Part shown: in pieces, positions 1 through 64,000 of the stretch | Position numbering within the stretch: position 1 is the first letter of the stretch | Layout: the number at the start of each line of letters is the position of its first letter | From: Candidatus Omnitrophota bacterium | Lineage (GTDB): Bacteria; Omnitrophota; Gorgyraeia; Gygaellales; Profunditerraquicolaceae | Assembly (NCBI GenBank): GCA_029571225.1 | Contig: JAKPTF010000035.1 | Coordinates: 145,925 to 209,924, forward strand | Direction: 5' to 3' | DNA: 64,000 bases | Notes under the pieces: generated by a model | Seen by the model: only the letters and a program-made list of their open reading frames with translations | What the model was told of the DNA's origin: nothing | Databases searched by the model: none | Program-made: the position numbers and the translations under genes

Positions 1-3000
1 CAAATCGAGATCATTGATATCAAAGGTATAGTTGTCCCTAACAATACTCTCTCCGGCCGGGGTAACATTGAAATATCCTTCGAGGGTGAGGAAGCCGTAA
101 TACCCGTTTACCTTGCCGGTATACATGGAAAGCGAACGGGTGACCTGGGAACCATCGGCATTATCGCCAACGGTAATTGCGTATTTTCCGATGCCGTTCT
201 TATCATTACCCTTAACAATGGTGCTTAATCCCAATTCGGCGTTTTCCTGGGCTGCAACGCTGCCTTTGAAGTCACGGGCGACTTCACGAGTGATCCTGCC
301 AAGTTCGTTTGCATCCTGGTCGTAAACGATCACGGTGTTGTCCGCGACGATGAATTTATTTGCCCAATCAATGTGCTTTAAGTTGCCAATACCGATTTCT
401 TTATAATCATCGGGATGCTTGGCATAGTCCAGGAAGAATTTGGTAGATGTAGTTGCCGGGATTTCGAATAACCGCAACACGGCTTCGGAGAACCTGGGAT
501 CGCTATAGTTGAATTCCTCGGTCCTGTCCACTTTGTTCCAGAAAGCATCCGGATTTGACTTTTCCTTAGCCAGGGCTGCCAGGGTGGCATAGAGCTTCTC
601 GGTTTCAAGAATATCTTTGTTGCCGTTTATCTTGACGTGCCGCTTGGCCTCCAGGGTCTTGTCAGACAGATTGCGGACTTCAACGAAAACAAGGCCCTTT
701 TCGTAATCTACAACCAGTGTCTCCGTGGGAGAAAGACTGAACGAAAGCGCCAGCGGGGTCATATCCATGGCGCCGGTAGCCGGATCGATCTTTTCCAGGT
801 CATAACGGAAGCTGATCTCGTTGCCCTCGTAGTACGCGGCAATATCGACGAACTTATTGTCGCTGATCTTGATCACCGGATCGTCGCTCGCGGCAAACGC
901 CTGGTCGGAGTAATCGATAATTTCGCTCTGATTCTCCGGGTTCAAACGGTTGATCCTCACCCAGGTTAGGTTTGCGGCTTCCGGCACCAGGGTGAACAGC
1001 GGCTTGCCGTCAACATGGGCAGCTTTCAGGTTAACCAGCACAGGAGCCAGCTCCCGGCTGATTTCCTGCACGTCGGCTTCGGAGAACGCCTGGGATGTGG
1101 AAATCTGCGTTTTGGCGATAAAGGTGTCTTCTGTACGCTCCACGATGTTGGTCAAGTCGGGCTTGCCCTCTCCCTGCTTATAGATCAGTACCATGCCGTT
1201 GAATTTGACCTTGATCGTTTCCTGCTCGCCGACCATGCCGTAGGCGCGGATCAAGTCGCCGTCAATGGTCAGTTCTTCGATCTGGTTAAACGGGATCGTT
1301 TTATCGCCGAGGACGAAGACCTTCGGACCTTCAACCACCACGTAGTTGCGAAGACCCAGTCCTGTAATGATAGCGAAGTTCTCGTCATAGTAAAACGCCT
1401 CCTTCACCGGTTCGGGTCCATCGTAACCGCGCGCGTCGAGGATATCCTGGCTGAACACGTCTTTGGCGAACAGGCCGCGATCAACTGTCACCACGCCCCG
1501 CACCGGGATGCCGGATACGACGTCTTCGCCCGGATAAAAGCTGACCACTTCCCTGCCGGTAAACATGTCGATACCGAAGGCCTCTTTGATGCTTTCTCCG
1601 CTGCGCCGGAAGAAACCAAAGATGAACTTTTCTCCGGAGATCAGGGTGAATTCATAATTCTCATCCACCAGCTCATCAGCGAACATCTTCTCTCCGGCGG
1701 AGGTAAACACGAAGGACAAACTGGCTGCGCTGTCGGTGACCGTCACGGTCTGACGGGAGATTTCCATGGCCGGTTTCTTCTCATACTTAACGTAGAAGGT
1801 ATACCCGGTCACCTTATCGTCGGCCCGATTCTCATACACCAGGATGGTATCCGAAGGCGAAACGATGGTCATCAGTTTCTGCATCGCCGCCTGGGGCACG
1901 TCGAAGCGCTTGTCCCCTGACAGTTCTGAAGCCTTTAGTTCATCGACCAGGGTAGCGGTCTTGTTGTCCTGCGGATAGTAGCCGCTAAGGTATATCCATT
2001 TGTCAGCGGAAATAGCCTGGAAGGTCTCCACGCTCATCAGTTTGACCGTGGTACCGGAAAGCAGCACTTTGCTCTGTTCGATAGCGCCTGCCTCCCGGTT
2101 CTCGATGATGAAGACCAGTGGCTGCGCGGCATCGAATGTCGGCTGTTCGACTTCTGCGGACTCGGAGATAACCGGTATGGCGATCGGCTTGTGAGTGTAT
2201 TCCCATCTGCCGTGGAAAGTACCGTCAGGAGTTTCGCGCACCGGCCGGATGCGAATATTCTCATGGCCGACCAGGTAATCCTGGGAATGCACGCCTGAGT
2301 TATCGGTGTAGGAACGGGTTTCCGTGGTCAAAGAATCGGTGGCAACTGGAATTACGAAAGACTGGGATTGATCTGCCGGGATGATCAGGGTGGTCCAGGC
2401 AGCGGTATTGGACTCATTGGAGAAACTGCTTCCGGTGGGCGCCACCTGCACTTCGTAATAATCGGCGCCCATGGCTGCGTCGTGCCTGATACCTACGGTG
2501 TAATAGGGCATGGAGGCATCGACCTTGGTGCGTACCAAGTCGGTATTCCACTCGAGCGGCTGCCAGCCGTGTTCACTCTCCCAGGCGCCGCGGTCAACGT
2601 TCATGCTGAAAACGGTCCAGTTTCCGGCAGGACGCTGGTTGTACGATTCACGGGGATCTATCTCCCAGAACCGTGCGCTAATGCGGTAGCTGCCATAATC
2701 AAATGTTTTACGCAGTTCCGGCTCGATCTCGCTGAACGCGCCGGTAACCGCATCTTTGTAATATTGCGGATTGCGATAGTTGACGGTGATGAATATCGGG
2801 TCGTTCTTGATTCCGCGGCCCACGTCTTCAATCACCACTTCCAGAACTGAAGGATAATCGCCGTTATATGTGCGTTCGGAAACATTCCATTGATATGGTT
2901 CCCACTGCCATTTCTCGTTATCCGGCTGCCAATCCCATTCATTGGTGCCACTGTTCCAGGCCCACTGGCCGTCATTGCCACGGACGACCTGACCGAACGA

Positions 3001-6000
3001 ACCGCCGTTATTGGGCAGGCTATACATGTCCACGCCGGCCTGTTCGTTCTGGGGCAGGGGTACGCGCACCCAGTTACCGTCTTGGCCGGACACGGTTTCT
3101 CCCAGGTCGCCATCGCGTGACGGAAGCGACTGAAGATCCGGGTCCGCGCCGGTGGTAGCAGTATAGGTATTGATCCGGGCATCATCCCAATTTTTGTTCG
3201 TGAATCTCAAAGCAGTCTGGCCTTCGATGTACAGGCCAATGATATCAACTTCGTCTTCGACCTGATCACCGGCAAGATCCACAACCACAGTCAGCGGCTG
3301 GCTGATCTTGCTCGCCAGGCCGTCTTCGCTGATCACGTACGCGGAATAGTGATAAACATGGCCGTCCTGCAGATCGGTCTGATAGAATTTGGCATAGGAG
3401 GTGTCATAGGTCTTCAAGTCATAGGAAACCGTTTCGCCGGTGGTCGCGTCTTCCCTGTTCACAAAATAGTTCGCGGCGTCCCCCGCTGCATCTCCTTTGT
3501 AGCTGATCCCGAAGGTGATCGCGCCGGAAGCGCTGGTCACCGTAACCGGCTTGTTCACGTCTGTAACGTCGTCTCCGGTCCGCACGTTGCTGATCACCGG
3601 CGCATCCAGGATGGACGCTTCGTCGACTTCGACGGTGGTAGCGAATACTTCGTCCATGCGGACAACCTGCAGCATGCTCACGTCGGAGAGTTCACCGGGA
3701 TCCTGGGTGAAAAGTACCACGTCGTTGCGGTAAGTGCCGCTTTCAAGGTTGTAGGCGTTCAAGGTGACCAGGGAATTCATGGCGGACGGTTTGGTAAGGA
3801 AGGTGCCCACTGCTTCGGTCTCGCCCACCGGGGTAACGATCAGGGCAAAGGTAGCGCCGGAAATCATTTCTTTCTCGGCATCGCTCAACATGGAGGTATC
3901 CACATTGACGGCGTAGCTGCCGGTGGTGCTCACGTAATTGGCGGCAGGTCTGGCGGACATTTTCAAGGCTGTTTCCTGGAGTGGGGTCAGTGCGACTGAC
4001 TGGGCACCGATGGGCTGGACAACGGCAGGCGCGGCCTCAATGGCTCCTGCCGAAGGTGCCCTGGGCTGCACGGGCTGGAACGCCTGCTCCTGCGCTGCCT
4101 TGGCTCCTGTGCTCCATTCCGCTGCCAGGGCCTTTAAGACTTCTTTGGGGGTACCGTCAATCTTCACAAAACCCCAGTATTCTTCATTGGCATAATTGTC
4201 GTACGGCACATCCTTGGCAAAACCCCCCTTATCCTGCACCGACGGATTGCCGGCTTTCCACCACTCATCCTGCCAACTCATGAAAGTAACACCCAGGGAA
4301 CCATTCGTTGATATTTGTTTCCAAATGTTCACGTCGGCCTCCGCCTGGGCTTTCTGGTCCTCGAACCCGCCGCGATTGTTCCAGGAATCGGTACCGGCTT
4401 CGGAGAAGTAATACGGAACTTTATCTTCGCCGCGCACTAGATACGGCGCGAGTTTTTCGTCCGCAGGCGGGTACTGCGGCAGGGTTTCCGTAGTGCGGGT
4501 GTAGCCGTTATCCCACCAGTAAATATTGAAGCCGATGATGTCCACGCCGGCTGCCACGGCATCATCGATATCTCTTTCGAAATTCACGTCGGCCTGCGCG
4601 GTGGAAACAGGATGCCGGGGATCGATGGCGTGGGAGGCTGCGGTGGCTGCGGCGAGATCCTGCCACCATTGCTCGAGCTTTGCCGGATTAGTGTTGAATG
4701 CGGCGTCATACTCGTTGCCGAATTCCCACATCAGGATCGCCGGATGGCGCTTGTAATCGCCGATATATGTTTTATAAGATCCGCTCTCAATATCAACCTT
4801 GTTTGCAACAGTGCGATCGTCCACATAGGGAAAGCCTACAATCACCATGATATTGTGTTCGTGCAGGGCATCGAGCAGGTCTTTTTCAGGAGCGACATAG
4901 GTGCGCACGACTTTGATGCCGCTGTCCTGCATCAACTGCAGCGCCTCTTCCCCGCCCACGCCTTCCAGATCAAGCACGAGGTCGGTACGGTCTTCGCCTT
5001 TGGCGACCGTGGAAAGGGTTACGCCCCGGATCAGGCCGAATGCTTCATGGTTTACGTATATCTTGTTGTCGATGATCTCGACCTGCGGGCCGAAGAAGAA
5101 CAATTCCAGCGGTATCCAGACGCCCGTAGTGAACTCGGAAGCAGTGCCCGCGATGATCATCCTGCCCATGCCGCCGCTTCCCGGCACATAATACTCGCCT
5201 TCGATCACATCGGCGCCATACACGAAATTCTCCATTAACTTGACTGAATCACCGACCACCGGGACAAAACCGGTCCAGGTCAACGCGGCCCGGATCTCCG
5301 GTCCGACGATGATCATAGACAGGGTATCCCTGATCAGAGTTTCCGCAGCCATACGCTTGAAGGATTTTGCTTGTCTCCCCTGGGCCTCGGTTTGGGCTTT
5401 CAGTTGCGGGTACTGCTTGTGCAATCTCCACAGCGACAGGGAGTCAAAACCGAGGATGATGAAGAAGCTGCTAAGTATCAGGCCCACGGTGAGGGAGAAC
5501 TCGCCTGCGCCCAGCGGCATAGTCAGACCGTTAAGATTCAGGCCGATCTCCAGGATATCCTGCGGCACGATCATGGCCAGGCCGGTGCCGGATACAAGGC
5601 CCAGCACGCTGATCACGATCCTCTGCGAGGCCAGGGAAACAAACCCGGCGAGCAGAACCGTAGCGGCCAGTAACGCACCCTTGGCAACCTTGCCTACAGC
5701 AGTGCCTGTGCTATTGTAGATGGACTCACCTAAGGCCACAAGCAGATAATTGAATGAACCGGAAGCATTCGTAATATAGGAGGCATTTCTGGTCAGGCTG
5801 CCTTCGCTGGCGAGATCAGCCCTGGCTTCTTCCAGTAATTTGGCCAGCTCTTCTTCGTTCAGGCTGGAAATGTAGCCGTTCAACGCCATGTCAGCAGGAA
5901 CTAGGATATGCTGCAAGAGGAAGCGGTAGAGAATGAGACCGAGCACTATGCTGGGGATGGTCAACGCCAGTTTTGCTACGGCATTGCCAGTCCCGTTTTT

Positions 6001-9000
6001 GCCGGCTTTCTCTGCCAGCCAATTCAAGGATATAGCCCGGGACTGTCTTGATCGAAGCGCCTGCGCAACCCTGGCCAGATACAATTCCAAGAGCCGCGTC
6101 CTGTTGATGCCGGACGCGGCTGCGGTCTGCTCGTTGAAAAACTTGAGGATCCCCTTATTCTCTTTATTGTATAAATGCCGGTACGCGATCAGATAGGCAA
6201 TTAACAGTACGATCGCGAAAACGAAAACGCCGATAACGCCCAGGGACATGACAAACAGATACGCGCTGATATCCATGGCCCGGGAAAGGGCAAACGCGGA
6301 CACAACAGCAGTCACAGTGCCGATAATCGGAGCAATGGCCAAGCGCCACGTGCTGGGTGCGGTTGCGGACTGAACTTGCTCTTCACCGCCATCCAAAGTT
6401 CTGATTGCTTCCTGCGCCGGAGGCCCGCGGGTGATTCCAGCGTCGCTCGCGTAGTTGACATATGCACCCTCCGTGGCAGTGGCAAAAGTCCCTGTAAGTA
6501 TATTATTCCCAATAAGTTTTACGCCTTCAGCAGCAACAACATCAGTATTGGCCAGCGCGATAACGTCAGTCATCGTCGCCACAACAGCGGCATCACGCGC
6601 ACGGTCGCTGACCGGAACGCCTGTGCCGCCGTCTTTGGCCCTGCGTGCCGCTATCTTTTCGCGGCGCTTTATGAATTCTCTCAAATCCTCAAGGCCTGGC
6701 ATGTTCTCTTTCAGCGCTTCCTCGAGGAACTGCAGGCCGCGCTCTTCACCGAGGCCGTAGAGAATACCCTTATAGAATATTTCACGGAATTTCTTATCAG
6801 TGCTGGCGAGTGTTCGGGAATACGCAGGGTCCAAATAATGCAGAATCATGGCGGCCGGTGACCGGTACACGATATGCTCCCAATCAACGAACACTGGATA
6901 CCATTCGCCTGTTAGCGTCTCTACCCACTTCTCGTCCCTGCCATGGATATCCTCAAACGTCGCGCCGTACACGTATGCCTGCCCCTCGATCTTGATTGAT
7001 TGTTCAATCGTTTTAATCTTTTCCAGCTCCCCGTTCTTTACCTTGTCTTCCGGCCGGTATGGCAGTGAATCCCAGACCTTGGCAAGCCACGCACCTTCTT
7101 GGAACGCGACGCACCGGAACGACCTGCCTGCCTTCTCATACCGGCGCTCGATATCGGCACGGTGCAATCCGTTGATAAATTCTTCGGTTGAAACCAGGCC
7201 TTTATCATCGCCGGGTATCGGCGCCACACGGATATTGTATTTCTTGGCTGAATTTTTATTTGCCTTCCACATGATATACAGCTGATCACCGAGAGATAGC
7301 GACGTGGCGCGATCCATACTATAGGTCGGATCATTCGTATTATACACGTATTTGGCAACAAGGTCGTCGGCCACCACAAGCCTGCCCGCTGCCGTATGGC
7401 CGACTGCCTTTATCGTATAGACGATCCTTCTGCTGCCATGGTCAAGATACGTCAGCTCAACCTGGTCGAATGACATGCTTGATTCCGGCTCTTCAATCCA
7501 TTTTTCCAGTAACCCATGCGTCAATAACGCTTCGGCAACCGCAAGGAACCCTTGCCTGATCATATCCTTAATATACGGTTCGACCGTGGTATTGGCAGGG
7601 ACGATAAACGTCAGTTTGGCGCCGTTGATTTCATACCCGTTCATCACGCGCGGCTTTTTGTTTTCCGCTGCCTTATGATTCGTTTCTTTCTGCGCCTGGT
7701 CCTTTGCGATTCTTTTCCTCAAGGCTTCCCGTTCCGACCTCAATGCCTTGAGCGCTTCGTCTTTGCCGCCGTCGCGCTTGACATATTTCTCCTTGCCCTT
7801 CTTTGAATACGCGTTGATGACCGGAATACCCAATTCCTCCAAATCCTTTCCAAGCTGTCCTTCGAACGCCTCTTCAAGAGCCCGGGCATTCCTCACACGC
7901 CGGCCAGGATCCTGGTCGGATCTCTTTCGCTTAATTGTATCTTCTATCTCCACAGCCCCCGCAAACAGCGGTTTCAGATGGATCACAACCGCTTCGCCTT
8001 TGAACATGTCTATATACCTGCGCACGCCTTCTTCGGAAGTCGTGGTAACGATCGTCACATAGCCGTTTTCGATGTATTCATCGACAAGGCCCCTGATGAC
8101 CCCGTATGAGAATTCGCCGTTCTGCCATGTATAGAAATCCGCTCCTAACCGCGCTTTGAGCTCCTCAAACAGATACGCATCGGCGATCTTTTCCGTCACT
8201 TGCCGGTCAAGGGTAAACATGAGCTTACGCGGCTGGCCTGCCTCGTCATCCAAGGACACACCGAAAAGATCTGCCGAGATATATTTCTTGAGCTCCGCGT
8301 ACGCGAACTGCGATAATGCCTGCGGGTCCTCATACGAATTACGCGCCTTGCGGTTGGTGAACATCGGCAACACTTTGATCAACTCAGGATGCTCTCGCAA
8401 AAACGGTCCGAACCTTGAGGCAAAATCAACAAACGCGCTGCTCTGATTATTATCAATAAACCTGTACGAACCCAGGAGGTCTTTAAGCACAAATCCCGTT
8501 TTGCCAAGTGTCGAGATTCCTGCGACGATGACGACCAGCGGATTCTTTGTGCCGAATGCGTACCGATCGCTGAACCGTATGCCGCCATCTTTTATGCCCG
8601 GGGTAGTAAGAGACAGCGCGTTAACACCCTTATCCACCCGGCGCTGTTTGATCATGATAACGACCACTGCGCCAAGAGCTTTGGCCGTCTCCTTCACCGC
8701 AGCCTTAACCCTCATCCAGCCAGAGTTCCATTTCGCGCCCGGCATCACGATGCCGAACGTGACGCCGAGTTTTTCCATGGTTGCAAACAGGGTGTCAGCG
8801 GCCATGAAGCCACTGACGGTGATCATCGATATGATACTGATCGCCGCTGCCCATTTAAGCCCGCTTCTGCCAAACAGCAATACCGGCACAGAGAACGTCG
8901 CCATACCGACGACCAAAACCACGACTACCATGGCCATCGGGTCATGGCTGAACAGCAGGGCATTGATAAAATCGCCGCCGTCGTGCCGCGCTGTTTCCGA

Positions 9001-12000
9001 CATGAAACGGTCAATGACAGTAAGTTCGTGATCGATCCTCCTGACCGCTTCAGGTGAGCGGTTATGCAACGTCCCTTCGCGCAGCCCAAACGCCTGTTCG
9101 ATCAATTTCTGCTTTTTATCGACCAGGGCCCTCAACCTATTCGCGTCAACCCTAAACAAATACTTATTGTCTTCTACCTGCAGAAACACCAGATCACTGC
9201 CTTTTTCTTTCTGCTGCCAGACCGGGCCGTTGATACGATATGACAGTGCCTCGTATTTACGGGCGGGCATGGCTGTCAGGACCTTTTCTTTAACAAGGCC
9301 TTTAAACAGCGTGCTGACTTTTTTATGCAGCCCGTTCTCTAACCCACCGTCCAGCGCAACGCCCCTGACATTAGGCGTTGCCAAGAACGTATTACGCGAG
9401 ATTGAATTCCCCGTGGATCTTGTAAACAGGGATGTGATGGCTGTGGAAAGCGCCCCGGACGTGTTCCGCAACATGCTGTCGAAGCTGCTCATCGGATATA
9501 ATTTGCCAAGTTTCAGTCCGTCCGTTGCGGGTATAAACCTCGCCAGTCCGTTCATTGAGAAGATAGAGCCTGATAACGTGCTTTGCGCCAAACTGCTCGC
9601 GGCCTGCCGCAAAGATCTTGCTTTCATTGTCAAAGACGACCAGATGCTTGAGCGTAACGCTCTGTCCCGTTGCGAAATTAACCATGATACACCTCCGTGT
9701 ATTAGAGAACGCAGGCCGCGTAACCAAGAGGGGTCAGTCTCCTGGAGGTTTGTTGGAGCTCTTAGCACACGGCCCGCGTTCTCTACATATTCTGCCATCT
9801 TTTGCGCTTTGCCTGCCCAGGCAAACCCGACCGCTGATGGCGTTAATCCTTGACCCGATATAGTTGCAAGAGCGGCCCTGGCACCGGCAACCAGCCAATC
9901 TACCCCACCAGCCACGGAAGGAGTTAGATAGTGCGCCGGCGCAGGGCCGCCCTGTTGAATGCGAGCCGCTGCCTTATTCTTCACACCTGCCACGGTAGGT
10001 AGAATTTGCGCGAGCGGCGTCGAAATAAATGCCGTCCATAAGGAAGCTAACGCACCTGCCACGGTAGGTCGTTTCCAGGACGGCATAAGATCAAAAGCTG
10101 TCCCATCAGAAATCGAACTCACCTGCCACGGTAGGTCGTCGAGATGGGACAGCAAATTAAAAAGTGCCTTCTTTGCCCTACCTGCCACGGTAGATAGGCG
10201 CGAAGGCACCGAAGCTATGAATTTAATAGTAAGGGTAATGAGTGCAGTGTAGGATGCGGCTTTTTCAGCGGCAAGGCGCGCGGAAACGCGCGAGGCATTG
10301 ACGATCGCAAGGCGCGCGGTATTGACTGCCTTGGCCGTCTTGTGGACGACGCGCAGGACCATTGCCACCACGGCGCCGACAGCCTTGGAAGACCGTTTCA
10401 CAACGCGGATGTACCCGATGATCGTTGCGGCAGAACCCAGCATGAGCATTGCCGCAATGACCGGCGGCGCCGTCGCCCACGGCGACATGGACAGGGCATA
10501 CTGGATCAGATTGGCTGATCCGAACAACGCCATGATCCCCGCATACGGCATGGCCATAGCGATCGAATCATCGTACGCGGCAACCGCGCGGCTTCTGACC
10601 AACGAGCCGAAATCAGGCGTTGAAGGAACCGTGGATCCTGTAGACGGGAATGTTTCTGTGGTCGTATGCGCCATGGACGTGCTCGACAATGTGCTGCCGG
10701 TATTCGCCCCAGACACTGTTCCATTTGTCGGTGCGTCCGTTGCGCGTAAAGACCTCGCCCGTGCTCTCATTAAGGAGATAGAGCCTGAGAATATGCTTGT
10801 TGCCAAACTGCTCGCGACCTGCCGCAAAGAGCTTGTTGCCGTTCTCAAAGACAACCAGGTGCTTAAGCGTAATGCTCTGACCCGTCGTGAAGTTGACCAT
10901 GATTCACCTCCATCGTTCTGAAGATCCTTCTTGGCCGTTTCTTCAGCGTATTTGTCTGCCCGGACAAAAAACGCCAACGGCCGAACAATAATATATGAAT
11001 ACGCTGCTTCAGCGTACATATGCGCAAAATGAGGAATCTTGGTGGGATCAGCGATTACTGCTTTTGTATCATCAATGACTTTCTTGATTGTCTGGGTAAG
11101 CTTGAAGGCGATGCAGCAGCCGAACGTCTTGAGGGATTTGACGATGCGGATGAAGCCGGTGGTAAATTTGTTGGTGCGGATCTTGGCAATGGAATTGAAT
11201 TTAATGCCACCGTCCGGAGGACCACGGATAAAACGCCCGAGAACGCTCATGATCCATTTTGCATCTTGCGCTGCCACCGATATATATCTTTGATAACCAT
11301 AATTCACCTTTGATACTTCATTCGCTATACCAGTATCGCTGCCGGCAACTTGGCCATTCTTCACGGCCACCGCGGCAACGACATGGTCTGCTGCATTAAC
11401 CGGCATGGCAGCAGCGTTGGAACCGCCGTCATGCACGCCGACTATGACATCGCTCAGCGAATTCCAGTTATTAGCCGCTATCTCATTCATGCCTTCGATT
11501 GCCGCAGTAACATCAACATCTTCTTCATGGACGGCATAGAAGTTCTCATTATTCTTGTTGATCTTGACCAGTTCTCTTGTTTTGCCATTGGTAATAATAA
11601 TCTCTTCTCCGCCGTTGCGATACGCTTTAAGCTGGCCGTTGTTCATATACGATGCGGCAAAGAGAATATCAGTCAGAGAAGCGAGTTTCTGATCGCCATT
11701 GTGATCCACCTCTTTAATACTTGCGACGGCAGCGGCCAGATCAGAAGCTTCTACTTTGATTAACTTTGCAAGTTTCTGTACACCGCTGTTGTCATTCAAC
11801 GGATTATTTTGTTTTGCTTCGCTAAATTTTGGCTCTATTTCAGCGAGGATCGAAGCAAATGATTTTTCAAGTTCTTCAATCGTGGCCGTGTTCGCGTCAA
11901 CGAGATTTGCCGGGTACATTCTTAAGCTTTCTAAATCAATCTGCGCCTGTTCAATCATAAACATCATGCTCTGATACTCGGCGACCGCTAACTCCCTGCT

Positions 12001-15000
12001 ATCCTTCAACATGCGCTTTAATGTGATTTGTGTCGTGTGAACACGACCAAGGGTATTTTTGAAATTATTAACCACGATTGCCTCGTTATTGGTCGTATTC
12101 TGCGGATCAAGGTAGCGGATAAATCTGTACACATTGGCACCAAACGCTGTCCCTTCTTTTTCGATCTGTGTCGATCTATTATGCATAATGGCGGCGATAA
12201 GTCCGACTTTTTCGGCATCCATGCCTTCAATCGCCCTGCCTACAATTCTCAATGATCTGATAGATTTGTCAAAATAGACGTTGCCGACCGACCTGTCAAA
12301 TACCAGGTGTTCACCATGCTTCGGCAGCTCAATCGCGTCACTGACAAAGCTCATTTCACTGCCCAATGGGGTGAAATCAATGACTCTCACGTTGCCATCC
12401 GCAAAGGTAACGCCCAGCACCAAGTGGGTCCTTCCCGGCAGACCATTTTCCATTCTTATGACTTTCAGATCGTTCGTATTTTTTCCTAACACATAGCTCA
12501 CCAGCATTGCGATCTGGGTATGGGTGACGCATCCCGTTGTTGGTTTATAATCTCCTGGCCGGCCCTGATAAATATTTCTGAATGTGAACATATCTGGATC
12601 ATACTCATAGGTGCCGCGGACGATATAGCCGACAGCGGCGTATACATTCTTTTCGATTGCCGTTAACTCTGCACGTGCGATTATCGACACTTGACCATCG
12701 ACCTCGATCTTATTCTTCGCTTCAAAATACCTGCTGATCCAATATGCAACTAAAGAATTGTCAAAGACTTCCTCAACAACCTTCCGGATAGCCTCAGGAT
12801 CCATACCGAGCTCATTGACCAAAGCTCCTGCTATAGTGGCGGAAAGTTCTGACGTCATGCCTTCGATGTCTGACAATGTTAACGTATTCGATCGCCTGGC
12901 CTCAAGGATCTTATTGATCATGTCTTCAGTAACGCCTTCTATTTTGCTGAGCGTTTCCTTAACCTGCTTATCGCTGACAAGATAGGCTGAATCATTAGCA
13001 AGCAGCCACAAGACAACTTCAAGCTCTTTAGTATGCAAGAACTTCTCGACCGCTGCGGCCGCATCGATTGCCGCGATGTTTTTAAGATATTTAGTGCTGA
13101 ATGCCCGCGCATACTTCGCAAACTCAAGGCCAGTATATATATCAAGATTCAGGCCGCGCAGTGCGTTCAATAACTCAGGCGACGCTGTTCCAAAGATATC
13201 TTTCGCTTCAAGGTTGCGCCTTCTAATCGACTGTAAATCAGTTCCCGGCATTAAAAGACCCATAAGCAACTCTTCGTTATCTTCGTTCAAACCAAGCTTA
13301 TGAGCCAAGGCGGAAATCGCCTCAGCTGACTCATACATGCCATACTCAGCGCGTTCAGCCATATCCTTGAGGGCCTGACGGGCTTCTTCGTCATCAGTAA
13401 TCCACAGGCCGGCGACCGCCAGGATCAATTTTTTGGTGAAATGCGCTTCTTCGATATTTGGAAGATTTGAAAGTGCTGTGATCTGCAATTTCCCTGCAGC
13501 TTCAAGCTTGCTGATGGCAATAACAACCTGGTCGTTCAGTTTCCTAGACGAGAGCATGAATGCGGCGTCATGAATATCAGCGGCATTGAGTTTAGTTCGC
13601 AGAACAATGAATTCCTCGATGGACAAAGGTTTTAACTGATCTTCAACCAGGATCATTTTAATGGCTTCGGAAATCTTACGGATATCGTATGCCGTTGTGT
13701 TTTCCTGGCCTGGCTTAGGTTTTATCTTCTTTTCGATATATGCCTCAAGCTTACTGTATGTCTCAAACCCGATCTGTTTTGCGGCCATGAACTTCCGTAC
13801 GCCTTCTTCCGATTTGATCTTATCTCTAAACCCAATTTCATCTATCGTAGGCAGAGCAAAAGGCTTGCCCTTGTTCTTATTTAAAATATTCTCGATCAAT
13901 TGAGTAAGGGCAACATATTTTAAATGGAGGGGATTGATCTCCGCAGCCATTTCAGGAGAAACCTGCGGGAATAATTTCATAGCAGCATCCATATCGGTAT
14001 CAAACAGTGTGCCTATGACCTGATCCGCATTCTTATTATCAGCCATCAATACAAGCAGTGCTTTGCCAGCAGGCTCAAGCTTCGCCGTTACGGACAATCC
14101 CTTTGCCCAGCCGGCTTTCATCGCGTTGCCAATAACGCTTGTAAAGGAATTAAAGAGGTTATGTTCTTCGGAATACCGTTTTATGCTTTCACTGATGCTA
14201 TTTTTAAATTTCTCTTTCCATGCAGCTCCACCTTCTCTTCGCAGCGTTCTAAGGCCGAGCGGACCATTGGTTTTAGAATTAAATTCTGCAATCCCTCTGA
14301 AAAATGCGTATGAAGTGCCTAAAACCGTCGCGGCAGCAATAAGATTGCGCGTGATCACGTTGCCAACCTCCATGAGTCCGCGCTCTTTAATGCCTCTTAT
14401 TGCTTCAGAGATAACGGCTTCGTCCCGGACCTTTTTGCGATAATCATTAACACCTGCTGGAATCGCAGCAATTGCTCCCAGAACGCCCAGGATGTTTGAA
14501 AGCACCGGCCAACGGGAGCTATACATGGCTTTTACTTGCGGATCCTGTTTATTCAAGGTTTGCATTATACTGGCAACAACGCCTCTTTCTTCCCCGTTTC
14601 TGAATCTTGTCTGCTCTTTAATCGATGCCGCAATACCCTTCTGGATATTATAATTGCTTACCCGCGCCTTCTGCAGGGCGTCATAAGCAGTTTTGGCATC
14701 GCCGTTGTTCTCCGCCATCAACTTGTTCGCTTTCGCGACCTCCACCACCGCCTGCGCGGCGACTTCGTTCAAATTCTTTGCACTCCTTTGAGGGAGGAGC
14801 ATGTTCTCTAAATCTGCTTTCAGATATTCCATTGCGGCAAATTTCACGACTTCAACAACATCGAATCCTCTTAGACCGGATAATTTCTTTATGTTGCTGA
14901 CGCGTTCCGGGTTATCGCCTGTAAATTCAATCTTACCAGCTCTGATATCCTTATCGGCATCGAGCCATGATTTAATCATGTCCTGCTGCGTTTCGTTCAA

Positions 15001-18000
15001 AACTCGGTTCCGGCTAAATATCGCATCAGACATAACCTTTTCGAATTTCCGCGCCTCACTGGCAAGATTGCCGATTAAGGCATCGTATACATTTGACTGG
15101 GTCCGATCGCCCGTATAAGAATCTTCTCTGTTCTCGCTCTGGAATCTTTCCTGTAATACCGTGATTGACCGTCGTTGTGCATCGACCGCAGGATCGGCAT
15201 GCTCTCTCAAGCTATCAAATCTTTTTAAATATCCTTCATAAACAGCGTCCTGAACGGATACAAGAAACGCATTATTACGGGCCTTTGTTTCATTTTTATC
15301 AAGAATACGCAGTATATCATTCACGCCACGATAATCATTATTGATGATCCACAGCCCTCTTTGAAATTCAGCATTTCTTTGGCGGCCGAATTTTTGAACG
15401 AATTCAGTTTGTGTTGAGGTTCTGTCAATGACTGATATATATATGATGTCTTTCCCAGTGATACCCCCTCCCTCACTGGCCTCGCCGGCACTCACATCGA
15501 ACCTATTATTCTTGATATCGATTGAAACTTGGATGCCATCTTTTCCAGAGATAATGGCGTCTTTAATGCTGCTTGAAAGATCCATATTGTATCCAACCTG
15601 TTTATGTGCATCAAAAATAACAATGACCGGGTTTTCTCTGGATCCCAGTCTGGCTTCCACTATTTCTTTTGTCACCCCGAAGTCAACTAACAAGTATCGC
15701 CCTGATTTTTTATCAAAGGAATATCGTGTAAAATGAGCCTCACTGCTGCCTTCCGATGCGGGAGGATTTCCTACAAAAATATCTCTTGGAGCAAAATCCT
15801 TTGCATTGGTCTGTGCACGGATCTCCTGCGCCTTGATAGTATCGGCGAATGCCCCAAGGTCATGCTCGCGCGGGGATAAAAACACGACTGATTTGCCAAC
15901 AGGCAGATAGCTAACTACTTCTGCTAACGATCCTATATGGACATTATCATCGGCCTGGTTCATAAACTCTCTGATTGCGACTGTCAAATCTGTGTTTTTT
16001 CTGAAATCTAACGTGTCCATACCAAGGTTCTCAGCCCAGAACTTGGCGAATTCGATAGTTGCAGAGAAAAATGTAAAAGTTGAATTTCTAAAGTTGGAGA
16101 TAACTCCATAAGGTGTGACTCGAGTGGAATCAGGGCTGACAGTAATCTCCCGCAAAAATGCCCCCATAAAAGCGTCATGCCCGTTTTCGGTCAACATCCT
16201 TATAAAATCAGTATTATTGCTTCTCCGCGCTTCCTTAATGTTTGCAGACAGCCAGTATGCGATTGCGCGTGACTCTCCACTCCATTGCATACTTTCATTC
16301 TTTGTTGATTCGTGCATAACTCCGGGAATAAAAATGTTAACGCCATCAAGTTTTTTCTCGCCCAGCTTGATATAGCTATAGCCTTTTTCAAAGTACCCAT
16401 TCGCGGCATCACGTTCTGCCTTATAAGCTATGCCTAAAGAAATAATTAACTTGTTCTCGTTTTCGGTATTGCTTCCAACACCGGCTCCTTTGCGTTTAAA
16501 TTCAGCAAATGTCTGGAATATATCTTTGCCTTCCGGTGCAGAAGGTGCTTCTTTATAGAAACCACGTTCATCAAAATAGTCGTTAAACCGATTTTCGTAT
16601 GCCATAAGGAATCTTGCGACCGACAATGTCGCATATTCCCACTGTGCGCCATTAATTGCTTTTTGGCCTCTGCCCATGATCAAATGCGGACTGGTCGCGA
16701 TATCCTGAATCTCGTCAGCCCATATCCGATCGGCTTTTTCCTGTAAGCCATGCCATATTCTGTTCCAAAAATCAAAAGTTTGCTTGTCTGCCGCATATTG
16801 TGCATTCTGACGGATACCTTCAGCCTCATGGATCCCCATATGTATAATAACGCCTTGCTTAAATGTAAACCCGTTAACGCTTAGCTGGTCATCCTTCTCC
16901 TGAGACATAAATTCATCAAAAAGATTCCCTTCTCTGGACGAAAATTTGGTGATTTCGGCATAAATATCCCCGATGGTTATTTTTTGGGTAGTACCATCGC
17001 TTGTTTTAATATAAATATCCCGTTTTATTATTCTCAAATGCGGTGAATCTTTTTCGTGCCATATCGCCCCGTCTATTTCGTGTTCTCTGTAGCCCGTATA
17101 TTTATTAATCTTTCCAGTCAAGTAGAAATTGTTGACTTTCTCTTTAAAGCCTTCCTCAGACGCAGCCGAATTACTTCTATAGAGCCCCAACCCTTTTTCG
17201 CCAAGAGCCTGGCTTAATAATTCCGCGAACGGCTTGACAAAAGCGGTCTTGCCTTCTCCTGTGCCTAAGGCAATCAACAGCTGAGGCCTGAATGTTGCAA
17301 TCATGCCCACCAGCAATTGCTTGGGGGTCAATTTTTCAAATTTCCTGCCTCTCCCGCTTTCATAGGCGTTTATGATCTGCGGACGTAGGATTTCTTTGAT
17401 GATCTGGCTAATCTCGCTATTACCGTTCAGCATATTAACGAATTCTTTTAAGAAAGCCGGGGCATCTGCTTCATTAATGATCCTGACTGTCAGATCGCCT
17501 TGTTTGTTCCCTTTGACTTCAATATATCGTGCGTACTCTTCAACAAAGTCTCTTGGATTATTCTTCATAGCATCATTTATGAGCCTTGCCGTAAGCGGGC
17601 CACCTTTATCCAACGTCGCCTTAATTCTTTCGGGAATTGCTTGATGCGGATATATACCTGCAGCCCGATACTCATCTTTAAGCTTTGACGAAAGATTACT
17701 AATCTCAATTAAATACGTACGAAATTCTTCAAATTTGCTCGCATTTGCCAGTCTTGCTTCGGCTGATTCCTTCGCCATGCGGATCTTAGCAGGTACTCGT
17801 CTGATTTTTTCCAGCCGCTGTCCGCGATATAAATCATTTTCTGCTTTTTCCGCTTTCATGGCCGCTTCAAACGAAGTTGTGATTTCATCAAATTTTGCCT
17901 TCATATTTAAAATATCACTCTCTAATTCGCGAATTCGAGCTTCATCATAGTACCAGCTCAGAGAAGCTATTTCCTGTTCTTTGGCCTCAATCGCCTTATC

Positions 18001-21000
18001 CAGGGCGACAACCGCTTCAACATAAAACCGCGTTGCAGGAGTAGTCATATTCTTATCTAGCCATTCCTGCCGTTGTTTTTCAAAACCAGTGACCTTGATC
18101 CCATCAATGCTCACTTTTCCCCGGATCAAAATTTGTTCGCGTTCAAATGTTGTAAAGCTAGACAAAATGTGATTTCGGATAATATCCGCTTCTATTTCTG
18201 AAACTTTATCCTTGGAGTTCTCTCGACCCGAGAGTTCATTAACAAGCTCACTCCGGCTTTTGTCTTTCATGGTGTCGCTAAACTGATGGCTATATTCGCG
18301 TTCCATGAGATCGCGTTTCGTCTGGCTGTCCAGAAAATTAAACTTTTCATCCTGAAGGGCCTGGTCCATAAGGACTGATTCTTTTTGATCACCATTTATT
18401 GCCTGCCTGGCTGCCGCAGGATTATTCTGGATAGCGGTACGCAAAGTTCTTCCATACTCATAGGTAATAATTGCTTTATAGATATCAGACGGTTTATTGA
18501 CCCTTACGTCCAATGGTTCACCTTCGGGCATGTAAACAGTATACCGACGCACTGATGTTGCCTTAGACGCGTCTTTATTGATTGAAGCGAGATTGCCCGG
18601 CTGATCGGCTCCATATCTTTGTTTCAGAGCATCCATCGATACTTTTTCAACCGAAACAACGATATTAACTTCCAACCCCTTGGCTGATCTAGCCTTAAGA
18701 TTCTGGTAAGCTTCATTAACCTTGCCTGTAATATATTTTGCGAAGTTACTTATCTGAGCGCCGGCATTTTCAATGCGCGTTGTGATCTGTGCTTGGAAGG
18801 GTTCGACAGGTTTACTTTCTGCAGACGGGATATTTCCCTCACCATGATTAGCTTCGGGGATTTTTGCGGAGGGCTGTATTTCTATCGGTTCTTTCTCAGA
18901 AGGGATAGTAGAAGCATCATGCGGAGGATCTAAGTTGTTAGCTTTATCCTTAGCTGCACTATCTGGCGCGGATTCGATATTTTTACCATTATTATCGGAA
19001 ACGGGTGATTGATCTTTGGTTGCCTCGATTATTTTCCCACCGGTTGACGACTCTCTCATGCTCGAAGTTTTAATTTCCACAACCGTTATTTTTGTTGCCG
19101 AATCAGTCTTGGAAGAAGCTGGGATATCGCGCACATTGATCAAATGCCATTCACCGGCTTCCATATAAAGACGATATTCGGCTTCCTGTGTTTTATCGCC
19201 GGCTTCCATAACTTTTTCTACAGCGTAAACCGTTGCTTTATCAGTCGGGATAATTCGAACTTTAGTCCACGTGCTATCAATTTTAATCTCATATATCATA
19301 TTGGATTTAAAGATGCTGCGATCACCCGTAACCAAACCAGAGCCCGGGATAAGATCCTGGACAAGTCTCGGAGCCGAGAATGCATTGTTTAATGATGATC
19401 GGGCGGATACGCCTTCTACCTTTGCGCCCATAGCCTCAATTATTTTTAAAGGCTGGTTAAGAGCTGCGGTAAACATATGCACCGGAGCAAGCAAAACACT
19501 ATTTGCTTTATTGACAAAATGGCCAACACTGCTATCGAAAATCGGCATGCGGATCGTTACATCCATAGGGCTCTTTACAAGAGCCTGCCCTACGGTTCTC
19601 GGCCTTGCTTCTGTTGCTAACTGTAAACCGTTCTTGCCTGCGTCCTGGAAAGCACTCCTCATCGCATCTTGCATATTACGGGCCTGCATCCTGCCCTGCT
19701 CGAAATGCGGACCGAGCAAAAGCAGGAGATTTGGGACTAAACTTGTAAATCCTTCATATACATTGTTTGACGGACGGACTGGGTTTGCATCAGGAGGATG
19801 TAACCATGTCCAAACATCTTTTCCTCCAATTAAATTTCCCAAACCATCAGCGAGCGGCTTTAATGTATGATCGGCAGTCCAACCCATAAAGAACCTGCCG
19901 CCCTGATAGTTCTCCACTCCGTGTAAAGCTAATGATTCAACTGAATGCAATGCCATATCAACGACACCGGTAAAATATTCCGCAACCATGACGGTTGTGA
20001 TCGGGATTGAGTTGATAACTCCGTGATGACCGGCAACGCCTAAATAACTATATGGGAACTCAGCAAATCCTGACATCGTGTTAACAAGCTGCACGCCTGT
20101 AAGATACACGTCTTTGACAACAGGAATATTGGGAGCGACATTAAGGGCACTCTGAATGACCTTGTTTTGTTGGTCACGATATTCCTGTGCTTTTTTCCAA
20201 TTGGGTTCATAATCCACTGTTTGACGTAACGCAAAATTAGTCAATTGACCGAATCCATATCTCGCTGCATTCAGCTCAAAACCTCCGATTGCCTGCAGCA
20301 ATCCATAGGGAGTGTTGGCAATATCAGATACCGCTGCCACTTTAAAAGAATTATAGAGACCATGATCAGCTAAATATGTATAGACTGCCGGATAGTATGT
20401 CAAAAGCGATACGCCGCTAAACATAGCCGGCAGCGCTTGTTTAGCCAATCCATAGCCGCCCGCAACCACAGGATAAACTTTAGGATAAACTTTTGGCCCT
20501 AAAAACTCCGCTGCCGTAATCGCTCCTGCTGTATTTTTTGATGCCGGTTTAATTATGTTACCTACTTGCCCCATCCAACCCTTAATTTTACCGCCTTGTC
20601 TAACAAGCCACTGTGCTGGTCTTGTCCCTGATATCCATTCCGCTATGCCCATCCTTGATATCACACTAGAAGTTTTACTTAACCCAGCCAATACAGCAGA
20701 GAAAGCTAACTCCGAACCAGCGAAGATCACGAAATCCTTTGCTCTATCTGACCAGAATATATTTCTATCAATCGGTTTGCCGGTAACGATCCTGTTCTCG
20801 ATATCAAGCGCACCCATAAACGTTGCTCCGCCAATACCCCATTTTATTGCCGTGCCGATGCGCGGAGCTATGGGCGACGCAAAGAACCGAGCTACAAGAG
20901 AAGCCTCACGACCGGCAAGTAAAACATCGCCGGCTGCAGTAGCCATATATGGCGCCATTAATTCGCTCGCTATAAATCCTGTAGCAATCATAACGATAGT

Positions 21001-24000
21001 ATCAGCGGCAATCTGGTGAAGAGGAGCAATGATATCAGTATAAGTGCTGTGTTGTGTTAAATCTCCCGTGCCGCCATACAACACATCCAATGTCTGCATC
21101 GTAGGAGTCTTAACCGACCAATATGCATTGCTGATTCCGCCAAGGACAGGAATGGTATTCCAATCGATTTGGGCGTTCAAAGGCGACCGGTCAGACGGGT
21201 TAAATACATAATCAGCAACCCCCTGAAGCGTCGGGCCATATTTCACAAATGCCGCAGGAACCTTTTCATTCACCAAACCGCCGACAGAATAAAAGAAAAG
21301 GGGCACGTCTAAGACAATATCTTTTCCCGTATTATCGATAAGCGATACTTTTTCGGTTAAATGTTCATCGAGCTTGAAACCAAGAGCATTCGCTATTTCA
21401 ACCGTTGGCTTTGCCGAAGGATTCAGCGCAATGATCGTGTATGCAGCATCTTTTGCCAAGGAACCTATAACCCCCTCAAGTGATATTTTGTTGCCGCTAG
21501 TCAGGTAATCGGAGGTGGCCGGAAGCCAAGCATTAAAGATATCGACCACATATTTTGTATTGGCGGTTGCTTTTTGGGCCTGCTGATTTTCAAATACCTG
21601 AATTTGATTGTTCTGGCCTATTATGGTGGCCAACGTATTTGTGGCGCGAGATACTAATTCGTTGCCATCTTGTATAAGAGTGCCCATATGCTGATTGAAA
21701 TATCCAATGAGATTAGGACCCTCTGCGGCTACTTCAGCCTGGATCGTCCCCATGGCTTTTCGGTATTCAGGAGAATTGATATTAAAGTTCAACTTCGGGG
21801 TCGTATCAGTGCCGGCTGCACCAGCGCTCCCTGCCATCTTGTCATCTAATACGGGAATATGCCACCCATCTGCCTGTTTCTCTGCATCCCATACGTCAAG
21901 CATATTATTTGTTTTGCCAATATATATTGCAGTGCTTTCCTGAGCCCCTATGATCCACCCCTCTTCAGCATCATAAACCAATCCTTCATTCTGCAAAGCA
22001 TTATTCTTATTGCTCTCATTGCTAATAAACCACTGTCCATCATTATTCCTGTGATAAATTGTGCCATCCGCAGCAACGAAATACTGTCCCTGGGTCGGAC
22101 TGTCAACGGTCAACGTCATATCACCCATTGCCGGCACAGAACCAGGCTTAGCTGGATTTTCCGAAGTCATAACAATTTTCGGATTGTTTTGATCAGTCCC
22201 TTCCTGATTTTCCATAGACACGTTGTACCGATCAGACAATTCATTATTAATAGCACGGCTGCCATTGGCCAATACCCATTTACAATCCTGTCCGTGTTGT
22301 ACACCATAATCTTCTCTGAAGTTTATCCACGCGTCAACAACATTGGCTTTCATGGTGACTATGTCAGGATTATTGGGATTATTCTCTATCTCCTGTTGTT
22401 GCTGATTAATCCAATTCATGACGGACTGCGCTGTCGGATCTAAATTAACCAAATCCTGTGACGCATCCTTAATCTGAGGGCCCCATGATGAATCATACTG
22501 AGAAGCCATCTGCACTTTATGCTGCGTTTCCTGATCAACTTCAGGCTTCGGATTCACCGCATCCAGCAATCCATCAACCATCTTGCCGCTGGTCTGCGCA
22601 TTGCCGAACTGCGGGGTCAGGAGCGTGCCGTCGACGAGCTTATCCCAATTGCTTTTCTGGGTCTGATTCGCCGCAGCGACAGGAACCTGCTGGGCCTGCT
22701 GCACATTCTTATCGCCCGTATCTTTCAGACCCGCATCAATCGCAGCAATAGGCTGGAATACGTAAGTATTAATGGCGCCGGCGATGCCGCCGATGATGGT
22801 GCCCCAAAAATCCTGCTGCGCAGGCGCTTCCTGTTCTTGAGGCTTAACAGTGGGATCAATCTTCACAACATCATCAGAAGTAGAAGCTGCGCTGGCGGGA
22901 AATAAAGACACTTTGGGAAGATTATCAGTCCAAGACTTAGATTCCGCTGTAGCACCGGTTTCGGCAGGACCTTCTTCTTCAGGCTTTGGCTGCGTTGCGA
23001 AAGGAACGTTCATATTGGTAGGAACATTTCCGATCCCAACTATTACCGCTCCTTCCAGAAGCGTACCCGCAAAAGGATCATTCTGAGCATCTTTTTGTTC
23101 CGGATCCTTTACAACCACTTCGGCAGGCTGCTGGTTGTCTGGCACAGGAGTTGTTAAAGGCTCTATGGGATTCAGCGTAGAAACAGGTATTGGGGAATCG
23201 GTCAATTCCTGATAGCGCTCAACATGCGTTTTCTGCGGAGTGCCTGACGCGCCTGCCTGCAGACCCTGGCTAAACGGTTCATTACCCCACGAGCCAGAAG
23301 AACCGCTCGCTATTATATTACCGTTTGAATCTACTGCCTCCCATGCGCCGCCGGCATTGATCTTGGTAACGGTCACATCTGTCCCAACCTTTTTATCATT
23401 AATAGTTTCCGTATAAGAATACGTATTCCCATTCGCGCCATCGAGCAATGGTGCCTGCGTCGGTTTACTGTTTTCCTCCGGTTCGAGCAAGGAGGCCGTA
23501 TTCGCATCGCCGTTGACCATCATAGGCCCCTTAACCGTACCATCCACATCAACAAGATTACCGTTTCCATCAGGCGTATAAGTCTTATTTGTGCTGTCCT
23601 TATAATGTACTATACCGTCCTTCACGTATGTAACTGTCAGGTTTGAGGCTTTGAAATTACCGCTGGTCGGCGTCACACATCCATTAACTGTCACGGATTG
23701 TCCGTCAGCGGTAAAATATGTAACGGCAGTAATATTGCCTTTTTCATCTCTGGTATACTTTTCCCCGATTACCGGAGGAGTGGTCAAACGCTCAACCATC
23801 TGTGAACTACTTTCGTTCGACCCCTGGTTCATCGAATCCCCAACAATCCCCGCACCGGTCGAGCTACCGCACCCGCCGTTATTGGAAAGATCATTCCCGA
23901 TCGGCCGGTACAGGTTTACCAGGATCGCCGGAAGCGCCGGATTGGCAGCGATATCCGCCATGATCATCGGCTGGATGATCTTCTCCAGGGCAGCGCCGGC

Positions 24001-27000
24001 TGCATAAAGCTGGCCGTTTTCATATCTCATATCCTTGACATTGCCCGCAATGCCGGACTGGCTATTCATGAAAAGGTCATATCCGGTCCAATCGTTATTC
24101 TGTTCGAATGTCTTGTAATACATCGATCCGCCGCCGCCAACGTGGACCTTCTCGCGAAGCGCAACAGCGATCTCAAGCGCATACGACCTCTCATCGCCCA
24201 GATGGGTCAGGCCGTATATTTCGCACGCAACTGCCTGGTAGATAACCTGATACAGGGTGGCATAATCATCAATGCCGGGGACCGAGTAAGGAGTGTTTGC
24301 CATATTGTAGTTCGGACGCTGGTAATCTCCGCCCAGGGTCGCAGGAAGGTTCAACACGATCTCACCGCTCACCACGCCATCCATAATCTTTTTCGTAAGA
24401 TAGTCGGCATACTCTTCCGGATTATTCCACACATGCTGCATCTGCGCCTGGGCCTGGGAAGCCAGAGCGTTATAACCTGTAAGCGCAGCGGTTAATCCCA
24501 TGTCTTTGTTGGCCTCGACCTGCGCTGAAATCTTGCCATATTCTTCCAGGTGGTCATACAGATCGTAGATCAGTACGGCATCCTGGTTCGCAGTTGCCTG
24601 CGCTGCGATCTTGTTGTATTCGGTAACAGCGGCGTTCAGCTTATTGACATAATAGTTCGCATTGGCGTTGACCTGCTCGGTTATGTCATTATATGCTTCG
24701 ATATTGGCTGACAGTTGGTTGACCTGCGCTTCAGAAGTGAATTCGCCTTCATGCGTGATATGGCCTGTTGCGTCGATGACATAGCCGGCTGAGGTCAAGG
24801 CCGGTTTGATGTTGGCGGTGAAATACGTGTTTGCCCTGTTCATCTCAAACAACACGTCATTAACGTCGATTTTGCCGTCGTTGTTGGAATCTTTGCCCGC
24901 GACATTGGAAACCGTCGCCCCGCCGGTCGTATCATCATTGCTTCCGGTCAATTCCTGCATGGTCTTCTGATTGATGTTATATTGTTTGACTATTGGGTCG
25001 TTCGGATTCAACTGGTTGGCCAGGTTGATGTTAGCAGCGCCAGCCGTGATGTGGCCGGTCGCGTCGGTCGTGATCCCGACCGCGTTGAGAATCGGCTGGA
25101 TGTTCGCGCTGAAATACTGATTCGCCTTGTTCATTTCGAACAAAACGTCAGCCGCATCCTGCTTGCCGTCGCCGTTCGAATCCTTCGCATTGATGGTCGA
25201 GGGGGTCACGGTCGCGGGAGTGGCATCCTCATCTTCCGGATACAATTCGCTCAATGTCTTCTGATTCGCGGTATATGTCTTGACGATCGGGTCGTTCGGA
25301 TTGATCAAAGCAGCGGCGCCTAACTTATCCTTGCCTGCGGTGATATGGCCTGTTGCATCGGTCGTGATACCCATGGCGTTCAGGATCGGCTGGATGTTGT
25401 TGGTAAAATACTGATTGGCCTTGTTCATTTCGAACAGGACATCGTTGGCATCCTGCTTGCCGTCATGATTCGAGTCTTTTGCGATGACCGTTTCCGGGGT
25501 GACCACGGCGCCTTGCGCGTTGGACTGCGTTCCTGCTGCTTCGTATATTTCGGATATGGTCGTCTGGTTCTTGTTGTACTGGGCAACGGTCGCATTGGCC
25601 GGGTCGATCTGGGCAGCAATGCTGACATTGTCCTTGCCTGCGGTGATATGGCCCTCGGCGTCAGTCTGGATGCCAAGGGTATTTAAAATCGGTTTGACAT
25701 TCTCATTATAATATTTATTGGCAGCCTGCATGGCAATCAACGCGTCGTCATAATTGATATAGCCGTCCTGATTCAGGTCCTTGGCTTCAGGGCTGGTCGC
25801 ATTCGTGGTCTGTGAAGCAACATCAGATGTGGGGTCGCCGGCATATAATTCGCTGACCGTGGTCTGATGGGCATTAAATTCTGCCTGAATGGCCTGCGCT
25901 TGGGCTGAAGTAAAGCTGTTTGCCGTGTTGGCAGAGGTATGCTCGCCGGTCTCTGCAACGACCAGCAATCCCTGAAGGCTTGAAATATCCGCGTTGTCGC
26001 CCAGCATGCTTCCGGTGGTCCGCGCAGTCGAGCCGTCATATGTCGGAGTGACCCAGGAGGTCGGCACCAGCATGAATCCAGAGCTTGCTGTGCCAAAATC
26101 CATCAAACTGGAAGTCTTTTCCACACCGTTATCCATATAGGTAACTGAACCGCCGGTAACAGATACCTGGCCTGTGCCGCCGTCTTCCGGCCATGTCACG
26201 TTAACAGAGCCTTCTTCAACGCCCGTGACGGCAACAAAATGCTTGGAATCAAGATGAGCGATAAACGGGGTTTCGCTGGCTGCGGCATTAGAGCCAATAG
26301 TCGATAATTTATAGGCTATGGTAGCAGGATCTGAACCAAGGCTGATCGCAGTATAATCTTTGCCATGGGCCTGGGCAACAGCTTCAAGGCCGGTAAGGCT
26401 GGTATAACCATTATAGGTATACGGCGCTAATTCCTGAACTAACTGATCAGCAGGCACATTAGGGAGCAGGACCTGCAAAGCCTGCACAGCGCAGTTCAAT
26501 TCAGTGGTCGATGTAGCTCCCCAAACCGTATCAAATATTGAGGCGGTACCGGCATTAGGGGTAATACCGATACCGCCATTTCCTGGGGTCAGCAGGAGGT
26601 TATCTATTTTAGCTTGAAGTTTAGACTGAATATCGGTTAGTTTTGAAGAAATGGACGACAGACCACGAGATTCGAGGTCTATAAGATTAGATTTGCTGAT
26701 AGGATTGATGTATGATGCGGTAAGAGAATTGGTATCAGCTTCCGGAGGGCCGCGAGCGCTTATTGATCCGGTTATCGTATCAGTATATGGATTGAAACGC
26801 TCTTTGAAAGCAGCGATCTGTCTTGAAATATCAGTATCATCTAAAGTAACCGTATCACCGGCATCTCTGGTGATATTGTTCAACGCAGTAGTAACATCTG
26901 CTAGTGTCGTTGCAACAGGACGCGCTACAGGCGCGGGGAACCTGGAGCCAGCTGCCATGGTAGTATCAAGTATCGAATCCGCATTCATCTTCTCTGCCAA

Positions 27001-28575
27001 TATCTCCTGCAGCGTCTTGTCTGCCAATGAAGCGAAGAAATTCAAATGCGCAGCCTCTGCTTCTTCTTCCGTATATGTCACGACATCCGTTTCGGCTTCA
27101 GGATTGAATCTATTTAAGGTCTGAACGAAATCTCCGGTTGTATCTTTGTTGATATCGCTATTCTTGATCGCGTCTACGGGTTCCTTGTCATATTCTGCGG
27201 AAGCCGGGATCTGGACCTGATTGTCCTGATCGCGCATGAACCTGTCAGCTAAAGAGCTGAATGCGTCATTAACGGTTCCTCTGCTCCGGAACGCAATGTT
27301 CTTTTCAGTCAAAGGATTGGCCTGTTGACCTGATATTTTTTCGATAATCGATTCTTTTGCAGGGGCTGCAGCCACATCACCTGTTGTTATAGATTCATGA
27401 GTCGGATCAAAGATACGGTTGCCGTTATTGATTTCGGTTTCCTTATAACGGTTGATCAGGTCGGATGTTGATTGCTGAATTGATTTCGGCGTGGTTGTTA
27501 CGCTGACCTTCACATCAGACAGGTCAATTGCCTGGCTGGCTGCCTGTGGTATTGCCGGAACAGAACCTTGCTCAACATAAGAATCCGCGGTTGTGTAATT
27601 GAACGTACGGGACTCATAATTGCCGAATGTTGAATTGTTAACCATAATATCGATTGTATTCGTGCCACAGCAATACTGATACTGCGTTTGAAACCGGCTG
27701 GAAAGCGTGAAATCTCCGGTATTGGATCCTATAATAGTGGAAGACGTGGTTCCGGTAAAATTCTCTGTGACCTGGAACCTGGTTGACAGGGAAGTCTGAT
27801 ATTCGCCAAGCGTATTCTGCCTTTGAGCCAGCAAATCAGAAATTGTTACGCTTCTGGGAGAAATTTCACCTGACATCGCGCTAAATCTGCTTAAAAGCGA
27901 CGAATCAGTTGAAAGCTTGTCCTGCATGCTTGAGAGCTTGCTCAATTCAGAAGTCTGATATTCTCCGATCAATGACTGCTTTTGTGCAAGGAAATCAGTT
28001 ACTGATACGGTTTTCGCGGAAATATTAGCTACAGTCGGCATCTCAGGAGTGAAGGTTCCGGTTGATCTATTGGCAAGACTGTCCTGTATGCTTGCCAGCC
28101 TATCTGTATAGGAAACAGTATTTACAGATCCCGATAATCTCGAATCCAGCACTGATTGGTAAGTTGGGTTCGAATAGGTCTGTGAAGAATACGATGGAGC
28201 TGAAAATGAAGGTGCTGAATACGAAGGCGCTGAATACGAAGGTGCTGAATATGAAGGCGCTGAATAGCCTCCTGAATTAAATCGTTCAGTGGCTGCCGCA
28301 CTAATAGACTCAAAATTTGACCCGTAACTTGAGCTAAAATCAAACGCATACGCATCAGGAGCTAAAAAGCGAGTGATACGGTTAAGAAATCCTGATACGG
28401 TATCCTTGAGAGTTCCTTGATCTGGTTTTTGATACGGTTGCTGATTGGTGAGATTATTAGGCAAGGAGATCCTGTAGTCATTTCTCGCAGCCCAACCAAA
28501 ATCAGAGGACAAAAATACTCCAATCATGGTGAATGCTACGACCTTAAACCACAGTTTTTTGCGCCAATTATACAT
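1..28575 (-). CDS. Giant multi-domain membrane/surface protein, 5' portion only (>=9,525 codons; the stop lies beyond the left window edge)
   Basis: ATG at 28573-28575 (minus), translating [29 protein letters not shown]... Every minus-strand ORF in the track between 1 and 28,600 ends at a coordinate with mod 3 = 1 or 2, so none shares the frame of 28575 (mod 3 = 0). A stop in that frame would have produced a listed ORF. I codon-checked about 4 kb and found no in-frame TTA/CTA/TCA on the plus strand (lines 1-180, 9121-11340, 27270-28575, plus spot checks at 4381, 4681, 6181, 8641, 12361-12540, 16681, 17221-17400, 20401, 26221 and 26461). The rest was read less carefully. The track also omits the edge-truncated ORF at 63707. 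Confidence 0.85.
   Translation of the reverse strand, partial: [9525 protein letters not shown]
4150..5000 (-). other. Clan GH-A (GH2/GH5-like TIM-barrel) glycoside hydrolase-like domain within the giant ORF (limits approximate)
   Basis: Same-frame translation gives [22 protein letters not shown] (from 4758 downward; Glu of GNE at 4711-4713). It also gives [13 protein letters not shown] (Glu at 4399-4401), 104 residues later. This is the acid/base NE plus nucleophile E pattern of clan GH-A. Confidence 0.6.
9392..9685 (-). CDS. Nested small ORF B (97 aa, unknown function), in the +1 frame relative to the giant ORF
   Basis: ATG at 9683-9685 with GGAGGTG 5 nt upstream; TAA at 9392-9394. Translation: MVNFATGQSVTLKHLVVFDNESKIFAAGREQFGAKHVIRLYLLNERTGEVYTRNGRT... 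It is a paralogue of 10613..10900. The track lists a 5'-extended version starting at 9727. Confidence 0.7.
   Translation of the reverse strand: MVNFATGQSVTLKHLVVFDNESKIFAAGREQFGAKHVIRLYLLNERTGEVYTRNGRTETWQIISDEQLRQHVAEHVRGAFHSHHIPVYKIHGEFNLA
9965..10209. repeat. Tandem array of four long hairpins with a conserved 16-nt apex and unit-specific covarying outer stems
   Basis: The apex ACCTGCCACGGTAGGT occurs at 9985-10000, 10054-10069 and 10121-10136; a variant ...GGTAGAT is at 10180-10195. The outer stems differ between units: GCCGCT 9965-9970 / AGCGGC 10013-10018 (plus ATTCT 9976-9980 / AGAAT 10001-10005); ATGCCGTCC 10029-10037 / GGACGGCAT 10078-10086; GCTGTCCCATC 10097-10107 / GATGGGACAGC 10143-10153; GTGCCTTC 10164-10171 / GAAGGCAC 10202-10209. 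Unit spacing is 69/67/59 nt. Confidence 0.75.
10613..10900 (-). CDS. Nested small ORF A (95 aa, unknown function), in the +1 frame relative to the giant ORF
   Basis: ATG at 10898-10900 with GGAGGTG 5 nt upstream; TGA at 10613-10615. Translation: MVNFTTGQSITLKHLVVFENGNKLFAAGREQFGNKHILRLYLLNESTGEVFTRNGRT... In the first 57 aligned codons versus ORF B, 17 codons encode the same residue but differ by a synonymous third-base change. Confidence 0.7.
   Translation of the reverse strand: MVNFTTGQSITLKHLVVFENGNKLFAAGREQFGNKHILRLYLLNESTGEVFTRNGRTDKWNSVWGEYRQHIVEHVHGAYDHRNIPVYRIHGSFNA
12370..12545 (-). other. Transglutaminase-like / papain-fold Cys-His-Asp core within the giant ORF
   Basis: Translation gives [20 protein letters not shown] (Cys 12529-12531). 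It continues ...[27 protein letters not shown] (His 12424-12426, Asp 12376-12378). Spacing is C-35 aa-H-16 aa-D. Confidence 0.45.
15400..17400 (-). other. Divergent SecA-like DEAD/P-loop ATPase domain within the giant ORF (limits approximate)
   Basis: [33 protein letters not shown] has Walker A GTGEGKT at 17245-17265; compare SecA ...[30 protein letters not shown] (16681-16740) resembles the SecA Walker-B region [16 protein letters not shown]. Confidence 0.65.
24790..25800 (-). repeat. Four in-frame tandem ~97-101-aa repeats, each carrying an EF-hand/dockerin-like Ca-binding loop
   Basis: Repeat landmarks at 24841, 25132, 25426 and 25729 give periods of 291, 294 and 303 bp, all multiples of 3. 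The encoded loops are [54 protein letters not shown] and [17 protein letters not shown]. The antisense track ORFs 24982..25323 and 25345..25686 mirror this repeat. Confidence 0.7.
26190..26530 (-). other. C39-like (papain-fold) cysteine peptidase domain within the giant ORF
   Basis: [20 protein letters not shown] has its Cys at 26491-26493. [20 protein letters not shown] has its His at 26239-26241. C-to-H spacing is 84 aa, and the HFVAV motif is typical of the C39 family. Confidence 0.55.
28183..28268 (-). repeat. 15-bp in-frame microsatellite-like repeat encoding (SAPSY)n near the N-terminus
   Basis: Minus-strand translation gives [30 protein letters not shown]. On the plus strand this reads as repeated gaaggYgctgaataY. 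Confidence 0.85.
28489..28575 (-). other. N-terminal signal peptide / signal anchor of the giant protein
   Basis: [29 protein letters not shown]: a basic n-region, a hydrophobic core and an A-x-A-like end. Confidence 0.7.
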
Positions 28576-28592
28576 TGGCTTCTTCCCCTTGT

Positions 28593-28720
28593 AAATAGAA
28601 AAGCCGAGTACCTTTTTTCGGTAACTCGGCTATCCTAAGATGGTTTCTCTGCATCCGGCAGAGTCAGGACCCGTGGCTTTGCGCCCCCCGATTACTCGAG
28701 GTTTGCCTTTATCGTTCAAG
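28593..28720 (-). promoter_or_regulatory. c-di-GMP-I (GEMM-I)-like riboswitch plus intrinsic terminator, leader of the giant gene (copy 1)
   Basis: Minus-strand RNA: GAUAAAGGCAAACCUCGA-GUAA-UCGGGGGGCGCAAAGCCACGGGUCC...GGAUAGCCGAGUUACCGAAAAAAGG. This matches the GEMM-I blocks of V. cholerae Vc2: GGCAAACC, a GNRA-capped hairpin, GACGCAAAGCC and UAGCGGGGUUACCGA. The terminator AGCCGAGUUACC...GGUACUCGGCU plus UUUUCUAUUU lies at 28593-28631. Confidence 0.8.
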
Positions 28721-28775
28721 TCTGACTTCAGAAACACATTTCTAAAAGATTATAAAAATCTAAATTTCCATCTCA

Positions 28776-28835
28776 AGTATATATAATAAACACGAGGTTG
28801 TCAAGATACAATAACTAACTTTTTTATCTGTTTAC
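28776..28835 (-). promoter_or_regulatory. Promoter of the giant gene with the conserved upstream box
   Basis: On the minus strand: box GTAAACAGATAAAAAAGTT (28817-28835), -35 TTGACA (28799-28804), a 17-nt spacer, and -10 TATACT (28776-28781). Confidence 0.65.
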
Positions 28836-28840
28836 AGCGA

Positions 28841-29137
28841 TTATCGATATTTGCGCATGTATTCGCGCATATATTCACGACGCTGATCTTTATGCTCGTT
28901 TTCGTAGGCCTTAATGTATTCTTTATTCGCCGCTTTCCAGAGCTGATTATACCTTCGCCTTTTATCCTGCCACGCAGGCTCCTGGCCAAGGCATTTGAAA
29001 TAATCAGGGTTCTTCAATCGCCACTGTTTCTGATTCAAAAGCTGGCGCTGTCGTTGGCACGCCGGGCTTGAGCATACCTGCTGGCTTGGCCTGTATTTAC
29101 TTGGCGAAAATTCGTTATTGCAGATTGAGCATTTCAT
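28841..29137 (-). CDS. Small basic Cys-rich (zinc-ribbon-like) protein, 98 aa
   Basis: Track ORF MKCSICNNEFSPSKYRPSQQVCSSPACQRQRQ... with CxxC...CxxxxC followed by a Lys/Arg/Tyr-rich tail. It ends 6 nt before the upstream box of the giant-gene promoter. Confidence 0.55.
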   Translation of the reverse strand: MKCSICNNEFSPSKYRPSQQVCSSPACQRQRQLLNQKQWRLKNPDYFKCLGQEPAWQDKRRRYNQLWKAANKEYIKAYENEHKDQRREYMREYMRKYR

Positions 29138-29196
29138 AGAACAAATCTAACATACGGCTGAGGCAAAGTCAAGACGCTGAGTATATATTTTCTTTA

Positions 29197-29259
29197 CCGT
29201 ATCATACTGTATCAAACAGTATCAAAAATCCTTGACATTTGTTGATTTTTATATATACT
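29197..29259 (+). promoter_or_regulatory. Promoter of the outer-membrane-factor gene with three 10-bp-phased direct repeats
   Basis: CCGTATCATA-CTGTATCAAA-CAGTATCAAA at 29197-29226, containing the palindrome TACTGT-N5-ACAGTA (29205-29221). Then -35 TTGACA 29232-29237, a 16-nt spacer, and -10 TATACT 29254-29259. Confidence 0.55.
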
Positions 29260-29300
29260 TATAAATGGTTCAATATCGCTACTCTATTCCATAGGAGATT

Positions 29301-31160
29301 ATGCGCAAAAATCTCTGGTTTTATATTTTTCTGTCGCTAATCCTGACCTTTGTTGTCTCTCCTGCTTCAAAAGCTCAATTCCCTGTTCACACTGACTACG
29401 CGCTTTTCATCCAGGAGCGGATCTATGAGAACCTCATCTATCCGCCTGACGCTTTTGTTCAAGGGCGCGAAGGCATTGTCACGCTGAACTTCACCATAGG
29501 CCAGGACGGATATTTAAAGAATATATTCGTCGCCGAGTCATCCGGGTTCCCATCTCTCGACGAGGGAGCTATTGCTGCTGTCAAAAGCGCAAGCCCCTAT
29601 CCTTTGCCGGAAGATTACGACGGCGAGGATGTCGAACTTGTCGTGCCTCTTGAATTCAAGATGGAAATGGCAGAGGAACCAGGACCGTTTGTCCCGCCTG
29701 AAGGATGGATGCCTGAAGAAGAACCCTCTGAACAACCGGTTCCTGAAAAGGCCCAACCTGTTGAAGAACAACCTGTTGAGCAAGCACCGAAATTCCTTAA
29801 AAAAATCAAAGAAGGCCCGTCCGCATCAGAGCAGGCAATGAAGGATTTCAAGGTCGTTTGGCCTGAGGAACTGTCGAAATTTATCGACCTTGCCATAAAG
29901 AACAATAAGCCGAGCCAGGTCGCCAAGAAAGAAGTCGATCTTGCAGAATTCAAGGTCAAAGAGGCAATGCGCAACCTTCTCCCGTCGGTGAAATTAAGCG
30001 GCGTGGCAACGGACGGCGAAACATACCACGTGCCGTATGAAGAGCACGAGTTTAAGGTTGAATTGAACCAGCCGATTTATTACGGCGGCAGGCTCATCGA
30101 TTCGATCGAACATGCCAGGGTTAATGCGCTTATTGCCAGAATGAATTTCGACCGCATGAAGTTCGATATCATACACAAAACCGAATCATCCTACTATAAC
30201 CTCATCGCCTCGCGCACGCACTGGAGATATAAAGAAGCTCTGCGCAATGAGGCACAGGAACTGCTGGACCGTATCACAAAGCTCTCTGATATAGGCATGA
30301 TAATCCCGCTTGAGCTCAAGAGCGCCCGGTCTTCATTTGAACAGATCGAATTCCAGCTTGCAAGCTTAAAGCAGGATATATACCTGGCGGAATTAACTTT
30401 TAAACAGGTTTTAAACAGCCAGGATGTCCCTTCCATAAGCCTTGAAGAACCCGAAATTGTCAAGCCAGATCTTGATCTGGATGAGCTGTTTCAAGTAGCT
30501 CTCAAACACAGAGCCGAGATACAAATCGGCGAATTAATGGTAAAATTCAGCAAATATGCTAAAAAGATCGAATTAGACAAGGATAATTTCAACGTTGATC
30601 TGGTTGGTTCATTAGGAACATATTCCGGTCATTATAAGACAGAGCCATGGAAGAACTCGACAAACTGGGCAGCAGGCGTCAAAGTCACCAAAATGCTCGG
30701 CGCAAGCACTTTAAAAAGCTCGTTTATAACTGAACGCAGCAGGCCGCGTTTTGGACAAACATCTCCGACAGCCTCAACATCGTTAAGCGGAGAACTTGGG
30801 CTGTTTGACAACATGGCTGCTATTTCAGCTCTGAAGAAGACCGATGTTGACCTTCAGAAGGCCATCAGCGACCTGAACGAGACGCGCAAAACCGTAACTT
30901 TCGAGGTCCAGGATGCTTTTCTGACGTATCAAAAGGCAATTTTACAACTTAACACAGCGTCAGCTGATATGGCTTTCCGAAGGAACCAGGCAGAGATCAC
31001 CAAAATCCGTGCTTCAGTTAATGACGCACCCCTCTCTTCTGCCATGGACTCGCTTTACAGCCTTGCGGATGCGCAGACAAAGTATTTCCAGGCCCTGGGA
31101 AATTATTTTGTCGCGCTCACCAACCTTAAAAAAGCCACAGGATACGGAATAAACATCTGA
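29301..31160 (+). CDS. TonB C-terminal-like domain fused to a TolC-family outer membrane efflux protein (619 aa)
   Basis: AGGAG SD and a signal peptide (MRKNLWFYIFLSLILTFVVSPASKA). YPPDAFVQGREGIVTLNFTIGQDGYLKNIFVAESSGFPSLDEGAIAAVKSASPYPLP is TonB_C-like. A Pro/Glu-rich linker follows, then coiled TolC/OEP-type repeats. Confidence 0.7.
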   Translation: MRKNLWFYIFLSLILTFVVSPASKAQFPVHTDYALFIQERIYENLIYPPDAFVQGREGIVTLNFTIGQDGYLKNIFVAESSGFPSLDEGAIAAVKSASPYPLPEDYDGEDVELVVPLEFKMEMAEEPGPFVPPEGWMPEEEPSEQPVPEKAQPVEEQPVEQAPKFLKKIKEGPSASEQAMKDFKVVWPEELSKFIDLAIKNNKPSQVAKKEVDLAEFKVKEAMRNLLPSVKLSGVATDGETYHVPYEEHEFKVELNQPIYYGGRLIDSIEHARVNALIARMNFDRMKFDIIHKTESSYYNLIASRTHWRYKEALRNEAQELLDRITKLSDIGMIIPLELKSARSSFEQIEFQLASLKQDIYLAELTFKQVLNSQDVPSISLEEPEIVKPDLDLDELFQVALKHRAEIQIGELMVKFSKYAKKIELDKDNFNVDLVGSLGTYSGHYKTEPWKNSTNWAAGVKVTKMLGASTLKSSFITERSRPRFGQTSPTASTSLSGELGLFDNMAAISALKKTDVDLQKAISDLNETRKTVTFEVQDAFLTYQKAILQLNTASADMAFRRNQAEITKIRASVNDAPLSSAMDSLYSLADAQTKYFQALGNYFVALTNLKKATGYGINI

Positions 31161-31167
31161 TTTTTCC

Positions 31168-31226
31168 GTTAACAGAAGCAAAAGTTTGCTTCCTGCCTTG
31201 AAATTTTCAAATTCATCACGTATACT
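31168..31226 (+). promoter_or_regulatory. Upstream box plus promoter (module copy 2)
   Basis: GTTAACAGAAGCAAAAGTT 31168-31186; -35 TTGAAA 31198-31203; 17-nt spacer; -10 TATACT 31221-31226. Confidence 0.65.
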
Positions 31227-31249
31227 TCTGGTGAAATATAATGATTTCT

Positions 31250-31378
31250 CCTTAATCGAAAAGCCAATCTCGTCGTAAGGCGGGTGCGGAAAGCCACGGG
31301 GTCAGGGGAAGGCATTGTTTTTTTATCCGACTAGCCGGGTTACCGAGGTAAGGACAAGGTAGCTCGGCATTTTAATTT
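31250..31378 (+). promoter_or_regulatory. c-di-GMP-I-like riboswitch plus terminator (copy 2)
   Basis: CCUUAAUCGAAAAGCCAAUCUCGUC-GUAA-GGCGGGUGCGGAAAGCCACGGGGUCAGG...CUAGCCGGGUUACCGAGGUAAGG. Terminator arms are GCCGGGUUACC 31334-31344 and GGUAGCUCGGC 31358-31368, followed by AUUUUAAUUU. Confidence 0.75.
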
Positions 31379-31390
31379 GATGGGGTCGGC

Positions 31391-32872
31391 ATGAAAATAG
31401 TTTTGCTTAAAACAAAAAAAATAACAGCCGCCGTTTTCTTCGCGGCGTTAACAGCATTGTTCGCGTCCGACTGCTTCGCTGCCCAAGAACCTGGATTATT
31501 TTCCATTCCCGTCTCCAAAAACGCTAACCAAGGGCCGGAATCATTTCAACCAATAACAAAGGCCGCCCAACCGTCAGCCGACTTTGGGAACGCGTTATTT
31601 AAGGATGAAAGCCCCGCTTTAATGTCATCGACACCGGTACCCGCATACGGTACCAGAGCGGCGCCGAAATCTTCTTCAGGGCCCGTGTCATTTCAGCAGC
31701 CAACGGGAACTTGGGCCACTGCGCCAAGGCTTGCGCCGGCCACTCAGAACGCAAAACAGAATAATGCGAGATTACCGAATCTGAAAACACCCGATGCGGA
31801 AAAAACCACGACCGAATATAAGCTAAAAGCCGCTCTTTCTCCGACGGAAAATAACGCCTCTGATATATGGCGCACAGAACAGAAAGTTTTCATCCAAGAC
31901 AATGATGCGCTGCAGCGGGCAGAAGAAGACCGGTCCGCGCCGCGTCGCACCAGGCAAAACAATACGCAGAAACCATTTGCGGCCTTGAAAAATCCCGAAA
32001 ACAGGCGGTGTAATCACGCAAAACAAGATGGCATGAAATATGTTCGTATCCGCGATATGGCCTTCGATGCATCCGCCAAGCAGGAAAGTAATGGCGTTGT
32101 CCACAGCCAAACGCGTTTATCGAAAGACCCTGCGTCCTTTGGAAAAAAGAATCTGGTAAAAAACGTGTGCAAGAATCAGCAAAATACCGCGGAAAACCTT
32201 TATCGAGCCGTTTCCGGCATCATGCCATTTCAAAAAAATTCCTTGATCGCTCAGGCCAAGGTATTAACTGCGCAGGATAATATCAACCCGCTGCTTCCTC
32301 CTCTGCCGCAGCCCATCGAACAGCAACCGGTCGATGTTCCTGAAAAATCAGAGACCTATAAGCAATCATCTATGGCCTCACGAAGCTCCGATGGCATTGT
32401 GCTGTATCCGGTCTATAAAAACCATATCAATCCTTCCGTTAATAATACAGGATTTTTGGAACAATTGTTACAGGAACCCATCAATTACTCAAAAACAGGC
32501 CTTTCTCCCCCGGGCAATGCCATTATATTGAATCCTCGCCATTTACTCACGAATATTCCTCGTTTCTTGTGCTCATCAGAAAGCAGTGATAAATCTCTTG
32601 AATATTCTTACAGTTTAAATTCAACCGTATCAGACAATCATAACCGTATCATAGACCCCCCCAAGAGGCTTCGGGAAGGCCTTTCCATTTGTGAAAATGT
32701 CCTTTCCGAGGCCTCTTTAAATTTCATTTATCGTGCAGCAGCATCAAGCACGATAAGGGCTGCATCTCACCCCCCCGAGGTGCAGCCCTCTTTTATTTTT
32801 TCACAGTTAAATGCAATTTTGGTTAACAGAAGCAATATTTTGTTATTCTGGCTTGAATTCCAGAAACTATAA
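31391..32872 (+). CDS. Secreted low-complexity protein, 493 aa (paralogue of 33052..34527); 3' end uncertain
   Basis: Signal peptide MKIVLLKTKKITAAVFFAALTALFASDCFA. Shares the C-terminal motif GF(L/I)..(I/V)NY..TGLSPP with the next gene. An intrinsic terminator lies inside the last 40 codons. Confidence 0.55.
   Translation: MKIVLLKTKKITAAVFFAALTALFASDCFAAQEPGLFSIPVSKNANQGPESFQPITKAAQPSADFGNALFKDESPALMSSTPVPAYGTRAAPKSSSGPVSFQQPTGTWATAPRLAPATQNAKQNNARLPNLKTPDAEKTTTEYKLKAALSPTENNASDIWRTEQKVFIQDNDALQRAEEDRSAPRRTRQNNTQKPFAALKNPENRRCNHAKQDGMKYVRIRDMAFDASAKQESNGVVHSQTRLSKDPASFGKKNLVKNVCKNQQNTAENLYRAVSGIMPFQKNSLIAQAKVLTAQDNINPLLPPLPQPIEQQPVDVPEKSETYKQSSMASRSSDGIVLYPVYKNHINPSVNNTGFLEQLLQEPINYSKTGLSPPGNAIILNPRHLLTNIPRFLCSSESSDKSLEYSYSLNSTVSDNHNRIIDPPKRLREGLSICENVLSEASLNFIYRAAASSTIRAASHPPEVQPSFIFSQLNAILVNRSNILLFWLEFQKL
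32756..32801 (+). terminator. Intrinsic terminator located inside the 3' end of ORF 31391..32872
   Basis: AGGGCTGCA 32756-32764 pairs with TGCAGCCCT 32781-32789, followed by CTTTTATTTTTT 32790-32801. Confidence 0.7.
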
Positions 32873-32880
32873 TGCATACT
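32822..32880 (+). promoter_or_regulatory. Upstream box plus promoter (module copy 3)
   Basis: GTTAACAGAAGCAATATTT 32822-32840; -35 TTGAAT 32853-32858; -10 CATACT 32875-32880. Confidence 0.55.
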
Positions 32881-32909
32881 TATAATGCAATACAATAGAT
32901 TTTGTTTGT

Positions 32910-33042
32910 CCTTATCGAAAAGCCTGCTCTCAGGAGCGGGAAAGCCACGGGGTCAGACAGAAAAAGGGTGCAGGATTTTGCTTTTTAAGGCCGACCGGGT
33001 TGCCGAAATAAGGAACTTTCGCAATCCGGATTTTTATTTTTT
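32910..33042 (+). promoter_or_regulatory. c-di-GMP-I-like riboswitch plus terminator (copy 3; non-GNRA P1 loop variant)
   Basis: CCUUAUCGAAAAGCCUGCUC-UCAG-GAGCGGGAAAGCCACGGGGUCAG...GACCGGGUUGCCGAAAUAAGG. Terminator arms are CCGGGUUGCCGAAA 32995-33008 and UUUCGCAAUCCGG 33017-33029, followed by AUUUUUAUUUUUU. Confidence 0.65.
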
Positions 33043-33051
33043 GAGGCTGGC

Positions 33052-34527
33052 GTGAAAAACCAAAGGGTCAAAAAAATCTCTGCTCTCTTCATTCTCGTAA
33101 GCGGCGCGCTTTTTATCGCATGCACGCATGACGTTTATGCTGCTAAGGACGACCTTAATACATCAACAGTGTCCGTGACGCCGAAAATTATCGGCTCATC
33201 GAACTCGATCATTCCGACCGTCAACACCCAAACAGGCATTACTTCTTCGCCGGGATTTGTATCCGTAGGATCTGCGGGCAGCTTAATGGCTGATCCCACA
33301 GCCGGCATCACGGCGAGCAAGCTGTCCGGTGCTCTTCATTCCTCGGTACAAGCATCTACCATTCCTCTGGTTTCATCCCCGGCAATAACGCCGGGCAAGG
33401 AATCCGGCGCTTTTGTGAACGTCGCGGTTGCCCCGGCAGTCTCGATATCAGCTATGCATACAGCGCCGCCTGCGGCATGGACTGCAACCCCGAAGACAAC
33501 CGTAAGCTTAAATCTTCACACGAACGCAAATCTGGCCGCTGCGCCAATTGACGCGAAAGCCTTATCAATAAATTGTATGTCTCCGGGCCTGCAGGCATCT
33601 ATTGCGCCGGTTGCTGCCGGCGCTGTCAACCAACCCCAGGTCAATATCGCGGCAACAGTCGCATCTCCTTTAAGAATCAACAGGAATGATCTTAATAAAG
33701 CTGTTCTTCCGCAAGCTGGAAGCCAGGAAATAAACATGTCTGCCAAAGAAAAGCTGGCCGCGAATAAATCCGGTGTTAAGCAGGACACACAGGCCAAAAA
33801 CACCCGGGGCGGTTTTAACGCCATGGCATCTCATGTAAAACAGACCTCAGCAGCAGCGCGTATGCTGGCAAAACAGACTCATTCGCTTACCCAAAAAACA
33901 GCGTCATCTGTGATCGATGGCTTTTATGCTGTAAAAAATCGCCTTTCCAAGGCAAAAACAACCGCATTGACGCAAATAAAATTCGCTGCCAATCTCAAGA
34001 GCAAGGCATATGAAAATGCAAGCGGCTGGATTAAAGGCATTATCCCCATTTTTAAAATGGCTATTCCCAATGAAGAACTGCCCTTATTGATGGACCTGTC
34101 TTTCATTGACAGGAATACCTTGCCTGCCGCCCATACGGCTGACAACAAGCAGGACCCTCTTTCTCCTCCGGTTCGCAAGACCGTCGCGGATATGGATGGC
34201 GGGGATCAGCTTCGTTTGAGCGCAACCGTATCACGGGCTGTTTTAGATCAGATCGACCCAATAAATTCTATCGGATTTATTGATACAATAAAGAAGAACG
34301 CGGTGAATTATGATAGGACCGGCCTTTCGCCTCCGGACACGGCATCCATCCATTCATCCGCTCTTCTTTCCGCATCGAATCGCTCCATTCGCATTTTTTC
34401 TGCGCGCCTTTTTCCCATTATTAATGCTCATCCTCTGTCCTTATTGGTCTCTGGGGGGATCAATTCAAAGGACAGAGGATTTTGTCTTTTTCAGAACTTT
34501 TCAACCAAAGGGGGATATTATGTTTAA
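33052..34527 (+). CDS. Secreted Ala/Ser/Thr-rich protein, 491 aa (GTG start); 3' end uncertain
   Basis: Signal peptide MKNQRVKKISALFILVSGALFIACTHDVYA. Carries the paralogous C-terminal motif SIGFIDTIKKNAVNYDRTGLSPP. A terminator lies inside the last ~30 codons. Confidence 0.55.
   Translation: MKNQRVKKISALFILVSGALFIACTHDVYAAKDDLNTSTVSVTPKIIGSSNSIIPTVNTQTGITSSPGFVSVGSAGSLMADPTAGITASKLSGALHSSVQASTIPLVSSPAITPGKESGAFVNVAVAPAVSISAMHTAPPAAWTATPKTTVSLNLHTNANLAAAPIDAKALSINCMSPGLQASIAPVAAGAVNQPQVNIAATVASPLRINRNDLNKAVLPQAGSQEINMSAKEKLAANKSGVKQDTQAKNTRGGFNAMASHVKQTSAAARMLAKQTHSLTQKTASSVIDGFYAVKNRLSKAKTTALTQIKFAANLKSKAYENASGWIKGIIPIFKMAIPNEELPLLMDLSFIDRNTLPAAHTADNKQDPLSPPVRKTVADMDGGDQLRLSATVSRAVLDQIDPINSIGFIDTIKKNAVNYDRTGLSPPDTASIHSSALLSASNRSIRIFSARLFPIINAHPLSLLVSGGINSKDRGFCLFQNFSTKGGYYV
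34430..34491 (+). terminator. Intrinsic terminator located inside the 3' end of ORF 33052..34527
   Basis: ATCCTCTGTCCT 34430-34441 pairs with AGGACAGAGGAT 34469-34480 (12 bp), followed by TTTGTCTTTTT 34481-34491. Confidence 0.7.
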
Positions 34528-34822
34528 CGGGGTCAGCGGGAGGTTGTGTATCAAGCGCATCGGTGTTTTTGGAGACGGGGCTGTTCTTGCCTGCGCCACG
34601 GAAGAAAGCACCCAAAAGAGGGGTCTATTTATCATCCTGGGGGACGGAAACAAATGCTACTTCAAAACCGGCTCAAGCCGCCAGTGGCAGCGCTTAAACA
34701 AGCATTCTGCGGAGATAGCGCTCCAGTCAATATGTCAGGCGGTTACACAGGGCCTTGAAGTATTTGACATAAACGGGAACTCAGACCATATTATTAACCG
34801 CAACATCTTAAAGGGAGGGAAC

Positions 34823-35713
34823 ATGTTTACGAAAACAGCACGTTTCGCAGCCGCAATGGTATTGGTCACAGCAATGACAATCGTGTCCATGCCGATCGGA
34901 ATAGCTCATGCTGAATCACTGCACTGGGGACAGCGCCAGCAGGAGAACATAATGCCCGCCAGCCCGGTGCACACCGGCGCAGTAGCCGGCAACGGCCAGG
35001 ATCTCGATGCGCTTATCGTAGCTGGCGGCAAGGCGCATACAGGGCTGGTTGTAAAAGCGCGTCATGATGATGCGGCGGTTGCCGAAGAAACAGGAAGCGA
35101 TCTGTCTGATGAAGCCCGTGTCAGAATATACGACGGCAACGGCAATTTTATCGGCTGGCAGGAAGTGGATATTGTCAGGGACGATGCAGGCAGAATCATC
35201 AAGCAGACGACCGTGACCTTTGACAAGGACGGCCACAGGATCAATTCCAGCATCAAGACATTTGAATATACGCTCGATGACAAAGGAAATGTCGCGTCCG
35301 TGAAGGTAACGCGCACAAAAGACGGGAAAGTCGTCTGGACTGCAGAACATACATTTACCCGCGATGAGAACGGGAAGGTCACTGAGCGGACGGCGACTTT
35401 CAAAGATGCCAACGGCAAGGTGATGTTTACTGCCGTTCAGACCTATACGCGCGATGACAATGGCCGCATCACTGAAAGCACTATTGAAAGAAAAGACGCC
35501 AAGGGCAAACTCCTTAGCAAAGACAGTATCAAATACACCTATGGTGAAGATGGCAAGATCAAAGAACGCACGCTGACACGGACCAACGCGCAGGGGAAAA
35601 CAATATTTGAATCGACCCGGACATTCAAGGACGGAGTCCTTCAAAAAGACCTAATCAAGCGTTTCAATGAAAAAGGAGATTTGGTCCGCAAAGAAATTGT
35701 CAATTATCACTAA
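34823..35713 (+). CDS. Secreted protein with YD/Rhs-like beta-hairpin repeats, 296 aa
   Basis: AGGGAGGG SD 3 nt before ATG 34823. Signal peptide MFTKTARFAAAMVLVTAMTIVSMPIGIAHA. Repeats such as FTRDENGKVTERT, YTRDDNGRITEST and YGEDGKIKERT. The track ORF (from 34310) is a 5' over-extension. An in-frame ATG at 34520 is a possible alternative start. Confidence 0.6.
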   Translation: MFTKTARFAAAMVLVTAMTIVSMPIGIAHAESLHWGQRQQENIMPASPVHTGAVAGNGQDLDALIVAGGKAHTGLVVKARHDDAAVAEETGSDLSDEARVRIYDGNGNFIGWQEVDIVRDDAGRIIKQTTVTFDKDGHRINSSIKTFEYTLDDKGNVASVKVTRTKDGKVVWTAEHTFTRDENGKVTERTATFKDANGKVMFTAVQTYTRDDNGRITESTIERKDAKGKLLSKDSIKYTYGEDGKIKERTLTRTNAQGKTIFESTRTFKDGVLQKDLIKRFNEKGDLVRKEIVNYH

Positions 35714-35729
35714 CAATAAGGAGGAAAAC

Positions 35730-38378
35730 ATGTTCACGCAAAAGTTCAGGACCATCGTAACACTGGTATTGCTGATAACCATGACGGCGGTCAGCATGCC
35801 GATGAATGTCGTTCAGGCAGAAACAACGCCGGCAGGCCAGCAGAACAGCACGGTCATGCCTGCGGCACGGATCAAACACCGGGACTTCATCCACCGCATA
35901 GTTCCGGGAAACGAAGCGGCTGCCCCAAAAAACACAGTCGGGGACGGCGAGCTCTCTGAGGATCCCCGCGTGCAGAAACCGGAAACAAAAAAATTATCGG
36001 CAGAAGAACAAAAAGAACTGAAAAAAATCTTCGGGGTAGCGCCGGTAACATCCAAAACGGTCACCCTCTGCGGCGGCACGACCGTTTCGTATTATGACAA
36101 AGACGGCAATCTCGTCGGCACATTCAAAAAGACGACCGGCACGCAATACGACATTCTTGGCGCGTATTATGACAAGAACGGCAAGTTGATCACGCGCGAG
36201 GGCACGGCATTGACGCCAGAACAACAGGCGGCGTTAAAAGAGATATTCGGCACAGCGCCGGCCTGGAGTGTCGAAGGACCGCACTGGATAACAACGTCGA
36301 TACCGCCGAGCTCAGGATACACGATCATGTATTATGACAAAGACGGCAATTTTCTCGGCGAGAAAAGGGTTTCGGATACCGGCTCCGGCGTTCATTCGGA
36401 GACGTATTACGACAAGGACGGCAAAAAGATCGACACGACAGCGAATGTCGAGATCAAACCCCCGGTTCGTCCGCCTGATACGGAAACAGACATCAAGGTC
36501 TGGACCCAGTATTACAAGGATTACGTCGCCTATATCAATAAATTGGACGACGTATCCATGAAGAAACAGGCATGGGAAAGCCTCGGCAATGACATCCTGA
36601 AGCTTTCCAGGGAACATCCGGAGCTTATTTCCGCCGGAGCCATTAACGCAGTGATGTCGGCCATGACTGCCGAGTTGAAGAAAATCTATCGCGATGACAG
36701 TTATAAATTGGATCTGTCAAATGCGCAGGCGTCAGTCGTGAAGGCTGCTTTAAACCTGGTCAAAAGCGATGCGTTCAAAGCAATGGACGACGCAACGCAG
36801 AGCGCCATAGGCCATTATTTCATGGCCCTCGGCGTTGAATTAACCTGGTTAAGCGCTAACAATAAGACCAACAGCGCCCTGTATCCCAAGATAGCGGAGT
36901 TCTTTAAGACGCTTCTGGAAAACGGCTCGAACCAGGTCAAGGCGCAGGCATTTTGCCAGCTTATGAACCTGTGGCGGATCGGCCACTGGGGATCGAAAGA
37001 AGGTAACCGGGACGAAGTCAATAAGATCCTCAAGCAGGCGCTTAATATCGAGGGAGGCATCCAGGGCCTTGTCAACAAATGGATAACCGGCCTCGATGAT
37101 GAATCCCTTGACGCCGACAGCCGGGGCAACATGGCCAACGCGCTTGCGCAGGCGATCTGGCACAGCGACGCGTTGAACGAGGCCAGCAACACGAAATTGT
37201 CTGATGCGGACCGGACGAAGATAGCCAACAAGCTCACGGCATTCGTCAAAGGCGTCAATGACGGCTCCATCAAGGTCTCGGCTGGAGTGCGCAACGGCAT
37301 GATCCATTGCATCGGCTGCGCGCTGTCCACGCTGTTTAACGAAGGCAAGGGCGCCACGGACTCGACCAAAGCGCTCACGAACGCCTATATCTCGTTTGCG
37401 CAGAAATCCCTGCTTCTGTCTGCGGATGAGGGCGGCTGCGTCACCATCCAGTCATCGGCAATCAATCTGCTGACGCATCTCAAGGATGTCGCAAAAGCAA
37501 AAGGACTTGAGGGCGTTGTTGAGAAATGCACAAATGTCCTTCTCGACAAGGATTTCGACCTCGAGGGTTTTGTCGATAAAGCGCGCAAAGAGATGAACGC
37601 AACGGCCAACGCGGACCATGCTGCGTTTGTCGCGCGGGCGCTGGCGAATATCGAAACAATCAACCTGGCCAATAACACAGGCAAGGTTGACGCCAAGATG
37701 GTCAAGGAAACCATAGCTGATATCAAGGCGTGGATCACGGTCCCGGAGCACCTGAAAGACATGCGCCACCGGGACTGGCAGAGAAGGCTCTATGACGCAC
37801 TGACAGCGCTTCTGAAACAGGCCTACAAAAAAGGCTCAACGCTCGGCGATGACAAGGCGATGCAGGAGAATATCGTCGCGATCTTCGGCACGATATCGGG
37901 CCTGAAGGATTCGCTTGTCAAGAAGTTCGCCACTGCCGATATGAACAGCCTTATCAAGCATCTCAAGTCCGAAGGCTTCAAGGACCTCGCTTACAAGATC
38001 GAGATGATCTCGTGCACGAGCTCCGAGGCGCTCATGAAAAAGGCGTGGGATTATTACAACGACAAAGACTACGCTGCGGCAAAGGCGTTCGCCCAGGAGT
38101 GTATCGACCGTTACGGCGAGGAAGCGCTCAAACAACAGGCGTCATTGAAGGATTTCGCGCCGAAAGGCCAGGAATCCAAATACTGGGCGCTCAACGACGT
38201 CGCAACAGCGTACTTCATCCTTGGCGAGATATACTCAAAGCAAAAGAACTATGAAAAGGCAAAAGAAGCATACAGGACAATCATCAACAAGTTCGGTTTT
38301 GCCCAGTGCTGGGATCCGCAAGGCTGGTATTGGAAAGTCGCAGATGCGGCAAAGAAAGCGCTCAAGGAGCTCCCATAA
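35730..38378 (+). CDS. Secreted repeat protein, 882 aa, with a C-terminal TPR-like domain shared with 43799..46324
   Basis: AAGGAGG SD before ATG 35730. Signal peptide MFTQKFRTIVTLVLLITMTAVSMPMNVVQA. YYDKDGN(L/F) repeats. The C-terminus reads ...QQASLKDFAPKGQESKYWALNDVATAYFILGEIY...FAQCWDPQGWYWKV. Confidence 0.65.
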   Translation: MFTQKFRTIVTLVLLITMTAVSMPMNVVQAETTPAGQQNSTVMPAARIKHRDFIHRIVPGNEAAAPKNTVGDGELSEDPRVQKPETKKLSAEEQKELKKIFGVAPVTSKTVTLCGGTTVSYYDKDGNLVGTFKKTTGTQYDILGAYYDKNGKLITREGTALTPEQQAALKEIFGTAPAWSVEGPHWITTSIPPSSGYTIMYYDKDGNFLGEKRVSDTGSGVHSETYYDKDGKKIDTTANVEIKPPVRPPDTETDIKVWTQYYKDYVAYINKLDDVSMKKQAWESLGNDILKLSREHPELISAGAINAVMSAMTAELKKIYRDDSYKLDLSNAQASVVKAALNLVKSDAFKAMDDATQSAIGHYFMALGVELTWLSANNKTNSALYPKIAEFFKTLLENGSNQVKAQAFCQLMNLWRIGHWGSKEGNRDEVNKILKQALNIEGGIQGLVNKWITGLDDESLDADSRGNMANALAQAIWHSDALNEASNTKLSDADRTKIANKLTAFVKGVNDGSIKVSAGVRNGMIHCIGCALSTLFNEGKGATDSTKALTNAYISFAQKSLLLSADEGGCVTIQSSAINLLTHLKDVAKAKGLEGVVEKCTNVLLDKDFDLEGFVDKARKEMNATANADHAAFVARALANIETINLANNTGKVDAKMVKETIADIKAWITVPEHLKDMRHRDWQRRLYDALTALLKQAYKKGSTLGDDKAMQENIVAIFGTISGLKDSLVKKFATADMNSLIKHLKSEGFKDLAYKIEMISCTSSEALMKKAWDYYNDKDYAAAKAFAQECIDRYGEEALKQQASLKDFAPKGQESKYWALNDVATAYFILGEIYSKQKNYEKAKEAYRTIINKFGFAQCWDPQGWYWKVADAAKKALKELP

Positions 38379-38432
38379 CCAAGACGCTTTAGCTATCTGT
38401 TTAGGCAGCAAGTAGTTACAAAACAATTCTTT
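38379..38432 (+). repeat. REP-like element R1
   Basis: CCAAGACGCTTTAGCTATCTGTTTAGGCAGCAAGTAGTTACAAAACAATTCTTT begins immediately after the stop codon at 38378. It is the inverted partner of 43422..43475. Confidence 0.7.
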
Positions 38433-38505
38433 TTGCACGAATTTAACAATCAAGGCGGGCTGGGCCCGTTAACCCCTTTTCGGGTTCAGCCCTGTCCTTG
38501 CTAAT

Positions 38506-38564
38506 GTTAACAGAAGCAAAAGTTGGGTTATACACCTTGAAATTCCATATATATAGGGTAAACT
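38506..38564 (+). promoter_or_regulatory. Upstream box plus promoter (module copy 4)
   Basis: GTTAACAGAAGCAAAAGTT 38506-38524; -35 TTGAAA 38537-38542; a weak -10 TAAACT 38559-38564. Confidence 0.5.
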
Positions 38565-38638
38565 TATTATGAAGCAAGCAGTTTCTTAGGGGGCTTTAAA
38601 AAGATCTGGGGTCAGGTCGAAAAGGGGGAAGAAATCAT

Positions 38639-38749
38639 CCTTATCGATAAAGCCTGCTGTCAACAGCAGGAAAGCCACGGATCTTGAAGAAGCTTTCAAG
38701 CAATAACCGGGTTGCCGAAATAAGGAATGGCAAACCGGTTTTTTATTTT
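38639..38749 (+). promoter_or_regulatory. c-di-GMP-I-like riboswitch plus terminator (copy 4; non-GNRA P1 loop variant)
   Basis: CCUUAUCGAUAAAGCCUGCUG-UCAA-CAGCAGGAAAGCCACGGAUCUUGAA...UUCAAGCAAUAACCGGGUUGCCGAAAUAAGG. Terminator arms are AACCGGGUUGCC 38705-38716 and GGCAAACCGGUU 38729-38740, followed by UUUUAUUUU. Confidence 0.65.
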
Positions 38750-38785
38750 ATGCGCGAAAGCATTTCCCATAACCCGAGGAGACAT

Positions 38786-41700
38786 ATGAAAACCTTTAAG
38801 AAATTGCTCGCAGTAACAATGGCAGCGTCGCTTGCGCTTCAGCCGGTGTTCGCCGGCAACGCCTTTGCTTCTATTGAAGGATTACTGGCTTCATACGGAG
38901 GAAGCATTCCGCCGTCCAGCGGCGGAGGCGAAAGCACCGGCTCGGAATCCGGCTCCACCCAGGGAACAGGCGGACGTACTTTCACTTCGCCATATTCGAG
39001 CGATTACGTCAAACAGCTTATCGCCGACTACAAGAGCGAGCACAGCTTTACGCCTGTTTCGTTCACTCCGGCATCCTATACGCCGATGTCGTTCAGCAGT
39101 TCGCCGCTTGCCGAGCGTTTCACACCCGCGGCAATAAGCACAACCCCTTTGTCGACGCGCTTCGGCACTGATCCTTTGACTAACTTCGGAACAACCGGCA
39201 TTGATACCACAAACCTTCTATCACGATTCAATACTGCCAGCTTCCCTACAACCTCCTTCGGCACGACCAATCTTTTGTCGAACTACAACGCCTCAAGCTT
39301 CGATACGACAAACCTCCTGTCGCGATTCACCTCGAACAACTTCGCTTCCACGAAGCTTTTGAACACCGCCGGATCTCAAACGCCGTCTTTGACGCTGACA
39401 AGCCAGCAGACGCCCCGTATTGCTTTAAACACCGTCAACACGAATAATCTGGCTACCGTAAACGTCGCCGCCAGCCAATACAGACAAGCCTCATGGGCCA
39501 CCGCGACCGTATTTACCAATACCTTTGACCTGAACAACGACCTCAAGGTCGATTCGAACGATATTGCGCAGATGAAAGATCTTAACGGCGATACTGCAAT
39601 AGACGCAAAAGACACAGCGCTGTTCAATAACATCATTAATTTCGACACCATCTCCGCCGCCCAGCAGATCATGACGGTCCAGCAGCTTGCGCCTGCCTAC
39701 AGCGCCGCACTGATCGGCACGCTTGTCTCCCAGGAGCAAACCGCAGCTGCCGTTACGATATACGATAACATTTCCGCGCAGAAAGCCGTTGCGATCGGCA
39801 ATGAGCTCGCAAAAACGGAGAACGGCCAGGCAGCTGCTGCGGAAATCCTGGCGACCATGGCCGGCACCATGAGCATGCGTGACCGCGCGGCAAGCATCAT
39901 CAACTCCATGGCTCCCGCTTCAGCAGCGAGCGTCCTGGCGCGCATGCCGACAACTGCCTCCATTACGATCGTCAAGAACGATAATACAACCAATGCTGGC
40001 GCGATCCTCAAAGAACTGTCAAAACTCCAGGGCGGCGCAAAGATCGCCGCGGCGATCCTGACTAACATGGCAGGGTCTGTCCAATATATCGACCGCGCCA
40101 GCTCCATCCTCAATGATATGGAAGCTTCCGCTGCGGCGAATATCGTCAGGGAAATGGATAAATCCGCTGCCGCAGCGATCATCAGGAACGGGAATATGAC
40201 CGTTGCAAGCGCGGCCAAGATCTTCAATGAGCTCGCAAAAACAAGCTCGGACAACACCGGCATCAACATCATCAGTGCCCTGCTCAATGTCAAACAGACA
40301 GCGGCGCAGAGCCTCACCAACGCAAAGATGGCGTCCATTTTCAGCGCCATGGAGCCCGCGGCGGCAGCCGGTTATTTAATGGCATGCGAGGGGCTGCGCA
40401 GCGTCGTCAACATCCCCGCGGTGATCCTGGGCAACGGCAAGATGAGCACAGAGCAGGCAATCAAAATAGTCAATGAAATGGCCAACACGGCGGCAGGTGC
40501 CTCGCTTGCTGCATCGACGCTGATGGAGGTATATTCCAATGCGCCGACACAGGCAAAGGCAACAGCCATATTGAAAGGGCTGTCTTCAAGCGCCCAGACC
40601 GCGGTCAAACAGGCACTCGGGACCGCGAATACCAACAAGATACTCGGCACGACCTCAACCGCTACAACGACATCGACGACGAATCAGGCCAGTACAACGA
40701 CTTCTACGACGACTACCTCAACCACAGCTGCGACAACCGCAGGGACCACCTATACATTGTCGCAGATCGCAGGTAAAACCATCCTGCCCGGCACGATTAT
40801 TGACGACGGCACGAATAAATACGTTGCGACCCAGCAGTTCGCCGCCGGCGCGAACGGATCGATCCCCGAAACGATCAGATTTAACAAAGTCGGGGGCCTC
40901 ACCGGAGAGCATTTTATTTACAGCGGCGGAGCTTTTACCCAGGTGACATTCGTCAACGGCAGTTCGTATACCGCAGCTGACGGAACAAAATATACCGCCC
41001 TCTCTTCTTTCACGCTCGACGGCGGGAAGCTGCCGAAGGATGCGCTTTTAAAAGACTCAAGCGGCAAGGTCTATAAGACTGACGCCGCGGGCGCGATCGG
41101 CAGCGCGGTTACGGTCTATGCAGCTACAGGCGCCGCAGGAACGAAGATAGCCGCAGGTTCGGTCGTGCTTGTGGATGGGAAATATTACGTCACGACAAAG
41201 GAAGTTACTTATACGAGCGCCGGTAAACTGCCGGTTGGCGAGGCATATAAGAACGGCTGGGTCAATTATATGATGGACCCTCGCGGCGCCATGCGGGCGG
41301 CAGGATATAACGATACGACCGAGGTCATTAAGGACATGCAGACGGAAGCGACGCTGCAGAAATGCCGTGCGGCAGACGAAACGTTCCCGGATGGCGGCAT
41401 CACGATATTCTGGACTAATGAAGAAGCAATACCGGTCCAGGACCTTAACCTGTATGTGCCCGGCTGGGACCTGCGCATGCTCATCACCGCCGATTTTGAC
41501 AATGACGGCGATGTGGAAACGCAGGATTGGGATATGGACCCTGCCATGGTCAATACGCTCGGGCGTTCCATAGACCTGGACATGCCGGCTGAGCTCGACG
41601 GCAAAACGGTCACTGTAGCTTTTTACGTCGTTGACGCGAAGGGCAACCCATTAATAACGACGACGGATGCCCAGACAGGGAAAACGACCTGGGCCTTCGG

Positions 41701-43423
41701 CACAGCGAAAGATACGGCGTATGTGTTCGGCGCAGGCGTGCCGAACCTGCCCGGAACGGCGATCACCTTTACCGTAGACCGCGACCCGTCAAAGGGCGAG
41801 CAACTGCCTCAGGTCACCGGATACAAGGTCAGCGGCGGAAATTTAACCCTGCAGTTCGCGTCGGAGTTCCACCCTTCTTCTTTTACGGCATTCTATGTTG
41901 TGGTAAACGGGAAATATACGCAGATCTCGGATTTCAAATATTTTCTCTCTGACGATCTGCGCACGATGACTATCCCGGTGAGCGCATTTGGCATCAGCAT
42001 CGGCTCCGGCGATAAGGTCCAGATCGTTGCCAAGGAATGGACCGCAGGCATGACCTTGCTGCAGACAGTCATCCCGGGAAAAACAACCCCGACGACACCA
42101 ACTACGCCGACATCAATCAAGGTCGGCGATTCCGTCACCATCGGCAATAAGAATTACGTTGCCAAGACCGCGTTCACCTACAATACCGACGGCACTATCC
42201 CTGCTAACGTCGTATTGAACGACGCACAGGGCAGGCAGTTTACCACCACTGCCACCGGTATGGACCAGAACAGTTATCTGGCAGGCGATCCTATCAAGAT
42301 CAATAATGTGGATTACACAGTCACCACTGCTTTCTTCTACAACGCCCAGGGCAAGATCCCCCAGGGCACCAAGTTCACGGGCGCTGATAACAAGATCTAC
42401 GTCGCTGACGCCACTGGAAGCCTTAAATTGGAGACATCTTCTCAACCCGTACAGGTAAACGTTGGGGATCCCACGGTGTTTGATGGAAAGACATACTATT
42501 TTCAATCAGCTTTCACCTCGACCGGCAAAATCCCCAACGGCATACAGCTTAAGGACGATGAGGGCAGACTGTTCACCGTTACAGCGGACGGCCTCCAGCA
42601 GAACAGTTTTCTCGTCGGCGATCCCATCAAGATCAATAATGTGGATTACACAGTCACCACTGCTTTCTTCTACAACGCCCAGGGCAAGATCCCCCAGGGC
42701 ACCAAGTTCACGGGCGCCGATAATAAGATATACGTCGCTGACGCCACTGGCGCTCTGAAGCTTCAAACAAACCCAACCAACCAGACAGTGACGCTGACTG
42801 ATGGAACGGTTCTGACAGCTACAACAAATTATACTCCGGCGGCTAATGGGCAAATCCCTGCGGGAGTTGAGTTTACAGATCAGAAAGGACACACGTTCAT
42901 ATCAACAAGCAATGGCTCGTTTAGGCAAATAGGATTCAAAGCCGGCGATACCATCGAACTCACTGACGGCACAATCCTCGCTGCTTTGCAGGATTACACG
43001 GTGACCGGCGATAATATGCCTGCTAATGTCAAGTTTACCGATACCCAGGGCCATACGTTTATTACGACTACTGACGGCATGTTCAGGCAGATCGGGTTCA
43101 AGGCAGGCGATACGCTCGAGCTCACTGACGGCACCATCCTCACTGCTTTGCAGGATTACACGGTGACCGGCGATGACATGCCCTCAAACATCAAGTTCAA
43201 AGACGCAGCTGGCAGGCAATACATTACCACTGATGATGGATTCCGGCAGCTTTCGTACAAGGCAGGGGACCAAATTGAGCTGGTCGGTGGCACGAAATTA
43301 ACCTCCTCTTCTGACTTTACTGTTACTTCAACTGGAGACTTCCCTGCAGGCATAGAATTCACTGATAGCCAGAATCAAAAGTGGGTTACAACAGAAGATG
43401 GCAGCTTTAGAAAAGTCATATAA
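38786..43423 (+). CDS. Large secreted repeat protein, 1,545 aa
   Basis: GAGGAG SD before ATG 38786, with signal peptide MKTFKKLLAVTMAASLALQPVFAGNAFA. The track start at 38684 overlaps the riboswitch terminator. Contains a dockerin-like EF-hand pair DLNNDLKVDSND...DLNGDTAIDAKD (~39524-39645). Also contains Ala-rich helical repeats (~39700-40400, MgtE_N-like, low confidence), a Thr-rich linker, and ~13 tandem ~55-58-aa repeats through to the C-terminus. Confidence 0.7.
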   Translation: MKTFKKLLAVTMAASLALQPVFAGNAFASIEGLLASYGGSIPPSSGGGESTGSESGSTQGTGGRTFTSPYSSDYVKQLIADYKSEHSFTPVSFTPASYTPMSFSSSPLAERFTPAAISTTPLSTRFGTDPLTNFGTTGIDTTNLLSRFNTASFPTTSFGTTNLLSNYNASSFDTTNLLSRFTSNNFASTKLLNTAGSQTPSLTLTSQQTPRIALNTVNTNNLATVNVAASQYRQASWATATVFTNTFDLNNDLKVDSNDIAQMKDLNGDTAIDAKDTALFNNIINFDTISAAQQIMTVQQLAPAYSAALIGTLVSQEQTAAAVTIYDNISAQKAVAIGNELAKTENGQAAAAEILATMAGTMSMRDRAASIINSMAPASAASVLARMPTTASITIVKNDNTTNAGAILKELSKLQGGAKIAAAILTNMAGSVQYIDRASSILNDMEASAAANIVREMDKSAAAAIIRNGNMTVASAAKIFNELAKTSSDNTGINIISALLNVKQTAAQSLTNAKMASIFSAMEPAAAAGYLMACEGLRSVVNIPAVILGNGKMSTEQAIKIVNEMANTAAGASLAASTLMEVYSNAPTQAKATAILKGLSSSAQTAVKQALGTANTNKILGTTSTATTTSTTNQASTTTSTTTTSTTAATTAGTTYTLSQIAGKTILPGTIIDDGTNKYVATQQFAAGANGSIPETIRFNKVGGLTGEHFIYSGGAFTQVTFVNGSSYTAADGTKYTALSSFTLDGGKLPKDALLKDSSGKVYKTDAAGAIGSAVTVYAATGAAGTKIAAGSVVLVDGKYYVTTKEVTYTSAGKLPVGEAYKNGWVNYMMDPRGAMRAAGYNDTTEVIKDMQTEATLQKCRAADETFPDGGITIFWTNEEAIPVQDLNLYVPGWDLRMLITADFDNDGDVETQDWDMDPAMVNTLGRSIDLDMPAELDGKTVTVAFYVVDAKGNPLITTTDAQTGKTTWAFGTAKDTAYVFGAGVPNLPGTAITFTVDRDPSKGEQLPQVTGYKVSGGNLTLQFASEFHPSSFTAFYVVVNGKYTQISDFKYFLSDDLRTMTIPVSAFGISIGSGDKVQIVAKEWTAGMTLLQTVIPGKTTPTTPTTPTSIKVGDSVTIGNKNYVAKTAFTYNTDGTIPANVVLNDAQGRQFTTTATGMDQNSYLAGDPIKINNVDYTVTTAFFYNAQGKIPQGTKFTGADNKIYVADATGSLKLETSSQPVQVNVGDPTVFDGKTYYFQSAFTSTGKIPNGIQLKDDEGRLFTVTADGLQQNSFLVGDPIKINNVDYTVTTAFFYNAQGKIPQGTKFTGADNKIYVADATGALKLQTNPTNQTVTLTDGTVLTATTNYTPAANGQIPAGVEFTDQKGHTFISTSNGSFRQIGFKAGDTIELTDGTILAALQDYTVTGDNMPANVKFTDTQGHTFITTTDGMFRQIGFKAGDTLELTDGTILTALQDYTVTGDDMPSNIKFKDAAGRQYITTDDGFRQLSYKAGDQIELVGGTKLTSSSDFTVTSTGDFPAGIEFTDSQNQKWVTTEDGSFRKVI
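42287..42750 (+). repeat. Near-identical intragenic duplication (131 bp twice, offset 333 bp)
   Basis: 42287-42417 and 42620-42750 are about 97% identical. Both encode DPIKINNVDYTVTTAFFYNAQGKIPQGTKFTGADNKIYVADATG. The few differences I saw are synonymous third-position changes. Confidence 0.85.
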
Positions 43424-43475
43424 AGAATTTATTTGTAACTTATTGCTGATAAAATAGATAGCTAAAGCGTCTTCA
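43422..43475 (-). repeat. REP-like element R2 (inverted copy of R1)
   Basis: The reverse complement reads TGAAGACGCTTTAGCTATCTATTTTATCAGCAATAAGTTACAAATAAATTCTTT. It overlaps the last 2 nt of the stop codon (43421-43423) of the 1,545-aa gene. Confidence 0.7.
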
Positions 43476-43480
43476 TTAAT

Positions 43481-43539
43481 GTTAAAGCAAGCAAAAGTTA
43501 GATTTTGAGCTTGTTTTCTCACCGTTTGCCGTGTATACT
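43481..43539 (+). promoter_or_regulatory. Upstream box plus promoter (module copy 5)
   Basis: GTTAAAGCAAGCAAAAGTT 43481-43499; -35 TTGTTT 43511-43516; 17-nt spacer; -10 TATACT 43534-43539. Confidence 0.55.
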
Positions 43540-43605
43540 TATAATGAAATCGGAACAAAGCTTAATTTTTTTCGCTCTTTAATTAGCACTTTTATAAAGA
43601 TTTAG

Positions 43606-43753
43606 TCTTATCGATAATCGCCAAACCCATCGTAAGGTGGGGACGGAAAGCCACGGATCGAGTAAGAATAATCATCGCAGACTTTCTCTCTGCATTCGAT
43701 AGCCGGGTTGCCGAAATAAGCAGTAATATTTCGCAACTCGGTTTTTTGTTTTT
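43606..43753 (+). promoter_or_regulatory. c-di-GMP-I-like riboswitch plus terminator (copy 5)
   Basis: UCUUAUCGAUAAUCGCCAAACCCAUC-GUAA-GGUGGGGACGGAAAGCCACGGAUCGAG...UUCGAUAGCCGGGUUGCCGAAAUAAG. Terminator arms are CCGGGUUGCCGAAAUA 43703-43718 and UAUUUCGCAACUCGG 43727-43741, followed by UUUUUUGUUUUU. Confidence 0.75.
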
Positions 43754-43798
43754 AGGGGGATTCACGGGGTCAAAAACGGGTCAGCAATCGGAGGGGTC

Positions 43799-46324
43799 AT
43801 GATCAACAAATCCACTCTCACAGTCGCCGCATTCATCGCAGCAATCCTTGTTATGCCGCGTTTTGCTTTTGCCGAAGGCGAAGCAGCTGCCTTAGGCCAG
43901 GCAGTCGATCTGACCGGCGGGTCCCTTCCCGAGGAAATACGGAATTTCACCGGCGTCGGTTCAGGCGCGTCTTCGTGGGATTATTTGAGCCAGAAGATAT
44001 CCTACGGCTATTATGTCGAAGTGTATTCGCATTTCGACGCCCTTGCCAAGTCAAAGGTCGACAGGCGCAACGGCATCGAGGACCTGGTCGTCGCTTCGTA
44101 CGGCACGGACGCCAAGGCGAACCTCGCCATTGCAGACGTCAAATTCAATCAGGATTACGCCCAGCACGTCATGGCAACGGAATTTGCCCAGCGCTCGGGC
44201 CGCGGAACCCAGATCGCCAACACCTACACCCTCAACACCTACCTGCCCCATTCTGACGGCAGCGTCGAATATTTCAAGGACGGATTGCTGGCGCGCGTTG
44301 ACAATCAGCGCTCAGTGGACGAATTCGGAAATGTCTCAATAAAAAATCTCTATAATTTTGAATATGACCTGGACCGCCGCCTCATGCTTAAACACGAATA
44401 TGACACCACTGACAGCCGCGGCCTGAAAACACACGGCACGTTCACCTGTTCCTATACGGCGGATTCGGTGTTCTATGGCAGCGATGAGACCAACGCGAAC
44501 AAGCATTATGCCTCTTATACGGTCACGGAGACCGACTCCACCGGCAGGGTCATAACCACGACATGGACCGCAGGCGTCTATGAGGGCAAATACCTGCGCG
44601 ATTTCACGCAGACGAATTTCGATTCAAAAGAAGGCACCAGCACATTCAAGCGCTTTAATATCCAGTATTCGGCTCCCGGCCAGATCAGCTCATATGACGA
44701 GACCGGCGTCGGCAACCACATCGAAGGCGAGGACGGGACGAACGTACCCTTCACCTACACCTTGAGCCGCACAAACATCACCTATTATGGCGGGCAGGTC
44801 GCAGGATACGACGAAGTCCGCTACGACATGCCTGCGAACATGGAAGAAGCTGATTTTGACGCCGATCTGAGCAAATGGGTCAAGACCACCACCCATGTCA
44901 CCATGGAATACCTGGACGTTCCTTCCCAGTTCGGCGAGGATGTCGATCCTGACGCGCCGCGCCTGAAGAAAACAACCATCGTTTCGCACACAGAAAAACC
45001 CGACGGCTCTTATGACGACAGCACGGCCGTGACCGAATATACCTATGACAACACATATACCCTCACCGGCGGCACCATCCACACCGAGATGTCCGGACGC
45101 GGTTCAGAAACTATCGAATATACCTTTACGGACAAAGACGGGACGACCCACATCCTGACGCGCACCGAGAAAGACGGTGTCGTGAAATTCACATACACGG
45201 ATGAGGACGGCAATGAAGTCGAGGTTGCCGAAGCGGACGTGGTTACCGAAATCAAGCCGGCGGCGGATTACAGCGGATACACGGACACGGTGCTTGAGAT
45301 CGTGAGCGGCACGCCGATGGCCAAAACGACGACGTCCCACACCGAGTTCAGAGGCATTGCGGACGACCCGGAGAACGGCACTAAGGCCGGGGATATCATA
45401 CGGGTCGAGGATTCGACCGTCACCTTTACCAACAGCGTGGTCGGGTATTTCCCGCGCGTCATTTCTTCAACCGAGGTCACGACTACCGGCTTCCCTGTGA
45501 CCGACCCGGACAACGAGCACCAGTCAAAGAAAAGCATCACTACCACCTTTACCTATGACGCGAACGGCTTTTTAACCGGTGCGTCAGGCGAAGGATATGA
45601 GGAATCGTGGTCATATTCATCGGAACAAGGCTGGAACACCCATATATACGCCAAATACACAGTCGCATATCAGGTTAAGCTTGATAAAGCGCTCAATATA
45701 GCCACATACGTGCAGTGGGTCCCGGTCCCCAGCGCCGCTGAGTTAACAGAGCTGGGCATTACCGAAGAACAGTTCAAGGCGTATATGAGAGGATATTTCA
45801 AACTGCATCCGCCGGAACCCAAAGGCGACGCCACGACATTCGAGATGGACAACCCGTTCATCATCGACGGCAAATACGAGATTCCGAGCGATTTTGACGA
45901 GGTCGTCGCGATCGGCGAGTCGGACGAACCGGTCGCGCCTGCCGCTGACCCGTTCGCGGGCTATGACGAGCAGTCGTTGATGAAACAGGTATGGGGGCTT
46001 TACGACGCCAAGGACTACGCACGCACCGTCGATTTCGCCAATGAGGTCATCAAACGCTACGCCGAAACCGCGCAGGAGCAGCAGGCCTCATTAAAGGATT
46101 TCGCTCCGAAGGGCTCGGAATCGAAATACTGGGCGCTCAATGACGTGGCAATAGCGTATTACCTTAAAGGCAAGGTTTTGCTTGCGCAGGGCAAGACCGA
46201 TCAGGCAAAGAAACAGTTCCAGGCGGTCCTGAACAAATACAGCTTCGGGCAGTGCTGGGACCCGCAGGGATGGTTCTGGAAAGTTTCAGTTGCGGCAAAG
46301 GAAGAACTTGATAAAATAGGCTAA
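43799..46324 (+). CDS. Secreted repeat protein, 841 aa, with the shared C-terminal TPR-like domain
   Basis: GGAGG SD and signal peptide MINKSTLTVAAFIAAILVMPRFAFA. Thr/Tyr/Asp-rich YD-like repeats. The C-terminus reads ...QQASLKDFAPKGSESKYWALNDVAIAYYLKGKV...FGQCWDPQGWFWKV. Confidence 0.65.
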   Translation: MINKSTLTVAAFIAAILVMPRFAFAEGEAAALGQAVDLTGGSLPEEIRNFTGVGSGASSWDYLSQKISYGYYVEVYSHFDALAKSKVDRRNGIEDLVVASYGTDAKANLAIADVKFNQDYAQHVMATEFAQRSGRGTQIANTYTLNTYLPHSDGSVEYFKDGLLARVDNQRSVDEFGNVSIKNLYNFEYDLDRRLMLKHEYDTTDSRGLKTHGTFTCSYTADSVFYGSDETNANKHYASYTVTETDSTGRVITTTWTAGVYEGKYLRDFTQTNFDSKEGTSTFKRFNIQYSAPGQISSYDETGVGNHIEGEDGTNVPFTYTLSRTNITYYGGQVAGYDEVRYDMPANMEEADFDADLSKWVKTTTHVTMEYLDVPSQFGEDVDPDAPRLKKTTIVSHTEKPDGSYDDSTAVTEYTYDNTYTLTGGTIHTEMSGRGSETIEYTFTDKDGTTHILTRTEKDGVVKFTYTDEDGNEVEVAEADVVTEIKPAADYSGYTDTVLEIVSGTPMAKTTTSHTEFRGIADDPENGTKAGDIIRVEDSTVTFTNSVVGYFPRVISSTEVTTTGFPVTDPDNEHQSKKSITTTFTYDANGFLTGASGEGYEESWSYSSEQGWNTHIYAKYTVAYQVKLDKALNIATYVQWVPVPSAAELTELGITEEQFKAYMRGYFKLHPPEPKGDATTFEMDNPFIIDGKYEIPSDFDEVVAIGESDEPVAPAADPFAGYDEQSLMKQVWGLYDAKDYARTVDFANEVIKRYAETAQEQQASLKDFAPKGSESKYWALNDVAIAYYLKGKVLLAQGKTDQAKKQFQAVLNKYSFGQCWDPQGWFWKVSVAAKEELDKIG

Positions 46325-46351
46325 AAAGGGGAAATCTCTAAGGAGGGAATC

Positions 46352-47563
46352 ATGGTCGCAGGTATGGGGTCAGTTAAGAAAAGTATGATTCTGGCGGCGG
46401 CGATAGCGCTTCTGCTTGCGCCTGTCCGCTCGTTCGCGGAGGATTCTTCGACAACCGTTACGCACGACACGAAGATCATCAGCGGCACTCGCACGATCAC
46501 CAATACGTATAATGCGTTCGGCTCGCTGATGTCAAGCACCGAGATCTCCGATCAGGTCGTCAAAACGACCAGCACGGTAACAAAGGACGGCAAGGAAACC
46601 AAGACAACGAGCTATACGGAACAACACACCATCGTGACAAGCGAATGGATCGGCGGCGGTTTAAAGACCACGCAGGTGGAAGGATATTCGGTCACCGGCG
46701 GCGACCCAACAAAAGGCACGCCCGGCAAGGAAAATCCCGCATCCGATGAATCCTGGTCCAGGACTGATTTCAAGAATGTTTATCAATATGACGCCAACGG
46801 CCGGCTCTGCGGGGTAACGGGCGGCATAGAGATCACCGACGACAACGGCAACAAGATGCTGGTCAATTCAGTGACCACGGGCAGCAGAGGCAAAGACGCT
46901 GAAGGCAAGGCCCTGGGCACATTTACCGCGTATTCGATAGACACCTATGAGATCAGGAACGGCCAGGCGTTGAAGGTCAAAACCGAAAGCGTTCAGATCA
47001 CCAACGGTTTTGGCGACAATAAGGATGGCGTATCGAAAACAGAAACAACCACCACATATGATTATAAGCTGATGGGCGGGACCTGGGTCTTGAACAGCAT
47101 GTATGAAACGACGGACACGATCACCACGTCCGGAGACGCAAAAGGGTCTACGAGCCATCAGGAAAAAGAGACCATTTACCACCGCAATGAGGACGGAACG
47201 CTGGTAACGACCAAGACAGGCGGCAGCTATGACGCGATCGAGGTCATCATGCACGAATATACGGATGTGGTCAAGGGTAACGGAGGATCAACCACATGGG
47301 TCCTGAAAGACTATTCGTATACCGTTTCTCTTGACGAACAGCAGGGATACTACATCTCATCCGACACGATCTCCCAGAAGATCGACGACAATGCGGCCAG
47401 CGGCTACAGCAAGCACACGACTTCCAAGATCATCCAGGATGTGCTTGAGGATGAGGATGCGGAAGAAATAAGCAGGGCGATCAAAGCCGCGCAGGCGAAG
47501 TTTGCCGCACACCTCTCAAGCGTCATTACAGCAGCGGCAACGGCAACGAACATTACCTGGTAA
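46352..47563 (+). CDS. Secreted Thr-rich beta-repeat protein, 403 aa
   Basis: AAGGAGGG SD. Hydrophobic leader ...MILAAAIALLLAPVRSFA. No domain recognised. Confidence 0.55.
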   Translation: MVAGMGSVKKSMILAAAIALLLAPVRSFAEDSSTTVTHDTKIISGTRTITNTYNAFGSLMSSTEISDQVVKTTSTVTKDGKETKTTSYTEQHTIVTSEWIGGGLKTTQVEGYSVTGGDPTKGTPGKENPASDESWSRTDFKNVYQYDANGRLCGVTGGIEITDDNGNKMLVNSVTTGSRGKDAEGKALGTFTAYSIDTYEIRNGQALKVKTESVQITNGFGDNKDGVSKTETTTTYDYKLMGGTWVLNSMYETTDTITTSGDAKGSTSHQEKETIYHRNEDGTLVTTKTGGSYDAIEVIMHEYTDVVKGNGGSTTWVLKDYSYTVSLDEQQGYYISSDTISQKIDDNAASGYSKHTTSKIIQDVLEDEDAEEISRAIKAAQAKFAAHLSSVITAAATATNITW

Positions 47564-47581
47564 AAAAGCATATACACATCC

Positions 47582-47613
47582 GGGCCTCCTGATAGACAGG
47601 AGGCCCTTTTTTT
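47582..47613 (+). terminator. Intrinsic terminator ending the secreted-protein operon
   Basis: GGGCCTCCT 47582-47590 pairs with AGGAGGCCC 47598-47606, followed by TTTTTTT 47607-47613. Confidence 0.8.
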
Positions 47614-47634
47614 GCCCGCAGGGCATTGATTGTA

Positions 47635-47663
47635 TTGACTCTTGAGGGCTGATTTGATATAAT
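47635..47663 (+). promoter_or_regulatory. Near-consensus sigma70 promoter, apparently giving a leaderless or near-leaderless mRNA
   Basis: TTGACT 47635-47640, a 17-nt spacer, TATAAT 47658-47663. The ATG at 47673 is only 9 nt after the -10 element. Confidence 0.6.
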
Positions 47664-47672
47664 CTTAACCAA

Positions 47673-48458
47673 ATGAGAGAAAAAAAGTTACGGGCTATTT
47701 TTGTTCTTATGCCTGCCGTTTCTGTTTTTCTGGCAGGGGCCCCTCTTTTATTCGGCCAGGACCGGGCAGGCTCGGCATCCGTCACCGAAATAACCGTGGC
47801 CGGCCGCCTTTACCTTGATAAGCTCGGAACGGAAGAATTGCTCGTGCTGCACGGCACGGATAAAAAGGCTTACCTGGTCAGCGGCGCGCTAAGCATTCAG
47901 CTTGCCGCGATCGCCCGCCAGAAAAAAGACGCTCATATCGTCGAGCTCTCCGGACTGCTTGACCCGGCTCAGACCATACGGAACTGCGACAGCCGCAATG
48001 ACCTGGCATATAACGACAAAGGCGAGCAGGTCGTCAACCGGACATCGACGTGCATCCGTTATTTCCATTTTGAGCCTCGGACGATCGTCTCGTGCGTTGA
48101 TTCCGCCGCGGCGCTCCCGGAACTTGAGCATGACACGCTGGCCGAAATGCACACGAGATCGGCCCCTCCGGTCGGGGACCTGAAACCAGCCATCATCGGC
48201 GAGATATACGGCACGATCAGGCAGGTCAATCTGCGCTCGCCCTTAAAGACCGTCGAGATCAGAAACAGCGACACGAAAAGCACGTTGAAATCGGTTACGG
48301 TCGTGATCACGGCAAAAACGCGCATTGCCCGCGCGGTCAAGGGAAAAGAACCAGTGCCGATGATGCCGGAGAACCTTAAAGCCGGCCAGCAGGTCGTTGT
48401 CATGTACGACCGCAACGAGATCCGGGCAGAAGCGCTTTCTATTGCAGTCACAAAATGA
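47673..48458 (+). CDS. Hypothetical exported protein, 261 aa, first gene of the RND cluster
   Basis: Track ORF with N-terminal MREKKLRAIFVLMPAVSVFLAGAPLLFG. No recognised domain. Confidence 0.5.
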   Translation: MREKKLRAIFVLMPAVSVFLAGAPLLFGQDRAGSASVTEITVAGRLYLDKLGTEELLVLHGTDKKAYLVSGALSIQLAAIARQKKDAHIVELSGLLDPAQTIRNCDSRNDLAYNDKGEQVVNRTSTCIRYFHFEPRTIVSCVDSAAALPELEHDTLAEMHTRSAPPVGDLKPAIIGEIYGTIRQVNLRSPLKTVEIRNSDTKSTLKSVTVVITAKTRIARAVKGKEPVPMMPENLKAGQQVVVMYDRNEIRAEALSIAVTK

Positions 48459-48477
48459 CAGCAGGTCATCATAATAC

Positions 48478-51400
48478 ATGAGCGTAGCGAGTTTATCGGT
48501 TAACCGCCCGGTCACGGTCCTGATGCTGTTTCTCGGGGTCATCCTCCTGGGCCTGATCTCCTGGACAAAACTGCCGCAGGAACTCTTCCCTTCCATCACC
48601 TATCCGCAGATCACCGTCGTCACTTCATACGAGAACGCCGCTCCTGAAGAAATCGAGTCGCTCATCACCAAGATCGTGGAAGAAGCGGTCGGCACGGTCA
48701 ATAACGTCAAGCGCATTTCTTCCATATCCAAGGAAGGGTCGTCCCTGGTCATGGTTGAGTTCAACTGGGGCACGAACATGGACTTTGCAGCGCTCAACGT
48801 CAGGGAAAAAATAGACCTCATTAAGGAACGTCTGCCGCGAGAGGCAAAAGACCCGATTGTCATGAAATACAATCCCTTTGACCTGCCGGTCGCCAACCTC
48901 GCCGTCACCGGCCCCATGACGCCCCTGGACCTGCGGGAGATGTGCCGCAAATACGTCAAGGACGCCATAGAGAAGGTCGAGGGCGTCGCATCCGCCACCA
49001 TCACCGGCGGCGAGGAACGCGAGATCCTCGTGGAAATCGACCAGCCGCGGCTGCGCGCGTCCCAGATATCCATCGTTTCGATCGTGGAAAGCCTTAAATC
49101 CGCCAATCTGAACTACCCGGCAGGCACCATCAAGGAAGCGTTTTATGAGTACCTCATCCGCACCATGGGCGAATACCAGACGATTGCCGAGATCAAGGAT
49201 ACGCCGGCAGCGCTCGATATCCCCGAGGAAAAAGCCAAAACGCTCAAAGAAAAGGAAAAAGAAGAAGCCAAGGGCAGGCGCCTGGTATATCTGAAGGATA
49301 TCGCCACGGTCAAGGATACGGTAAAGGAAAAAACGAGCATCTCGCGCTACATGGGCGCGGATAACGTATCACTGGTAATACGCAAGCAATCCGGCACCAA
49401 CACGCTTAATGTCGTCAACGGCATCAAACGCGAGATAAAAACGCTGCTCGCCACCAAGCTGCCAAAAGGCGTTAAGATCCAGATGACCTACGATCAGTCG
49501 GTCTTTATAAAAGAAGCCATCGGCAATGTCCGCAATGCGGGCGCGCAGGGAGCGATCCTCGCCTTTATCGTGCTCTTTCTGTTCCTCTGGGAGTTAAAAG
49601 CCGCACTGATCATCACCGCGGCGATCCCGCTGTGCATCACCGCGACCGCGGTGCTCATGTATTTCTCCGGCATCAACCTCAATATGATGTCGCTCGGAGG
49701 TTTGGCTTTGGGCGTCGGCATGGTCATCGACAATGCCAATATCGTCATTGAGAACATCTTCCGCTACCGCTTTCAGGTAAAGGCGGGATTCAGGGAATCC
49801 ATCGTGAAAGGCACGGGCGAGATGACCTCGGCCATCATCGGCTCGACTTTAACCAACATCGCGGTCTTTTTGCCGTTCGTATTCGTCGTCGGCATTGCCG
49901 GCCAGATATTCAAACAGTTGTCTTTCACCATCTCTTTCTCTCTCCTGGCCTCCATCATCGTCGCGATTTCGCTTGTGCCGGTCCTGACCCTGATCTGCGG
50001 AGAGTCGAAACGGGACGAGCGCATCAGCAGGAAGGTCGAAGCGGTTACCGAGGAATTGACGGGAAAATTCCAGGCGTGGTTCACCGGCCTCATGCAGCAG
50101 AAATTGATGATCGTTGGCGTGGTCGGCGTACTGTTCGCTTTGAGCCTGATCACCCTGTTCTCCTTGAACAGGGAGTTCATGCCCCGGGTAGACCAGCGGC
50201 AGTTTATCATCAAGGTGGACCTGGCGCCCGGCACGCGCCTTGAGATCACGGATAAAGTGGCGCGGAAACTGGAACGGGCGATCCTTGCTTTGCCGGAGAT
50301 CAAGGACTGCACGGTGAATATCGGCTCCAGCGAAGAAAAGGATTCGCCTGAAAAAAGCGCGCTCCAGACCATGGGCAGCCACCAGGCTCAGATCCTGGTC
50401 AACCTGCAGAAGAAGAACGTCCGCTTCAGGCGTTCCACGGATGCGGTCATCCAATATCTCAAGTCGTCTTTGGAGAACCAAAACCTGGAAGACGCGGAGC
50501 TTGAATACATTGCCCAGGAAACATCGCTGGGTTCCGCCATCGAGCAGGGCGCGCCGATCGTCGTCGAGATCAAGGGACCGGACCTGAACAAGCTCATGGG
50601 ATACGCAAGCCTGCTTCAGAACCAGCTCAAGGCAGTCCCCGGCATCTATGGCGTCAAGATGACCATGGCAAAGCCAAGTCCCGAAACAAAACTCAATATA
50701 CGTAAGGACAAGGCATCCCTTTACGGCCTGTCGGTGCGTGATATCGCAGTCACGACCCAGGTCGCGCTTAAAGGGTATGTCGCGACCAAGTACAAGGAAA
50801 AGAACGTCGAGGAGGACGTGGATATCCGCGTGCGGCTACGGCCTCAGGACCGAAGCGATTTCGGCAAACTCCAGCGGCTCCTTATCCATTCTCCGACGGG
50901 AGTCGATGTGGCCATGTCGGATCTCGCATATCTGGCAAAGGGCCAGGGCCCGACCGAGATCAAGCGCATAGACCAGCAGCGCAGTGTCATCGTTACGGCG
51001 AACATCTTCAACCGCAATTTCGCCGATGTTGCGCGCGATATCAACAGCCGGATCGCCGAGCTTAAAAAAAGCCATATCAACCCGGCATACACCTTAGACC
51101 TCGCGGGCGAACAGCAGAAAATGCGGGAATCCTTCGCCAGCCTTGCCTTTGCGCTCATCATGGCGATATTGCTCGTTTATATGATCATGGCTGCGGAATT
51201 CGAATCGCTCTGGCAGCCGCTGTTGATCATGTTCACCGTGCCCCTCTCTCTTATCGGCGTCGCGTTCACTCTTCTGATCACCGGCACGTCCTTGAACGTG
51301 GTCGCGTATCTGGGCATCATCATGCTCGGCGGCATCGCGGTCAATAACGGCATTGTCTTGATCGAGTTCATCAATGCCTTGCGCAAACAAGGGTACTCTG

Positions 51401-52542
51401 CCGAAGCAGCGGTCATTGAAGCCAGCAGGACCCGCTTGCGGCCGATCCTCATGACTTCAGGAACGACGATCCTGGGCCTTGTGCCATTGGCTCTGGGCAT
51501 TGGAGAAGGCGCAGAACTCCAGGCGCCGCTTGCGCTTACAGTTCTTGGAGGGTTGGTTTCAGCAACCTTCCTGACGCTCGTATTCATCCCTGCCCTCTAT
51601 GTCCTGGTCGAAAACCAGCTTTCTGCGATACCGTTTTTCCGAAAGACCGACCGGCTTGCGCAGGGGCCCGAAGAGGAAACTGCTCTGCTTGCTGCCGGGC
51701 AACAGCCGTCATCTCCATCTCCTGAACCGCGGCCGGCAGCTACCGATGATTCTGCCGTACAGATAGAAAATATGAGGCGGGCGCTTGAGGAAAAAGAAAC
51801 GGCTTATCAGGAATTGCAGCGGCAGATCCAGAGCCAGCAGGCCGGAATGGCCACGCAATCGAGCGAAAAAGAAAAACAGCTCGAGGACCTGAAGCGGCAA
51901 CTGGAGGAAAAGGAGCTCGCGCTTGCCGGATTACGGCGCGACGCGCAATCAGCCCGGGAACAGGCAAATGCTGCCGCACAGGCGGGCGCGCTTTCAGCCG
52001 AGAAAGAAAAAGAATTTGAAGAAAAACTGCGCCATTATCAGGAAGAGGAAAAGCGCCTCAAGACGCTGGCCGAAGAGCTCGAGTCCCGGCAGAAGGATTA
52101 TCAGAACGCGTCGATCGAAAAAGAACGACAGATTGAGGATATGCGCAAACAGTTGTCAAGCAAGGAAAGCGCCCTCAGCGAATTAGAGCAGCAGATCGAT
52201 AGGCAAAAACGCAACCTTGAAATATTGCTCCAGCAAAAGAACGACGAGCTTGCGGCGCTCGAGCAAAAGGCAGCGCAGCCTGAAAAACCTTCGACGCACG
52301 AGGAGCATGTTCAGCAGGGCGCTCCTCAACCGCAGGACGGACCGTCGGAGTTAAACCCGCGCCAGATCAAACTGCTTGAAAAATTCCAGACGGTAGAGCG
52401 TATCACTCGCAAAGAATACGCGGACATGCTTTCGATATCCATTCCGACCGCGGCGCGCGATCTCAAAGAACTGGTTGACAAGAAGATCATTGTCGCCAGA
52501 GGGCCGCTCGGCCCGGGCCGCTGGTACGAATTGAACAAATAA
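48478..52542 (+). CDS. RND (AcrB-family) transporter with a ~320-aa C-terminal coiled-coil + winged-HTH extension, 1,354 aa
   Basis: The N-terminus MSVASLSVNRPVTVLMLFLGVILLGLISWTKLPQELFPSITYPQITV is typical of ACR_tran, with 12-TM architecture to about residue 1030. It is followed by an E/Q/K-rich heptad region. The end reads ITRKEYADMLSISIPTAARDLKELVDKKIIVARGPLGPGRWYEL. Confidence 0.8.
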   Translation: MSVASLSVNRPVTVLMLFLGVILLGLISWTKLPQELFPSITYPQITVVTSYENAAPEEIESLITKIVEEAVGTVNNVKRISSISKEGSSLVMVEFNWGTNMDFAALNVREKIDLIKERLPREAKDPIVMKYNPFDLPVANLAVTGPMTPLDLREMCRKYVKDAIEKVEGVASATITGGEEREILVEIDQPRLRASQISIVSIVESLKSANLNYPAGTIKEAFYEYLIRTMGEYQTIAEIKDTPAALDIPEEKAKTLKEKEKEEAKGRRLVYLKDIATVKDTVKEKTSISRYMGADNVSLVIRKQSGTNTLNVVNGIKREIKTLLATKLPKGVKIQMTYDQSVFIKEAIGNVRNAGAQGAILAFIVLFLFLWELKAALIITAAIPLCITATAVLMYFSGINLNMMSLGGLALGVGMVIDNANIVIENIFRYRFQVKAGFRESIVKGTGEMTSAIIGSTLTNIAVFLPFVFVVGIAGQIFKQLSFTISFSLLASIIVAISLVPVLTLICGESKRDERISRKVEAVTEELTGKFQAWFTGLMQQKLMIVGVVGVLFALSLITLFSLNREFMPRVDQRQFIIKVDLAPGTRLEITDKVARKLERAILALPEIKDCTVNIGSSEEKDSPEKSALQTMGSHQAQILVNLQKKNVRFRRSTDAVIQYLKSSLENQNLEDAELEYIAQETSLGSAIEQGAPIVVEIKGPDLNKLMGYASLLQNQLKAVPGIYGVKMTMAKPSPETKLNIRKDKASLYGLSVRDIAVTTQVALKGYVATKYKEKNVEEDVDIRVRLRPQDRSDFGKLQRLLIHSPTGVDVAMSDLAYLAKGQGPTEIKRIDQQRSVIVTANIFNRNFADVARDINSRIAELKKSHINPAYTLDLAGEQQKMRESFASLAFALIMAILLVYMIMAAEFESLWQPLLIMFTVPLSLIGVAFTLLITGTSLNVVAYLGIIMLGGIAVNNGIVLIEFINALRKQGYSAEAAVIEASRTRLRPILMTSGTTILGLVPLALGIGEGAELQAPLALTVLGGLVSATFLTLVFIPALYVLVENQLSAIPFFRKTDRLAQGPEEETALLAAGQQPSSPSPEPRPAATDDSAVQIENMRRALEEKETAYQELQRQIQSQQAGMATQSSEKEKQLEDLKRQLEEKELALAGLRRDAQSAREQANAAAQAGALSAEKEKEFEEKLRHYQEEEKRLKTLAEELESRQKDYQNASIEKERQIEDMRKQLSSKESALSELEQQIDRQKRNLEILLQQKNDELAALEQKAAQPEKPSTHEEHVQQGAPQPQDGPSELNPRQIKLLEKFQTVERITRKEYADMLSISIPTAARDLKELVDKKIIVARGPLGPGRWYELNK

Positions 52543-52544
52543 TC

Positions 52545-55500
52545 ATGGGACTCCCCTCAATACCCGACTTCTCCGTTAAACGGCCGGTAACCGTCTGGAT
52601 GTTTTATGTAGGCGTTATGCTTATGGGCGCCATCGCGTTCATGGCCCTGCCGGTCGAGATGATGCCGAATGTCAGTTTCGGCGATATCACCATCAATATC
52701 GACGTGAGGGGCGGCATGCCCGCGTCCGAGGTCGAGAAGCGCATCACCAAGCTCGTCGAAGAAGCGGTCGGCAGCGTTACCCACCTCAAGGATATCATCG
52801 CAATCTCCAAGGAAGGCAATGCCACGATTATCCTGGAATTCGAGCCCGGGACCAACATGGATTTCGCGGCACTGGAGGTGCGGGAAAAATTCAACCGCAT
52901 CCGAAACAAGCTCCCTCCCGAAATAGAAAAACCGGTCGTCGCCAAGTACGAATATATGGACGTGCCGATCATGATCATCGCCCTCACGAGCCCTATCCGC
53001 ACGCCGGAGCAGCTGCGCAAGATCGTCGACGAAAAGGTCAAGGACCGCATACAGCGCATCGAGGGCGTCGCCAACGCCGAGATCGCCGGCGGCCGCGAGG
53101 GAAAGGTCATCATCGAGGTGGACCAGCGCAAGATCCAGTCCTACGGCCTTCCCATCAACCGCATCGTTGACATTATTAACCTCAACAACGAGAACGCGCT
53201 TGCCGGCGAGATCAAGGGAGCGCGCAATAAATTCCTTGTGAGGACCATCGGAGAGTTCAAGACGCTCGACGACATCGCCAACCTTGCCATCGCCACCAAC
53301 GAAAAAGGCTCGGTCATCAGGGTCAAGGATGTCGCGACGGTAAAGGATTCATACCTGGACCCGGTGTCGTTCTCCCGCATGAACGCAAACCCCGTCGTTT
53401 CCATTTACGTGCAGAAGGAATCGACCGCCAACACCGTCCAGATATCGAAGCTCGTGAAAGAAGAAATGGCCAGGCTTCGCGCCCTGCTTGAAAAAGACAT
53501 CCAGGTCAACCTGACCTTCAACCAGGCAGACGTCATCCAGCAGGCAATTGCCCAGGTCAAATCGTCGCTGGCGACCGGCGCGTTGCTCGCCGTTGCGGTC
53601 CTCCTGTTGTTCCTCGGGGATCCGCGCCTTGTGTTCATCATTGCGACGTGCATCCCCGTATCCCTGCTCATGACATTCGTGTGCATGTTTTTCTCAAAAC
53701 TGTCGCTCAACGTCATATCATTAAGCGGCCTGGCTCTGGGCGTTGGCATGCTTATCGACAACGCGATCGTGGTCCTCGATAACACGTTTAAGAAACGCCG
53801 GCGCTTTGCCGCCAGCCAGCATCCGGACCCGCAACGCTGGGAGCAGATCGCGGCAATGGAGGGCGCGGACGAAATGGTCCTGGCAATCACCGCGTCCACG
53901 TTCACCACGATCATCGTGTTCCTGCCGATCGTCTGGATCAATCCGGAGATACAGAAACTCTACTCGGGTATTGCCCTGACCATATCATTCGCCCTGATCG
54001 CGTCGCTTTTGACATCGATCTCTCTGGTACCGATGCTGCTCACCAAGATCCGGATCCGCAATAAGGCGCCGATAGATCAGGGAAACGCCGTGCATCCGGT
54101 CGTCCGGGCCTGGCAGGCGCTGGCCGGATTCGGACAAAACATCTACCGGGGATTCATCTCAATTTCTCTGGCCCTGCGCTACGTGCTCATCCTTCTTGCC
54201 GCGCTCGCGTTCATGCGGGCTTTTCAGGAATCGAACAAGCTGGAAAAGGAGTTCATCGGCATCGCGGAACAGAACAAATTCACGATCTTCATCGAAATGC
54301 CCACGGGGACAAAGCTCGACGTGTCCAACGCGGTCGTCCAAAAAGTCGAAGATATCCTCAAGAAATACCCCGACATCAAGACCGCCACGGCCAAGATCGA
54401 GCCCTGGTCGAGCAAGATTTTCGTCGAGATGGTGCCGTTCGGCCAGCGCAAGATGACGACTGCGCAGATGATAAACGAGCTCCGTCCCTATACGGAAAAA
54501 ATGGACCCCGCCTTCATTTATTATGAAGAGCCCGAAGAGGTCGGGACCAAAGAGATCATTCTGGAGCTGTTCGGCTACGATTATGATACCCTGAAGAATT
54601 TGGCGATCCAGGTCGCCCAGCGTATCCAGACGATCCCAAAGTTTACAGACACCAAAATCCGCATGCGCGAGGGCAGGCCGGAGCTTCACCTGTACATAGA
54701 CAAGCGCCAGGCCGCGTATTTCGGCCTGAGTGTCGAGTCGATCGCGCTGGCGCTTCACACCAACACGCGGGGGCTGGTCGCAACGCGTTACCGCGGCACA
54801 ACCGAGCCGCTGGTCAGGATAAAAAGCGGCCTCGATACTTCGGAAGCGCCCGGGGACGAGATCATGTCAAAGGTTCCGCGGACCGCCGCATCCGCCGATT
54901 CTCTCGTCGGCAAGGAAACAGAGACGATCGTGCGCCTTGAAGAACAGTTCAGAAAATCATTCGAGGCCCTGCGCCGGACGACATTTGTGACTCCCGAGGG
55001 ATATATGGTGTTCCTCTCGCAGCTGGCGAATTTCAAATTCGACCTGGGGCCGAGCGAGATATGGCGCAAGAACAAAGCGCGCATGGTGCAGGTTTCGGCT
55101 AACACCGGCGGCACGGCTCTGGGCACTGCGGCGGATAACGTCATCAAGGCGCTCAAGGACCTTAAATTCCCCAAGGATTATTTCTGGCAGATCGGCGGCA
55201 ATTACGACAAGATGCTGCGCAACCAGCAAGAGCTCGGATTCGCCCTACTCTTGAGCCTGATTCTGGTATATATGATCCTGGCCAGCCTTTTCGAATCGTT
55301 GAGCCAGCCGTTCATCATCCTGGCGACGGTACCACTGGCTGCGATCGGCGCGATCATCGCGCTGCGTTACACGAACAAGCCGGTCGGCACGGGCGTTCTG
55401 ATCGGGGCGATCATGCTCGACGGCATCGTGGTCAATAATGCAATCGTGTTGATCGACCGTATCAATTTCCTTCGGAAGAAACCTGAGTTCGCCGGAAATG

Positions 55501-55736
55501 TCAGGTCCGTGATCGTCGAGGCCTCGCTTGACCGCCTGCGCCCCATCATGATGACCTCTCTGACAACGATCCTGGGCCTGATCCCCATGGCGATCGATAA
55601 AAGCGAGTCCGCGAACCTGTGGTCGCCTCTGGCTATCACGGTCATCGGCGGATTGACTTTATCCACGGTGCTGACGCTTTTTATTATTCCGTGCGTGTAT
55701 CTTGTATTCTGCGACTTCCGTTTGATAAAAAAGTAG
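52545..55736 (+). CDS. RND (AcrB-family) transporter, 1,063 aa
   Basis: The start lies 2 nt after the upstream stop. FSVKRPVTVWMFYVGVMLMGAIAFMALPVEMMPNVSFGDITI... and the conserved C-terminal half are both AcrB-like. Confidence 0.85.
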   Translation: MGLPSIPDFSVKRPVTVWMFYVGVMLMGAIAFMALPVEMMPNVSFGDITINIDVRGGMPASEVEKRITKLVEEAVGSVTHLKDIIAISKEGNATIILEFEPGTNMDFAALEVREKFNRIRNKLPPEIEKPVVAKYEYMDVPIMIIALTSPIRTPEQLRKIVDEKVKDRIQRIEGVANAEIAGGREGKVIIEVDQRKIQSYGLPINRIVDIINLNNENALAGEIKGARNKFLVRTIGEFKTLDDIANLAIATNEKGSVIRVKDVATVKDSYLDPVSFSRMNANPVVSIYVQKESTANTVQISKLVKEEMARLRALLEKDIQVNLTFNQADVIQQAIAQVKSSLATGALLAVAVLLLFLGDPRLVFIIATCIPVSLLMTFVCMFFSKLSLNVISLSGLALGVGMLIDNAIVVLDNTFKKRRRFAASQHPDPQRWEQIAAMEGADEMVLAITASTFTTIIVFLPIVWINPEIQKLYSGIALTISFALIASLLTSISLVPMLLTKIRIRNKAPIDQGNAVHPVVRAWQALAGFGQNIYRGFISISLALRYVLILLAALAFMRAFQESNKLEKEFIGIAEQNKFTIFIEMPTGTKLDVSNAVVQKVEDILKKYPDIKTATAKIEPWSSKIFVEMVPFGQRKMTTAQMINELRPYTEKMDPAFIYYEEPEEVGTKEIILELFGYDYDTLKNLAIQVAQRIQTIPKFTDTKIRMREGRPELHLYIDKRQAAYFGLSVESIALALHTNTRGLVATRYRGTTEPLVRIKSGLDTSEAPGDEIMSKVPRTAASADSLVGKETETIVRLEEQFRKSFEALRRTTFVTPEGYMVFLSQLANFKFDLGPSEIWRKNKARMVQVSANTGGTALGTAADNVIKALKDLKFPKDYFWQIGGNYDKMLRNQQELGFALLLSLILVYMILASLFESLSQPFIILATVPLAAIGAIIALRYTNKPVGTGVLIGAIMLDGIVVNNAIVLIDRINFLRKKPEFAGNVRSVIVEASLDRLRPIMMTSLTTILGLIPMAIDKSESANLWSPLAITVIGGLTLSTVLTLFIIPCVYLVFCDFRLIKK

Positions 55737-55784
55737 TTTACAAACACCAGAAATCATTTAAAATGAAATAATTAAGGAGGCTGT

Positions 55785-57056
55785 ATGGCCGCGAAGATCG
55801 CCAGGCTGCTGATCGGGATCTGGATCATTTTCCTGATCGGATATTTCGGCATGAAATGGTATCAAAAACAAAAAGCGCAGACAGCTACCGCGCCTGCCGA
55901 AGTCGTTGGACAGCCTGCGGAGAAAAAAGGCTTTTCTCTTCCATTCTCCCTGCCGGGCATGAAAAAATCCGAGCCGGAACCCGCTCCGGCGCAGACGCCC
56001 GCCCCGTCAGCTCCGGAAGAACCGATCCTTCCGCAGGTGCGAACGCTGAAATTAAAAACCGTCGATTTCAAGGATGTCCTGCCTGTCATGGGCACGATCA
56101 AGGGTGTCACCGAGATCCCGCTCAAGTTCGAAATCAACGGCGTGGTCAAAAAAATAAATTTCCGTGAAGGCGAACGGATCAAAGCCGGTGACCTTGTCGC
56201 CAGCATAGATTCCAAGGATGTCGAGCTCAAGGTCGCATACGCCAAGGCCAAGTTCAACGCAGCGCAGGCGGCGTATAATTCCGTGCAGAAGCAGCTTGAG
56301 ATTCACAAAAAGCTCTACGAGGCCGGCGCAATCATCAAATCCAAGATGGAACAGATAGAGCTTGAGGTCGAGTCTGCCAGGTATCAGCTGGAGACCACGC
56401 GCAGCGAAGAGGAATTGGCTTCGAACGAGATGCGCAAGACGTTCATTTACGCTGCCAAGGACGGGGTCATGGGAGCGCGCGATGCCGAAGAAGGCGAATT
56501 CGTCACACCCCAGGACAAGGTTGCGACGATCTACGAGATCAATGAGGTATTTGTCGAGGTGGGCGTGGTCGAACGCGACATTGATAAGATCAAGCTCGGA
56601 CAGATCGCGAAGGTCTTCGTTGACGCCTATCCGTCGCTCGCGTTTGAAGGCGTGGTGGCGTATGTCTATCCTGTTGTCGAGGGCAAAAGCCGCACGTTGA
56701 CGGTCAAGATCAAGGTCCCGAATCCCAAGAGCCTGCTTTTGCCCGGCATGTTCGCGCGGGCCGAGATGAGCATTGTCGAACTGCCAGGGGCGCTTATGGT
56801 CCCCGCGTCAGCGCTCATAAACTCCGGAGGGCTGACCCTTCTGTCGATCATTCCCGCGCGCACCATCCAGGAAGCCGCGGATGAATTGACGGGCACGGCG
56901 CAGATCGTCAAGATCAAGACCGGGTATCTTTCCAGCGATTACGCGCAGATCATCGAAGGCGCCAGCGAGAACGACCTTGTCATCCTCGAAGTCCAGGGCG
57001 AACTCAAAGAAAACGCGCCGGTCAAAATCGTCGGCACCGAAGAACTCACCTTCTAA
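55785..57056 (+). CDS. RND periplasmic adaptor (membrane fusion protein, HlyD/AcrA family), 423 aa
   Basis: AAGGAGG SD, an N-terminal TM segment, a lipoyl-like motif (INFREGERIKAGDLVASID), a coiled-coil hairpin and beta-barrel motifs. Confidence 0.8.
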   Translation: MAAKIARLLIGIWIIFLIGYFGMKWYQKQKAQTATAPAEVVGQPAEKKGFSLPFSLPGMKKSEPEPAPAQTPAPSAPEEPILPQVRTLKLKTVDFKDVLPVMGTIKGVTEIPLKFEINGVVKKINFREGERIKAGDLVASIDSKDVELKVAYAKAKFNAAQAAYNSVQKQLEIHKKLYEAGAIIKSKMEQIELEVESARYQLETTRSEEELASNEMRKTFIYAAKDGVMGARDAEEGEFVTPQDKVATIYEINEVFVEVGVVERDIDKIKLGQIAKVFVDAYPSLAFEGVVAYVYPVVEGKSRTLTVKIKVPNPKSLLLPGMFARAEMSIVELPGALMVPASALINSGGLTLLSIIPARTIQEAADELTGTAQIVKIKTGYLSSDYAQIIEGASENDLVILEVQGELKENAPVKIVGTEELTF

Positions 57057-57059
57057 AAA

Positions 57060-57925
57060 CCAAGACGCTTTAGCTAACCACTTCCATAGCAATAAGATAC
57101 AATTTAATTCTTTTGCTTTGTTTTTGGCCGTCCCCTCCGTAAGGATATAATCCTGCCATTCCCCTTGATGAGCCTCTGAATAAACATCTCATCCCCCTGC
57201 GGCGTTTTCATATCCTCCCAACGCGTGTTATCCACATCATTATATTTCTGCAGAAAATGGGTATATGCCTCTTGCCGTTGCGCCTTTTCAGTGCCGAGGT
57301 CTTCATACATAGGATCCGTTGTCGTAATGCCATCATCTATGCCCAAACAATAAAATCGAGCGCTGCCATACGTATAATCAGATGCAACAGTTACGATCTT
57401 GTCCTTAACCGGATTATAATCGATGTACCTGCCGCACGAAAGCATGTAATTTTCTTTCTGAACAGGCTTTGACTGAAATCTGCCCTGCCATAAATATCCG
57501 CACCCTTTATATCGTTTATGAAAATATTTAGTATACGCTAAGGAAATGCCGGCAATGGCCCGTGACAACTTTTCAGGATCCACCAGTTCAAGAAGAAGAT
57601 GGTAATGGGTAGGCATGATGACCCAATGATAAATCCTGAGCGAAAACATAGCAATATATTTCTTCAGAATAATGCAGAAATGTTCATAATCCTGTTCATC
57701 ATAAAAGATCACTTTCTTAGAATTGCTTCTGTTATAAATATGGTAGGTTAACGAGTCAAACAATTGATACTTCCTGGCATATGGTGACATATCACACCTC
57801 CTTTGTCTAAATAGACGCGGGAACATGTAATATCTCACTATTTATTAATATTGATCCTGGAATTGTGAAATAAAGAATTGTTTTGTAACTCTTTGGGGGG
57901 TATTGGGTTAGCTAAAGCGTCTTCA
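57060..57925 (-). mobile_element. RAYT / IS200-like Y1-transposase unit bounded by inverted REP-like repeats R3 and R4
   Basis: R3 at 57060-57113 (CCAAGACGCTTTAGCTAACC...AATTCTTT). R4 at 57872-57925 (reverse complement TGAAGACGCTTTAGCTAACC...GTTACAAAACAATTCTTT). Together they flank the HUH/Y1 gene. R4 ends 1 nt from the 3' end of tRNA-Glu. Confidence 0.65.
57104..57790 (-). CDS. REP-associated tyrosine transposase (RAYT) / IS200-family Y1 HUH transposase, 228 aa
   Basis: AAGGAGGTG SD before ATG 57788-57790 (the track ORF is extended to 57838). HUH motif in MPTHYHLLL and a catalytic-Tyr region GYLWQGRFQSKPV. Confidence 0.75.
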   Translation of the reverse strand: MSPYARKYQLFDSLTYHIYNRSNSKKVIFYDEQDYEHFCIILKKYIAMFSLRIYHWVIMPTHYHLLLELVDPEKLSRAIAGISLAYTKYFHKRYKGCGYLWQGRFQSKPVQKENYMLSCGRYIDYNPVKDKIVTVASDYTYGSARFYCLGIDDGITTTDPMYEDLGTEKAQRQEAYTHFLQKYNDVDNTRWEDMKTPQGDEMFIQRLIKGNGRIISLRRGRPKTKQKN

Positions 57926-57926
57926 T

Positions 57927-58004
57927 TGGTAGCCCCAACCGGATTTGAACCGGTGTTTAATGGCTGAGAACCATCCGTCCTGGACCGGGCTAGACGATGG
58001 GGCC
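57927..58004 (-). tRNA. tRNA-Glu (anticodon CUC), CCA encoded
   Basis: Hand-folded as GGCCCCA-TC-GTCT-AGCCCGGTCCA-GGAC-G-GATGG-TTCTCAG-CCATT-AAAC-ACCGG-TTCAAAT-CCGGT-TGGGGCT-A-CCA. The TCGTCTAG...CCAGGAC D-arm is typical of tRNA-Glu. Confidence 0.85.
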
Positions 58005-58086
58005 GCATTGAATAATATAGCATATTTCTCAAGACGGTCAATCAAATTTATTGACCTTTACCGGAGGCTGTTATATACTCCTATAT

Positions 58087-59301
58087 ATGATTGACATCGG
58101 TACCGGTGCCAGCATTGACAAGAATGACGTCGCTGCCGTCGAAGGCGCGATCAGGCAGGCAAAAACAAAAAAGGTCAATAAAGAGAAAATAGACCTGGCG
58201 TTCGTATTCCACGGACCTGACCGTGCGTCTTCAGCGATCATCAAGAATACCTCGGCATTGTTGCCGAATGTGCCGGTCATAGGCGGAACCGCCAGCGGCT
58301 TCTTTGCTCACCAATCCCACAGCAAGCGCGGCGTCGTCATCATGCTCATTACGTTCCCGGAAGGGGTATTCCTGACCACCGGGGATGTCGAAGGGATATC
58401 CGCTATGGGGGCGCTCGCGGCCGGCGAACAGCTGGGCGACAAGCTCTTGTCCGGCTTCAAGAACGTGCCGCGCAGCCTTGCCCTGCTACTCTTTGACAGG
58501 TTGACGCAGGACAACGCCGATTTCATCGTCGGCCTGCAGGAAAAGCTCGGCACAAGTTTCCCCTGTGTGGGCGCATCGATCTCAAATCCGGAAGATAGCG
58601 GACGAAGCGATCTTTTGTATAATAAAAAACTGCTCCGGGATGCCTGCGCGGGCATCCTGTTCGGCGGAAAAATAAGTTTCGGCCTGGGCCTGCGTCACGG
58701 CTGGAAACCGCTGGGCAAACCGCACGTCATATCGTCCGTTTCCGGGAACATCATCCATAAAATCGACAACGAGCCTGCGGTGCGGCTCTACGAGGAATAC
58801 CTGGCGTATGATTTCCCGCGCATCAGAAAAGAGCTGAAGAACCTGTCTGTGCTCTATCCGATCGGGATCAAGATCGCGGGTCAAAGCGAATACCTCCTGC
58901 GCAGCATCCAGGCGATCAATAGCGACGGGTCGCTCGTGTGCCGGGGCAACATTCCCGCCGGATCCACGACCAGGCTCATGATCTCGACAAAAGAAACGTG
59001 CCTGGAAGCGACGCGTGCAGCCGTCGATGAGGCAAAAGCGAACCTTGGTGCGCAGGCGCTTAAGTTCCACAGGGAAAAAACGTCAAAGCTGGTCATCGTG
59101 TTCGATTCATTCCCCCGCGCCGCATCCCTGGGCAAGGACATCCTGACCGAACTGAAGATTATCGCTGACGCGTTCGAGCCGGGAACGGGGATCATCGGCG
59201 TCAACAGTTTCGGGGAACTGGCGCCGTTATCGACGCAAAGCTATCACGGCCAGACCTATTTTCAAAATCAAATGGTCTCCGTTCTGATCATCGAGGGCTA
59301 A
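58087..59301 (+). CDS. FIST-domain (FIST_N/FIST_C) sensory protein
   Basis: The track ORF starts at TTG 58051; the first ATG is at 58087, so the start is uncertain. Motifs ...LAFVFHGPD...VIGGTASG...YPIGIKIAG...LVCRGNIPAGS...SFGELAP fit the FIST family. The stop abuts the kinase start (TAAATG). Confidence 0.65.
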   Translation: MIDIGTGASIDKNDVAAVEGAIRQAKTKKVNKEKIDLAFVFHGPDRASSAIIKNTSALLPNVPVIGGTASGFFAHQSHSKRGVVIMLITFPEGVFLTTGDVEGISAMGALAAGEQLGDKLLSGFKNVPRSLALLLFDRLTQDNADFIVGLQEKLGTSFPCVGASISNPEDSGRSDLLYNKKLLRDACAGILFGGKISFGLGLRHGWKPLGKPHVISSVSGNIIHKIDNEPAVRLYEEYLAYDFPRIRKELKNLSVLYPIGIKIAGQSEYLLRSIQAINSDGSLVCRGNIPAGSTTRLMISTKETCLEATRAAVDEAKANLGAQALKFHREKTSKLVIVFDSFPRAASLGKDILTELKIIADAFEPGTGIIGVNSFGELAPLSTQSYHGQTYFQNQMVSVLIIEG

Positions 59302-60798
59302 ATGTCCGACATCGAATTGCTGATGAATGCGCTGGGCATACTGGGCATGGCGGGATCCGTCGGCCTGGGCATCTGGGTCGTGTTCCTCATCAGCGAGATC
59401 AAACAGCTGCGCCTGTCCGTCGAAAACCTCAAGCATACGCTCGACGAGATGGACGAGCAGGCAAAGCTGGTCGTGCGCACCGATATCGAGCTCAATAAGG
59501 CCCAGGAGGAACTGGACAAGAAAATAACAGGCCTCTACACGCTGCAGAACCTTTCCAGGCAGATCAGTTCCACCTTTGACGAAACGCAGATATTCAGCAA
59601 GGTCGAGCCCCCGCTTCTGGCAGACCTCGGTTTTGAAAAGGCGGTCGCGTTCGGGTGGGACGACCGGCATCAGGTGGCCCAGGTCCACCTGTGTGTCGGA
59701 TTTTCCGAAGCCGAAGCCGCAGCCTTTTCTCCCCTGCTGGAGGCCGAACGGAATCATTTTGAAAAGCTCATCAGGGACGAGGCCGCAATCTCCTCTATTT
59801 CGCCGACAATCGACCAGAAGTTCAGGCAGAGAATCTGCGCGATGTTCCGCGTGACGTCTTTTGTCATTGCGCCGTATCTGCCCAAGGAAGGCAACAAGGG
59901 GATCCTCCTGGCAGGAGCGGAGAATGCCGACACCGTCATCAACGAAGGCGACGAGGAGCTGATCAAGATCCTCGCGAATCAGATCGGCCAGGCGCTCGAC
60001 AACGCGCGGCTCTTCGAAAAGACCTGGCAGGCGCACCAGGAACTGGAGAACCGCGTTGAGCAAAGAACCAAGGAACTTTCGCAGGCCTTTGAAGAAATCA
60101 AGCGCATCAATCAGCGCAAGAACGATTTCGTTTCCAACGTCTCGCATGAGCTGCGCACGCCGCTCACTTCCATCAAGGGATATGCCTCGATTTTGCTCTC
60201 GGGCAAATTAGGGGCTATTCCGGAAGAAGCGCACAAGCGGCTCGAAAAGATCAACAAGCACTCCGACGAGCTGGTGCAATTCGTCAACGAGCTTCTCGAT
60301 ATCGCGCGCATCGAAAGCGGCAGGGTGACGCTCAAGATCTCGCCGTTCAACCTCAAGAATATCATCGACGAGGTCGGGGACATGCTGACCGTGCAGATGA
60401 AAGAACGCCAGATCTCGTTCTCAACGGTTTTGCCCGACGCCATGCCGGAGATTATGGCAGACTACAGCCAGATCAAACGGGTGTTCATCAACCTGGTCAA
60501 CAACGCCTTCAAATACACTCCCAACGGCGGGAAGATCACGGTCCGCGTCAATATCGTCGACAGCGGCATCCAGGTGGATATATCCGATACGGGATGCGGC
60601 ATGCCGGAGGACGCGCTCGATAAACTGTTTACCGAATTCTACCGAGTCGATACCGCGATCAATCAGGAGGTCAAGGGCACCGGCCTGGGCCTGGCGATGG
60701 TAAAGCATATCGTCGAGGCGCATAAAGGGAAGATCTGGGTCAAAAGCAAGCTGGGTATGGGCTCTACCTTCAGCTTCATCCTTCCAAAATCATCCTAA
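59302..60798 (+). CDS. Sensor histidine kinase (TM, coiled coil/GAF-like, HisKA, HATPase_c), 498 aa
   Basis: H-box SHELRTPLTSIKGY, N-box NLVNNAFKYT and G-boxes DTGCGM / GTGLGLAMV. Confidence 0.85.
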   Translation: MSDIELLMNALGILGMAGSVGLGIWVVFLISEIKQLRLSVENLKHTLDEMDEQAKLVVRTDIELNKAQEELDKKITGLYTLQNLSRQISSTFDETQIFSKVEPPLLADLGFEKAVAFGWDDRHQVAQVHLCVGFSEAEAAAFSPLLEAERNHFEKLIRDEAAISSISPTIDQKFRQRICAMFRVTSFVIAPYLPKEGNKGILLAGAENADTVINEGDEELIKILANQIGQALDNARLFEKTWQAHQELENRVEQRTKELSQAFEEIKRINQRKNDFVSNVSHELRTPLTSIKGYASILLSGKLGAIPEEAHKRLEKINKHSDELVQFVNELLDIARIESGRVTLKISPFNLKNIIDEVGDMLTVQMKERQISFSTVLPDAMPEIMADYSQIKRVFINLVNNAFKYTPNGGKITVRVNIVDSGIQVDISDTGCGMPEDALDKLFTEFYRVDTAINQEVKGTGLGLAMVKHIVEAHKGKIWVKSKLGMGSTFSFILPKSS

Positions 60799-60815
60799 CA
60801 CATAAGGAGCATGCA

Positions 60816-61796
60816 GTGGCAATCAAAATACTCATTGTCGATGACGAACCCGATATCAGGGACGTCCTGCGCATAACCCTCGAGGACGAGAAATACGAGG
60901 TGTTCGAGGCGGGCAACGGCGAGGAGGCGCTTGCCTTCATCCAGAAAAAACTGCCTGACCTGGTTCTGTGTGATTATAAGATGCCGCGCATGGACGGCCG
61001 GGAATTCTGCCGCCAGATCAAAAAAGACATCCTCCTGCGCCATCTGCCGGTGATCATGGTCACGGGAAAAGGCGAGATTACGGATAAGGTGGACGGCATC
61101 GAGGCCGGTGCGGACGATTACATCGTCAAGCCTTTCGAACCCAAGGAGCTGATCGCCCATATCCGCATGCTTTTGCGCAGGACAGGGATCGACCTGGAAG
61201 CCAATCCCCTCACCCGCCTGCCGGGCAACATCTCGATCCTCGACGAGTTATCCCGCAAAATAGCCAGCAAAGAGCTGTTTGCGGTCTGCTACGTAGACCT
61301 GGACAAGTTCAAGGCCTATAATGATACATACGGCTTCGAGCGCGGGGACAACGTCATCAGGGAAACGGCCAGGATACTCCTGCGCGCGACGCAGGAAGCA
61401 GGCAATCCCGGGGATTTCGTCGGCCACGTCGGCGGCGACGATTTCGTGGTGGTGACCTCTCTGGACAAAGTGGACCGGCTGTGCTCGACAATCATCTCCC
61501 GGTTCGACGCCGCCGTGCCCTCCTTCTACAACGAGACGGACCGAGCCAACGGTTACATCATCGCGCACGACCGCCAGGGCGCCCAGCGCAGGTTCCAGCT
61601 TCTTTCCATATCCATCGGCGTCGTGACGAACGAATTCCGCAAAATCGAGCACGTGGCCCAGATCGGCGAGATCGGGGCGGAGCTTAAGGCCTTTGCCAAA
61701 AGCATGACCAAAAGCAATTATGTCATGGACAAGCGCAAGATTGACGGGACCGGGCAGACAGGCCCGGAATCGGCAGGCCCGGCAACCGCGGCCTAA
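60816..61796 (+). CDS. Response regulator receiver + GGDEF (diguanylate cyclase-like) protein, 326 aa
   Basis: GTG start 7 nt after AAGGAG. REC domain (ILIVDDEPDIR...DYKMPRMDG...VTGK). GGDEF domain (PLTRLPGN...YVDLDKFKAYNDTYGFERGD...GHVGGDDFVVV), with the signature motif reading GGDDF. Confidence 0.8.
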   Translation: MAIKILIVDDEPDIRDVLRITLEDEKYEVFEAGNGEEALAFIQKKLPDLVLCDYKMPRMDGREFCRQIKKDILLRHLPVIMVTGKGEITDKVDGIEAGADDYIVKPFEPKELIAHIRMLLRRTGIDLEANPLTRLPGNISILDELSRKIASKELFAVCYVDLDKFKAYNDTYGFERGDNVIRETARILLRATQEAGNPGDFVGHVGGDDFVVVTSLDKVDRLCSTIISRFDAAVPSFYNETDRANGYIIAHDRQGAQRRFQLLSISIGVVTNEFRKIEHVAQIGEIGAELKAFAKSMTKSNYVMDKRKIDGTGQTGPESAGPATAA

Positions 61797-61844
61797 AAGG
61801 CTTGATTTTCCCCTTTAAATACTATATACTTATAACACATTGAC

Positions 61845-61918
61845 TGCCCTCTAGTGCAATGGTAGCACGACTGGCTCTGGACCAGTTAATCATGGTTCGA
61901 ATCCATGGGGGGCAACCA
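61845..61918 (+). tRNA. tRNA-Gln (anticodon CUG), CCA encoded
   Basis: Hand-folded as TGCCCTC-TA-GTGC-AATGGTA-GCAC-G-ACTGG-CTCTGGA-CCAGT-TAAT-CATGG-TTCGAAT-CCATG-GGGGGCA-A-CCA. The U1:A72 pair is typical of bacterial tRNA-Gln. A TTGATT-N17-TATACT promoter lies upstream. Confidence 0.85.
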
Positions 61919-61946
61919 TGACTTTTTCTATCCCCTCGGATATCAC

Positions 61947-63629
61947 ATGGAAACGCCCTCTGCGAATACCAACTTCATCAGGGAGATAATCGACGCCGAC
62001 CTGACCGGCGGCAAGAACGACGGCCGCGTCCATACGCGCTTCCCTCCCGAGCCCAACGGATACCTGCATATCGGCCACGCCAAAAGCATTTGCCTGAACT
62101 TCGGCATCGCGCGGGACTATAACGGGCTGTGCAATCTCCGGTTCGACGACACCAATCCGGAAACCGAAGACGTCGAGTACGTCAATTCGATCAAAGAGAA
62201 TGTCCGCTGGCTCGGGTTTGACTGGCAGGACCGCCTCTTTTACGCCTCGGACTATTTCCCAAGGCTTTATGACTACGCGGTCCAGCTCATCAGGAAAGGC
62301 AAGGCCTATGTCTGCGACCAATCCCTGGAGGAAATGCGCAGATGCCGCGGCACCATCACCGAACCGGGCAGAGACAGCCCGTTCCGCAACCGCAGCGTCG
62401 AGGAAAATCTTGACTTGTTCCGTCGCATGAAAGCGGGAGAGTTTGAGGAAGGATCCAGGGTCCTTCGCGCCAGAATCGACATGTCACACCCGAACCTGCT
62501 GATGCGGGATCCGGTGTTCTACCGCATCCGCAAACAAGCGCACCATCGCACGGGCAACGCCTGGTGCATCTATCCGACATACGATTTCACCCATTGCATC
62601 TGCGATTCCATCGAGGGAATCACCCATTCCCTCTGCACGCTCGAGTTCGAGGTGCACCGCCCGCTCTATGATTGGATCCTTAACGAGCTTGGCATCCATC
62701 ATCCTCAGCAGATTGAGTTCGCGCGGCTTAACTTGAGCCACACGGTTTTGAGCAAGCGCAAGCTCCTGGAACTTGTTGAAAAGAAGCTCGTAAGCGGATG
62801 GGACGATCCTCGCATGCCGACGCTGGCCGGCTTCAGGCGCCGCGGATACACCCCTTCCTCTATCAGGAAGTTCTGCGACCAGATCGGCGTGTCAAAAGCA
62901 GACAGCATTGTGGACCTGGTGATGCTGGAGAACTGCATCCGCGAGGAATTAAACAGGACTGCCCGTCGTGTCATGGTAGTATTGAGGCCTCTCAAAGTGG
63001 TCATTGATAATTATCCCCCGGACCGGACCGAAGAGGTCGATGCAGTCAACAACCCGGAGGATCCGGCCATGGGAACCCGCAAGCTCCCCTTCTGCCGTGA
63101 ATTGTATATCGAGCAGGAGGATTTCCGCCAGATCCCGCCGAAACAGTTCTACCGGCTCTCTCCGGGCAAAGAAGTACGGCTACGCTACGCCTATTTTATC
63201 AAGTGCGTCGGTTTTTCCAAAGACGCCGCGGGAAACGTCACCGAGGTCCATTGTACCTATGACCCTGCCACTGCCGGCGGTAACGCGCCTGACGGCCGCA
63301 AGGTCAAGGCAACGCTTCACTGGGTATCAGGCCGCCATGCGGTCGACGCGCGCGTACGGCTCTATGACAACCTTTTTACCAAACGAGACCCGAATGACGT
63401 TGCCGAAGGCTCTGATTTCACTTCCAATCTGAACCCTGCATCGCTTGAGACCCTGGACGCATGCAAGGCAGAACCCGGCGTGGCAAATGCCCGGCCGGGC
63501 GACTGTTTCCAGTTCGAAAGGCTGGGTTATTTTTTCGCAGATCCCCTTGATTCCCTGCCGGGCAAGCCCGTGTTCAACCGCACCGTAACGCTTCGCGACA
63601 CATGGGCAAAGATCGAGAAAAAACTGTAG
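61947..63629 (+). CDS. glnS: Glutaminyl-tRNA synthetase
   Basis: [19 protein letters not shown]...[16 protein letters not shown] (HIGH motif) ...VLSKRKL (KMSKS-like motif). The track start at 61905 overlaps the tRNA-Gln 3' end, so the internal ATG at 61947 is preferred. Confidence 0.9.
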
Positions 63630-63706
63630 ATAACCGCCTCCCTGCTTGAAAACCCCTGCGACGCATCGTATACTTAATATAGAAGGAGACTGCGCGGAGG
63701 GGCTCG

Positions 63707-64000
63707 ATGAAAATCCTGATAATAGAGGACAACCGGCAACAGGTCCTCATGCTCCGGTCTATTCTTGAGCACGAGGGGTATGAAACCGCCAGCGCCTGCA
63801 ACGGGGAAGAAGGCCTGAACAAGGCCAAAGAGGAAATCCCTGACATGGTGATCCTTGACCTGGGGCTCCCGAAACTGTCCGGGGAACAGGTATGCAAGGA
63901 GATCCGGAAAGACGAAAAAACCAAAAGCGTTGCGGTAGTGATGCTTTCGGGAAAGACGTCCGACGCAGACAGGATCATCGGCAGGGTCATCGGCGCCGAT
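63707..64000 (+). CDS. Response regulator receiver domain protein (5' partial, runs off the window)
   Basis: GGAGGGG SD before ATG 63707. Translation MKILIIEDNRQQVLMLRSILEHEGYETASACNGEEGLNKAKEEIPDMVILDLGLPKLSGEQVCKEIRKD... It is absent from the track because it has no in-window stop. A TTGAAA-N17-TATACT promoter lies at 63649-63677. Confidence 0.85.
   Translation, partial: MKILIIEDNRQQVLMLRSILEHEGYETASACNGEEGLNKAKEEIPDMVILDLGLPKLSGEQVCKEIRKDEKTKSVAVVMLSGKTSDADRIIGRVIGAD

Follow-up and report, generated by a model that had tools for sequence, protein, structure and literature searches.

The window, by which we mean the whole 64,000-nucleotide stretch of DNA analysed here, taken from an uncultured Candidatus Omnitrophota bacterium, opens inside a giant reading frame on the minus strand and continues, beyond a divergent TolC-like gene, into a series of plus-strand genes. 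Across this junction lie five leader elements resembling the c-di-GMP-I (GEMM-I) riboswitch, numbered RS1 to RS5, with RS1 belonging to the giant gene. The genes concerned are:

1-28575, minus strand: giant ORF of at least 9,525 aa, open at the window start, with ATG at 28575 and N-terminus MYNWRKKLWFKVVAFTMIGVFLSSDFGWAARNDYR
29215-31160, plus strand: region of the TolC-like gene (TonB_C and OEP; 29301-31160), divergent from the giant gene
31391-32872, plus strand: RS2 gene, 493 aa, Sec-type signal peptide, no known family
33052-38378, plus strand: RS3 operon, 33052-34527 (491 aa), 34520-35713 (397 aa) and 35730-38378 (882 aa, C-terminally TPR-like by Pfam)
38786-43423, plus strand: RS4 gene, 1,545 aa, signal peptide MKTFKKLLAVTMAASLALQPVFA, weak MgtE_N-like matches only
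43799-47563, plus strand: RS5 operon, 43799-46324 (841 aa) and 46352-47563 (403 aa), signal peptides on both

Gene calls for the RS3 operon were taken from an identical contig, L001; the 841-aa and 882/903-aa proteins have paralogous C-terminal domains, and a strong terminator (47582-47606) follows the RS5 operon. An earlier note on this DNA had placed one copy before the giant gene and before each large secreted-protein gene; this stands for the giant gene, but the copies head five transcription units (the giant gene; 31391; 33052+34520+35730; 38786; 43799+46352) rather than every large gene. The TolC-like gene at 29301, a conserved synteny anchor, has no riboswitch before it, being preceded by a box-like element and a TTGACA-16-TATACT promoter. 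In the available 9,525 aa of the giant ORF no Pfam family is found at E≤0.001; a crude hydropathy scan places 12 hydrophobic segments in the protein, clustered at aa 6,550-7,700, its C-terminal part lying outside the window.

The five aptamers, scored with Rfam models against their gathering scores (GA) and with R1, a covariance model built in this analysis, are as follows:

28616-28716, minus strand: RS1, RF03167 64.3 bits (GA 59), R1 101.2 bits; canonical P2 with GUAA tetraloop
31253-31348, plus strand: RS2, RF01051 51.3 bits (GA 35), RF03167 51.7 bits; canonical P2 with GUAA tetraloop
32913-33009, plus strand: RS3, RF03167 25.3 bits (E 0.029, below GA), R1 65 bits; short P2
38643-38720, plus strand: RS4, RF03167 29.5 bits (E 0.0018, below GA), R1 66.6 bits; short P2
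43610-43716, plus strand: RS5, RF03167 61.7 bits (GA 59); canonical P2 with GUAA tetraloop

With cmscan, members of Rfam clan CL00126 (RF01051 / RF03167) match at all five places at which the earlier note had proposed c-di-GMP-I-like elements, with E-values reaching down to 1e-13. The covariance search that it suggested returns RS1, RS2 and RS5 above GA, their c-di-GMP-I class being confirmed at the level of curated sequence models, and RS3 and RS4 below it; assignment of the latter two to the class is based upon these sub-threshold matches together with their orthologues, that of RS4 (L004 19263-19339) passing RF01051 at 36.9 bits against a GA of 35. R1 returns exactly RS1-RS5 and no sixth aptamer in the 64-kb window. 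The intervals originally drawn for the five leaders each comprise aptamer, terminator and U-tract; the Rfam matches of RS2 and RS3 end at 31347 and 33008, respectively.

All five share the three-helix P1/P2/P3 junction of the Vibrio cholerae Vc2 aptamer (RF01051), with the same blocks AAAG(G/C)C, CG(C/G)AAAGCCACGG and CCGGGUU(A/G)CCGA; the three common blocks had been read correctly from the sequence. The hairpins first described between them are real, although in Vc2 nomenclature the supposed ‘P1 hairpin’ is P2 and the ‘P2 hairpin’ is P3. Their stem pairs are likewise correct (CCUCGA/UCGGGG, CUCGUC/GGCGGG, CCCAUC/GGUGGG, UGCUC/GAGCG and UGCUG/CAGCA), and the change from GGC...CGC to GCC...CGG turns the P2 closing pair from G-C into C-G, a genuinely compensatory exchange (CG 8 and GC 6 in one alignment; CG 18 and GC 9 in an alignment of 30 distinct sequences). 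In our main covariation test, which set the 19 helix pairs of those 30 sequences against shuffles and slid partners, 94.9% of helix cells are paired as compared with 73.6% in shuffles, double changes occur at 14/19 pairs, and the covariation score is 0.489, versus 0.156 for shuffles and no more than 0.085 when partners are slid. Extended P1 also covaries; compensatory changes, both within the window and across species, support each of P1, P2 and P3.

The copies differ principally in P2. Whilst RS1, RS2 and RS5 match the GNRA tetraloop of Vc2 with GUAA, RS3 and RS4 instead carry a short continuous hairpin (CCUGCUC-UCAG-GAGCGGG and CCUGCUG-UCAA-CAGCAGG, respectively), and it is this lack of both internal loop and GNRA tetraloop that takes their scores below GA. 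In Vc2 the missing tetraloop aids docking of P2 with P3. Tetraloop-less ‘type 2’ GEMM RNAs were reportedly described by Sudarsan and colleagues in 2008. The short-P2 form also precedes accessory genes in four related loci (L004, L005, L010 and L012), the stems differing in sequence but pairing perfectly.

Turning to the ligand pocket, alignment to the Rfam consensus and a table of 50 distinct related aptamers shows the equivalents of Vc2 G20, A47 and C92—whose contact roles are described in PMC5888326—to be canonical in RS1-RS5. The claim that the G20 equivalent is G in every copy holds in 5/5; A47 is kept in all 50 relatives and the full G20/A47/C92 set in 49/50, the one exception, L007 3472-3579, having A at the G20 position. 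Two variant pockets were considered and set aside: the c-AMP-GMP (GEMM-Ib) class, which is marked by A at the G20 equivalent, and the ‘GGC’ variant, whose RF03167 consensus (CGCGAAgCc) has G at the A47 position, where the window copies and all 50 relatives read AAA before GCC. The canonical A47 equivalent means that the pocket is not of the GGC type, even though RF03167 (c-di-GMP-I-GGC), a model that spans P1 and allows for a long insert in P3, is the top-scoring one for RS1 and RS5; judging from the two Rfam consensus lines, the label GGC would appear to refer to this very position.

Each aptamer runs directly into an intrinsic terminator:

28593-28630, minus strand: RS1 terminator hairpin (28603-28630) and U-tract (28593-28602), segment -20.7 kcal/mol, tail UUUUCUAUUU
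31334-31378, plus strand: RS2 terminator (31334-31368) and U-rich tail, segment -21.3 kcal/mol
32995-33042, plus strand: RS3 terminator (32995-33029) and U-tract, segment -17.0 kcal/mol
38706-38750, plus strand: RS4 terminator (38706-38739) and U-tract, segment -17.9 kcal/mol
43702-43753, plus strand: RS5 terminator (43702-43742) and U-tract, segment -20.0 kcal/mol

In all five window copies the terminator begins within the aptamer 3' strand (in RS1 its 5' arm is the strand GCCGAGUUACC), and the same overlap is seen in 28/29 related matches. Since the P3/P1 3' strand of the aptamer doubles as the 5' arm of the terminator, only one of the two structures can form at a time, and this arrangement predicts a ligand-ON logic by antitermination. 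Start codons lie 8-46 nt past the U-tracts, with ribosome-binding sites outside the aptamer.

Upstream, the box GTTAACAGAAGCAAAAGTT is common to all five riboswitch promoters:

28776-28835, minus strand: RS1 promoter, box GTAAACAGATAAAAAAGTT at 28817-28835, -35 TTGACA at 28799-28804, -10 TATACT at 28776-28781
31168-31226, plus strand: RS2 promoter, box GTTAACAGAAGCAAAAGTT at 31168-31186, TTGAAA-17-TATACT at 31198-31226
32822-32840, plus strand: RS3 promoter box GTTAACAGAAGCAATATTT, within the 3' end of the ORF before it
38506-38564, plus strand: RS4 promoter, box GTTAACAGAAGCAAAAGTT at 38506-38524, TTGAAA-16-TAAACT at 38537-38564
43481-43499, plus strand: RS5 promoter box GTTAAAGCAAGCAAAAGTT, 3 mismatches to consensus

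We consider it probable (roughly 0.7, on sequence evidence) that RS1-RS5 are genuine class I c-di-GMP riboswitches, each with its own promoter and each a transcriptional ON switch. In the mechanism we envisage, the aptamer 3' strand—the P3 3' arm CCGGGUU, the C92-equivalent C, the P1 3' strand CG and an AUAAGG extension—would in the absence of ligand pair with the downstream segment as an intrinsic terminator, halting RNA polymerase ahead of the start codon; c-di-GMP bound at the P1/P2/P3 junction would keep this strand in the aptamer, preventing the terminator from forming and permitting read-through. High c-di-GMP would then switch on the giant membrane/surface protein together with the four operons encoding signal-peptide proteins, perhaps so that the bacterium can attach to or attack a host or prey cell. 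The short P2 of RS3 and RS4 probably confers a different affinity or kinetics, which could give graded thresholds.

The most serious challenge to this reading concerns RS3 and RS4, which may have decayed to non-binding forms, leaving RS1, RS2 and RS5 to work and the other two terminators constitutive or leaky. Their scores (25.3 and 29.5 bits) lie under both Rfam thresholds, GNRA tetraloop and P2 internal loop are gone, and of the 16 c-di-GMP riboswitches predicted in Clostridioides difficile, 5 do not function (PMC6366702). We nonetheless regard decay as unlikely: junction blocks, C92 equivalent, P1 and overlapping terminator are all intact in both copies, the short P2 recurs in the four other loci with varied but perfectly paired stems, the L004 orthologue of RS4 passes the RF01051 GA, and it would be difficult to retain a constitutive terminator ahead of an operon of three conserved genes. 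A different cyclic dinucleotide as the ligand, 3',3'-cGAMP for example, seems appreciably less probable again; one pocket change is known to switch ligand in GEMM-I scaffolds and the L007 copy has just such an A at the G20 position, but against this stands the G20 equivalent, found as G, alongside A47 and C92, in every window copy and in 49/50 relatives.

The direction of switching might also be the reverse of that predicted, or the elements might act on translation, with the downstream hairpins being unrelated terminators or attenuators. The regulatory direction of c-di-GMP riboswitches is not to be extrapolated between species, class I acting as an OFF switch in C. difficile and without termination in V. 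cholerae (PMC6366702). Such a reading sits poorly with the shared strand, which makes terminator and aptamer mutually exclusive in 5/5 copies, and with start codons and ribosome-binding sites placed beyond the U-tracts and outside the aptamer; we give it little credence. Least credible of all, to the point of being scarcely tenable, is that chance or repeats account for the leaders as a duplicated regulatory cassette devoid of RNA function. Promoter box, aptamer and terminator do recur together as one cassette, but the idea is contradicted by E-values as low as 1e-13, by the compensatory changes within the window and across species, and by retention of the element where flanking sequence has diverged.

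Beyond the window, the N-terminus of the giant ORF is conserved among Omnitrophota loci, defining a giant-protein family; in L032, a 914-kb contig, the gene call for an orthologue sharing this N-terminus is 54,154 aa long, with its ATG ~35 nt after the riboswitch terminator. The riboswitch occupies the same position across Omnitrophota genomes in which the anchor protein shows 37-87% identity. Of 38 metagenomic loci with the giant N-terminus, 30 have a strong aptamer immediately before the gene, and 16/20 tested leaders of this kind pass Rfam GA. In around 20% of the leaders before orthologous giant genes the element has diverged, matching no Rfam family and lacking P1 and the C92 equivalent, with one decayed, indicating that riboswitch control of the giant gene is not universal. 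It is possible, if slightly less than an even bet, that across a clade of Omnitrophota c-di-GMP, through riboswitch antitermination, serves as the master ON signal for a module of giant protein (to ~54,000 residues) and secreted accessories, with the two P2 architectures setting thresholds, the promoter box providing a second input, and the diverged Rfam-negative leaders perhaps forming a new class of variant that recognises a different ligand. Were this so, commitment to a ~160-kb mRNA would be made in its first 150 nt.

Neither the RNA class nor the placement of c-di-GMP riboswitches ahead of adhesin genes is new; the literature searched contained no report connecting them with Omnitrophota giant genes. 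Neither the West-Roberts et al. 2023 nor the Nielsen and Lui 2026 preprint includes a riboswitch or other cis-regulatory RNA, and a search for riboswitches in Omnitrophota, or for c-di-GMP riboswitches with giant genes, returned nothing relevant, leaving uncontradicted the earlier note's suggestion that such control was unreported. The predicted ON build of each copy would offer a first testable clue to giant-gene regulation.

Amongst known systems, Vc2 differs in host phylum, here Omnitrophota, and the V. cholerae examples act without termination, whereas every copy here has a terminator-based, predicted ON platform. Bc2, a class I riboswitch before cap (collagen adhesion protein) in Bacillus thuringiensis, is ON by read-through (PMC6366702), but controls a single gene in a Gram-positive; here there are five switches in 15 kb and a target family of up to ~54,000 codons. 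The C. difficile regulon (12 class I and 4 class II riboswitches; PMC6366702) similarly has many riboswitches for one ligand coordinating surface proteins and behaviour, yet its functional class I copies are all OFF and dispersed, those here being predicted ON, clustered and equipped with a common promoter box. In Lap-type control (LapA/LapD/LapG; V. cholerae FrhA/CraA) c-di-GMP likewise decides display of a very large surface protein, and a TolC-like outer-membrane gene lies nearby in our locus too; that control is post-translational, via proteolysis (PMC6890996), in contrast to the RNA-based control of transcription elongation predicted here, and no LapD or LapG homologue was seen. Nor was a canonical diguanylate cyclase seen in the window, its sole GGDEF-like protein having GGDDF.

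West-Roberts et al. 2023 describe PilZ genes and GGDEF domains at Omnitrophota giant genes, and giant proteins of tens of thousands of residues with many transmembrane regions as well as a divergent SecA DEAD domain. The giant genes of that preprint and of Nielsen and Lui 2026 share with ours the phylum, a region weakly resembling C39 peptidases and c-di-GMP-related proteins in the neighbourhood, and ours may well resemble them in extreme length and in its several hydrophobic segments; theirs, however, lie at a type II/IV secretion locus, ours beside a divergent TolC/TonB_C gene and signal-peptide proteins.

A scan of the whole window with Rfam at the gathering threshold (GA) gives three matches to the c-di-GMP-I clan (RS1, RS2 and RS5), with a further two (RS3 and RS4) seen below GA in an E-value scan over 27500-45000, which finds no further match beyond these five riboswitches:

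RS1, 28616-28716 (-), RF03167, 64.3 bits (GA 59)
RS2, 31253-31347 (+), RF01051, 51.3 bits (GA 35)
RS3, 32913-33008 (+), E-value scan, 25.3 bits, E 0.029, below GA
RS4, 38643-38720 (+), E-value scan, 29.5 bits, E 0.0018, below GA
RS5, 43610-43716 (+), RF03167, 61.7 bits (GA 59)

These are exactly the five leaders that an earlier note had picked out as c-di-GMP-I-like, and the shared blocks and stems it described are readable directly in the sequence; the hairpins are also present, with its ‘P1 hairpin’ and ‘P2 hairpin’ to be renamed P2 and P3 in Vc2 nomenclature. The finding of five riboswitches holds and has good support; neither the RNA class nor its mechanism is new, but the biological setting is, and it is conserved. 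A possible sixth copy, in front of the TolC-like gene or the RND pump genes, was also considered; the covariance model of this analysis gave none.

The TolC-like protein (29301-31160 (+); TonB_C and OEP), encoded divergently from the giant gene, has homologues named Candidatus Omnitrophota / Omnitrophica; by these names and by GTDB record titles, the window belongs to Candidatus Omnitrophota. Scanning GTDB species genomes with this protein gave 15 Omnitrophota loci, six of which (L004, L005, L007, L009, L015, L016) have Rfam clan matches at the syntenic position, i.e. divergent from the TolC-like gene and preceding a long minus-strand ORF. A covariance model trained on 15 sequences and searched against the window and 16 loci returned 34 matches, many outside the training set, with the window contributing only five. 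In an alignment of 30 distinct sequences, 94.9% of cells are paired (shuffles: 73.6%), both sides have changed in 14 of 19 pairs and the covariation score is 0.489 (0.156 in shuffles, none of 500 reaching 0.489; at most 0.085 with slid partners), values favoured by the fitting of this alignment to the covariance model. MAFFT/RNAalifold gives the same picture, with double changes in 11/19 pairs and the closing pair being CG in eight cases and GC in six.

Going by the Rfam alignment lines, the equivalent of G20 is the unpaired G preceding the P2 closing pair, that of A47 the A after the closing pair (CG[C/G]-A-AAGCC) and that of C92 the unpaired C preceding the P1 3' strand (UU[A/G]-C-CGA); the roles of all three in Vc2 are documented (PMC5888326). 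All five window copies carry G, A and C here, the G at the first position having been correctly claimed for every copy. The RF03167 (‘GGC’) model scores best for RS1 and RS5, matches that might suggest a GGC-variant pocket; its consensus reads CGCGAAgCc versus CGCAAAgCc for RF01051, i.e. a G at the A47 position, and from these two lines we infer that ‘GGC’ names that position. The corresponding stretch is AAA in 50/50 distinct aptamers collected, which rules out the variant and argues, at the sequence level, that the window pockets are canonical. Elsewhere, an accessory-gene aptamer in L007 (3472-3579 (+)) passes Rfam at 69.9 bits, yet has A at the G20 equivalent (AAAACC), as is typical of GEMM-Ib RNAs selective for cGAMP.

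The canonical P2 consists of closing pairs, an AAA/GA internal loop, a 6-bp stem and a GNRA loop; in its place, RS3 and RS4 have a hairpin of 7 uninterrupted base pairs, capped by UCAG or UCAA. The short form recurs ahead of accessory genes (L004, L005, L010); in L012 and others the continuous P2 hairpins are longer. Giant-gene leaders keep the canonical P2 almost always. The stems differ in sequence yet are perfectly paired (for example CCUGCUA/UAGCAGG, CCCGUUC/GAACGGG, CCCCGC/GCGGGG, CCCCUC/GAGGGG), and the L004 orthologue of RS4 lies above the RF01051 GA (36.9 vs 35). We read RS3 and RS4, with their sub-threshold Rfam scores, as a putative maintained, tetraloop-less subtype, not wrecks.

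Folding places a terminator hairpin and U-tract 3' of each aptamer (terminator segments -17 to -21 kcal/mol); a simple terminator scan missed all five, because their loops exceed 8 nt. The 5' arm of the terminator begins at the aptamer AGCCGGGUU and continues over the C92 equivalent and the P1 3' strand; being formed from the aptamer 3' strand, it makes aptamer and terminator mutually exclusive. Where UU(A/G)CC varies between A and G, the terminator 3' arm varies to match, with U or C, and the overlap is found likewise in 28 of 29 related matches. P1 is extended (CCUUAU/AUAAGG, with covarying versions UCCUAAAU/AUUUAGGA and CUUAAG/CUUAAG), the 3' strand of the extension falling within the terminator loop; its matched pairs have a mean energy of -5.6 kcal/mol, mismatched ones -4.0. 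From its structure, this would be a ligand-ON antitermination switch of standard anatomy, for which Bc2/cap offers a class I ON precedent, regulatory direction not being something to extrapolate between species (PMC6366702).

High c-di-GMP would then release the five terminators together, inducing the giant protein along with the proteins secreted as its partners. At ordinary rates of bacterial elongation an mRNA of ~160 kb takes tens of minutes, and an early checkpoint is therefore economically sensible. Such joint release would fit both the role of c-di-GMP, which generally promotes surface attachment (PMC6366702), and the adhesion/predation role proposed for giant proteins.

The open frame that follows RS1 begins at 28575 (-) and reaches the window start, with a length of at least 9,525 aa. 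No Pfam family is found in the available 9,525 aa at E<=0.001, and Pfam and NCBIfam scans of this ORF and all accessory proteins give no family above threshold, the weak sub-threshold hints being Peptidase_C39, dockerin/EF-hand, MgtE_N and TPR. The Peptidase_C39-like stretch (aa 725-799, window ~26180-26400 (-)) scores E 0.0016 and 18.7 bits against a cutoff of 22; Cys and His motifs are visible there by eye, and a weak PF03412 mark is also seen in the L033 orthologue. Tandem repeats of ~98 residues follow (aa 900-1300, window ~24700-25900 (-)), with the motif DSNGDGKQDAxDVLFEMNKANQYF, a dockerin/EF-hand-like calcium loop (DxNxDGKxD) for which every Pfam match is sub-threshold; 12 hydrophobic segments cluster at aa 6,550-7,700. 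The first 35 residues (M-x-N-W-R-x-K-x-W-x-K...G-V-F-x-F-S-E-V-T-W-A-A-R) are conserved in long ORFs adjoining the TolC-like gene elsewhere. The orthologue in L032 (1-9235 (-); ENA ERZ27257456 k141_570614, 914 kb) is called at 54,154 aa, with the homologous ATG ~35 nt past the riboswitch terminator; as the call starts at 8558 and the conserved N-terminus at 9235, the protein would be ~226 aa longer. The L031 orthologue, called at 14,531 aa, is apparently truncated where its contig stops.

A metagenome scan with the giant N-terminal alignment gave 38 loci, 30 of which have a strong covariance-model match (>=60 bits) immediately before the gene and in its orientation, seven a weak one (18-26 bits) and one none. 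Rfam curated thresholds are passed by 16 of 20 distinct leaders, the four failures making up the weak group, and for the weak or variant leaders an Rfam E-value search finds no family at E<=1. In about a fifth of the leaders of orthologous giant genes the element has diverged:

L008, 5040-5144 (-), diverged leader element
L006, 820-915 (-), diverged leader element
L057/L058/L062/L064, ~2839-2948 (+), diverged leader element

It keeps AAGCC-P2-AAAGCC(A/G)CGG, CCGGGCUU and an overlapping terminator; the CG/CG pairs of P1 and the C equivalent to C92 are missing. It may be either a copy in decay or a variant whose pocket is altered. The L012 leader (7020-7090 (-)) retains only GAAAAGCCACGGGGCC; the loss of its 3' half and terminator marks it as a decayed switch. 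That of L014 (8690-8810 (-)) has no P2 hairpin, carries AGCCACGG three times and keeps its terminator.

RS2-RS5 head four units encoding proteins of no known family with Sec-type signal peptides, as read by eye. The proposal of a riboswitch before the giant gene and the secreted-protein genes stands for five units, the giant gene and these four; the TolC-like gene has none. Every riboswitch promoter has a box, GTTAACAGAAGCAAAAGTT, ~10 nt upstream of its -35 hexamer:

28817-28835 (-), promoter box of RS1
31168-31186, promoter box of RS2
32822-32840, promoter box of RS3
38506-38524, promoter box of RS4
43481-43499, promoter box of RS5
29215-29230, weaker box

The box is restricted to these promoters in the window and related Omnitrophota loci, is retained before giant-gene homologues with decayed (L012 7169-7187) or altered (L014 8939-8957) riboswitches, and probably serves as a binding site for a transcription factor or as an UP-like element, through which the regulon would receive a second input. 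Immediately before the giant-gene promoter lies a gene for a 98-aa basic, Cys-rich (CxxC...C...C) protein with no family match (28841-29137 (-)), kept at this place in relatives, where its product has 98 aa (L030) or 111 aa (L032); that it might be a regulator acting on the box is pure speculation.

Giant Omnitrophota genes, among the longest known, were described by West-Roberts et al. 2023 and Nielsen and Lui 2026, neither of which mentions riboswitches; the former reports PilZ genes downstream and GGDEF domains within giant proteins. In keeping with the earlier note, no paper in the limited library searched was found to describe a c-di-GMP riboswitch ahead of a giant gene; absence there is not proof. 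The mechanism in itself will not surprise a specialist; for the timing of giant-gene expression, a conserved riboswitch of known ligand class before the start codon offers a concrete hypothesis, gating by c-di-GMP, for which cultivation is not needed. Riboswitch, conserved N-terminus and promoter box are also usable as markers of giant-gene starts and of the regulon in fragmented metagenomes.

Within the cluster, a strong terminator-like hairpin (32756-32789 (+); 13 bp, 8 GC, T-run) sits within the 3'-terminal part of ORF 31391-32872, whose final 50 nt are overlapped by the RS3 promoter; the true stop may be earlier, or coding and regulation may overlap. Past the cluster, two large RND (AcrB-family) transporter genes and an HlyD-type membrane-fusion gene (48478-57056 (+)) follow a strong terminator (47582-47606) and their own promoter (47635-47663), without a riboswitch. 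Further on (58051-61796 (+)) are a FIST-domain protein, a histidine kinase and a response regulator with a GGDEF-like domain; its signature is GGDDF, the Pfam match spans only the first half of the domain, and a standard diguanylate cyclase is unlikely. Within 57104-58004 (-), an IS200-like Y1 transposase gene adjoins a tRNA gene (57930-58004), and a second tRNA (61845-61915) abuts a glutaminyl-tRNA synthetase ORF.

Follow-up and report, generated by a model that had tools for sequence, protein, structure and literature searches.

Organization of the locus

The window analyzed here, a 64-kb stretch of DNA from a Candidatus Omnitrophota genome, contains four copies of a 52-nt element, designated arms A, B, C, and D. 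Arm A (38381–38432, + strand) and arm B (43422–43473, − strand) are solo copies on either side of a gene for a 1,545-aa protein (38786–43423, +; hereafter the big gene), which lies between genes encoding proteins of 903 aa and 841 aa. Arm C (57062–57113, +) and arm D (57872–57923, −) flank, in inverted orientation, a gene for a Y1/HUH tyrosine transposase (57104–57790, −), with C on its stop side and D on its promoter side. The outer end of B faces the next leader motif at 43477, and the outer end of C lies 5 nt past the stop codon of an HlyD-family gene.

The element was traced with the 18-mer AAGACGCTTTAGCTATCT, allowing up to three mismatches, and the survey of the source genome comprised the 64-kb window. 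Exactly four matches were obtained, at 38381 (+), 43473 (−), 57062 (+), and 57923 (−). Shuffled sequences predict 0.05 matches, and none of 100 shuffles reached four. A separate inverted-repeat search recovered the A and B arms as 57 nt with 82% complementarity, separated by 4989 nt. The inverted pair that the initial annotation placed around the 1,545-aa gene is thus borne out, as is the 2-nt overlap between B and the stop codon of that gene (TAA, 43421–43423), which falls to the inner box of the arm. The same annotation let A begin directly after the upstream stop codon. That codon is correctly located (TAA, 38376–38378), but the conserved element with its outer box starts 2 nt past it, at 38381, after a CC that copies A and C have in common.

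Anatomy of the 52-nt arms

All four arms align without indels and share one layout, in which a 15-nt outer box, AAGACGCTTTAGCTA, is followed by a variable spacer of 21 nt and an inner box of about 17 nt, TACAAnnnAATTCTTT. The outer box contains GACG/CGTC and, as seen in the sequence, the 8-bp palindrome TTAGCTAA. Orthologous copies almost all keep it unchanged, and drift is seen in the spacers. Single-strand folding of each arm on both strands revealed no hairpin (z-scores −0.7 to +1.4), and GTAG is absent from both arm ends, the conserved end being AAGACGC. Because a single arm lacks a hairpin of its own, the element is not a palindromic REP. A family HMM, read down to E = 10, detected no decayed partner arm beside A or B.

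Pairwise identity is highest between A and B (85%), followed by B and C (81%) and A and D (79%); the pairs A–C, B–D, and C–D each reach 73%. The earlier proposal that similarity is higher inside each pair than across the pairs applies to A and B only, since C and D resemble each other less than C resembles B or D resembles A. The accompanying hexamer variants, AGCTAT in A and B and AGCTAA in the transposase pair, are as originally described. The spacers of A and B agree at 15 of 21 positions, against a family mean of 9.5 (sd 2.2), and among 465 pairs theirs ranks in the top 5. Agreement at 15 to 16 of 21 positions is also reached by other, unlinked arms.

The sequence at the outer end of B reads ...AGCTAAAGCGTCTT and that at the outer end of A reads AAGACGCTTTAGCT. 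Were the whole segment from A to B missing, the joint would read stop-TAA|CATTAATGTTAA.

The transposase locus

The transposase is RAYT/TIRYT-like and comprises 228 aa from the ATG at 57790. It matches Pfam Y1_Tnp (E 1.5e-11) and scores 64.8 bits against NCBIfam REP_Tyr_transpos, below the cut-off of 80. Comparison with TnpArep (PDB 4ER8; E 0.007) aligns the HUH motif (HYH), WQxRF, and YxxxNPVK. A C-terminal extension is common to the top homologues, and the length of 228 aa is compatible with TIRYT. The stop codon of the gene falls within the inner box of C.

Inverted flanking arms also surround the transposase gene in L007/L026 and L028/L037, and the arrangement is present in three lineages. 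The order HlyD gene, transposase, and tRNA, with both arms, recurs in the related MAG JAGOOP01 (~84% nucleotide identity), where the orthologous transposase is 86% identical at the amino acid level, and in the L011 lineage. No further transposase copy was found in 0.5 Mb of element-enriched sequence; the one locus detected is orthologous in the three lineages. The outer box of D starts 3 nt away from the terminal base of the tRNA, or 6 nt away by the Rfam tRNA coordinates (from 57930). The ARAGORN prediction for L007, a tRNA at 1059–1136 with the arm at 1140, agrees with the 3-nt spacing, and this orthologous tRNA is tRNA-Glu. Other dimers of the family were also inspected for a neighboring tRNA, and the transposase locus is the only one abutting such a gene. 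The transposase would be the enzyme that recognizes the outer box, by binding or cleavage, and mobilizes inverted dimers of the element.

The segment between arms A and B

Arm A is part of an additional 68-nt segment (38379–38446, +) consisting of CC, the arm, and TTGCACGAATTTAA, with TAA at both junctions. It is followed by a conserved GC-rich hairpin (~38450–38500, +) with the loop GTTAACCCCTTTTCGG. Across five lineages, 8 of its 19 pairs show compensatory changes. Although it belongs to the 3' end of the 903-aa gene upstream, this hairpin falls inside the bracket formed by A and B. The bracket had been said to hold exactly one promoter-riboswitch-gene unit, a description that fails here, as the arms delimit more than a cargo unit and enclose the conserved hairpin of a neighbor as well.

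Downstream of the hairpin, at 38502–38564 (+), a leader motif, TAATGTTAACAGAAGCAAAAGTT, belonging to a repeat family with four units, precedes a sigma-70-like promoter of the big gene (TTGAAA, 16 nt, TAAACT). The leader then contains an aptamer-like stretch (38643–38720, +) that overlaps a terminator stem and T-run read from the sequence (38707–38745). The stretch scores 29.5 bits against c-di-GMP-I-GGC (RF03167), whose gathering score is 59, and carries a plain hairpin in place of the P1 arm GCAAACC..GGGACGC. Neighboring leaders at 43610, 31253, and 28616 exceed the Rfam gathering threshold. The riboswitch of the initial annotation is therefore retained as a variant c-di-GMP-I-like aptamer and is no curated member of the class.

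The big gene encodes a protein with internal repeats in its C-terminal part and an N-terminus that, read by eye, looks like a secretion signal (MKTFKKLLAVTMAASLALQPVFAGNAFA). In GC content (0.52–0.555), the bracketed segment matches its flanks and does not stand out.

Conservation of the locus in related genomes

Four Candidatus Omnitrophota lineages retain the order of the 903-aa gene, the big gene, and the 841-aa gene, together with a B arm where the big gene stops. L010, L011, and L052 contain the complete order of 903-like, big, and 841-like genes, and B sits at the stop codon in all three as well as in L051. Orthologues of A occupy the same place in L010 (9021–9072) and L011 (9652–9703). 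L052 possesses the big gene and B, lacks A, and presents a clean empty site. Its junction reads TAA|CAATCAGGG followed by the hairpin, while the window reads TAA|CC, arm A, and GAATTTAA|CAATCAAGG followed by the hairpin. In L052 and L054 alike, the conserved hairpin directly follows the stop codon, and the additional 68 nt intervene in the window, L010, and L011. In L054 and L055 the 841-like gene directly follows the 903-like gene, and both the big gene and the repeats are missing.

The state of L052, in which the gene and B are present and A is missing, indicates that the arms were acquired separately and differ in age. The position of the hairpin directly after the stop codon in L052 and L054 further implies that A was inserted upstream of local sequence already in place. 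Y1 transposases are capable of precise excision, so the empty site of L052 could instead reflect loss of A; the junctions nevertheless suggest that A was gained. For the big gene itself, the state of L054 means that either presence or absence could be ancestral. In a comparison aimed at loss of the big gene through recombination between leaders, the leader of L054 gives scores of 41 and 50 against the unit-3 and unit-4 leaders of the window, which makes the two indistinguishable as its counterpart.

A homologue search with the big protein returned four proteins, all at the same locus or irrelevant, and the sole exact match to it lies on a 7-kb metagenome contig whose sequence equals that of the window. 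The promoter-leader-gene unit was found in no second copy, and neither a target duplication nor a compositional anomaly was found; none of the four lineages shows an inversion of the bracketed segment. A 1,626-aa gene adjoining an arm in L031 was examined as a homologue of the big gene and is unrelated, and L056 and L057 carry a 903-like paralogue in an unrelated, uninformative context. The contig of P0012, which has the order 1080 aa, 635 nt, and 841-like gene, might represent an empty site for the entire big gene; its 1080-aa protein is not among the homologues of the 903-aa protein.

The initial annotation had suggested that the repeats assist in shuffling or inserting units of promoter, riboswitch, and gene, and had proposed a search of related genomes for empty-site junctions of the 5.1-kb block. 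The comparison speaks against such shuffling: the unit keeps its place and neighbors in four lineages, L052 lacks A, and the hairpin of the upstream gene is enclosed. A rival version would have the Y1 transposase move the segment from A through the leader and big gene to B whole, once, between the 903-like and 841-like genes, in the manner of the unit formed by D, the transposase, and C, with A lost later from L052 by precise excision or deletion. We consider this quite improbable, although it can draw on real correspondences. The polarity of the two units is identical, running from outer to inner box, promoter, and gene, with the stop codon entering the inner box of the second arm, and the arm types correspond accordingly, A with D and B with C, at identities above the 73% of A–C, B–D, and C–D. 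A and B also share the AGCTAT subtype and unusually similar spacers, and L054 and L055 supply the arrangement expected of a site without the unit. These correspondences weigh against the reading of A and B as separate insertions that is favored below. Set against transfer of the whole unit are the conserved upstream-gene hairpin that separates A from the promoter, the state of L052, the lack of a second copy or of any change of position in four lineages, and the normal GC content. In addition, single-stranded arms separated by 5 kb would be far less likely to pair than those within dimers of 116–155 nt. The wider claim that the Y1 (RAYT-like) transposase moves, or once moved, a riboswitch-controlled gene between two 52-nt arms, packaged as its own gene is, appears very unlikely. 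If true, it would turn domesticated-looking systems into vehicles that shuffle second-messenger-regulated surface-protein genes.

The similarity of A and B also admits an explanation by local copying or concerted evolution, in which A arose as an inverted copy of B or was homogenized with it by gene conversion, with a resulting cis effect on the big gene, such as long-range pairing in read-through RNA or occasional inversion of the segment. In line with this, A is younger than B, and their spacer likeness falls in the top 1% of family pairs. By eye, the B arm of the window agrees at 15 of 21 spacer positions with the A arms of the window and of L011, thus with A-type arms, but at only 12 of 21 with its B orthologues in L010 and L011. 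Moreover, the B arms of L010 and L011 are identical over 67 nt within a region that is ~84% identical overall. However, inversion is seen in none of the four lineages, A lies upstream of the promoter and hairpin and would enter the transcript of the big gene only on read-through, and the spacer agreement of A and B is matched by that of unlinked arms. On balance, such a local origin is unlikely.

Dispersal of the family and proximity to stop codons

The loci fetched from related genomes yielded 40 non-redundant arms, arranged as dimers and solos. Most non-redundant sites in the relatives are tight inverted dimers, at least ten of which measure 116–155 nt, one example being L003 7029–7153; the 64-kb window itself contains no tight dimer. 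As single strands, the dimers fold into a long hairpin in which outer box pairs with outer box and inner box with inner box; their fold z-scores range from −4.7 to −20.6, in contrast to the unfolded single arms. In most dimers the spacers of the two arms differ strongly, matching at 6–13 of 21 positions. Inspection by eye found no target-site duplications around the dimers. Exact-pattern matches in Psychrosphaera, Bacteroidia, and human-gut contigs covered only the outer 15–17 nt and were set aside as chance.

Proximity to gene ends is a pronounced feature of the family. Of ~20 non-redundant sites, at least 12 either overlap a stop codon or end no more than 5 nt from one. Among 38 arms, 10 have a TAA 3–5 nt beyond the outer box, compared with 4.4% of random positions, an approximately 6-fold enrichment. 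Solo arms in other genomes end 5–12 nt, by their inner side, from the stop codons of unrelated CBM96 genes and have no inverted partner arm. The repeats therefore occur at many gene ends regardless of any cassette structure, and homing to gene 3' ends, which the initial annotation offered as its alternative, is the better of its two readings.

The preference for stop codons could also mean that the repeats are unconnected to the transposase and serve as sites for a host protein or as transcription signals at gene ends, their presence around the Y1 gene being coincidental. The palindrome in the outer box would suit a dimeric DNA-binding protein, and an invariant outer box beside drifting spacers fits such a role. 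Yet inverted arms flank the transposase on both sides in three lineages, and the dimers, the lack of target duplications, and the presence/absence polymorphism of A are traits of mobile non-autonomous elements of Y1 transposases (PMC3116915, PMC3733652). A coincidence of this kind is scarcely credible.

The arms are probably, instead, members of a dispersed family belonging to the apparently single-copy Y1/HUH transposase, with A and B as separate solo arms of that family and not as the ends of a cassette. Tight inverted dimers would be the presumed substrate of the enzyme, and copies would land in intergenic DNA, very often a few bases from a stop codon. Arm B would have taken its place at the end of the big gene before the four lineages diverged, and arm A would have been added later, as 68 nt inserted past the upstream stop codon and ahead of the hairpin belonging to the 903-aa gene. 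The inverted orientation of A and B around the big gene would then be a by-product of two insertions in neighboring intergenic regions. On this reading, the 5.1 kb would simply hold a normal chromosomal gene that has a leader of its own and is passed on vertically. A model based on dimers leaves the insertion of solo arms unexplained.

Relationship to known systems

Among RAYT-like systems, the one described here fits the TIRtron/TIRYT type better than classical REPs, because its single arms are non-palindromic and lack GTAG. TIRtrons, in the sections of Di Nocera, De Gregorio, and Rocco (2013, PMC3733652) used for comparison, consist of a RAYT-like Y1 gene between long non-GTAG terminal inverted repeats (TIRs), one flank of which overlaps the 3' end of the transposase gene, and their TIRs form moderately abundant families dispersed as singles, dimers, and groups. 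The present system likewise has long TIRs unrelated to GTAG REPs around its gene (52 nt, 73% identical, indel-free), and the same TIR recurs elsewhere as a repeat family. It departs from the TIRtrons of those sections in its host phylum, Candidatus Omnitrophota, which is not among the phyla they describe, and in an arm sequence unrelated to the GGGGWSAS motif. There, CGTC is the tag of repeats without a dedicated transposase, whereas the outer box here contains GACG/CGTC and is nonetheless transposase-linked.

With REPIN-RAYT systems (Bertels and Rainey 2011, PMC3116915; Nunvar 2010; Bertels 2017, PMC5581495), the family shares a Y1 gene with inverted flanking repeats, which here appears to be single-copy and vertically inherited. 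In its relatives it also shares the dispersed, non-autonomous inverted doublets that form hairpins (PMC3116915, PMC5581495), at extragenic sites stable across related genomes. Unlike REPs, its arm is not a short imperfect palindrome with a 5' GTAG or GTGG, its dimer spacers diverge, and its copy number appears modest; the transposase is longer than E. coli TnpA-REP (228 versus 165 aa) and remains below the NCBIfam RAYT cut-off.

The IS200/IS605 elements and their miniature derivatives (PATEs) have in common with the family the HUH/Y1 catalytic core and the absence of target-site duplications, and the short specific flank seen here (TAA-N2) is compatible with insertion guided by a target tetranucleotide. 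Those elements, however, have subterminal one-strand hairpins, no terminal inverted repeats, and a multi-copy transposase, while the family has unfolded 52-nt arms as inverted ends and a transposase found at a single conserved locus. Integron cassettes and composite transposons resemble the big-gene locus in having related repeats on both sides of one gene, with one repeat directly at its stop codon. In contrast to them, the locus has no integrase and no attC-type folded site at each gene, and it combines its own promoter and leader with a position fixed in four lineages and repeats of different age. The joint acquisition of both ends and the presence or absence of a whole unit, or its occurrence at several loci, which mark mobile cassettes, are not seen.

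Significance

The cassette question itself carries little weight, because the idea fails against the related genomes. More useful is its by-product, a well-delimited, low-copy TIR-type repeat family together with an apparently single-copy Y1 transposase in Candidatus Omnitrophota. The system is probably a further case of the already known TIRtron/TIRYT type, and the portions of the TIRtron and REPIN papers cited here make no mention of one in this phylum. Non-palindromic 52-nt arms, an invariant 15-nt outer box with GACG/CGTC, and a strong TAA-stop habit distinguish the family, as does the dated presence or absence of A, for which a clean empty site is known. With these traits, it could help to show how RAYT-like enzymes without classical REP hairpins recognize their substrates, and to decide whether CGTC-tagged repeats have a dedicated transposase.

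Anatomy of the inverted arms

The element's 18-mer, allowing up to 3 mismatches, has four matches in the window, at 38381(+), 43473(-), 57062(+) and 57923(-); shuffles gave an expectation of 0.05 matches, and none of 100 yielded four. The corresponding arms, A (38381-38432, +), B (43422-43473, -), C (57062-57113, +) and D (57872-57923, -), align without gaps across 52 nt and share one layout, with an invariant outer box AAGACGCTTTAGCTA followed by a 21-nt variable spacer and an inner box TACAAnnnAATTCTTT. A repeat search recovered A and B as 57-nt arms, 82% complementary and spaced 4989 nt apart, and C and D at a spacing of 758 nt. Both searches confirm the inverted copies, with their sequences, that the initial annotation had placed around the gene for a 1,545-aa product (the big gene, 38786-43423, +). 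The conserved part of A begins two bases beyond the stop codon (38376-38378) of the upstream 903-aa gene, and the inner end of B overlaps the TAA stop of the big gene (43421-43423) by two bases. The same annotation regarded each pair as more alike within than between, which is true of A-B (85% identity) but not of C-D (73%, as for A-C and B-D); B-C reaches 81% and A-D 79%. Single arms fold no better than shuffles on either strand (z-scores -0.7 to +1.4) and GTAG is absent from the arm, so its identity as a classical REP is ruled out.

Transposase between arms C and D

Arms C and D flank a transposase ORF (57104-57790, -) that matches Pfam Y1_Tnp (E 1.5e-11). It scores 64.8 bits against the NCBIfam model of REP-associated tyrosine transposases (RAYTs), under the cut-off of 80. 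Alignment to the E. coli TnpA-REP structure 4ER8 is weak (E 0.007) and keeps HUH, WQxRF and the tyrosine motif YxxxNPVK in register. The family comprises 21,941 cluster representatives at E <=1e-3, and full-length architectures of ~220-240 aa are common among the top matches. This transposase was seen solely at an orthologous locus, between an HlyD-family gene and a tRNA, in three lineages at 86% amino acid identity. The unit adjoins the tRNA 3' end both in the window (tRNA 57930-58004) and at the related locus L007 (tRNA 1059-1136, Glu-CUC according to ARAGORN). The gap is 3 nt in each, taken from ARAGORN coordinates in L007 and from the CCA end read in the window sequence. None of the remaining repeat sites examined adjoins a tRNA.

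Synteny and the empty site of arm A

Homologues of the big protein were found at no locus other than this one. The order of 903-like gene, big gene and 841-like gene (homologue of the downstream 841-aa gene) recurs in L010 (from MAG JAGOOP01), L011 (a JGI contig) and the more distant lineage L052/L051, with big-protein identities to the window of 59% in L011 and about 52-54% in L052/L051. Arm B lies at the big gene's stop codon in all of these. In L010 and L011, arm A directly follows the stop codon of the 903-like gene; none is detectable in L052, where that codon is followed immediately by CAATCAGGG and a GC-rich hairpin. At the matching site of the window, the stop-TAA is followed by 68 nt (CC, arm A and TTGCACGAATTTAA) and then by CAATCAAGG and the hairpin as in L052. 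This hairpin is kept in five lineages with compensatory changes in 8/19 pairs, and in L054, a more distant relative in which the big gene and the repeats are both absent, it immediately follows the stop codon. These junctions and the extra 68 nt indicate that arm A was inserted after the stop codon of the upstream gene, ahead of the 3' hairpin belonging to that same gene. By the same sequence comparison, A and B differ in age, unless L052 precisely excised A, and the A..B bracket (~5.1 kb) takes in part of the neighbour's transcription unit. Along the bracket, GC content is unremarkable.

The hairpin itself (window 38450-38500) is GC-rich, has a conserved loop GTTAACCCCTTTTCGG and no T-run, and is more than a generic terminator. 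In L011, a 1,156-bp IS30-like insertion (8498-9653; rve + HTH_38 transposase) is positioned precisely at arm A's outer edge; it landed on the repeat end and removes the first two bases of the arm.

Dispersal of the family and preference for gene ends

A scan of species-representative genomes located the element in Candidatus Omnitrophota MAG JAGOOP01, whose contig 3 matches the window at ~84% identity across the transposase region. Mapped with a family HMM, the copies there, transposase locus and A/B orthologues aside, are all tight inverted dimers of 116-155 nt in the order outer-inner, loop, inner-outer, with no target duplication. A metagenome scan added further dimers as well as solo arms in other genomes, giving 40 arms after dereplication. 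Folded as single-stranded DNA, dimers form long hairpins (z-scores -4.7 to -20.6) in which outer box pairs with outer and inner with inner, the spacers usually forming an internal loop. The dimer at L003 7029-7153 has two 100% identical arms, a perfect 52-bp palindrome, and is either very recent or homogenised; arms of the other dimers differ at 8-15 of 21 spacer positions.

On a crude gene map, one edge either overlaps a stop codon or comes within 5 nt of one in at least 12 of ~20 non-redundant units. Just beyond the outer box, the three flanking bases tend to be A-[T/C]-[G/C], and TAA occupies positions -5 to -3 from that box in 10 of 38 arms, compared with 4.4% at random positions. Other genomes contain solo arms, lacking an inverted partner, whose inner end lies 5-12 nt away from the stop codon of a CBM96-domain gene. 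The stop-codon positions and TAA enrichment support homing to gene ends, which the initial annotation had offered as an alternative to a mobile cassette of riboswitch and big gene. The cassette itself finds no support, since L052 carries the gene and B without A and the neighbour's hairpin lies inside the bracket; the partnerless arms at CBM96 genes are a pattern that the annotation had itself named as contradicting it.

Relationship between arms A and B

A once-mobile cargo unit spanning A..B is very unlikely. The idea is kept weakly alive by several resemblances: A/B polarity equals that of the transposase unit, and the stop codon of the cargo extends into the inner box; promoter-side arms A and D are alike, as are stop-side arms B and C; and the spacers of A and B agree at 15/21 positions, which ranks within the top five of 465 pairs. 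A hint of conversion also contributes. Local copying or conversion between A and B is itself improbable; in its favour, by-eye comparison finds window B less similar to its own orthologues than to arms of the A type, and L010 B equals L011 B over 67 nt within surroundings ~84% identical. That identity covers arm B and 15 nt of outer flank (L010 14431-14497, L011 15270-15336; window B is unlike both) and suggests conversion or recent exchange limited to the arm. Together with the A-likeness of window B, it hints at gene conversion among arms.

Leaders and genes near the bracket

Variant c-di-GMP-I-like leaders occur at window 38643-38720 and 32913-33008, L052 about 4600-4690 and L054 about 13250-13385. 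They score 25-30 bits, far under the Rfam gathering score, whereas canonical c-di-GMP-I leaders at window 28616, 31253 and 43610 exceed the threshold. In the variants, the GCAAACC...GGGACGC arm gives way to a plain hairpin (AAAGCC-UGC....GCR-GGAAAGCCACGG) with a stem that co-varies between lineages, and the ligand of the variants may differ from the canonical one. Four successive leader-gene units (window 31164, 32818, 38502 and 43477) have the conserved motif GTTAACAGAAGCAAAAGTT shortly before their promoter; the motif is also kept in L010, L011 and L052, and is probably a common regulator site or UP-like element.

The genes flanking the bracket (35667-38378 and 43799-46324) are partial paralogues whose similarity is confined to a C-terminal 116-aa TPR-like domain, 55% identical in protein and 72-78% in DNA. 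Towards its 3' end (42218-43177) the big gene carries internal direct repeats, both of 200 nt (87% identity, 333-nt spacing) and as 162-nt tandem units; the orthologue in the MAG assembly has a 100-N gap from the position aligned to window ~42236, where the repeat region starts.

Proposed mechanism and classification

The arm anatomy, the hairpin folding, the presence/absence polymorphism and the site preference are demonstrated here. The Y1 transposase would recognise the hairpins of paired arms and cut beside the outer box; by analogy with IS200/IS605 and RAYTs, it would move dimers in single-stranded form into intergenic DNA adjoining TAA-N2. A and B would then be solo family members. Quentin et al. 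(PMC6006769) describe TnpA-Y1 subclasses whose flanking structures are atypical and non-GTAG. The nearest literature description (PMC3733652) is that of the TIRtron/TIRYT class, in which RAYT-like genes lie between long TIRs whose copies form singles, dimers and groups. The system in the window is probably a new representative of these known TIR-type RAYT-like systems.

Follow-up and report, generated by a model that had tools for sequence, protein, structure and literature searches.

An RND efflux permease of Omnitrophota with a conserved, tethered C-terminal winged helix, a candidate membrane-bound transcription regulator

Introduction

Can an efflux pump carry a DNA-binding domain that acts on its own genes? 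To our knowledge, control of the RND pumps known so far lies with separate soluble repressors or with two-component systems. We analysed a stretch of 64,000 nt (the window) from contig JAKPTF010000035.1 of an uncultivated Omnitrophota bacterium, in which an RND transporter gene continues well beyond its last transmembrane (TM) helix. [quoted passage not shown] Here we ask whether the extension belongs to the protein, what its terminal domain is likely to do and on which DNA it may act.

Results

The gene in question, RND1 (48478..52542, forward strand), is one uninterrupted ORF of 1354 aa in the ORF listing, with no stop codon or frame break near 51.6 kb, where such a fault had been feared. 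Its residues 1-1045 (48478..51612, forward) form an MdtB-like permease core, assigned by Pfam, NCBIfam and structure matches. RND1 is a permease of the RND superfamily (ACR_tran, HAE1-like): residues 4-1044 match Pfam ACR_tran over its full length (E 1.4e-237, 791.5 bits against a cut-off of 28), and its best solved-structure match by sequence is MdtB (9lyq_B, E 3.9e-93). TM4 contains VIDNANIV and TM10 contains AVNNGIVLIEF; as read by eye, this would mean that one Asp of the AcrB proton relay D407/D408/K940 is kept and that Asn replaces the second Asp and the Lys. Databases name the RND-wHTH proteins only "efflux RND transporter permease subunit."

RND2 (52545..55736, forward) starts 2 nt past the RND1 stop codon and encodes a tail-less, MdtC-like paralogue (ACR_tran E 4.6e-215); a tail-less RND2 lies directly downstream of the wHTH-RND gene in every locus extending far enough. 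The membrane-fusion (periplasmic adaptor) protein (MFP) gene at 55785..57056, forward (HlyD_D23 E 1e-33; TIGR01730 RND_mfp 190 bits, above cut-off), is syntenic in 59 loci. Adjacent paralogous RND genes with one MFP gene, syntenic across loci, are the arrangement of a two-permease system, as in MdtABC of Escherichia coli and MuxABC-OpmB of Pseudomonas. RND1 scores best to MdtB/MuxB (368.8 bits, compared with 353 for MdtC) and RND2 to MdtC (391 bits, compared with 331 for MdtB). Both are, however, far under the NCBIfam equivalog cut-offs (369 vs 1584 bits for RND1 as MdtB/MuxB, 391.5 vs 1774 for RND2 as MdtC), so they are best described as working like MdtB and MdtC and not as their orthologues. 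In E. coli, the mdtABC operon ends (3') with a wHTH regulator of its own, BaeR of BaeSR. In Omnitrophota, by contrast, the wHTH is fused to the first permease instead of belonging to a separate two-component system, it is of the Fic/DIP2311 type and not of the OmpR type, and the outer-membrane factor carries a TonB_C domain.

This TolC-like outer-membrane factor (OEP; 29301..31160, forward; OEP E 1.3e-36, N-terminal TonB_C E 2e-14) is presumed to be the outer-membrane partner of the pump, and in the other clade its orthologue heads an operon OEP-MFP-RND1wHTH-RND2. The RND transcription unit of the window's clade begins with a gene for a 261-aa secreted protein without a Pfam match (47673..48458, forward), conserved upstream of RND1 in 18 loci. 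Ahead of it lie a terminator (47582-47606) and a sigma-70 promoter (TTGACT-17-TATAAT, 47635-47663), together spanning 47582..47663 on the forward strand. A c-di-GMP-I riboswitch (43610..43716, forward; Rfam RF03167, 61.7 bits, above the gathering score) precedes the secreted-protein genes that lie upstream of this unit.

TM12 of RND1 ends at residue 1048 (...FIPALYVLVENQL), so the tail measures ~306 residues (nt ~51622-52539), near the 320 or so first estimated. A disordered Pro/Ser-rich linker (residues 1054-1087; 51637..51738, forward; AF2 pLDDT <50, and by composition) leads into two long coiled-coil-type helices (residues 1088-1168 and 1174-1265; 51739..52272, forward); a second disordered spacer (residues 1266-1293; 52273..52356, forward; AF2 pLDDT about 34) then connects to the C-terminal wHTH (residues 1294-1352; 52357..52542, forward, including the final Asn-Lys and the stop codon), which was delimited by AF2, Foldseek and conservation. 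The Pro/Ser linker and the long heptad-repeat stretch of the preliminary description are thus both present in the window protein. According to AF2 and a heptad scan, the helices comprise 173 helical residues with a short break between them (pLDDT 80-91) and have the features of a coiled coil, being long, Pro-free, acidic (pI 5.0) and hydrophobic at heptad positions a and d; their matches to SMC/Rad50 coils are weak. The coiled coil is fused in only 4 of ~74 loci (the window, L001, L002 and L022, the window's subclade) and was rejected as a defining family feature. Elsewhere the tethers are disordered and P/E/K-rich, poly-E or ER/K-like, and among loci they range from 27 to 325 aa, with sequences that cannot be aligned.

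The RND-wHTH fusion is real and conserved. The survey of RND homologues that had been proposed found an RND C terminus joined to a wHTH in 45 independent metagenome proteins and in 114 confirmed genome loci, nearly all of them in Omnitrophota. Among complete wHTH-bearing ORFs in Omnitrophota species-representative genomes, 61/61 are continuous full-length RND-wHTH proteins of 1143-1449 aa. There is accordingly hardly any probability left for an assembly or annotation artefact in which an RND gene and a distinct regulator gene are run together by a frameshift or an overlooked stop. Split versions exist in a few genomes, but the window ORF is uninterrupted, the 61 ORFs are continuous in independent genomes across linkers of 27-325 aa, and the stand-alone gene of the split form follows RND2, not RND1. 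Conservation in independent assemblies answers the worry over the reading frame, and we rejected this explanation. The wHTH is strongly conserved while the linker is unalignable; judged by these alignments, the fusion is under selection. The preliminary description knew of no characterised RND pump with such a fusion, and the literature searched yields none either; a survey of 50,302 transmembrane transcription regulators (TTRs) tallied ACR_tran only twice, without discussion (PMC10269533).

The terminal domain is confidently predicted to have a canonical wHTH fold. In an AF2 model from a 44-sequence MSA, H1, a short beta strand, H2, H3 and the beta-hairpin wing all exceed pLDDT 90, and Foldseek matches include ArsR/SmtB, MarR, Fic2 (8cil) and DIP2311 (3lmm). 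The winged-helix resemblance first noted in the sequence is therefore supported by both methods, and the terminal peptide quoted for it is exact. Its structural neighbours in Foldseek (CadC/SmtB/CzrA, MarR and AspA at TMq 0.6-0.72, the top value of 0.72 being to CadC, SmtB and MarR) are overwhelmingly DNA-binding regulators. The highest identity among solved structures is to the C-terminal wHTH of the Fic protein 8cil (30-31%, TMq 0.70), and the DIP2311 wHTH (3lmm) is 27% identical. A signature, LNxRQ...ITxxEY...S..TA.RDL..L...G.L...G.G+...Y, is common to the RND wHTHs and the Fic/DIP2311-type wHTHs, and the RND-fused subfamily has invariants of its own, S[IV]PTAARDLK and GPLGPGRWYEL. In a profile search the same wHTH type was also present in Fic-like, AlbA_2/HATPase_c_4 and helicase proteins. 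The top match, P0046 (2918 aa), is an AlbA_2/HATPase_c_4 protein that ranked first only through the summing of four wHTH copies, and it was set aside. No second copy of the wHTH was found in the window.

The domain had initially been called "Fic/DeoR-type." The Fic part of this label stands, 8cil being nearest by identity, while the DeoR part holds only for the HTH shape: RND1 has no DeoRC effector domain and its HTH is C-terminal, which is not the layout of the DeoR family. Pfam and NCBIfam searches found no Fic domain (HxFx(D/E)GNGRxxR) anywhere in RND1. What it has in common with class II Fic proteins (CbFic2 8cil, SoFic, CccR) and DIP2311-like AlbA_2/HATPase_c_4 proteins is a C-terminal wHTH of 27-31% identity; unlike them it has no Fic, AlbA_2 or HATPase_c_4 domain. 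In the same two databases every match of the wHTH is under its curated cut-off, including those of the isolated domain to HTH_Crp_2 (23.3 vs 27 bits), HTH_24 (21.2 vs 21.9) and HTH_DeoR (15.7 vs 21); many homologues do carry a precomputed PF08220 hit. PF22168 (DIP2311-like_C) did not match the window domain at E<=1, and more distant family members do match it.

The modelled fold and its surface suggest that the wHTH probably binds DNA. Proteins with a wHTH contact DNA through the N termini of H1 and H2, through H3 and through the wing, and the conserved basic residues of the RND domain lie at the H1 and H2 N termini, in H3 and in the wing. The window domain is basic (pI 9.9, net charge +5), and across 80 loci the wHTH is 50-92% identical, with invariant R/Q/R/K/S/P/T/A/R/D/L/G/P/G/R/Y positions. 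Winged helices of cullin, PCI and ESCRT proteins are protein-protein or small-ligand modules, and the RND domain might likewise recruit a cytoplasmic partner or cluster pumps without any role at DNA. Its best PDB sequence match, a weak one, is indeed a PCI-domain winged helix (8amz, E 0.6), its scores against DNA-binding HTH families are sub-threshold, and long flexible tethers would also suit "fly-casting" for protein partners. We nevertheless consider such a module improbable in view of the positive charge, the placement of the conserved basic residues, the predominance of DNA-binding regulators among the structural neighbours and the DNA binding of a family relative: the wHTH of CbFic2 (8cil), alike in type, contributes to dsDNA binding and DNA-induced dimerisation (PMC10628234). 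CccR, another Fic-wHTH protein, autorepresses its own promoter (PMC10628234).

A split form of the system bears on the role of the membrane. In L204, L208 and L209, RND1 or the preceding RND gene stops soon after the last TM helix, and a separate ~330-aa protein with a wHTH of the same family is encoded between RND2 and the OEP gene, a gene order that differs from the fused one in that the stand-alone gene follows RND2 and not RND1. This protein consists of an N-terminal TM helix, ~180 aa of coiled coil, an acidic spacer and the wHTH; because it has its own TM helix, membrane tethering is retained without fusion. The tether could instead be cut by regulated proteolysis upon pump stress, misassembly or turnover, freeing the wHTH as a soluble regulator. 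In most members the tether is a long disordered stretch open to proteases, and activation that depends on proteolytic cleavage is reported for the membrane-integrated regulator CadC (PMC11484849). The split form, however, keeps a TM anchor and is not soluble, which argues that membrane attachment matters, and the unalignable linkers contain no conserved cleavage motif; we regard release by cleavage as very improbable.

In the window, three tandem 10-bp repeats (TACCGTATCA TACTGTATCA AACAGTATCA; 29195..29224, forward), a candidate operator, end 7 nt before the sigma-70 promoter of the OEP gene (TTGACA-16-TATACT, 11/12; 29232..29259, forward). Exact copies of ACCGTATCA number 66 in 1.08 Mb of loci, compared with ~4 expected, and 60/66 are on the coding strand. 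At least two copies (WACCGTATCA motif) are present in 28/32 OEP upstream regions, and in 29 loci the repeats stand upstream of a TTGAC[AT]-17-TAnnnT promoter. The repeat period is 11 nt in 20/26 pairs, and the gap between repeats and -35 element clusters at about 1, 11 and 20 nt. Where the wHTH varies, the motif changes to ACCGTCTCA: five loci have a variant wHTH with a GPLA[KR]GRYY wing, and in the four of these with the OEP promoter on the contig, tandem GAGACGGTT (GAGACAGTT in L077) is present and ACCGTATCA is missing. The variant residues include GPLAKGRY in place of GPLGPGRW in the wing and T-G-A-S in place of F-x-I-S in H2. The GAGACGGTT variant is the reverse complement of ACCGTCTC with one base changed. 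L201, L202 and L206, three modules that share the gene order but lack the wHTH, contain 0 motif copies in 15-21 kb; the difference from the 28/32 OEP promoters has a Fisher p of ~0.005, kinship of loci ignored. The co-variation of wHTH and motif comes down to one or two evolutionary events, with GC content as a confounder. The OEP promoters of the split-form contigs L208 and L209 have no ACCGTATCA-type motif. A ACCGTCTCA cluster in L204 (10340-10453) is a longer, different-looking repeat with palindromes; since it does not resemble the 11-bp tandem sites, it was not counted as support.

The proposal that the wHTH binds a promoter box thus gains circumstantial support for the WACCGTATCA motif, by its tandem placement at the OEP -35 across the phylum, its co-variation with the wHTH and its absence from wHTH-less modules. 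The other proposed box, GTTAACAGAAGCAAAAGTT, gains no such support: its 6 hits fall in 5 loci, all of the window's clade, where it stands upstream of promoter-like sites leading into c-di-GMP riboswitches. From this pattern in the sequences we think it quite possible, if short of probable, that the wHTH acts on the ACCGTATCA repeats as a tethered transcription regulator.

A different account of the same motif seems to us rather unlikely. By this account, the wHTH would bind DNA non-specifically, either to sense it or to keep the nucleoid or the locus at the membrane, be it for transertion or for placing the pump, and ACCGTATCA would be the operator of a soluble regulator of the ROK or OmpR/PhoB type. 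Tandem direct repeats abutting a -35 element are a signature of OmpR/PhoB-type response regulators; the geometry of the repeats fits such sites, and a regulator of this kind could be encoded elsewhere. In 21 of the 32 OEP-promoter loci, the repeats directly follow the end of a gene for a conventional regulator, a ROK domain with an N-terminal HTH_24; one such ROK protein is encoded at L034:2225-3523. Where the motif is missing this gene is missing too, so that it co-varies with the motif as well as the wHTH does. On the other hand, the window has 10 motif copies and no ROK gene in its 64 kb, the motif occurs without an adjacent ROK gene in L027/L028, L014 and L063, and the operators of NagC/Mlc-type ROK regulators are normally palindromic. 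The tracking of wHTH variant by motif variant also speaks against a soluble regulator. As for non-specific binding, the H3 signature S-x-x-T-A-x-R-D-L is common to many unrelated architectures and may thus be structural and not a specificity determinant, but the surface-exposed residues of wing and H3 are very strongly conserved, which argues for a specific ligand. In favour of non-specific binding, the closest characterised relative, CbFic2, was assayed on generic dsDNA of 20-60 bp, and the study ascribes part of its binding to unspecific ionic interaction with a basic surface (PMC10628234).

A motif-side metagenome scan for ACCGTATCA-N0-3-ACCGTATCA matched at least 120 contigs and was uninformative on specificity, an 18-base pattern being expected, by a rough estimate, dozens of times by chance in such a collection. 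Only 4 among the 120 matches listed have the pump module, and 82 tandem pairs among these matches lie inside ORFs of at least 80 aa and are therefore chance or coding. Some unrelated contigs among the matches listed carry the 9-mer in iteron-like arrays that have no family wHTH in their vicinity, and these identical arrays favour a soluble regulator. An hmmsearch of the 120 contigs listed found, for the wHTH type, only RND proteins and one weak match, a 511-aa protein (L138/L195/L199; E ~1e-4) of no Pfam/NCBIfam family; there is no general link of wHTH type to motif among these contigs. In the literature searched, the 9-mer occurs only in primers and unrelated sequences.

Discussion

The fusion and its conservation, the fold, the synteny, the split form, and the architecture and co-distribution of the motif were read directly from the data. 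The model that we draw from them treats RND1 as the MdtB-like first permease of an RND efflux system with two permeases (an OEP/TolC-like channel, an MFP, RND1 and RND2), with its cytoplasmic C terminus extended by a long hydrophilic tether and then by a basic wHTH of the Fic-C-terminal/DIP2311 type. The conserved functional unit would be membrane anchor, spacer and wHTH, with the pump as the anchor in most Omnitrophota and one TM helix in its place in a few. DNA binding by the wHTH would most likely take place in the tethered state, making RND1 a TTR with a logic like that of ToxR and CadC but of unrelated ancestry. The best candidate target would be the pair or triplet of ACCGTATCA direct repeats with an 11-bp period, 1-20 bp upstream of the -35 of the OEP gene, whose promoter drives the whole OEP-MFP-RND1-RND2 operon in most genomes. 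Through a wHTH at this promoter, synthesis of the system could respond to the abundance of the pump, its assembly or its state. In this model we infer DNA binding, operator identity, stoichiometry, the sign of regulation and its signal.

The E. coli pump assembles as MdtB2C; if RND1 and RND2 assembled in this way, there would be two wHTHs per pump, matching two repeats. A stronger version of the model, possible but to be held more loosely, is that the pump is its own transcription factor, with two tethered wHTHs on two 11-bp-phased ACCGTATCA repeats at the OEP/operon promoter and no soluble regulator. Pump number, assembly or conformational state would then be read out directly as transcription, and such a "trigger transporter" circuit would be conserved across a phylum of ultra-small bacteria. 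A separate promoter with no ACCGTATCA nearby serves the RND unit in the window's clade, so autoregulation is not general.

TTRs are defined as single polypeptides that combine a DNA-binding domain with one or more TM regions (PMC10269533; Demey et al. 2023), and RND1, with a 12-TM ACR_tran core and a predicted wHTH fold, fits this definition. Such regulators occur widely, and polytopic forms exist (PMC10269533). ToxR, a wHTH protein anchored in the membrane, binds promoter "tox-boxes" (PMC8517210), and RND1 resembles the ToxR/CadC/TcpP regulators in having a wHTH at the cytoplasmic face of the inner membrane, a poorly conserved tether and, as proposed here, a target of repeats just upstream of a promoter (PMC8517210, PMC10269533). 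ToxR-like proteins, however, are bitopic and have their wHTH, of the OmpR type, at the N terminus and a periplasmic sensor at the C terminus, whereas the wHTH of RND1 is C-terminal and of another family, and its anchor is a 12-TM transporter. BcrR, a polytopic membrane-bound one-component regulator, combines an HTH and several TM helices in one polypeptide and regulates a transporter system (cited in PMC10269533). In contrast to RND1, it is a dedicated sensor whose XRE-type HTH is N-terminal and is followed by 4 TM helices, and it is not itself a transporter.

In conclusion, the fusion corrects the current database annotation of these proteins as plain RND permease subunits. The system is unusually tractable, with a small, confidently folding domain and a specific candidate operator of 20-30 bp, and natural variants are on hand in a wHTH/motif pair one base apart and in the split single-TM form. 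The tether of 27-325 residues is a natural experiment on the reach of a membrane-bound regulator. We know of no genetic system for Omnitrophota, and the model provides a rare concrete regulatory hypothesis for this phylum. A pump subunit with its own DNA-binding domain, if true, would extend the TTR class from dedicated sensors to working transporters and would be the shortest possible feedback loop from an envelope machine to its genes.

Winged-helix tail of RND1

RND1, the tail-bearing RND permease of the window, is encoded by a single uninterrupted ORF, 48478..52542 (+), of 1354 aa. Pfam ACR_tran matches residues 4-1044 (E 1.4e-237), and the final TM helix runs to ...FIPALYVLVENQL (residue 1048). 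AlphaFold2 modeling of the C-terminal 315 residues, together with a heptad scan, divides the tail into a disordered Pro/Ser stretch (1054-1087), two long, acidic, Pro-free helices (1088-1168 and 1174-1265; pLDDT 80-91, pI 5.0), a second disordered spacer (1266-1293) and a compact terminal domain (1294-1352; pI 9.9). This domain is modeled as a canonical winged helix (wHTH) composed of H1, a short beta strand, H2, H3 and a beta-hairpin wing (pLDDT >90; 44-sequence alignment). Foldseek against the PDB retrieved DNA-binding wHTH regulators (CadC/SmtB/CzrA, MarR and AspA; TMq up to 0.72), with top sequence identities to the C-terminal wHTH of Coxiella Fic2 (8cil, 30-31%) and the DIP2311 wHTH (3lmm, 27%). 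Profile matches to HTH families are consistent with an HTH, yet every score lies below the curated threshold. Because domain anatomy, predicted fold, Foldseek and these sub-threshold matches agree, the preliminary description of an RND pump with a long coiled coil and a C-terminal winged helix was correct in substance.

An exhaustive profile search with the wHTH recovered 2149 proteins at E<=1e-3, the top tier being the RND-fused subfamily. The next tier contained Fic-like proteins of ~350-370 aa with a C-terminal wHTH, AlbA_2/HATPase_c_4 proteins, helicases, proteins in which 6-8 copies stand in tandem, matches to DIP2311-like_C and numerous small stand-alone proteins. The wHTH of CbFic2 contributes to dsDNA binding and DNA-induced dimerization, and CccR, another Fic-wHTH protein, autorepresses its own promoter (PMC10628234). 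By analogy with these two proteins, DNA binding, not necessarily sequence-specific, is the default expectation for this type of wHTH; a role in binding a non-DNA partner is a rival explanation.

Distribution of the fusion and a split form of the tail

A search with the tail returned 45 proteins, nearly all partial RND C termini with the same terminal wHTH and many named Omnitrophota; one, from an Omnitrophota MAG, is 100% identical to the window tail. Scanning species-representative genomes with an alignment of the wHTH alone gave 114 confirmed loci, of which 80 were kept, almost all from Candidatus Omnitrophota. In 61/61 loci with a complete ORF, a full-length RND permease (1143-1449 aa) ends in the wHTH, and the RND core is 46-94% identical to that of the window. 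The fusion is phylum-wide, and the 45 proteins and 61 complete ORFs rule out an assembly artifact as its source; the reading frame of RND1 is unbroken.

The wHTH is conserved at 50-92% identity with 17 invariant positions (LNxRQ, ITRKEY, SxPTAARDLKxL, GPLGPGRWYEL). The linker preceding it is unalignable, 27-325 aa long (median 79), usually 10-38% proline and Glu/Lys-rich, and a fused coiled-coil linker is limited to the window, L001, L002 and L022, which rules out the coiled coil as a family-wide trait. The family trait is therefore an anchor, a hydrophilic spacer and a wHTH, with the coiled coil as a local elaboration.

A search for RND1-like proteins without a tail led to a split form. In L204, an Omnitrophota MAG, RND1 stops 14 residues past TM12, and a separate 329-aa gene lies between RND2, the tail-less paralogue, and the TolC-like OEP gene. 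Its product, named 'DeoR family transcriptional regulator' at NCBI, consists of an N-terminal TM helix, a coiled coil of ~180 aa, an acidic spacer and a same-family wHTH. The homologues P0294 and P0072 occupy the equivalent position upstream of the OEP gene and, after extension of their ORFs to an upstream in-frame start, also begin with a TM helix. This Rosetta-stone relationship, in which the split form retains the TM anchor, marks the tail as a functional unit linked to the efflux cluster and shows membrane attachment to be conserved in its own right. Proteolytic release of the wHTH is a rival to action from the membrane.

In the split-form contigs L208 and L209, a nucleotidyltransferase/HEPN (MNT-HEPN toxin-antitoxin-like) gene pair lies between RND2 and the stand-alone TM-coiled-coil-wHTH gene (L208 1727-2454, L209 183-910). 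The tail-less modules L201 and L202 carry an unrelated small HTH gene inside or beside the operon. In several tail-less modules RND1 is called as two pieces (for example 436 + 677 aa in L201 and 561 + 448 aa in L202); the cause is a frameshift or a faulty assembly of that gene.

Gene neighborhood and pump type

RND2 lies directly 3' of the wHTH-bearing permease wherever the contig reaches and is ~35% identical to RND1; in the window the gap is 2 nt. The gene order is 261-aa protein, RND1, RND2 and MFP (membrane-fusion protein) in the window's clade, with MFP downstream, and OEP, MFP, RND1 and RND2 in the other clade, with MFP upstream. MdtB/MuxB is the better-scoring model for RND1 and MdtC for RND2, and MdtB is the top match of RND1 by sequence among solved structures. 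The module resembles MdtABC in arrangement and is not an orthologue, since all scores fall far below the equivalog cut-offs.

In the window, the OEP gene (29301-31160) lies 17 kb upstream of the RND unit, which is preceded by a terminator and a sigma-70 promoter of its own (47582-47663). Large secreted TPR-tailed proteins separate the two. This string (31391-47563; 493, 491, 467, 903, 1579, 841 and 403 aa) has almost no Pfam matches save C-terminal TPRs and is an insertion in the window's clade. The OEP carries an N-terminal TonB_C/TolA-like domain, an unusual fusion also found in L204 and L209 (TonB_2/TonB_C + OEP). Immediately 3' of the MFP gene, an IS200-like Y1 transposase gene (57104-57838, -) adjoins a tRNA gene (57930-58004, -); this pair may mark a rearrangement breakpoint.

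Candidate operator repeats

The motif WACCGTATCA occurs 10 times in the window (0.1 expected) and in 66 exact copies in related loci (~4 expected), 60/66 on the coding strand. The copies cluster as direct repeats in tandem, just 5' of a textbook OEP promoter: at least two copies (one mismatch allowed) are present in 28/32 OEP upstream regions, as is TTGACA (28/32), and in 29 loci the repeats lie 5' of TTGAC[AT]-17-TAnnnT. Of 26 pairs, 20 have a period of 11 nt, and the distances to the -35 element group around 1, 11 and 20 nt, a pattern suggestive of helical phasing. Many loci also have degenerate copies, GCGTATCAAGCGTATCA, that overlap the start codon of the OEP gene. In the window, a triple repeat, TACCGTATCA TACTGTATCA AACAGTATCA (29195-29224), is followed after 7 nt by TTGACA-16-TATACT (11/12). 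The geometry of this candidate operator is classic for an activator site of a winged-helix protein, and in the majority of genomes the operon transcribed from this promoter includes the wHTH itself. Four minus-strand copies of the 9-mer core, ACCGTATCA, lie downstream of the 28616-28716 riboswitch within a SAPSY-like-repeat coding stretch (27850-28480, -) that contains no clean long ORF and could represent a gene that has decayed or acquired a frameshift.

A variant wHTH (H2 ...LTGAS..., wing GPLA[KR]GRYY) occurs in five loci. ACCGTATCA is missing at the OEP promoter in all four whose promoter is on the contig; these instead have tandem GAGACGGTT (GAGACAGTT in L077) just downstream of the -10, which in reverse complement is AACCGTCTC, with one base changed. 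The tail-less modules L201, L202 and L206, which share the gene order and in which the OEP upstream region is intact, have no exact motif copy in 15-21 kb (28/32 versus 0/3, Fisher p ~0.005 by our own calculation, which ignores kinship). In 21 loci the gene of a ROK-family regulator with an N-terminal HTH terminates directly ahead of the repeats, and this regulator is likewise missing from motif-less loci. Non-specific DNA or nucleoid tethering by the wHTH, with another regulator on the repeats, is a rival explanation; the motif also occurs where the ROK gene is missing, in the window (none in 64 kb), L014, L027/L028 and L063.

A motif-side metagenome scan gave at least 120 contigs; among the matches listed, the module is present in four, and most pairs lie inside ORFs. 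Iteron-like arrays of ACCGTATCA also occur in some unrelated contigs, and no wHTH of this family was found near them in the matches listed. The motif is also lacking in the split-form contigs L208 and L209, and the RND unit's own promoter in the window's clade is motif-free. The proposed link between the wHTH and WACCGTATCA thus stands as plausible and testable, with tandem repeats at OEP promoters, co-variation and absence from tail-less modules in its favor; it is not established, because the ROK gene, the motif-side scan, the split form and the motif-free RND promoter speak against it.

In seven metagenome contigs (L082, L091, L109, L118, L146, L176, L185; GC 0.49-0.55) that contain no module genes, intergenic ACCGTATCA direct-repeat arrays lie beside inverted TGATACGGT arrays. 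These resemble iterons or operators of some binding protein; other proteins may therefore use the 9-mer elsewhere. In the Omnitrophota-like L102, L104, L130, L147 and L174, a small gene (MGKKYKLLE...) that may be a further regulon member lies ~50 nt downstream of a ACCGTATCA pair and is divergent from FIST/histidine-kinase genes resembling those at window 58051-60798. L138 (53-1585, -), L195 (765-2297, -) and L199 (1372-2904, -) encode a 511-aa protein of no Pfam/NCBIfam family whose C-terminal wHTH shows weak similarity (E ~1e-4); a tandem ACCGTATCA array lies 25-230 nt from the end of the gene.

Other regulatory elements

Three c-di-GMP-I riboswitch aptamers, all above the Rfam gathering score, precede large secreted-protein genes (28616-28716, -; 31253-31347, +; 43610-43716, +), and a FIST/histidine kinase/response-regulator-GGDEF cluster lies at 58051-61796; c-di-GMP may control the whole region. 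The GTTAACAGAAGCAAAAGTT box occurs four times in the window (31168-31186, 32822-32840, 38506-38524 and 43481-43499; 0.01 expected) and, with up to 3 mismatches, in L001, L003, L014, L022 and L053. Two of the riboswitches lie 67-111 nt downstream of the box, and a promoter-like site (43516-43545) directly follows it; the box probably serves as an upstream promoter or activator element, and in the window's clade only. A tRNA gene (61845-61915, +) overlaps the listed start of a GlnRS/GluRS-type ORF (61905-63629), whose real start codon is probably further downstream.

Proposed mechanism

The best reading of RND1 is as a transmembrane transcription regulator (TTR) anchored by a functional (or at least full-length) RND permease. 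Through its tether the basic wHTH would reach the nucleoid, where its likeliest target would be the repeat pair at the OEP promoter. E. coli MdtB and MdtC assemble as MdtB2C; if RND1 and RND2 did likewise, two wHTHs per pump would be available for two repeats. Within the subclade of the window, the tails could be paired through their two long helices.

The logic resembles that of ToxR and CadC, which combine a wHTH held at the membrane with a divergent tether and sites close to the promoter (PMC8517210). RND1 differs in domain family, in the C-terminal orientation of its wHTH and in having a transporter as anchor. RND1 also falls within the broader class of TTRs, a widespread group that includes polytopic proteins; a survey of the class lists ACR_tran in 2/50,302 TTRs without comment, and the name Omnitrophota was not found in the supplementary text searched (PMC10269533). 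In agreement with the preliminary description, which knew of no characterized RND pump with this fusion, no description of it was found in the literature searched. The interest of the RND-wHTH fusion lies in its phylum-wide conservation combined with a concrete, testable candidate operator.
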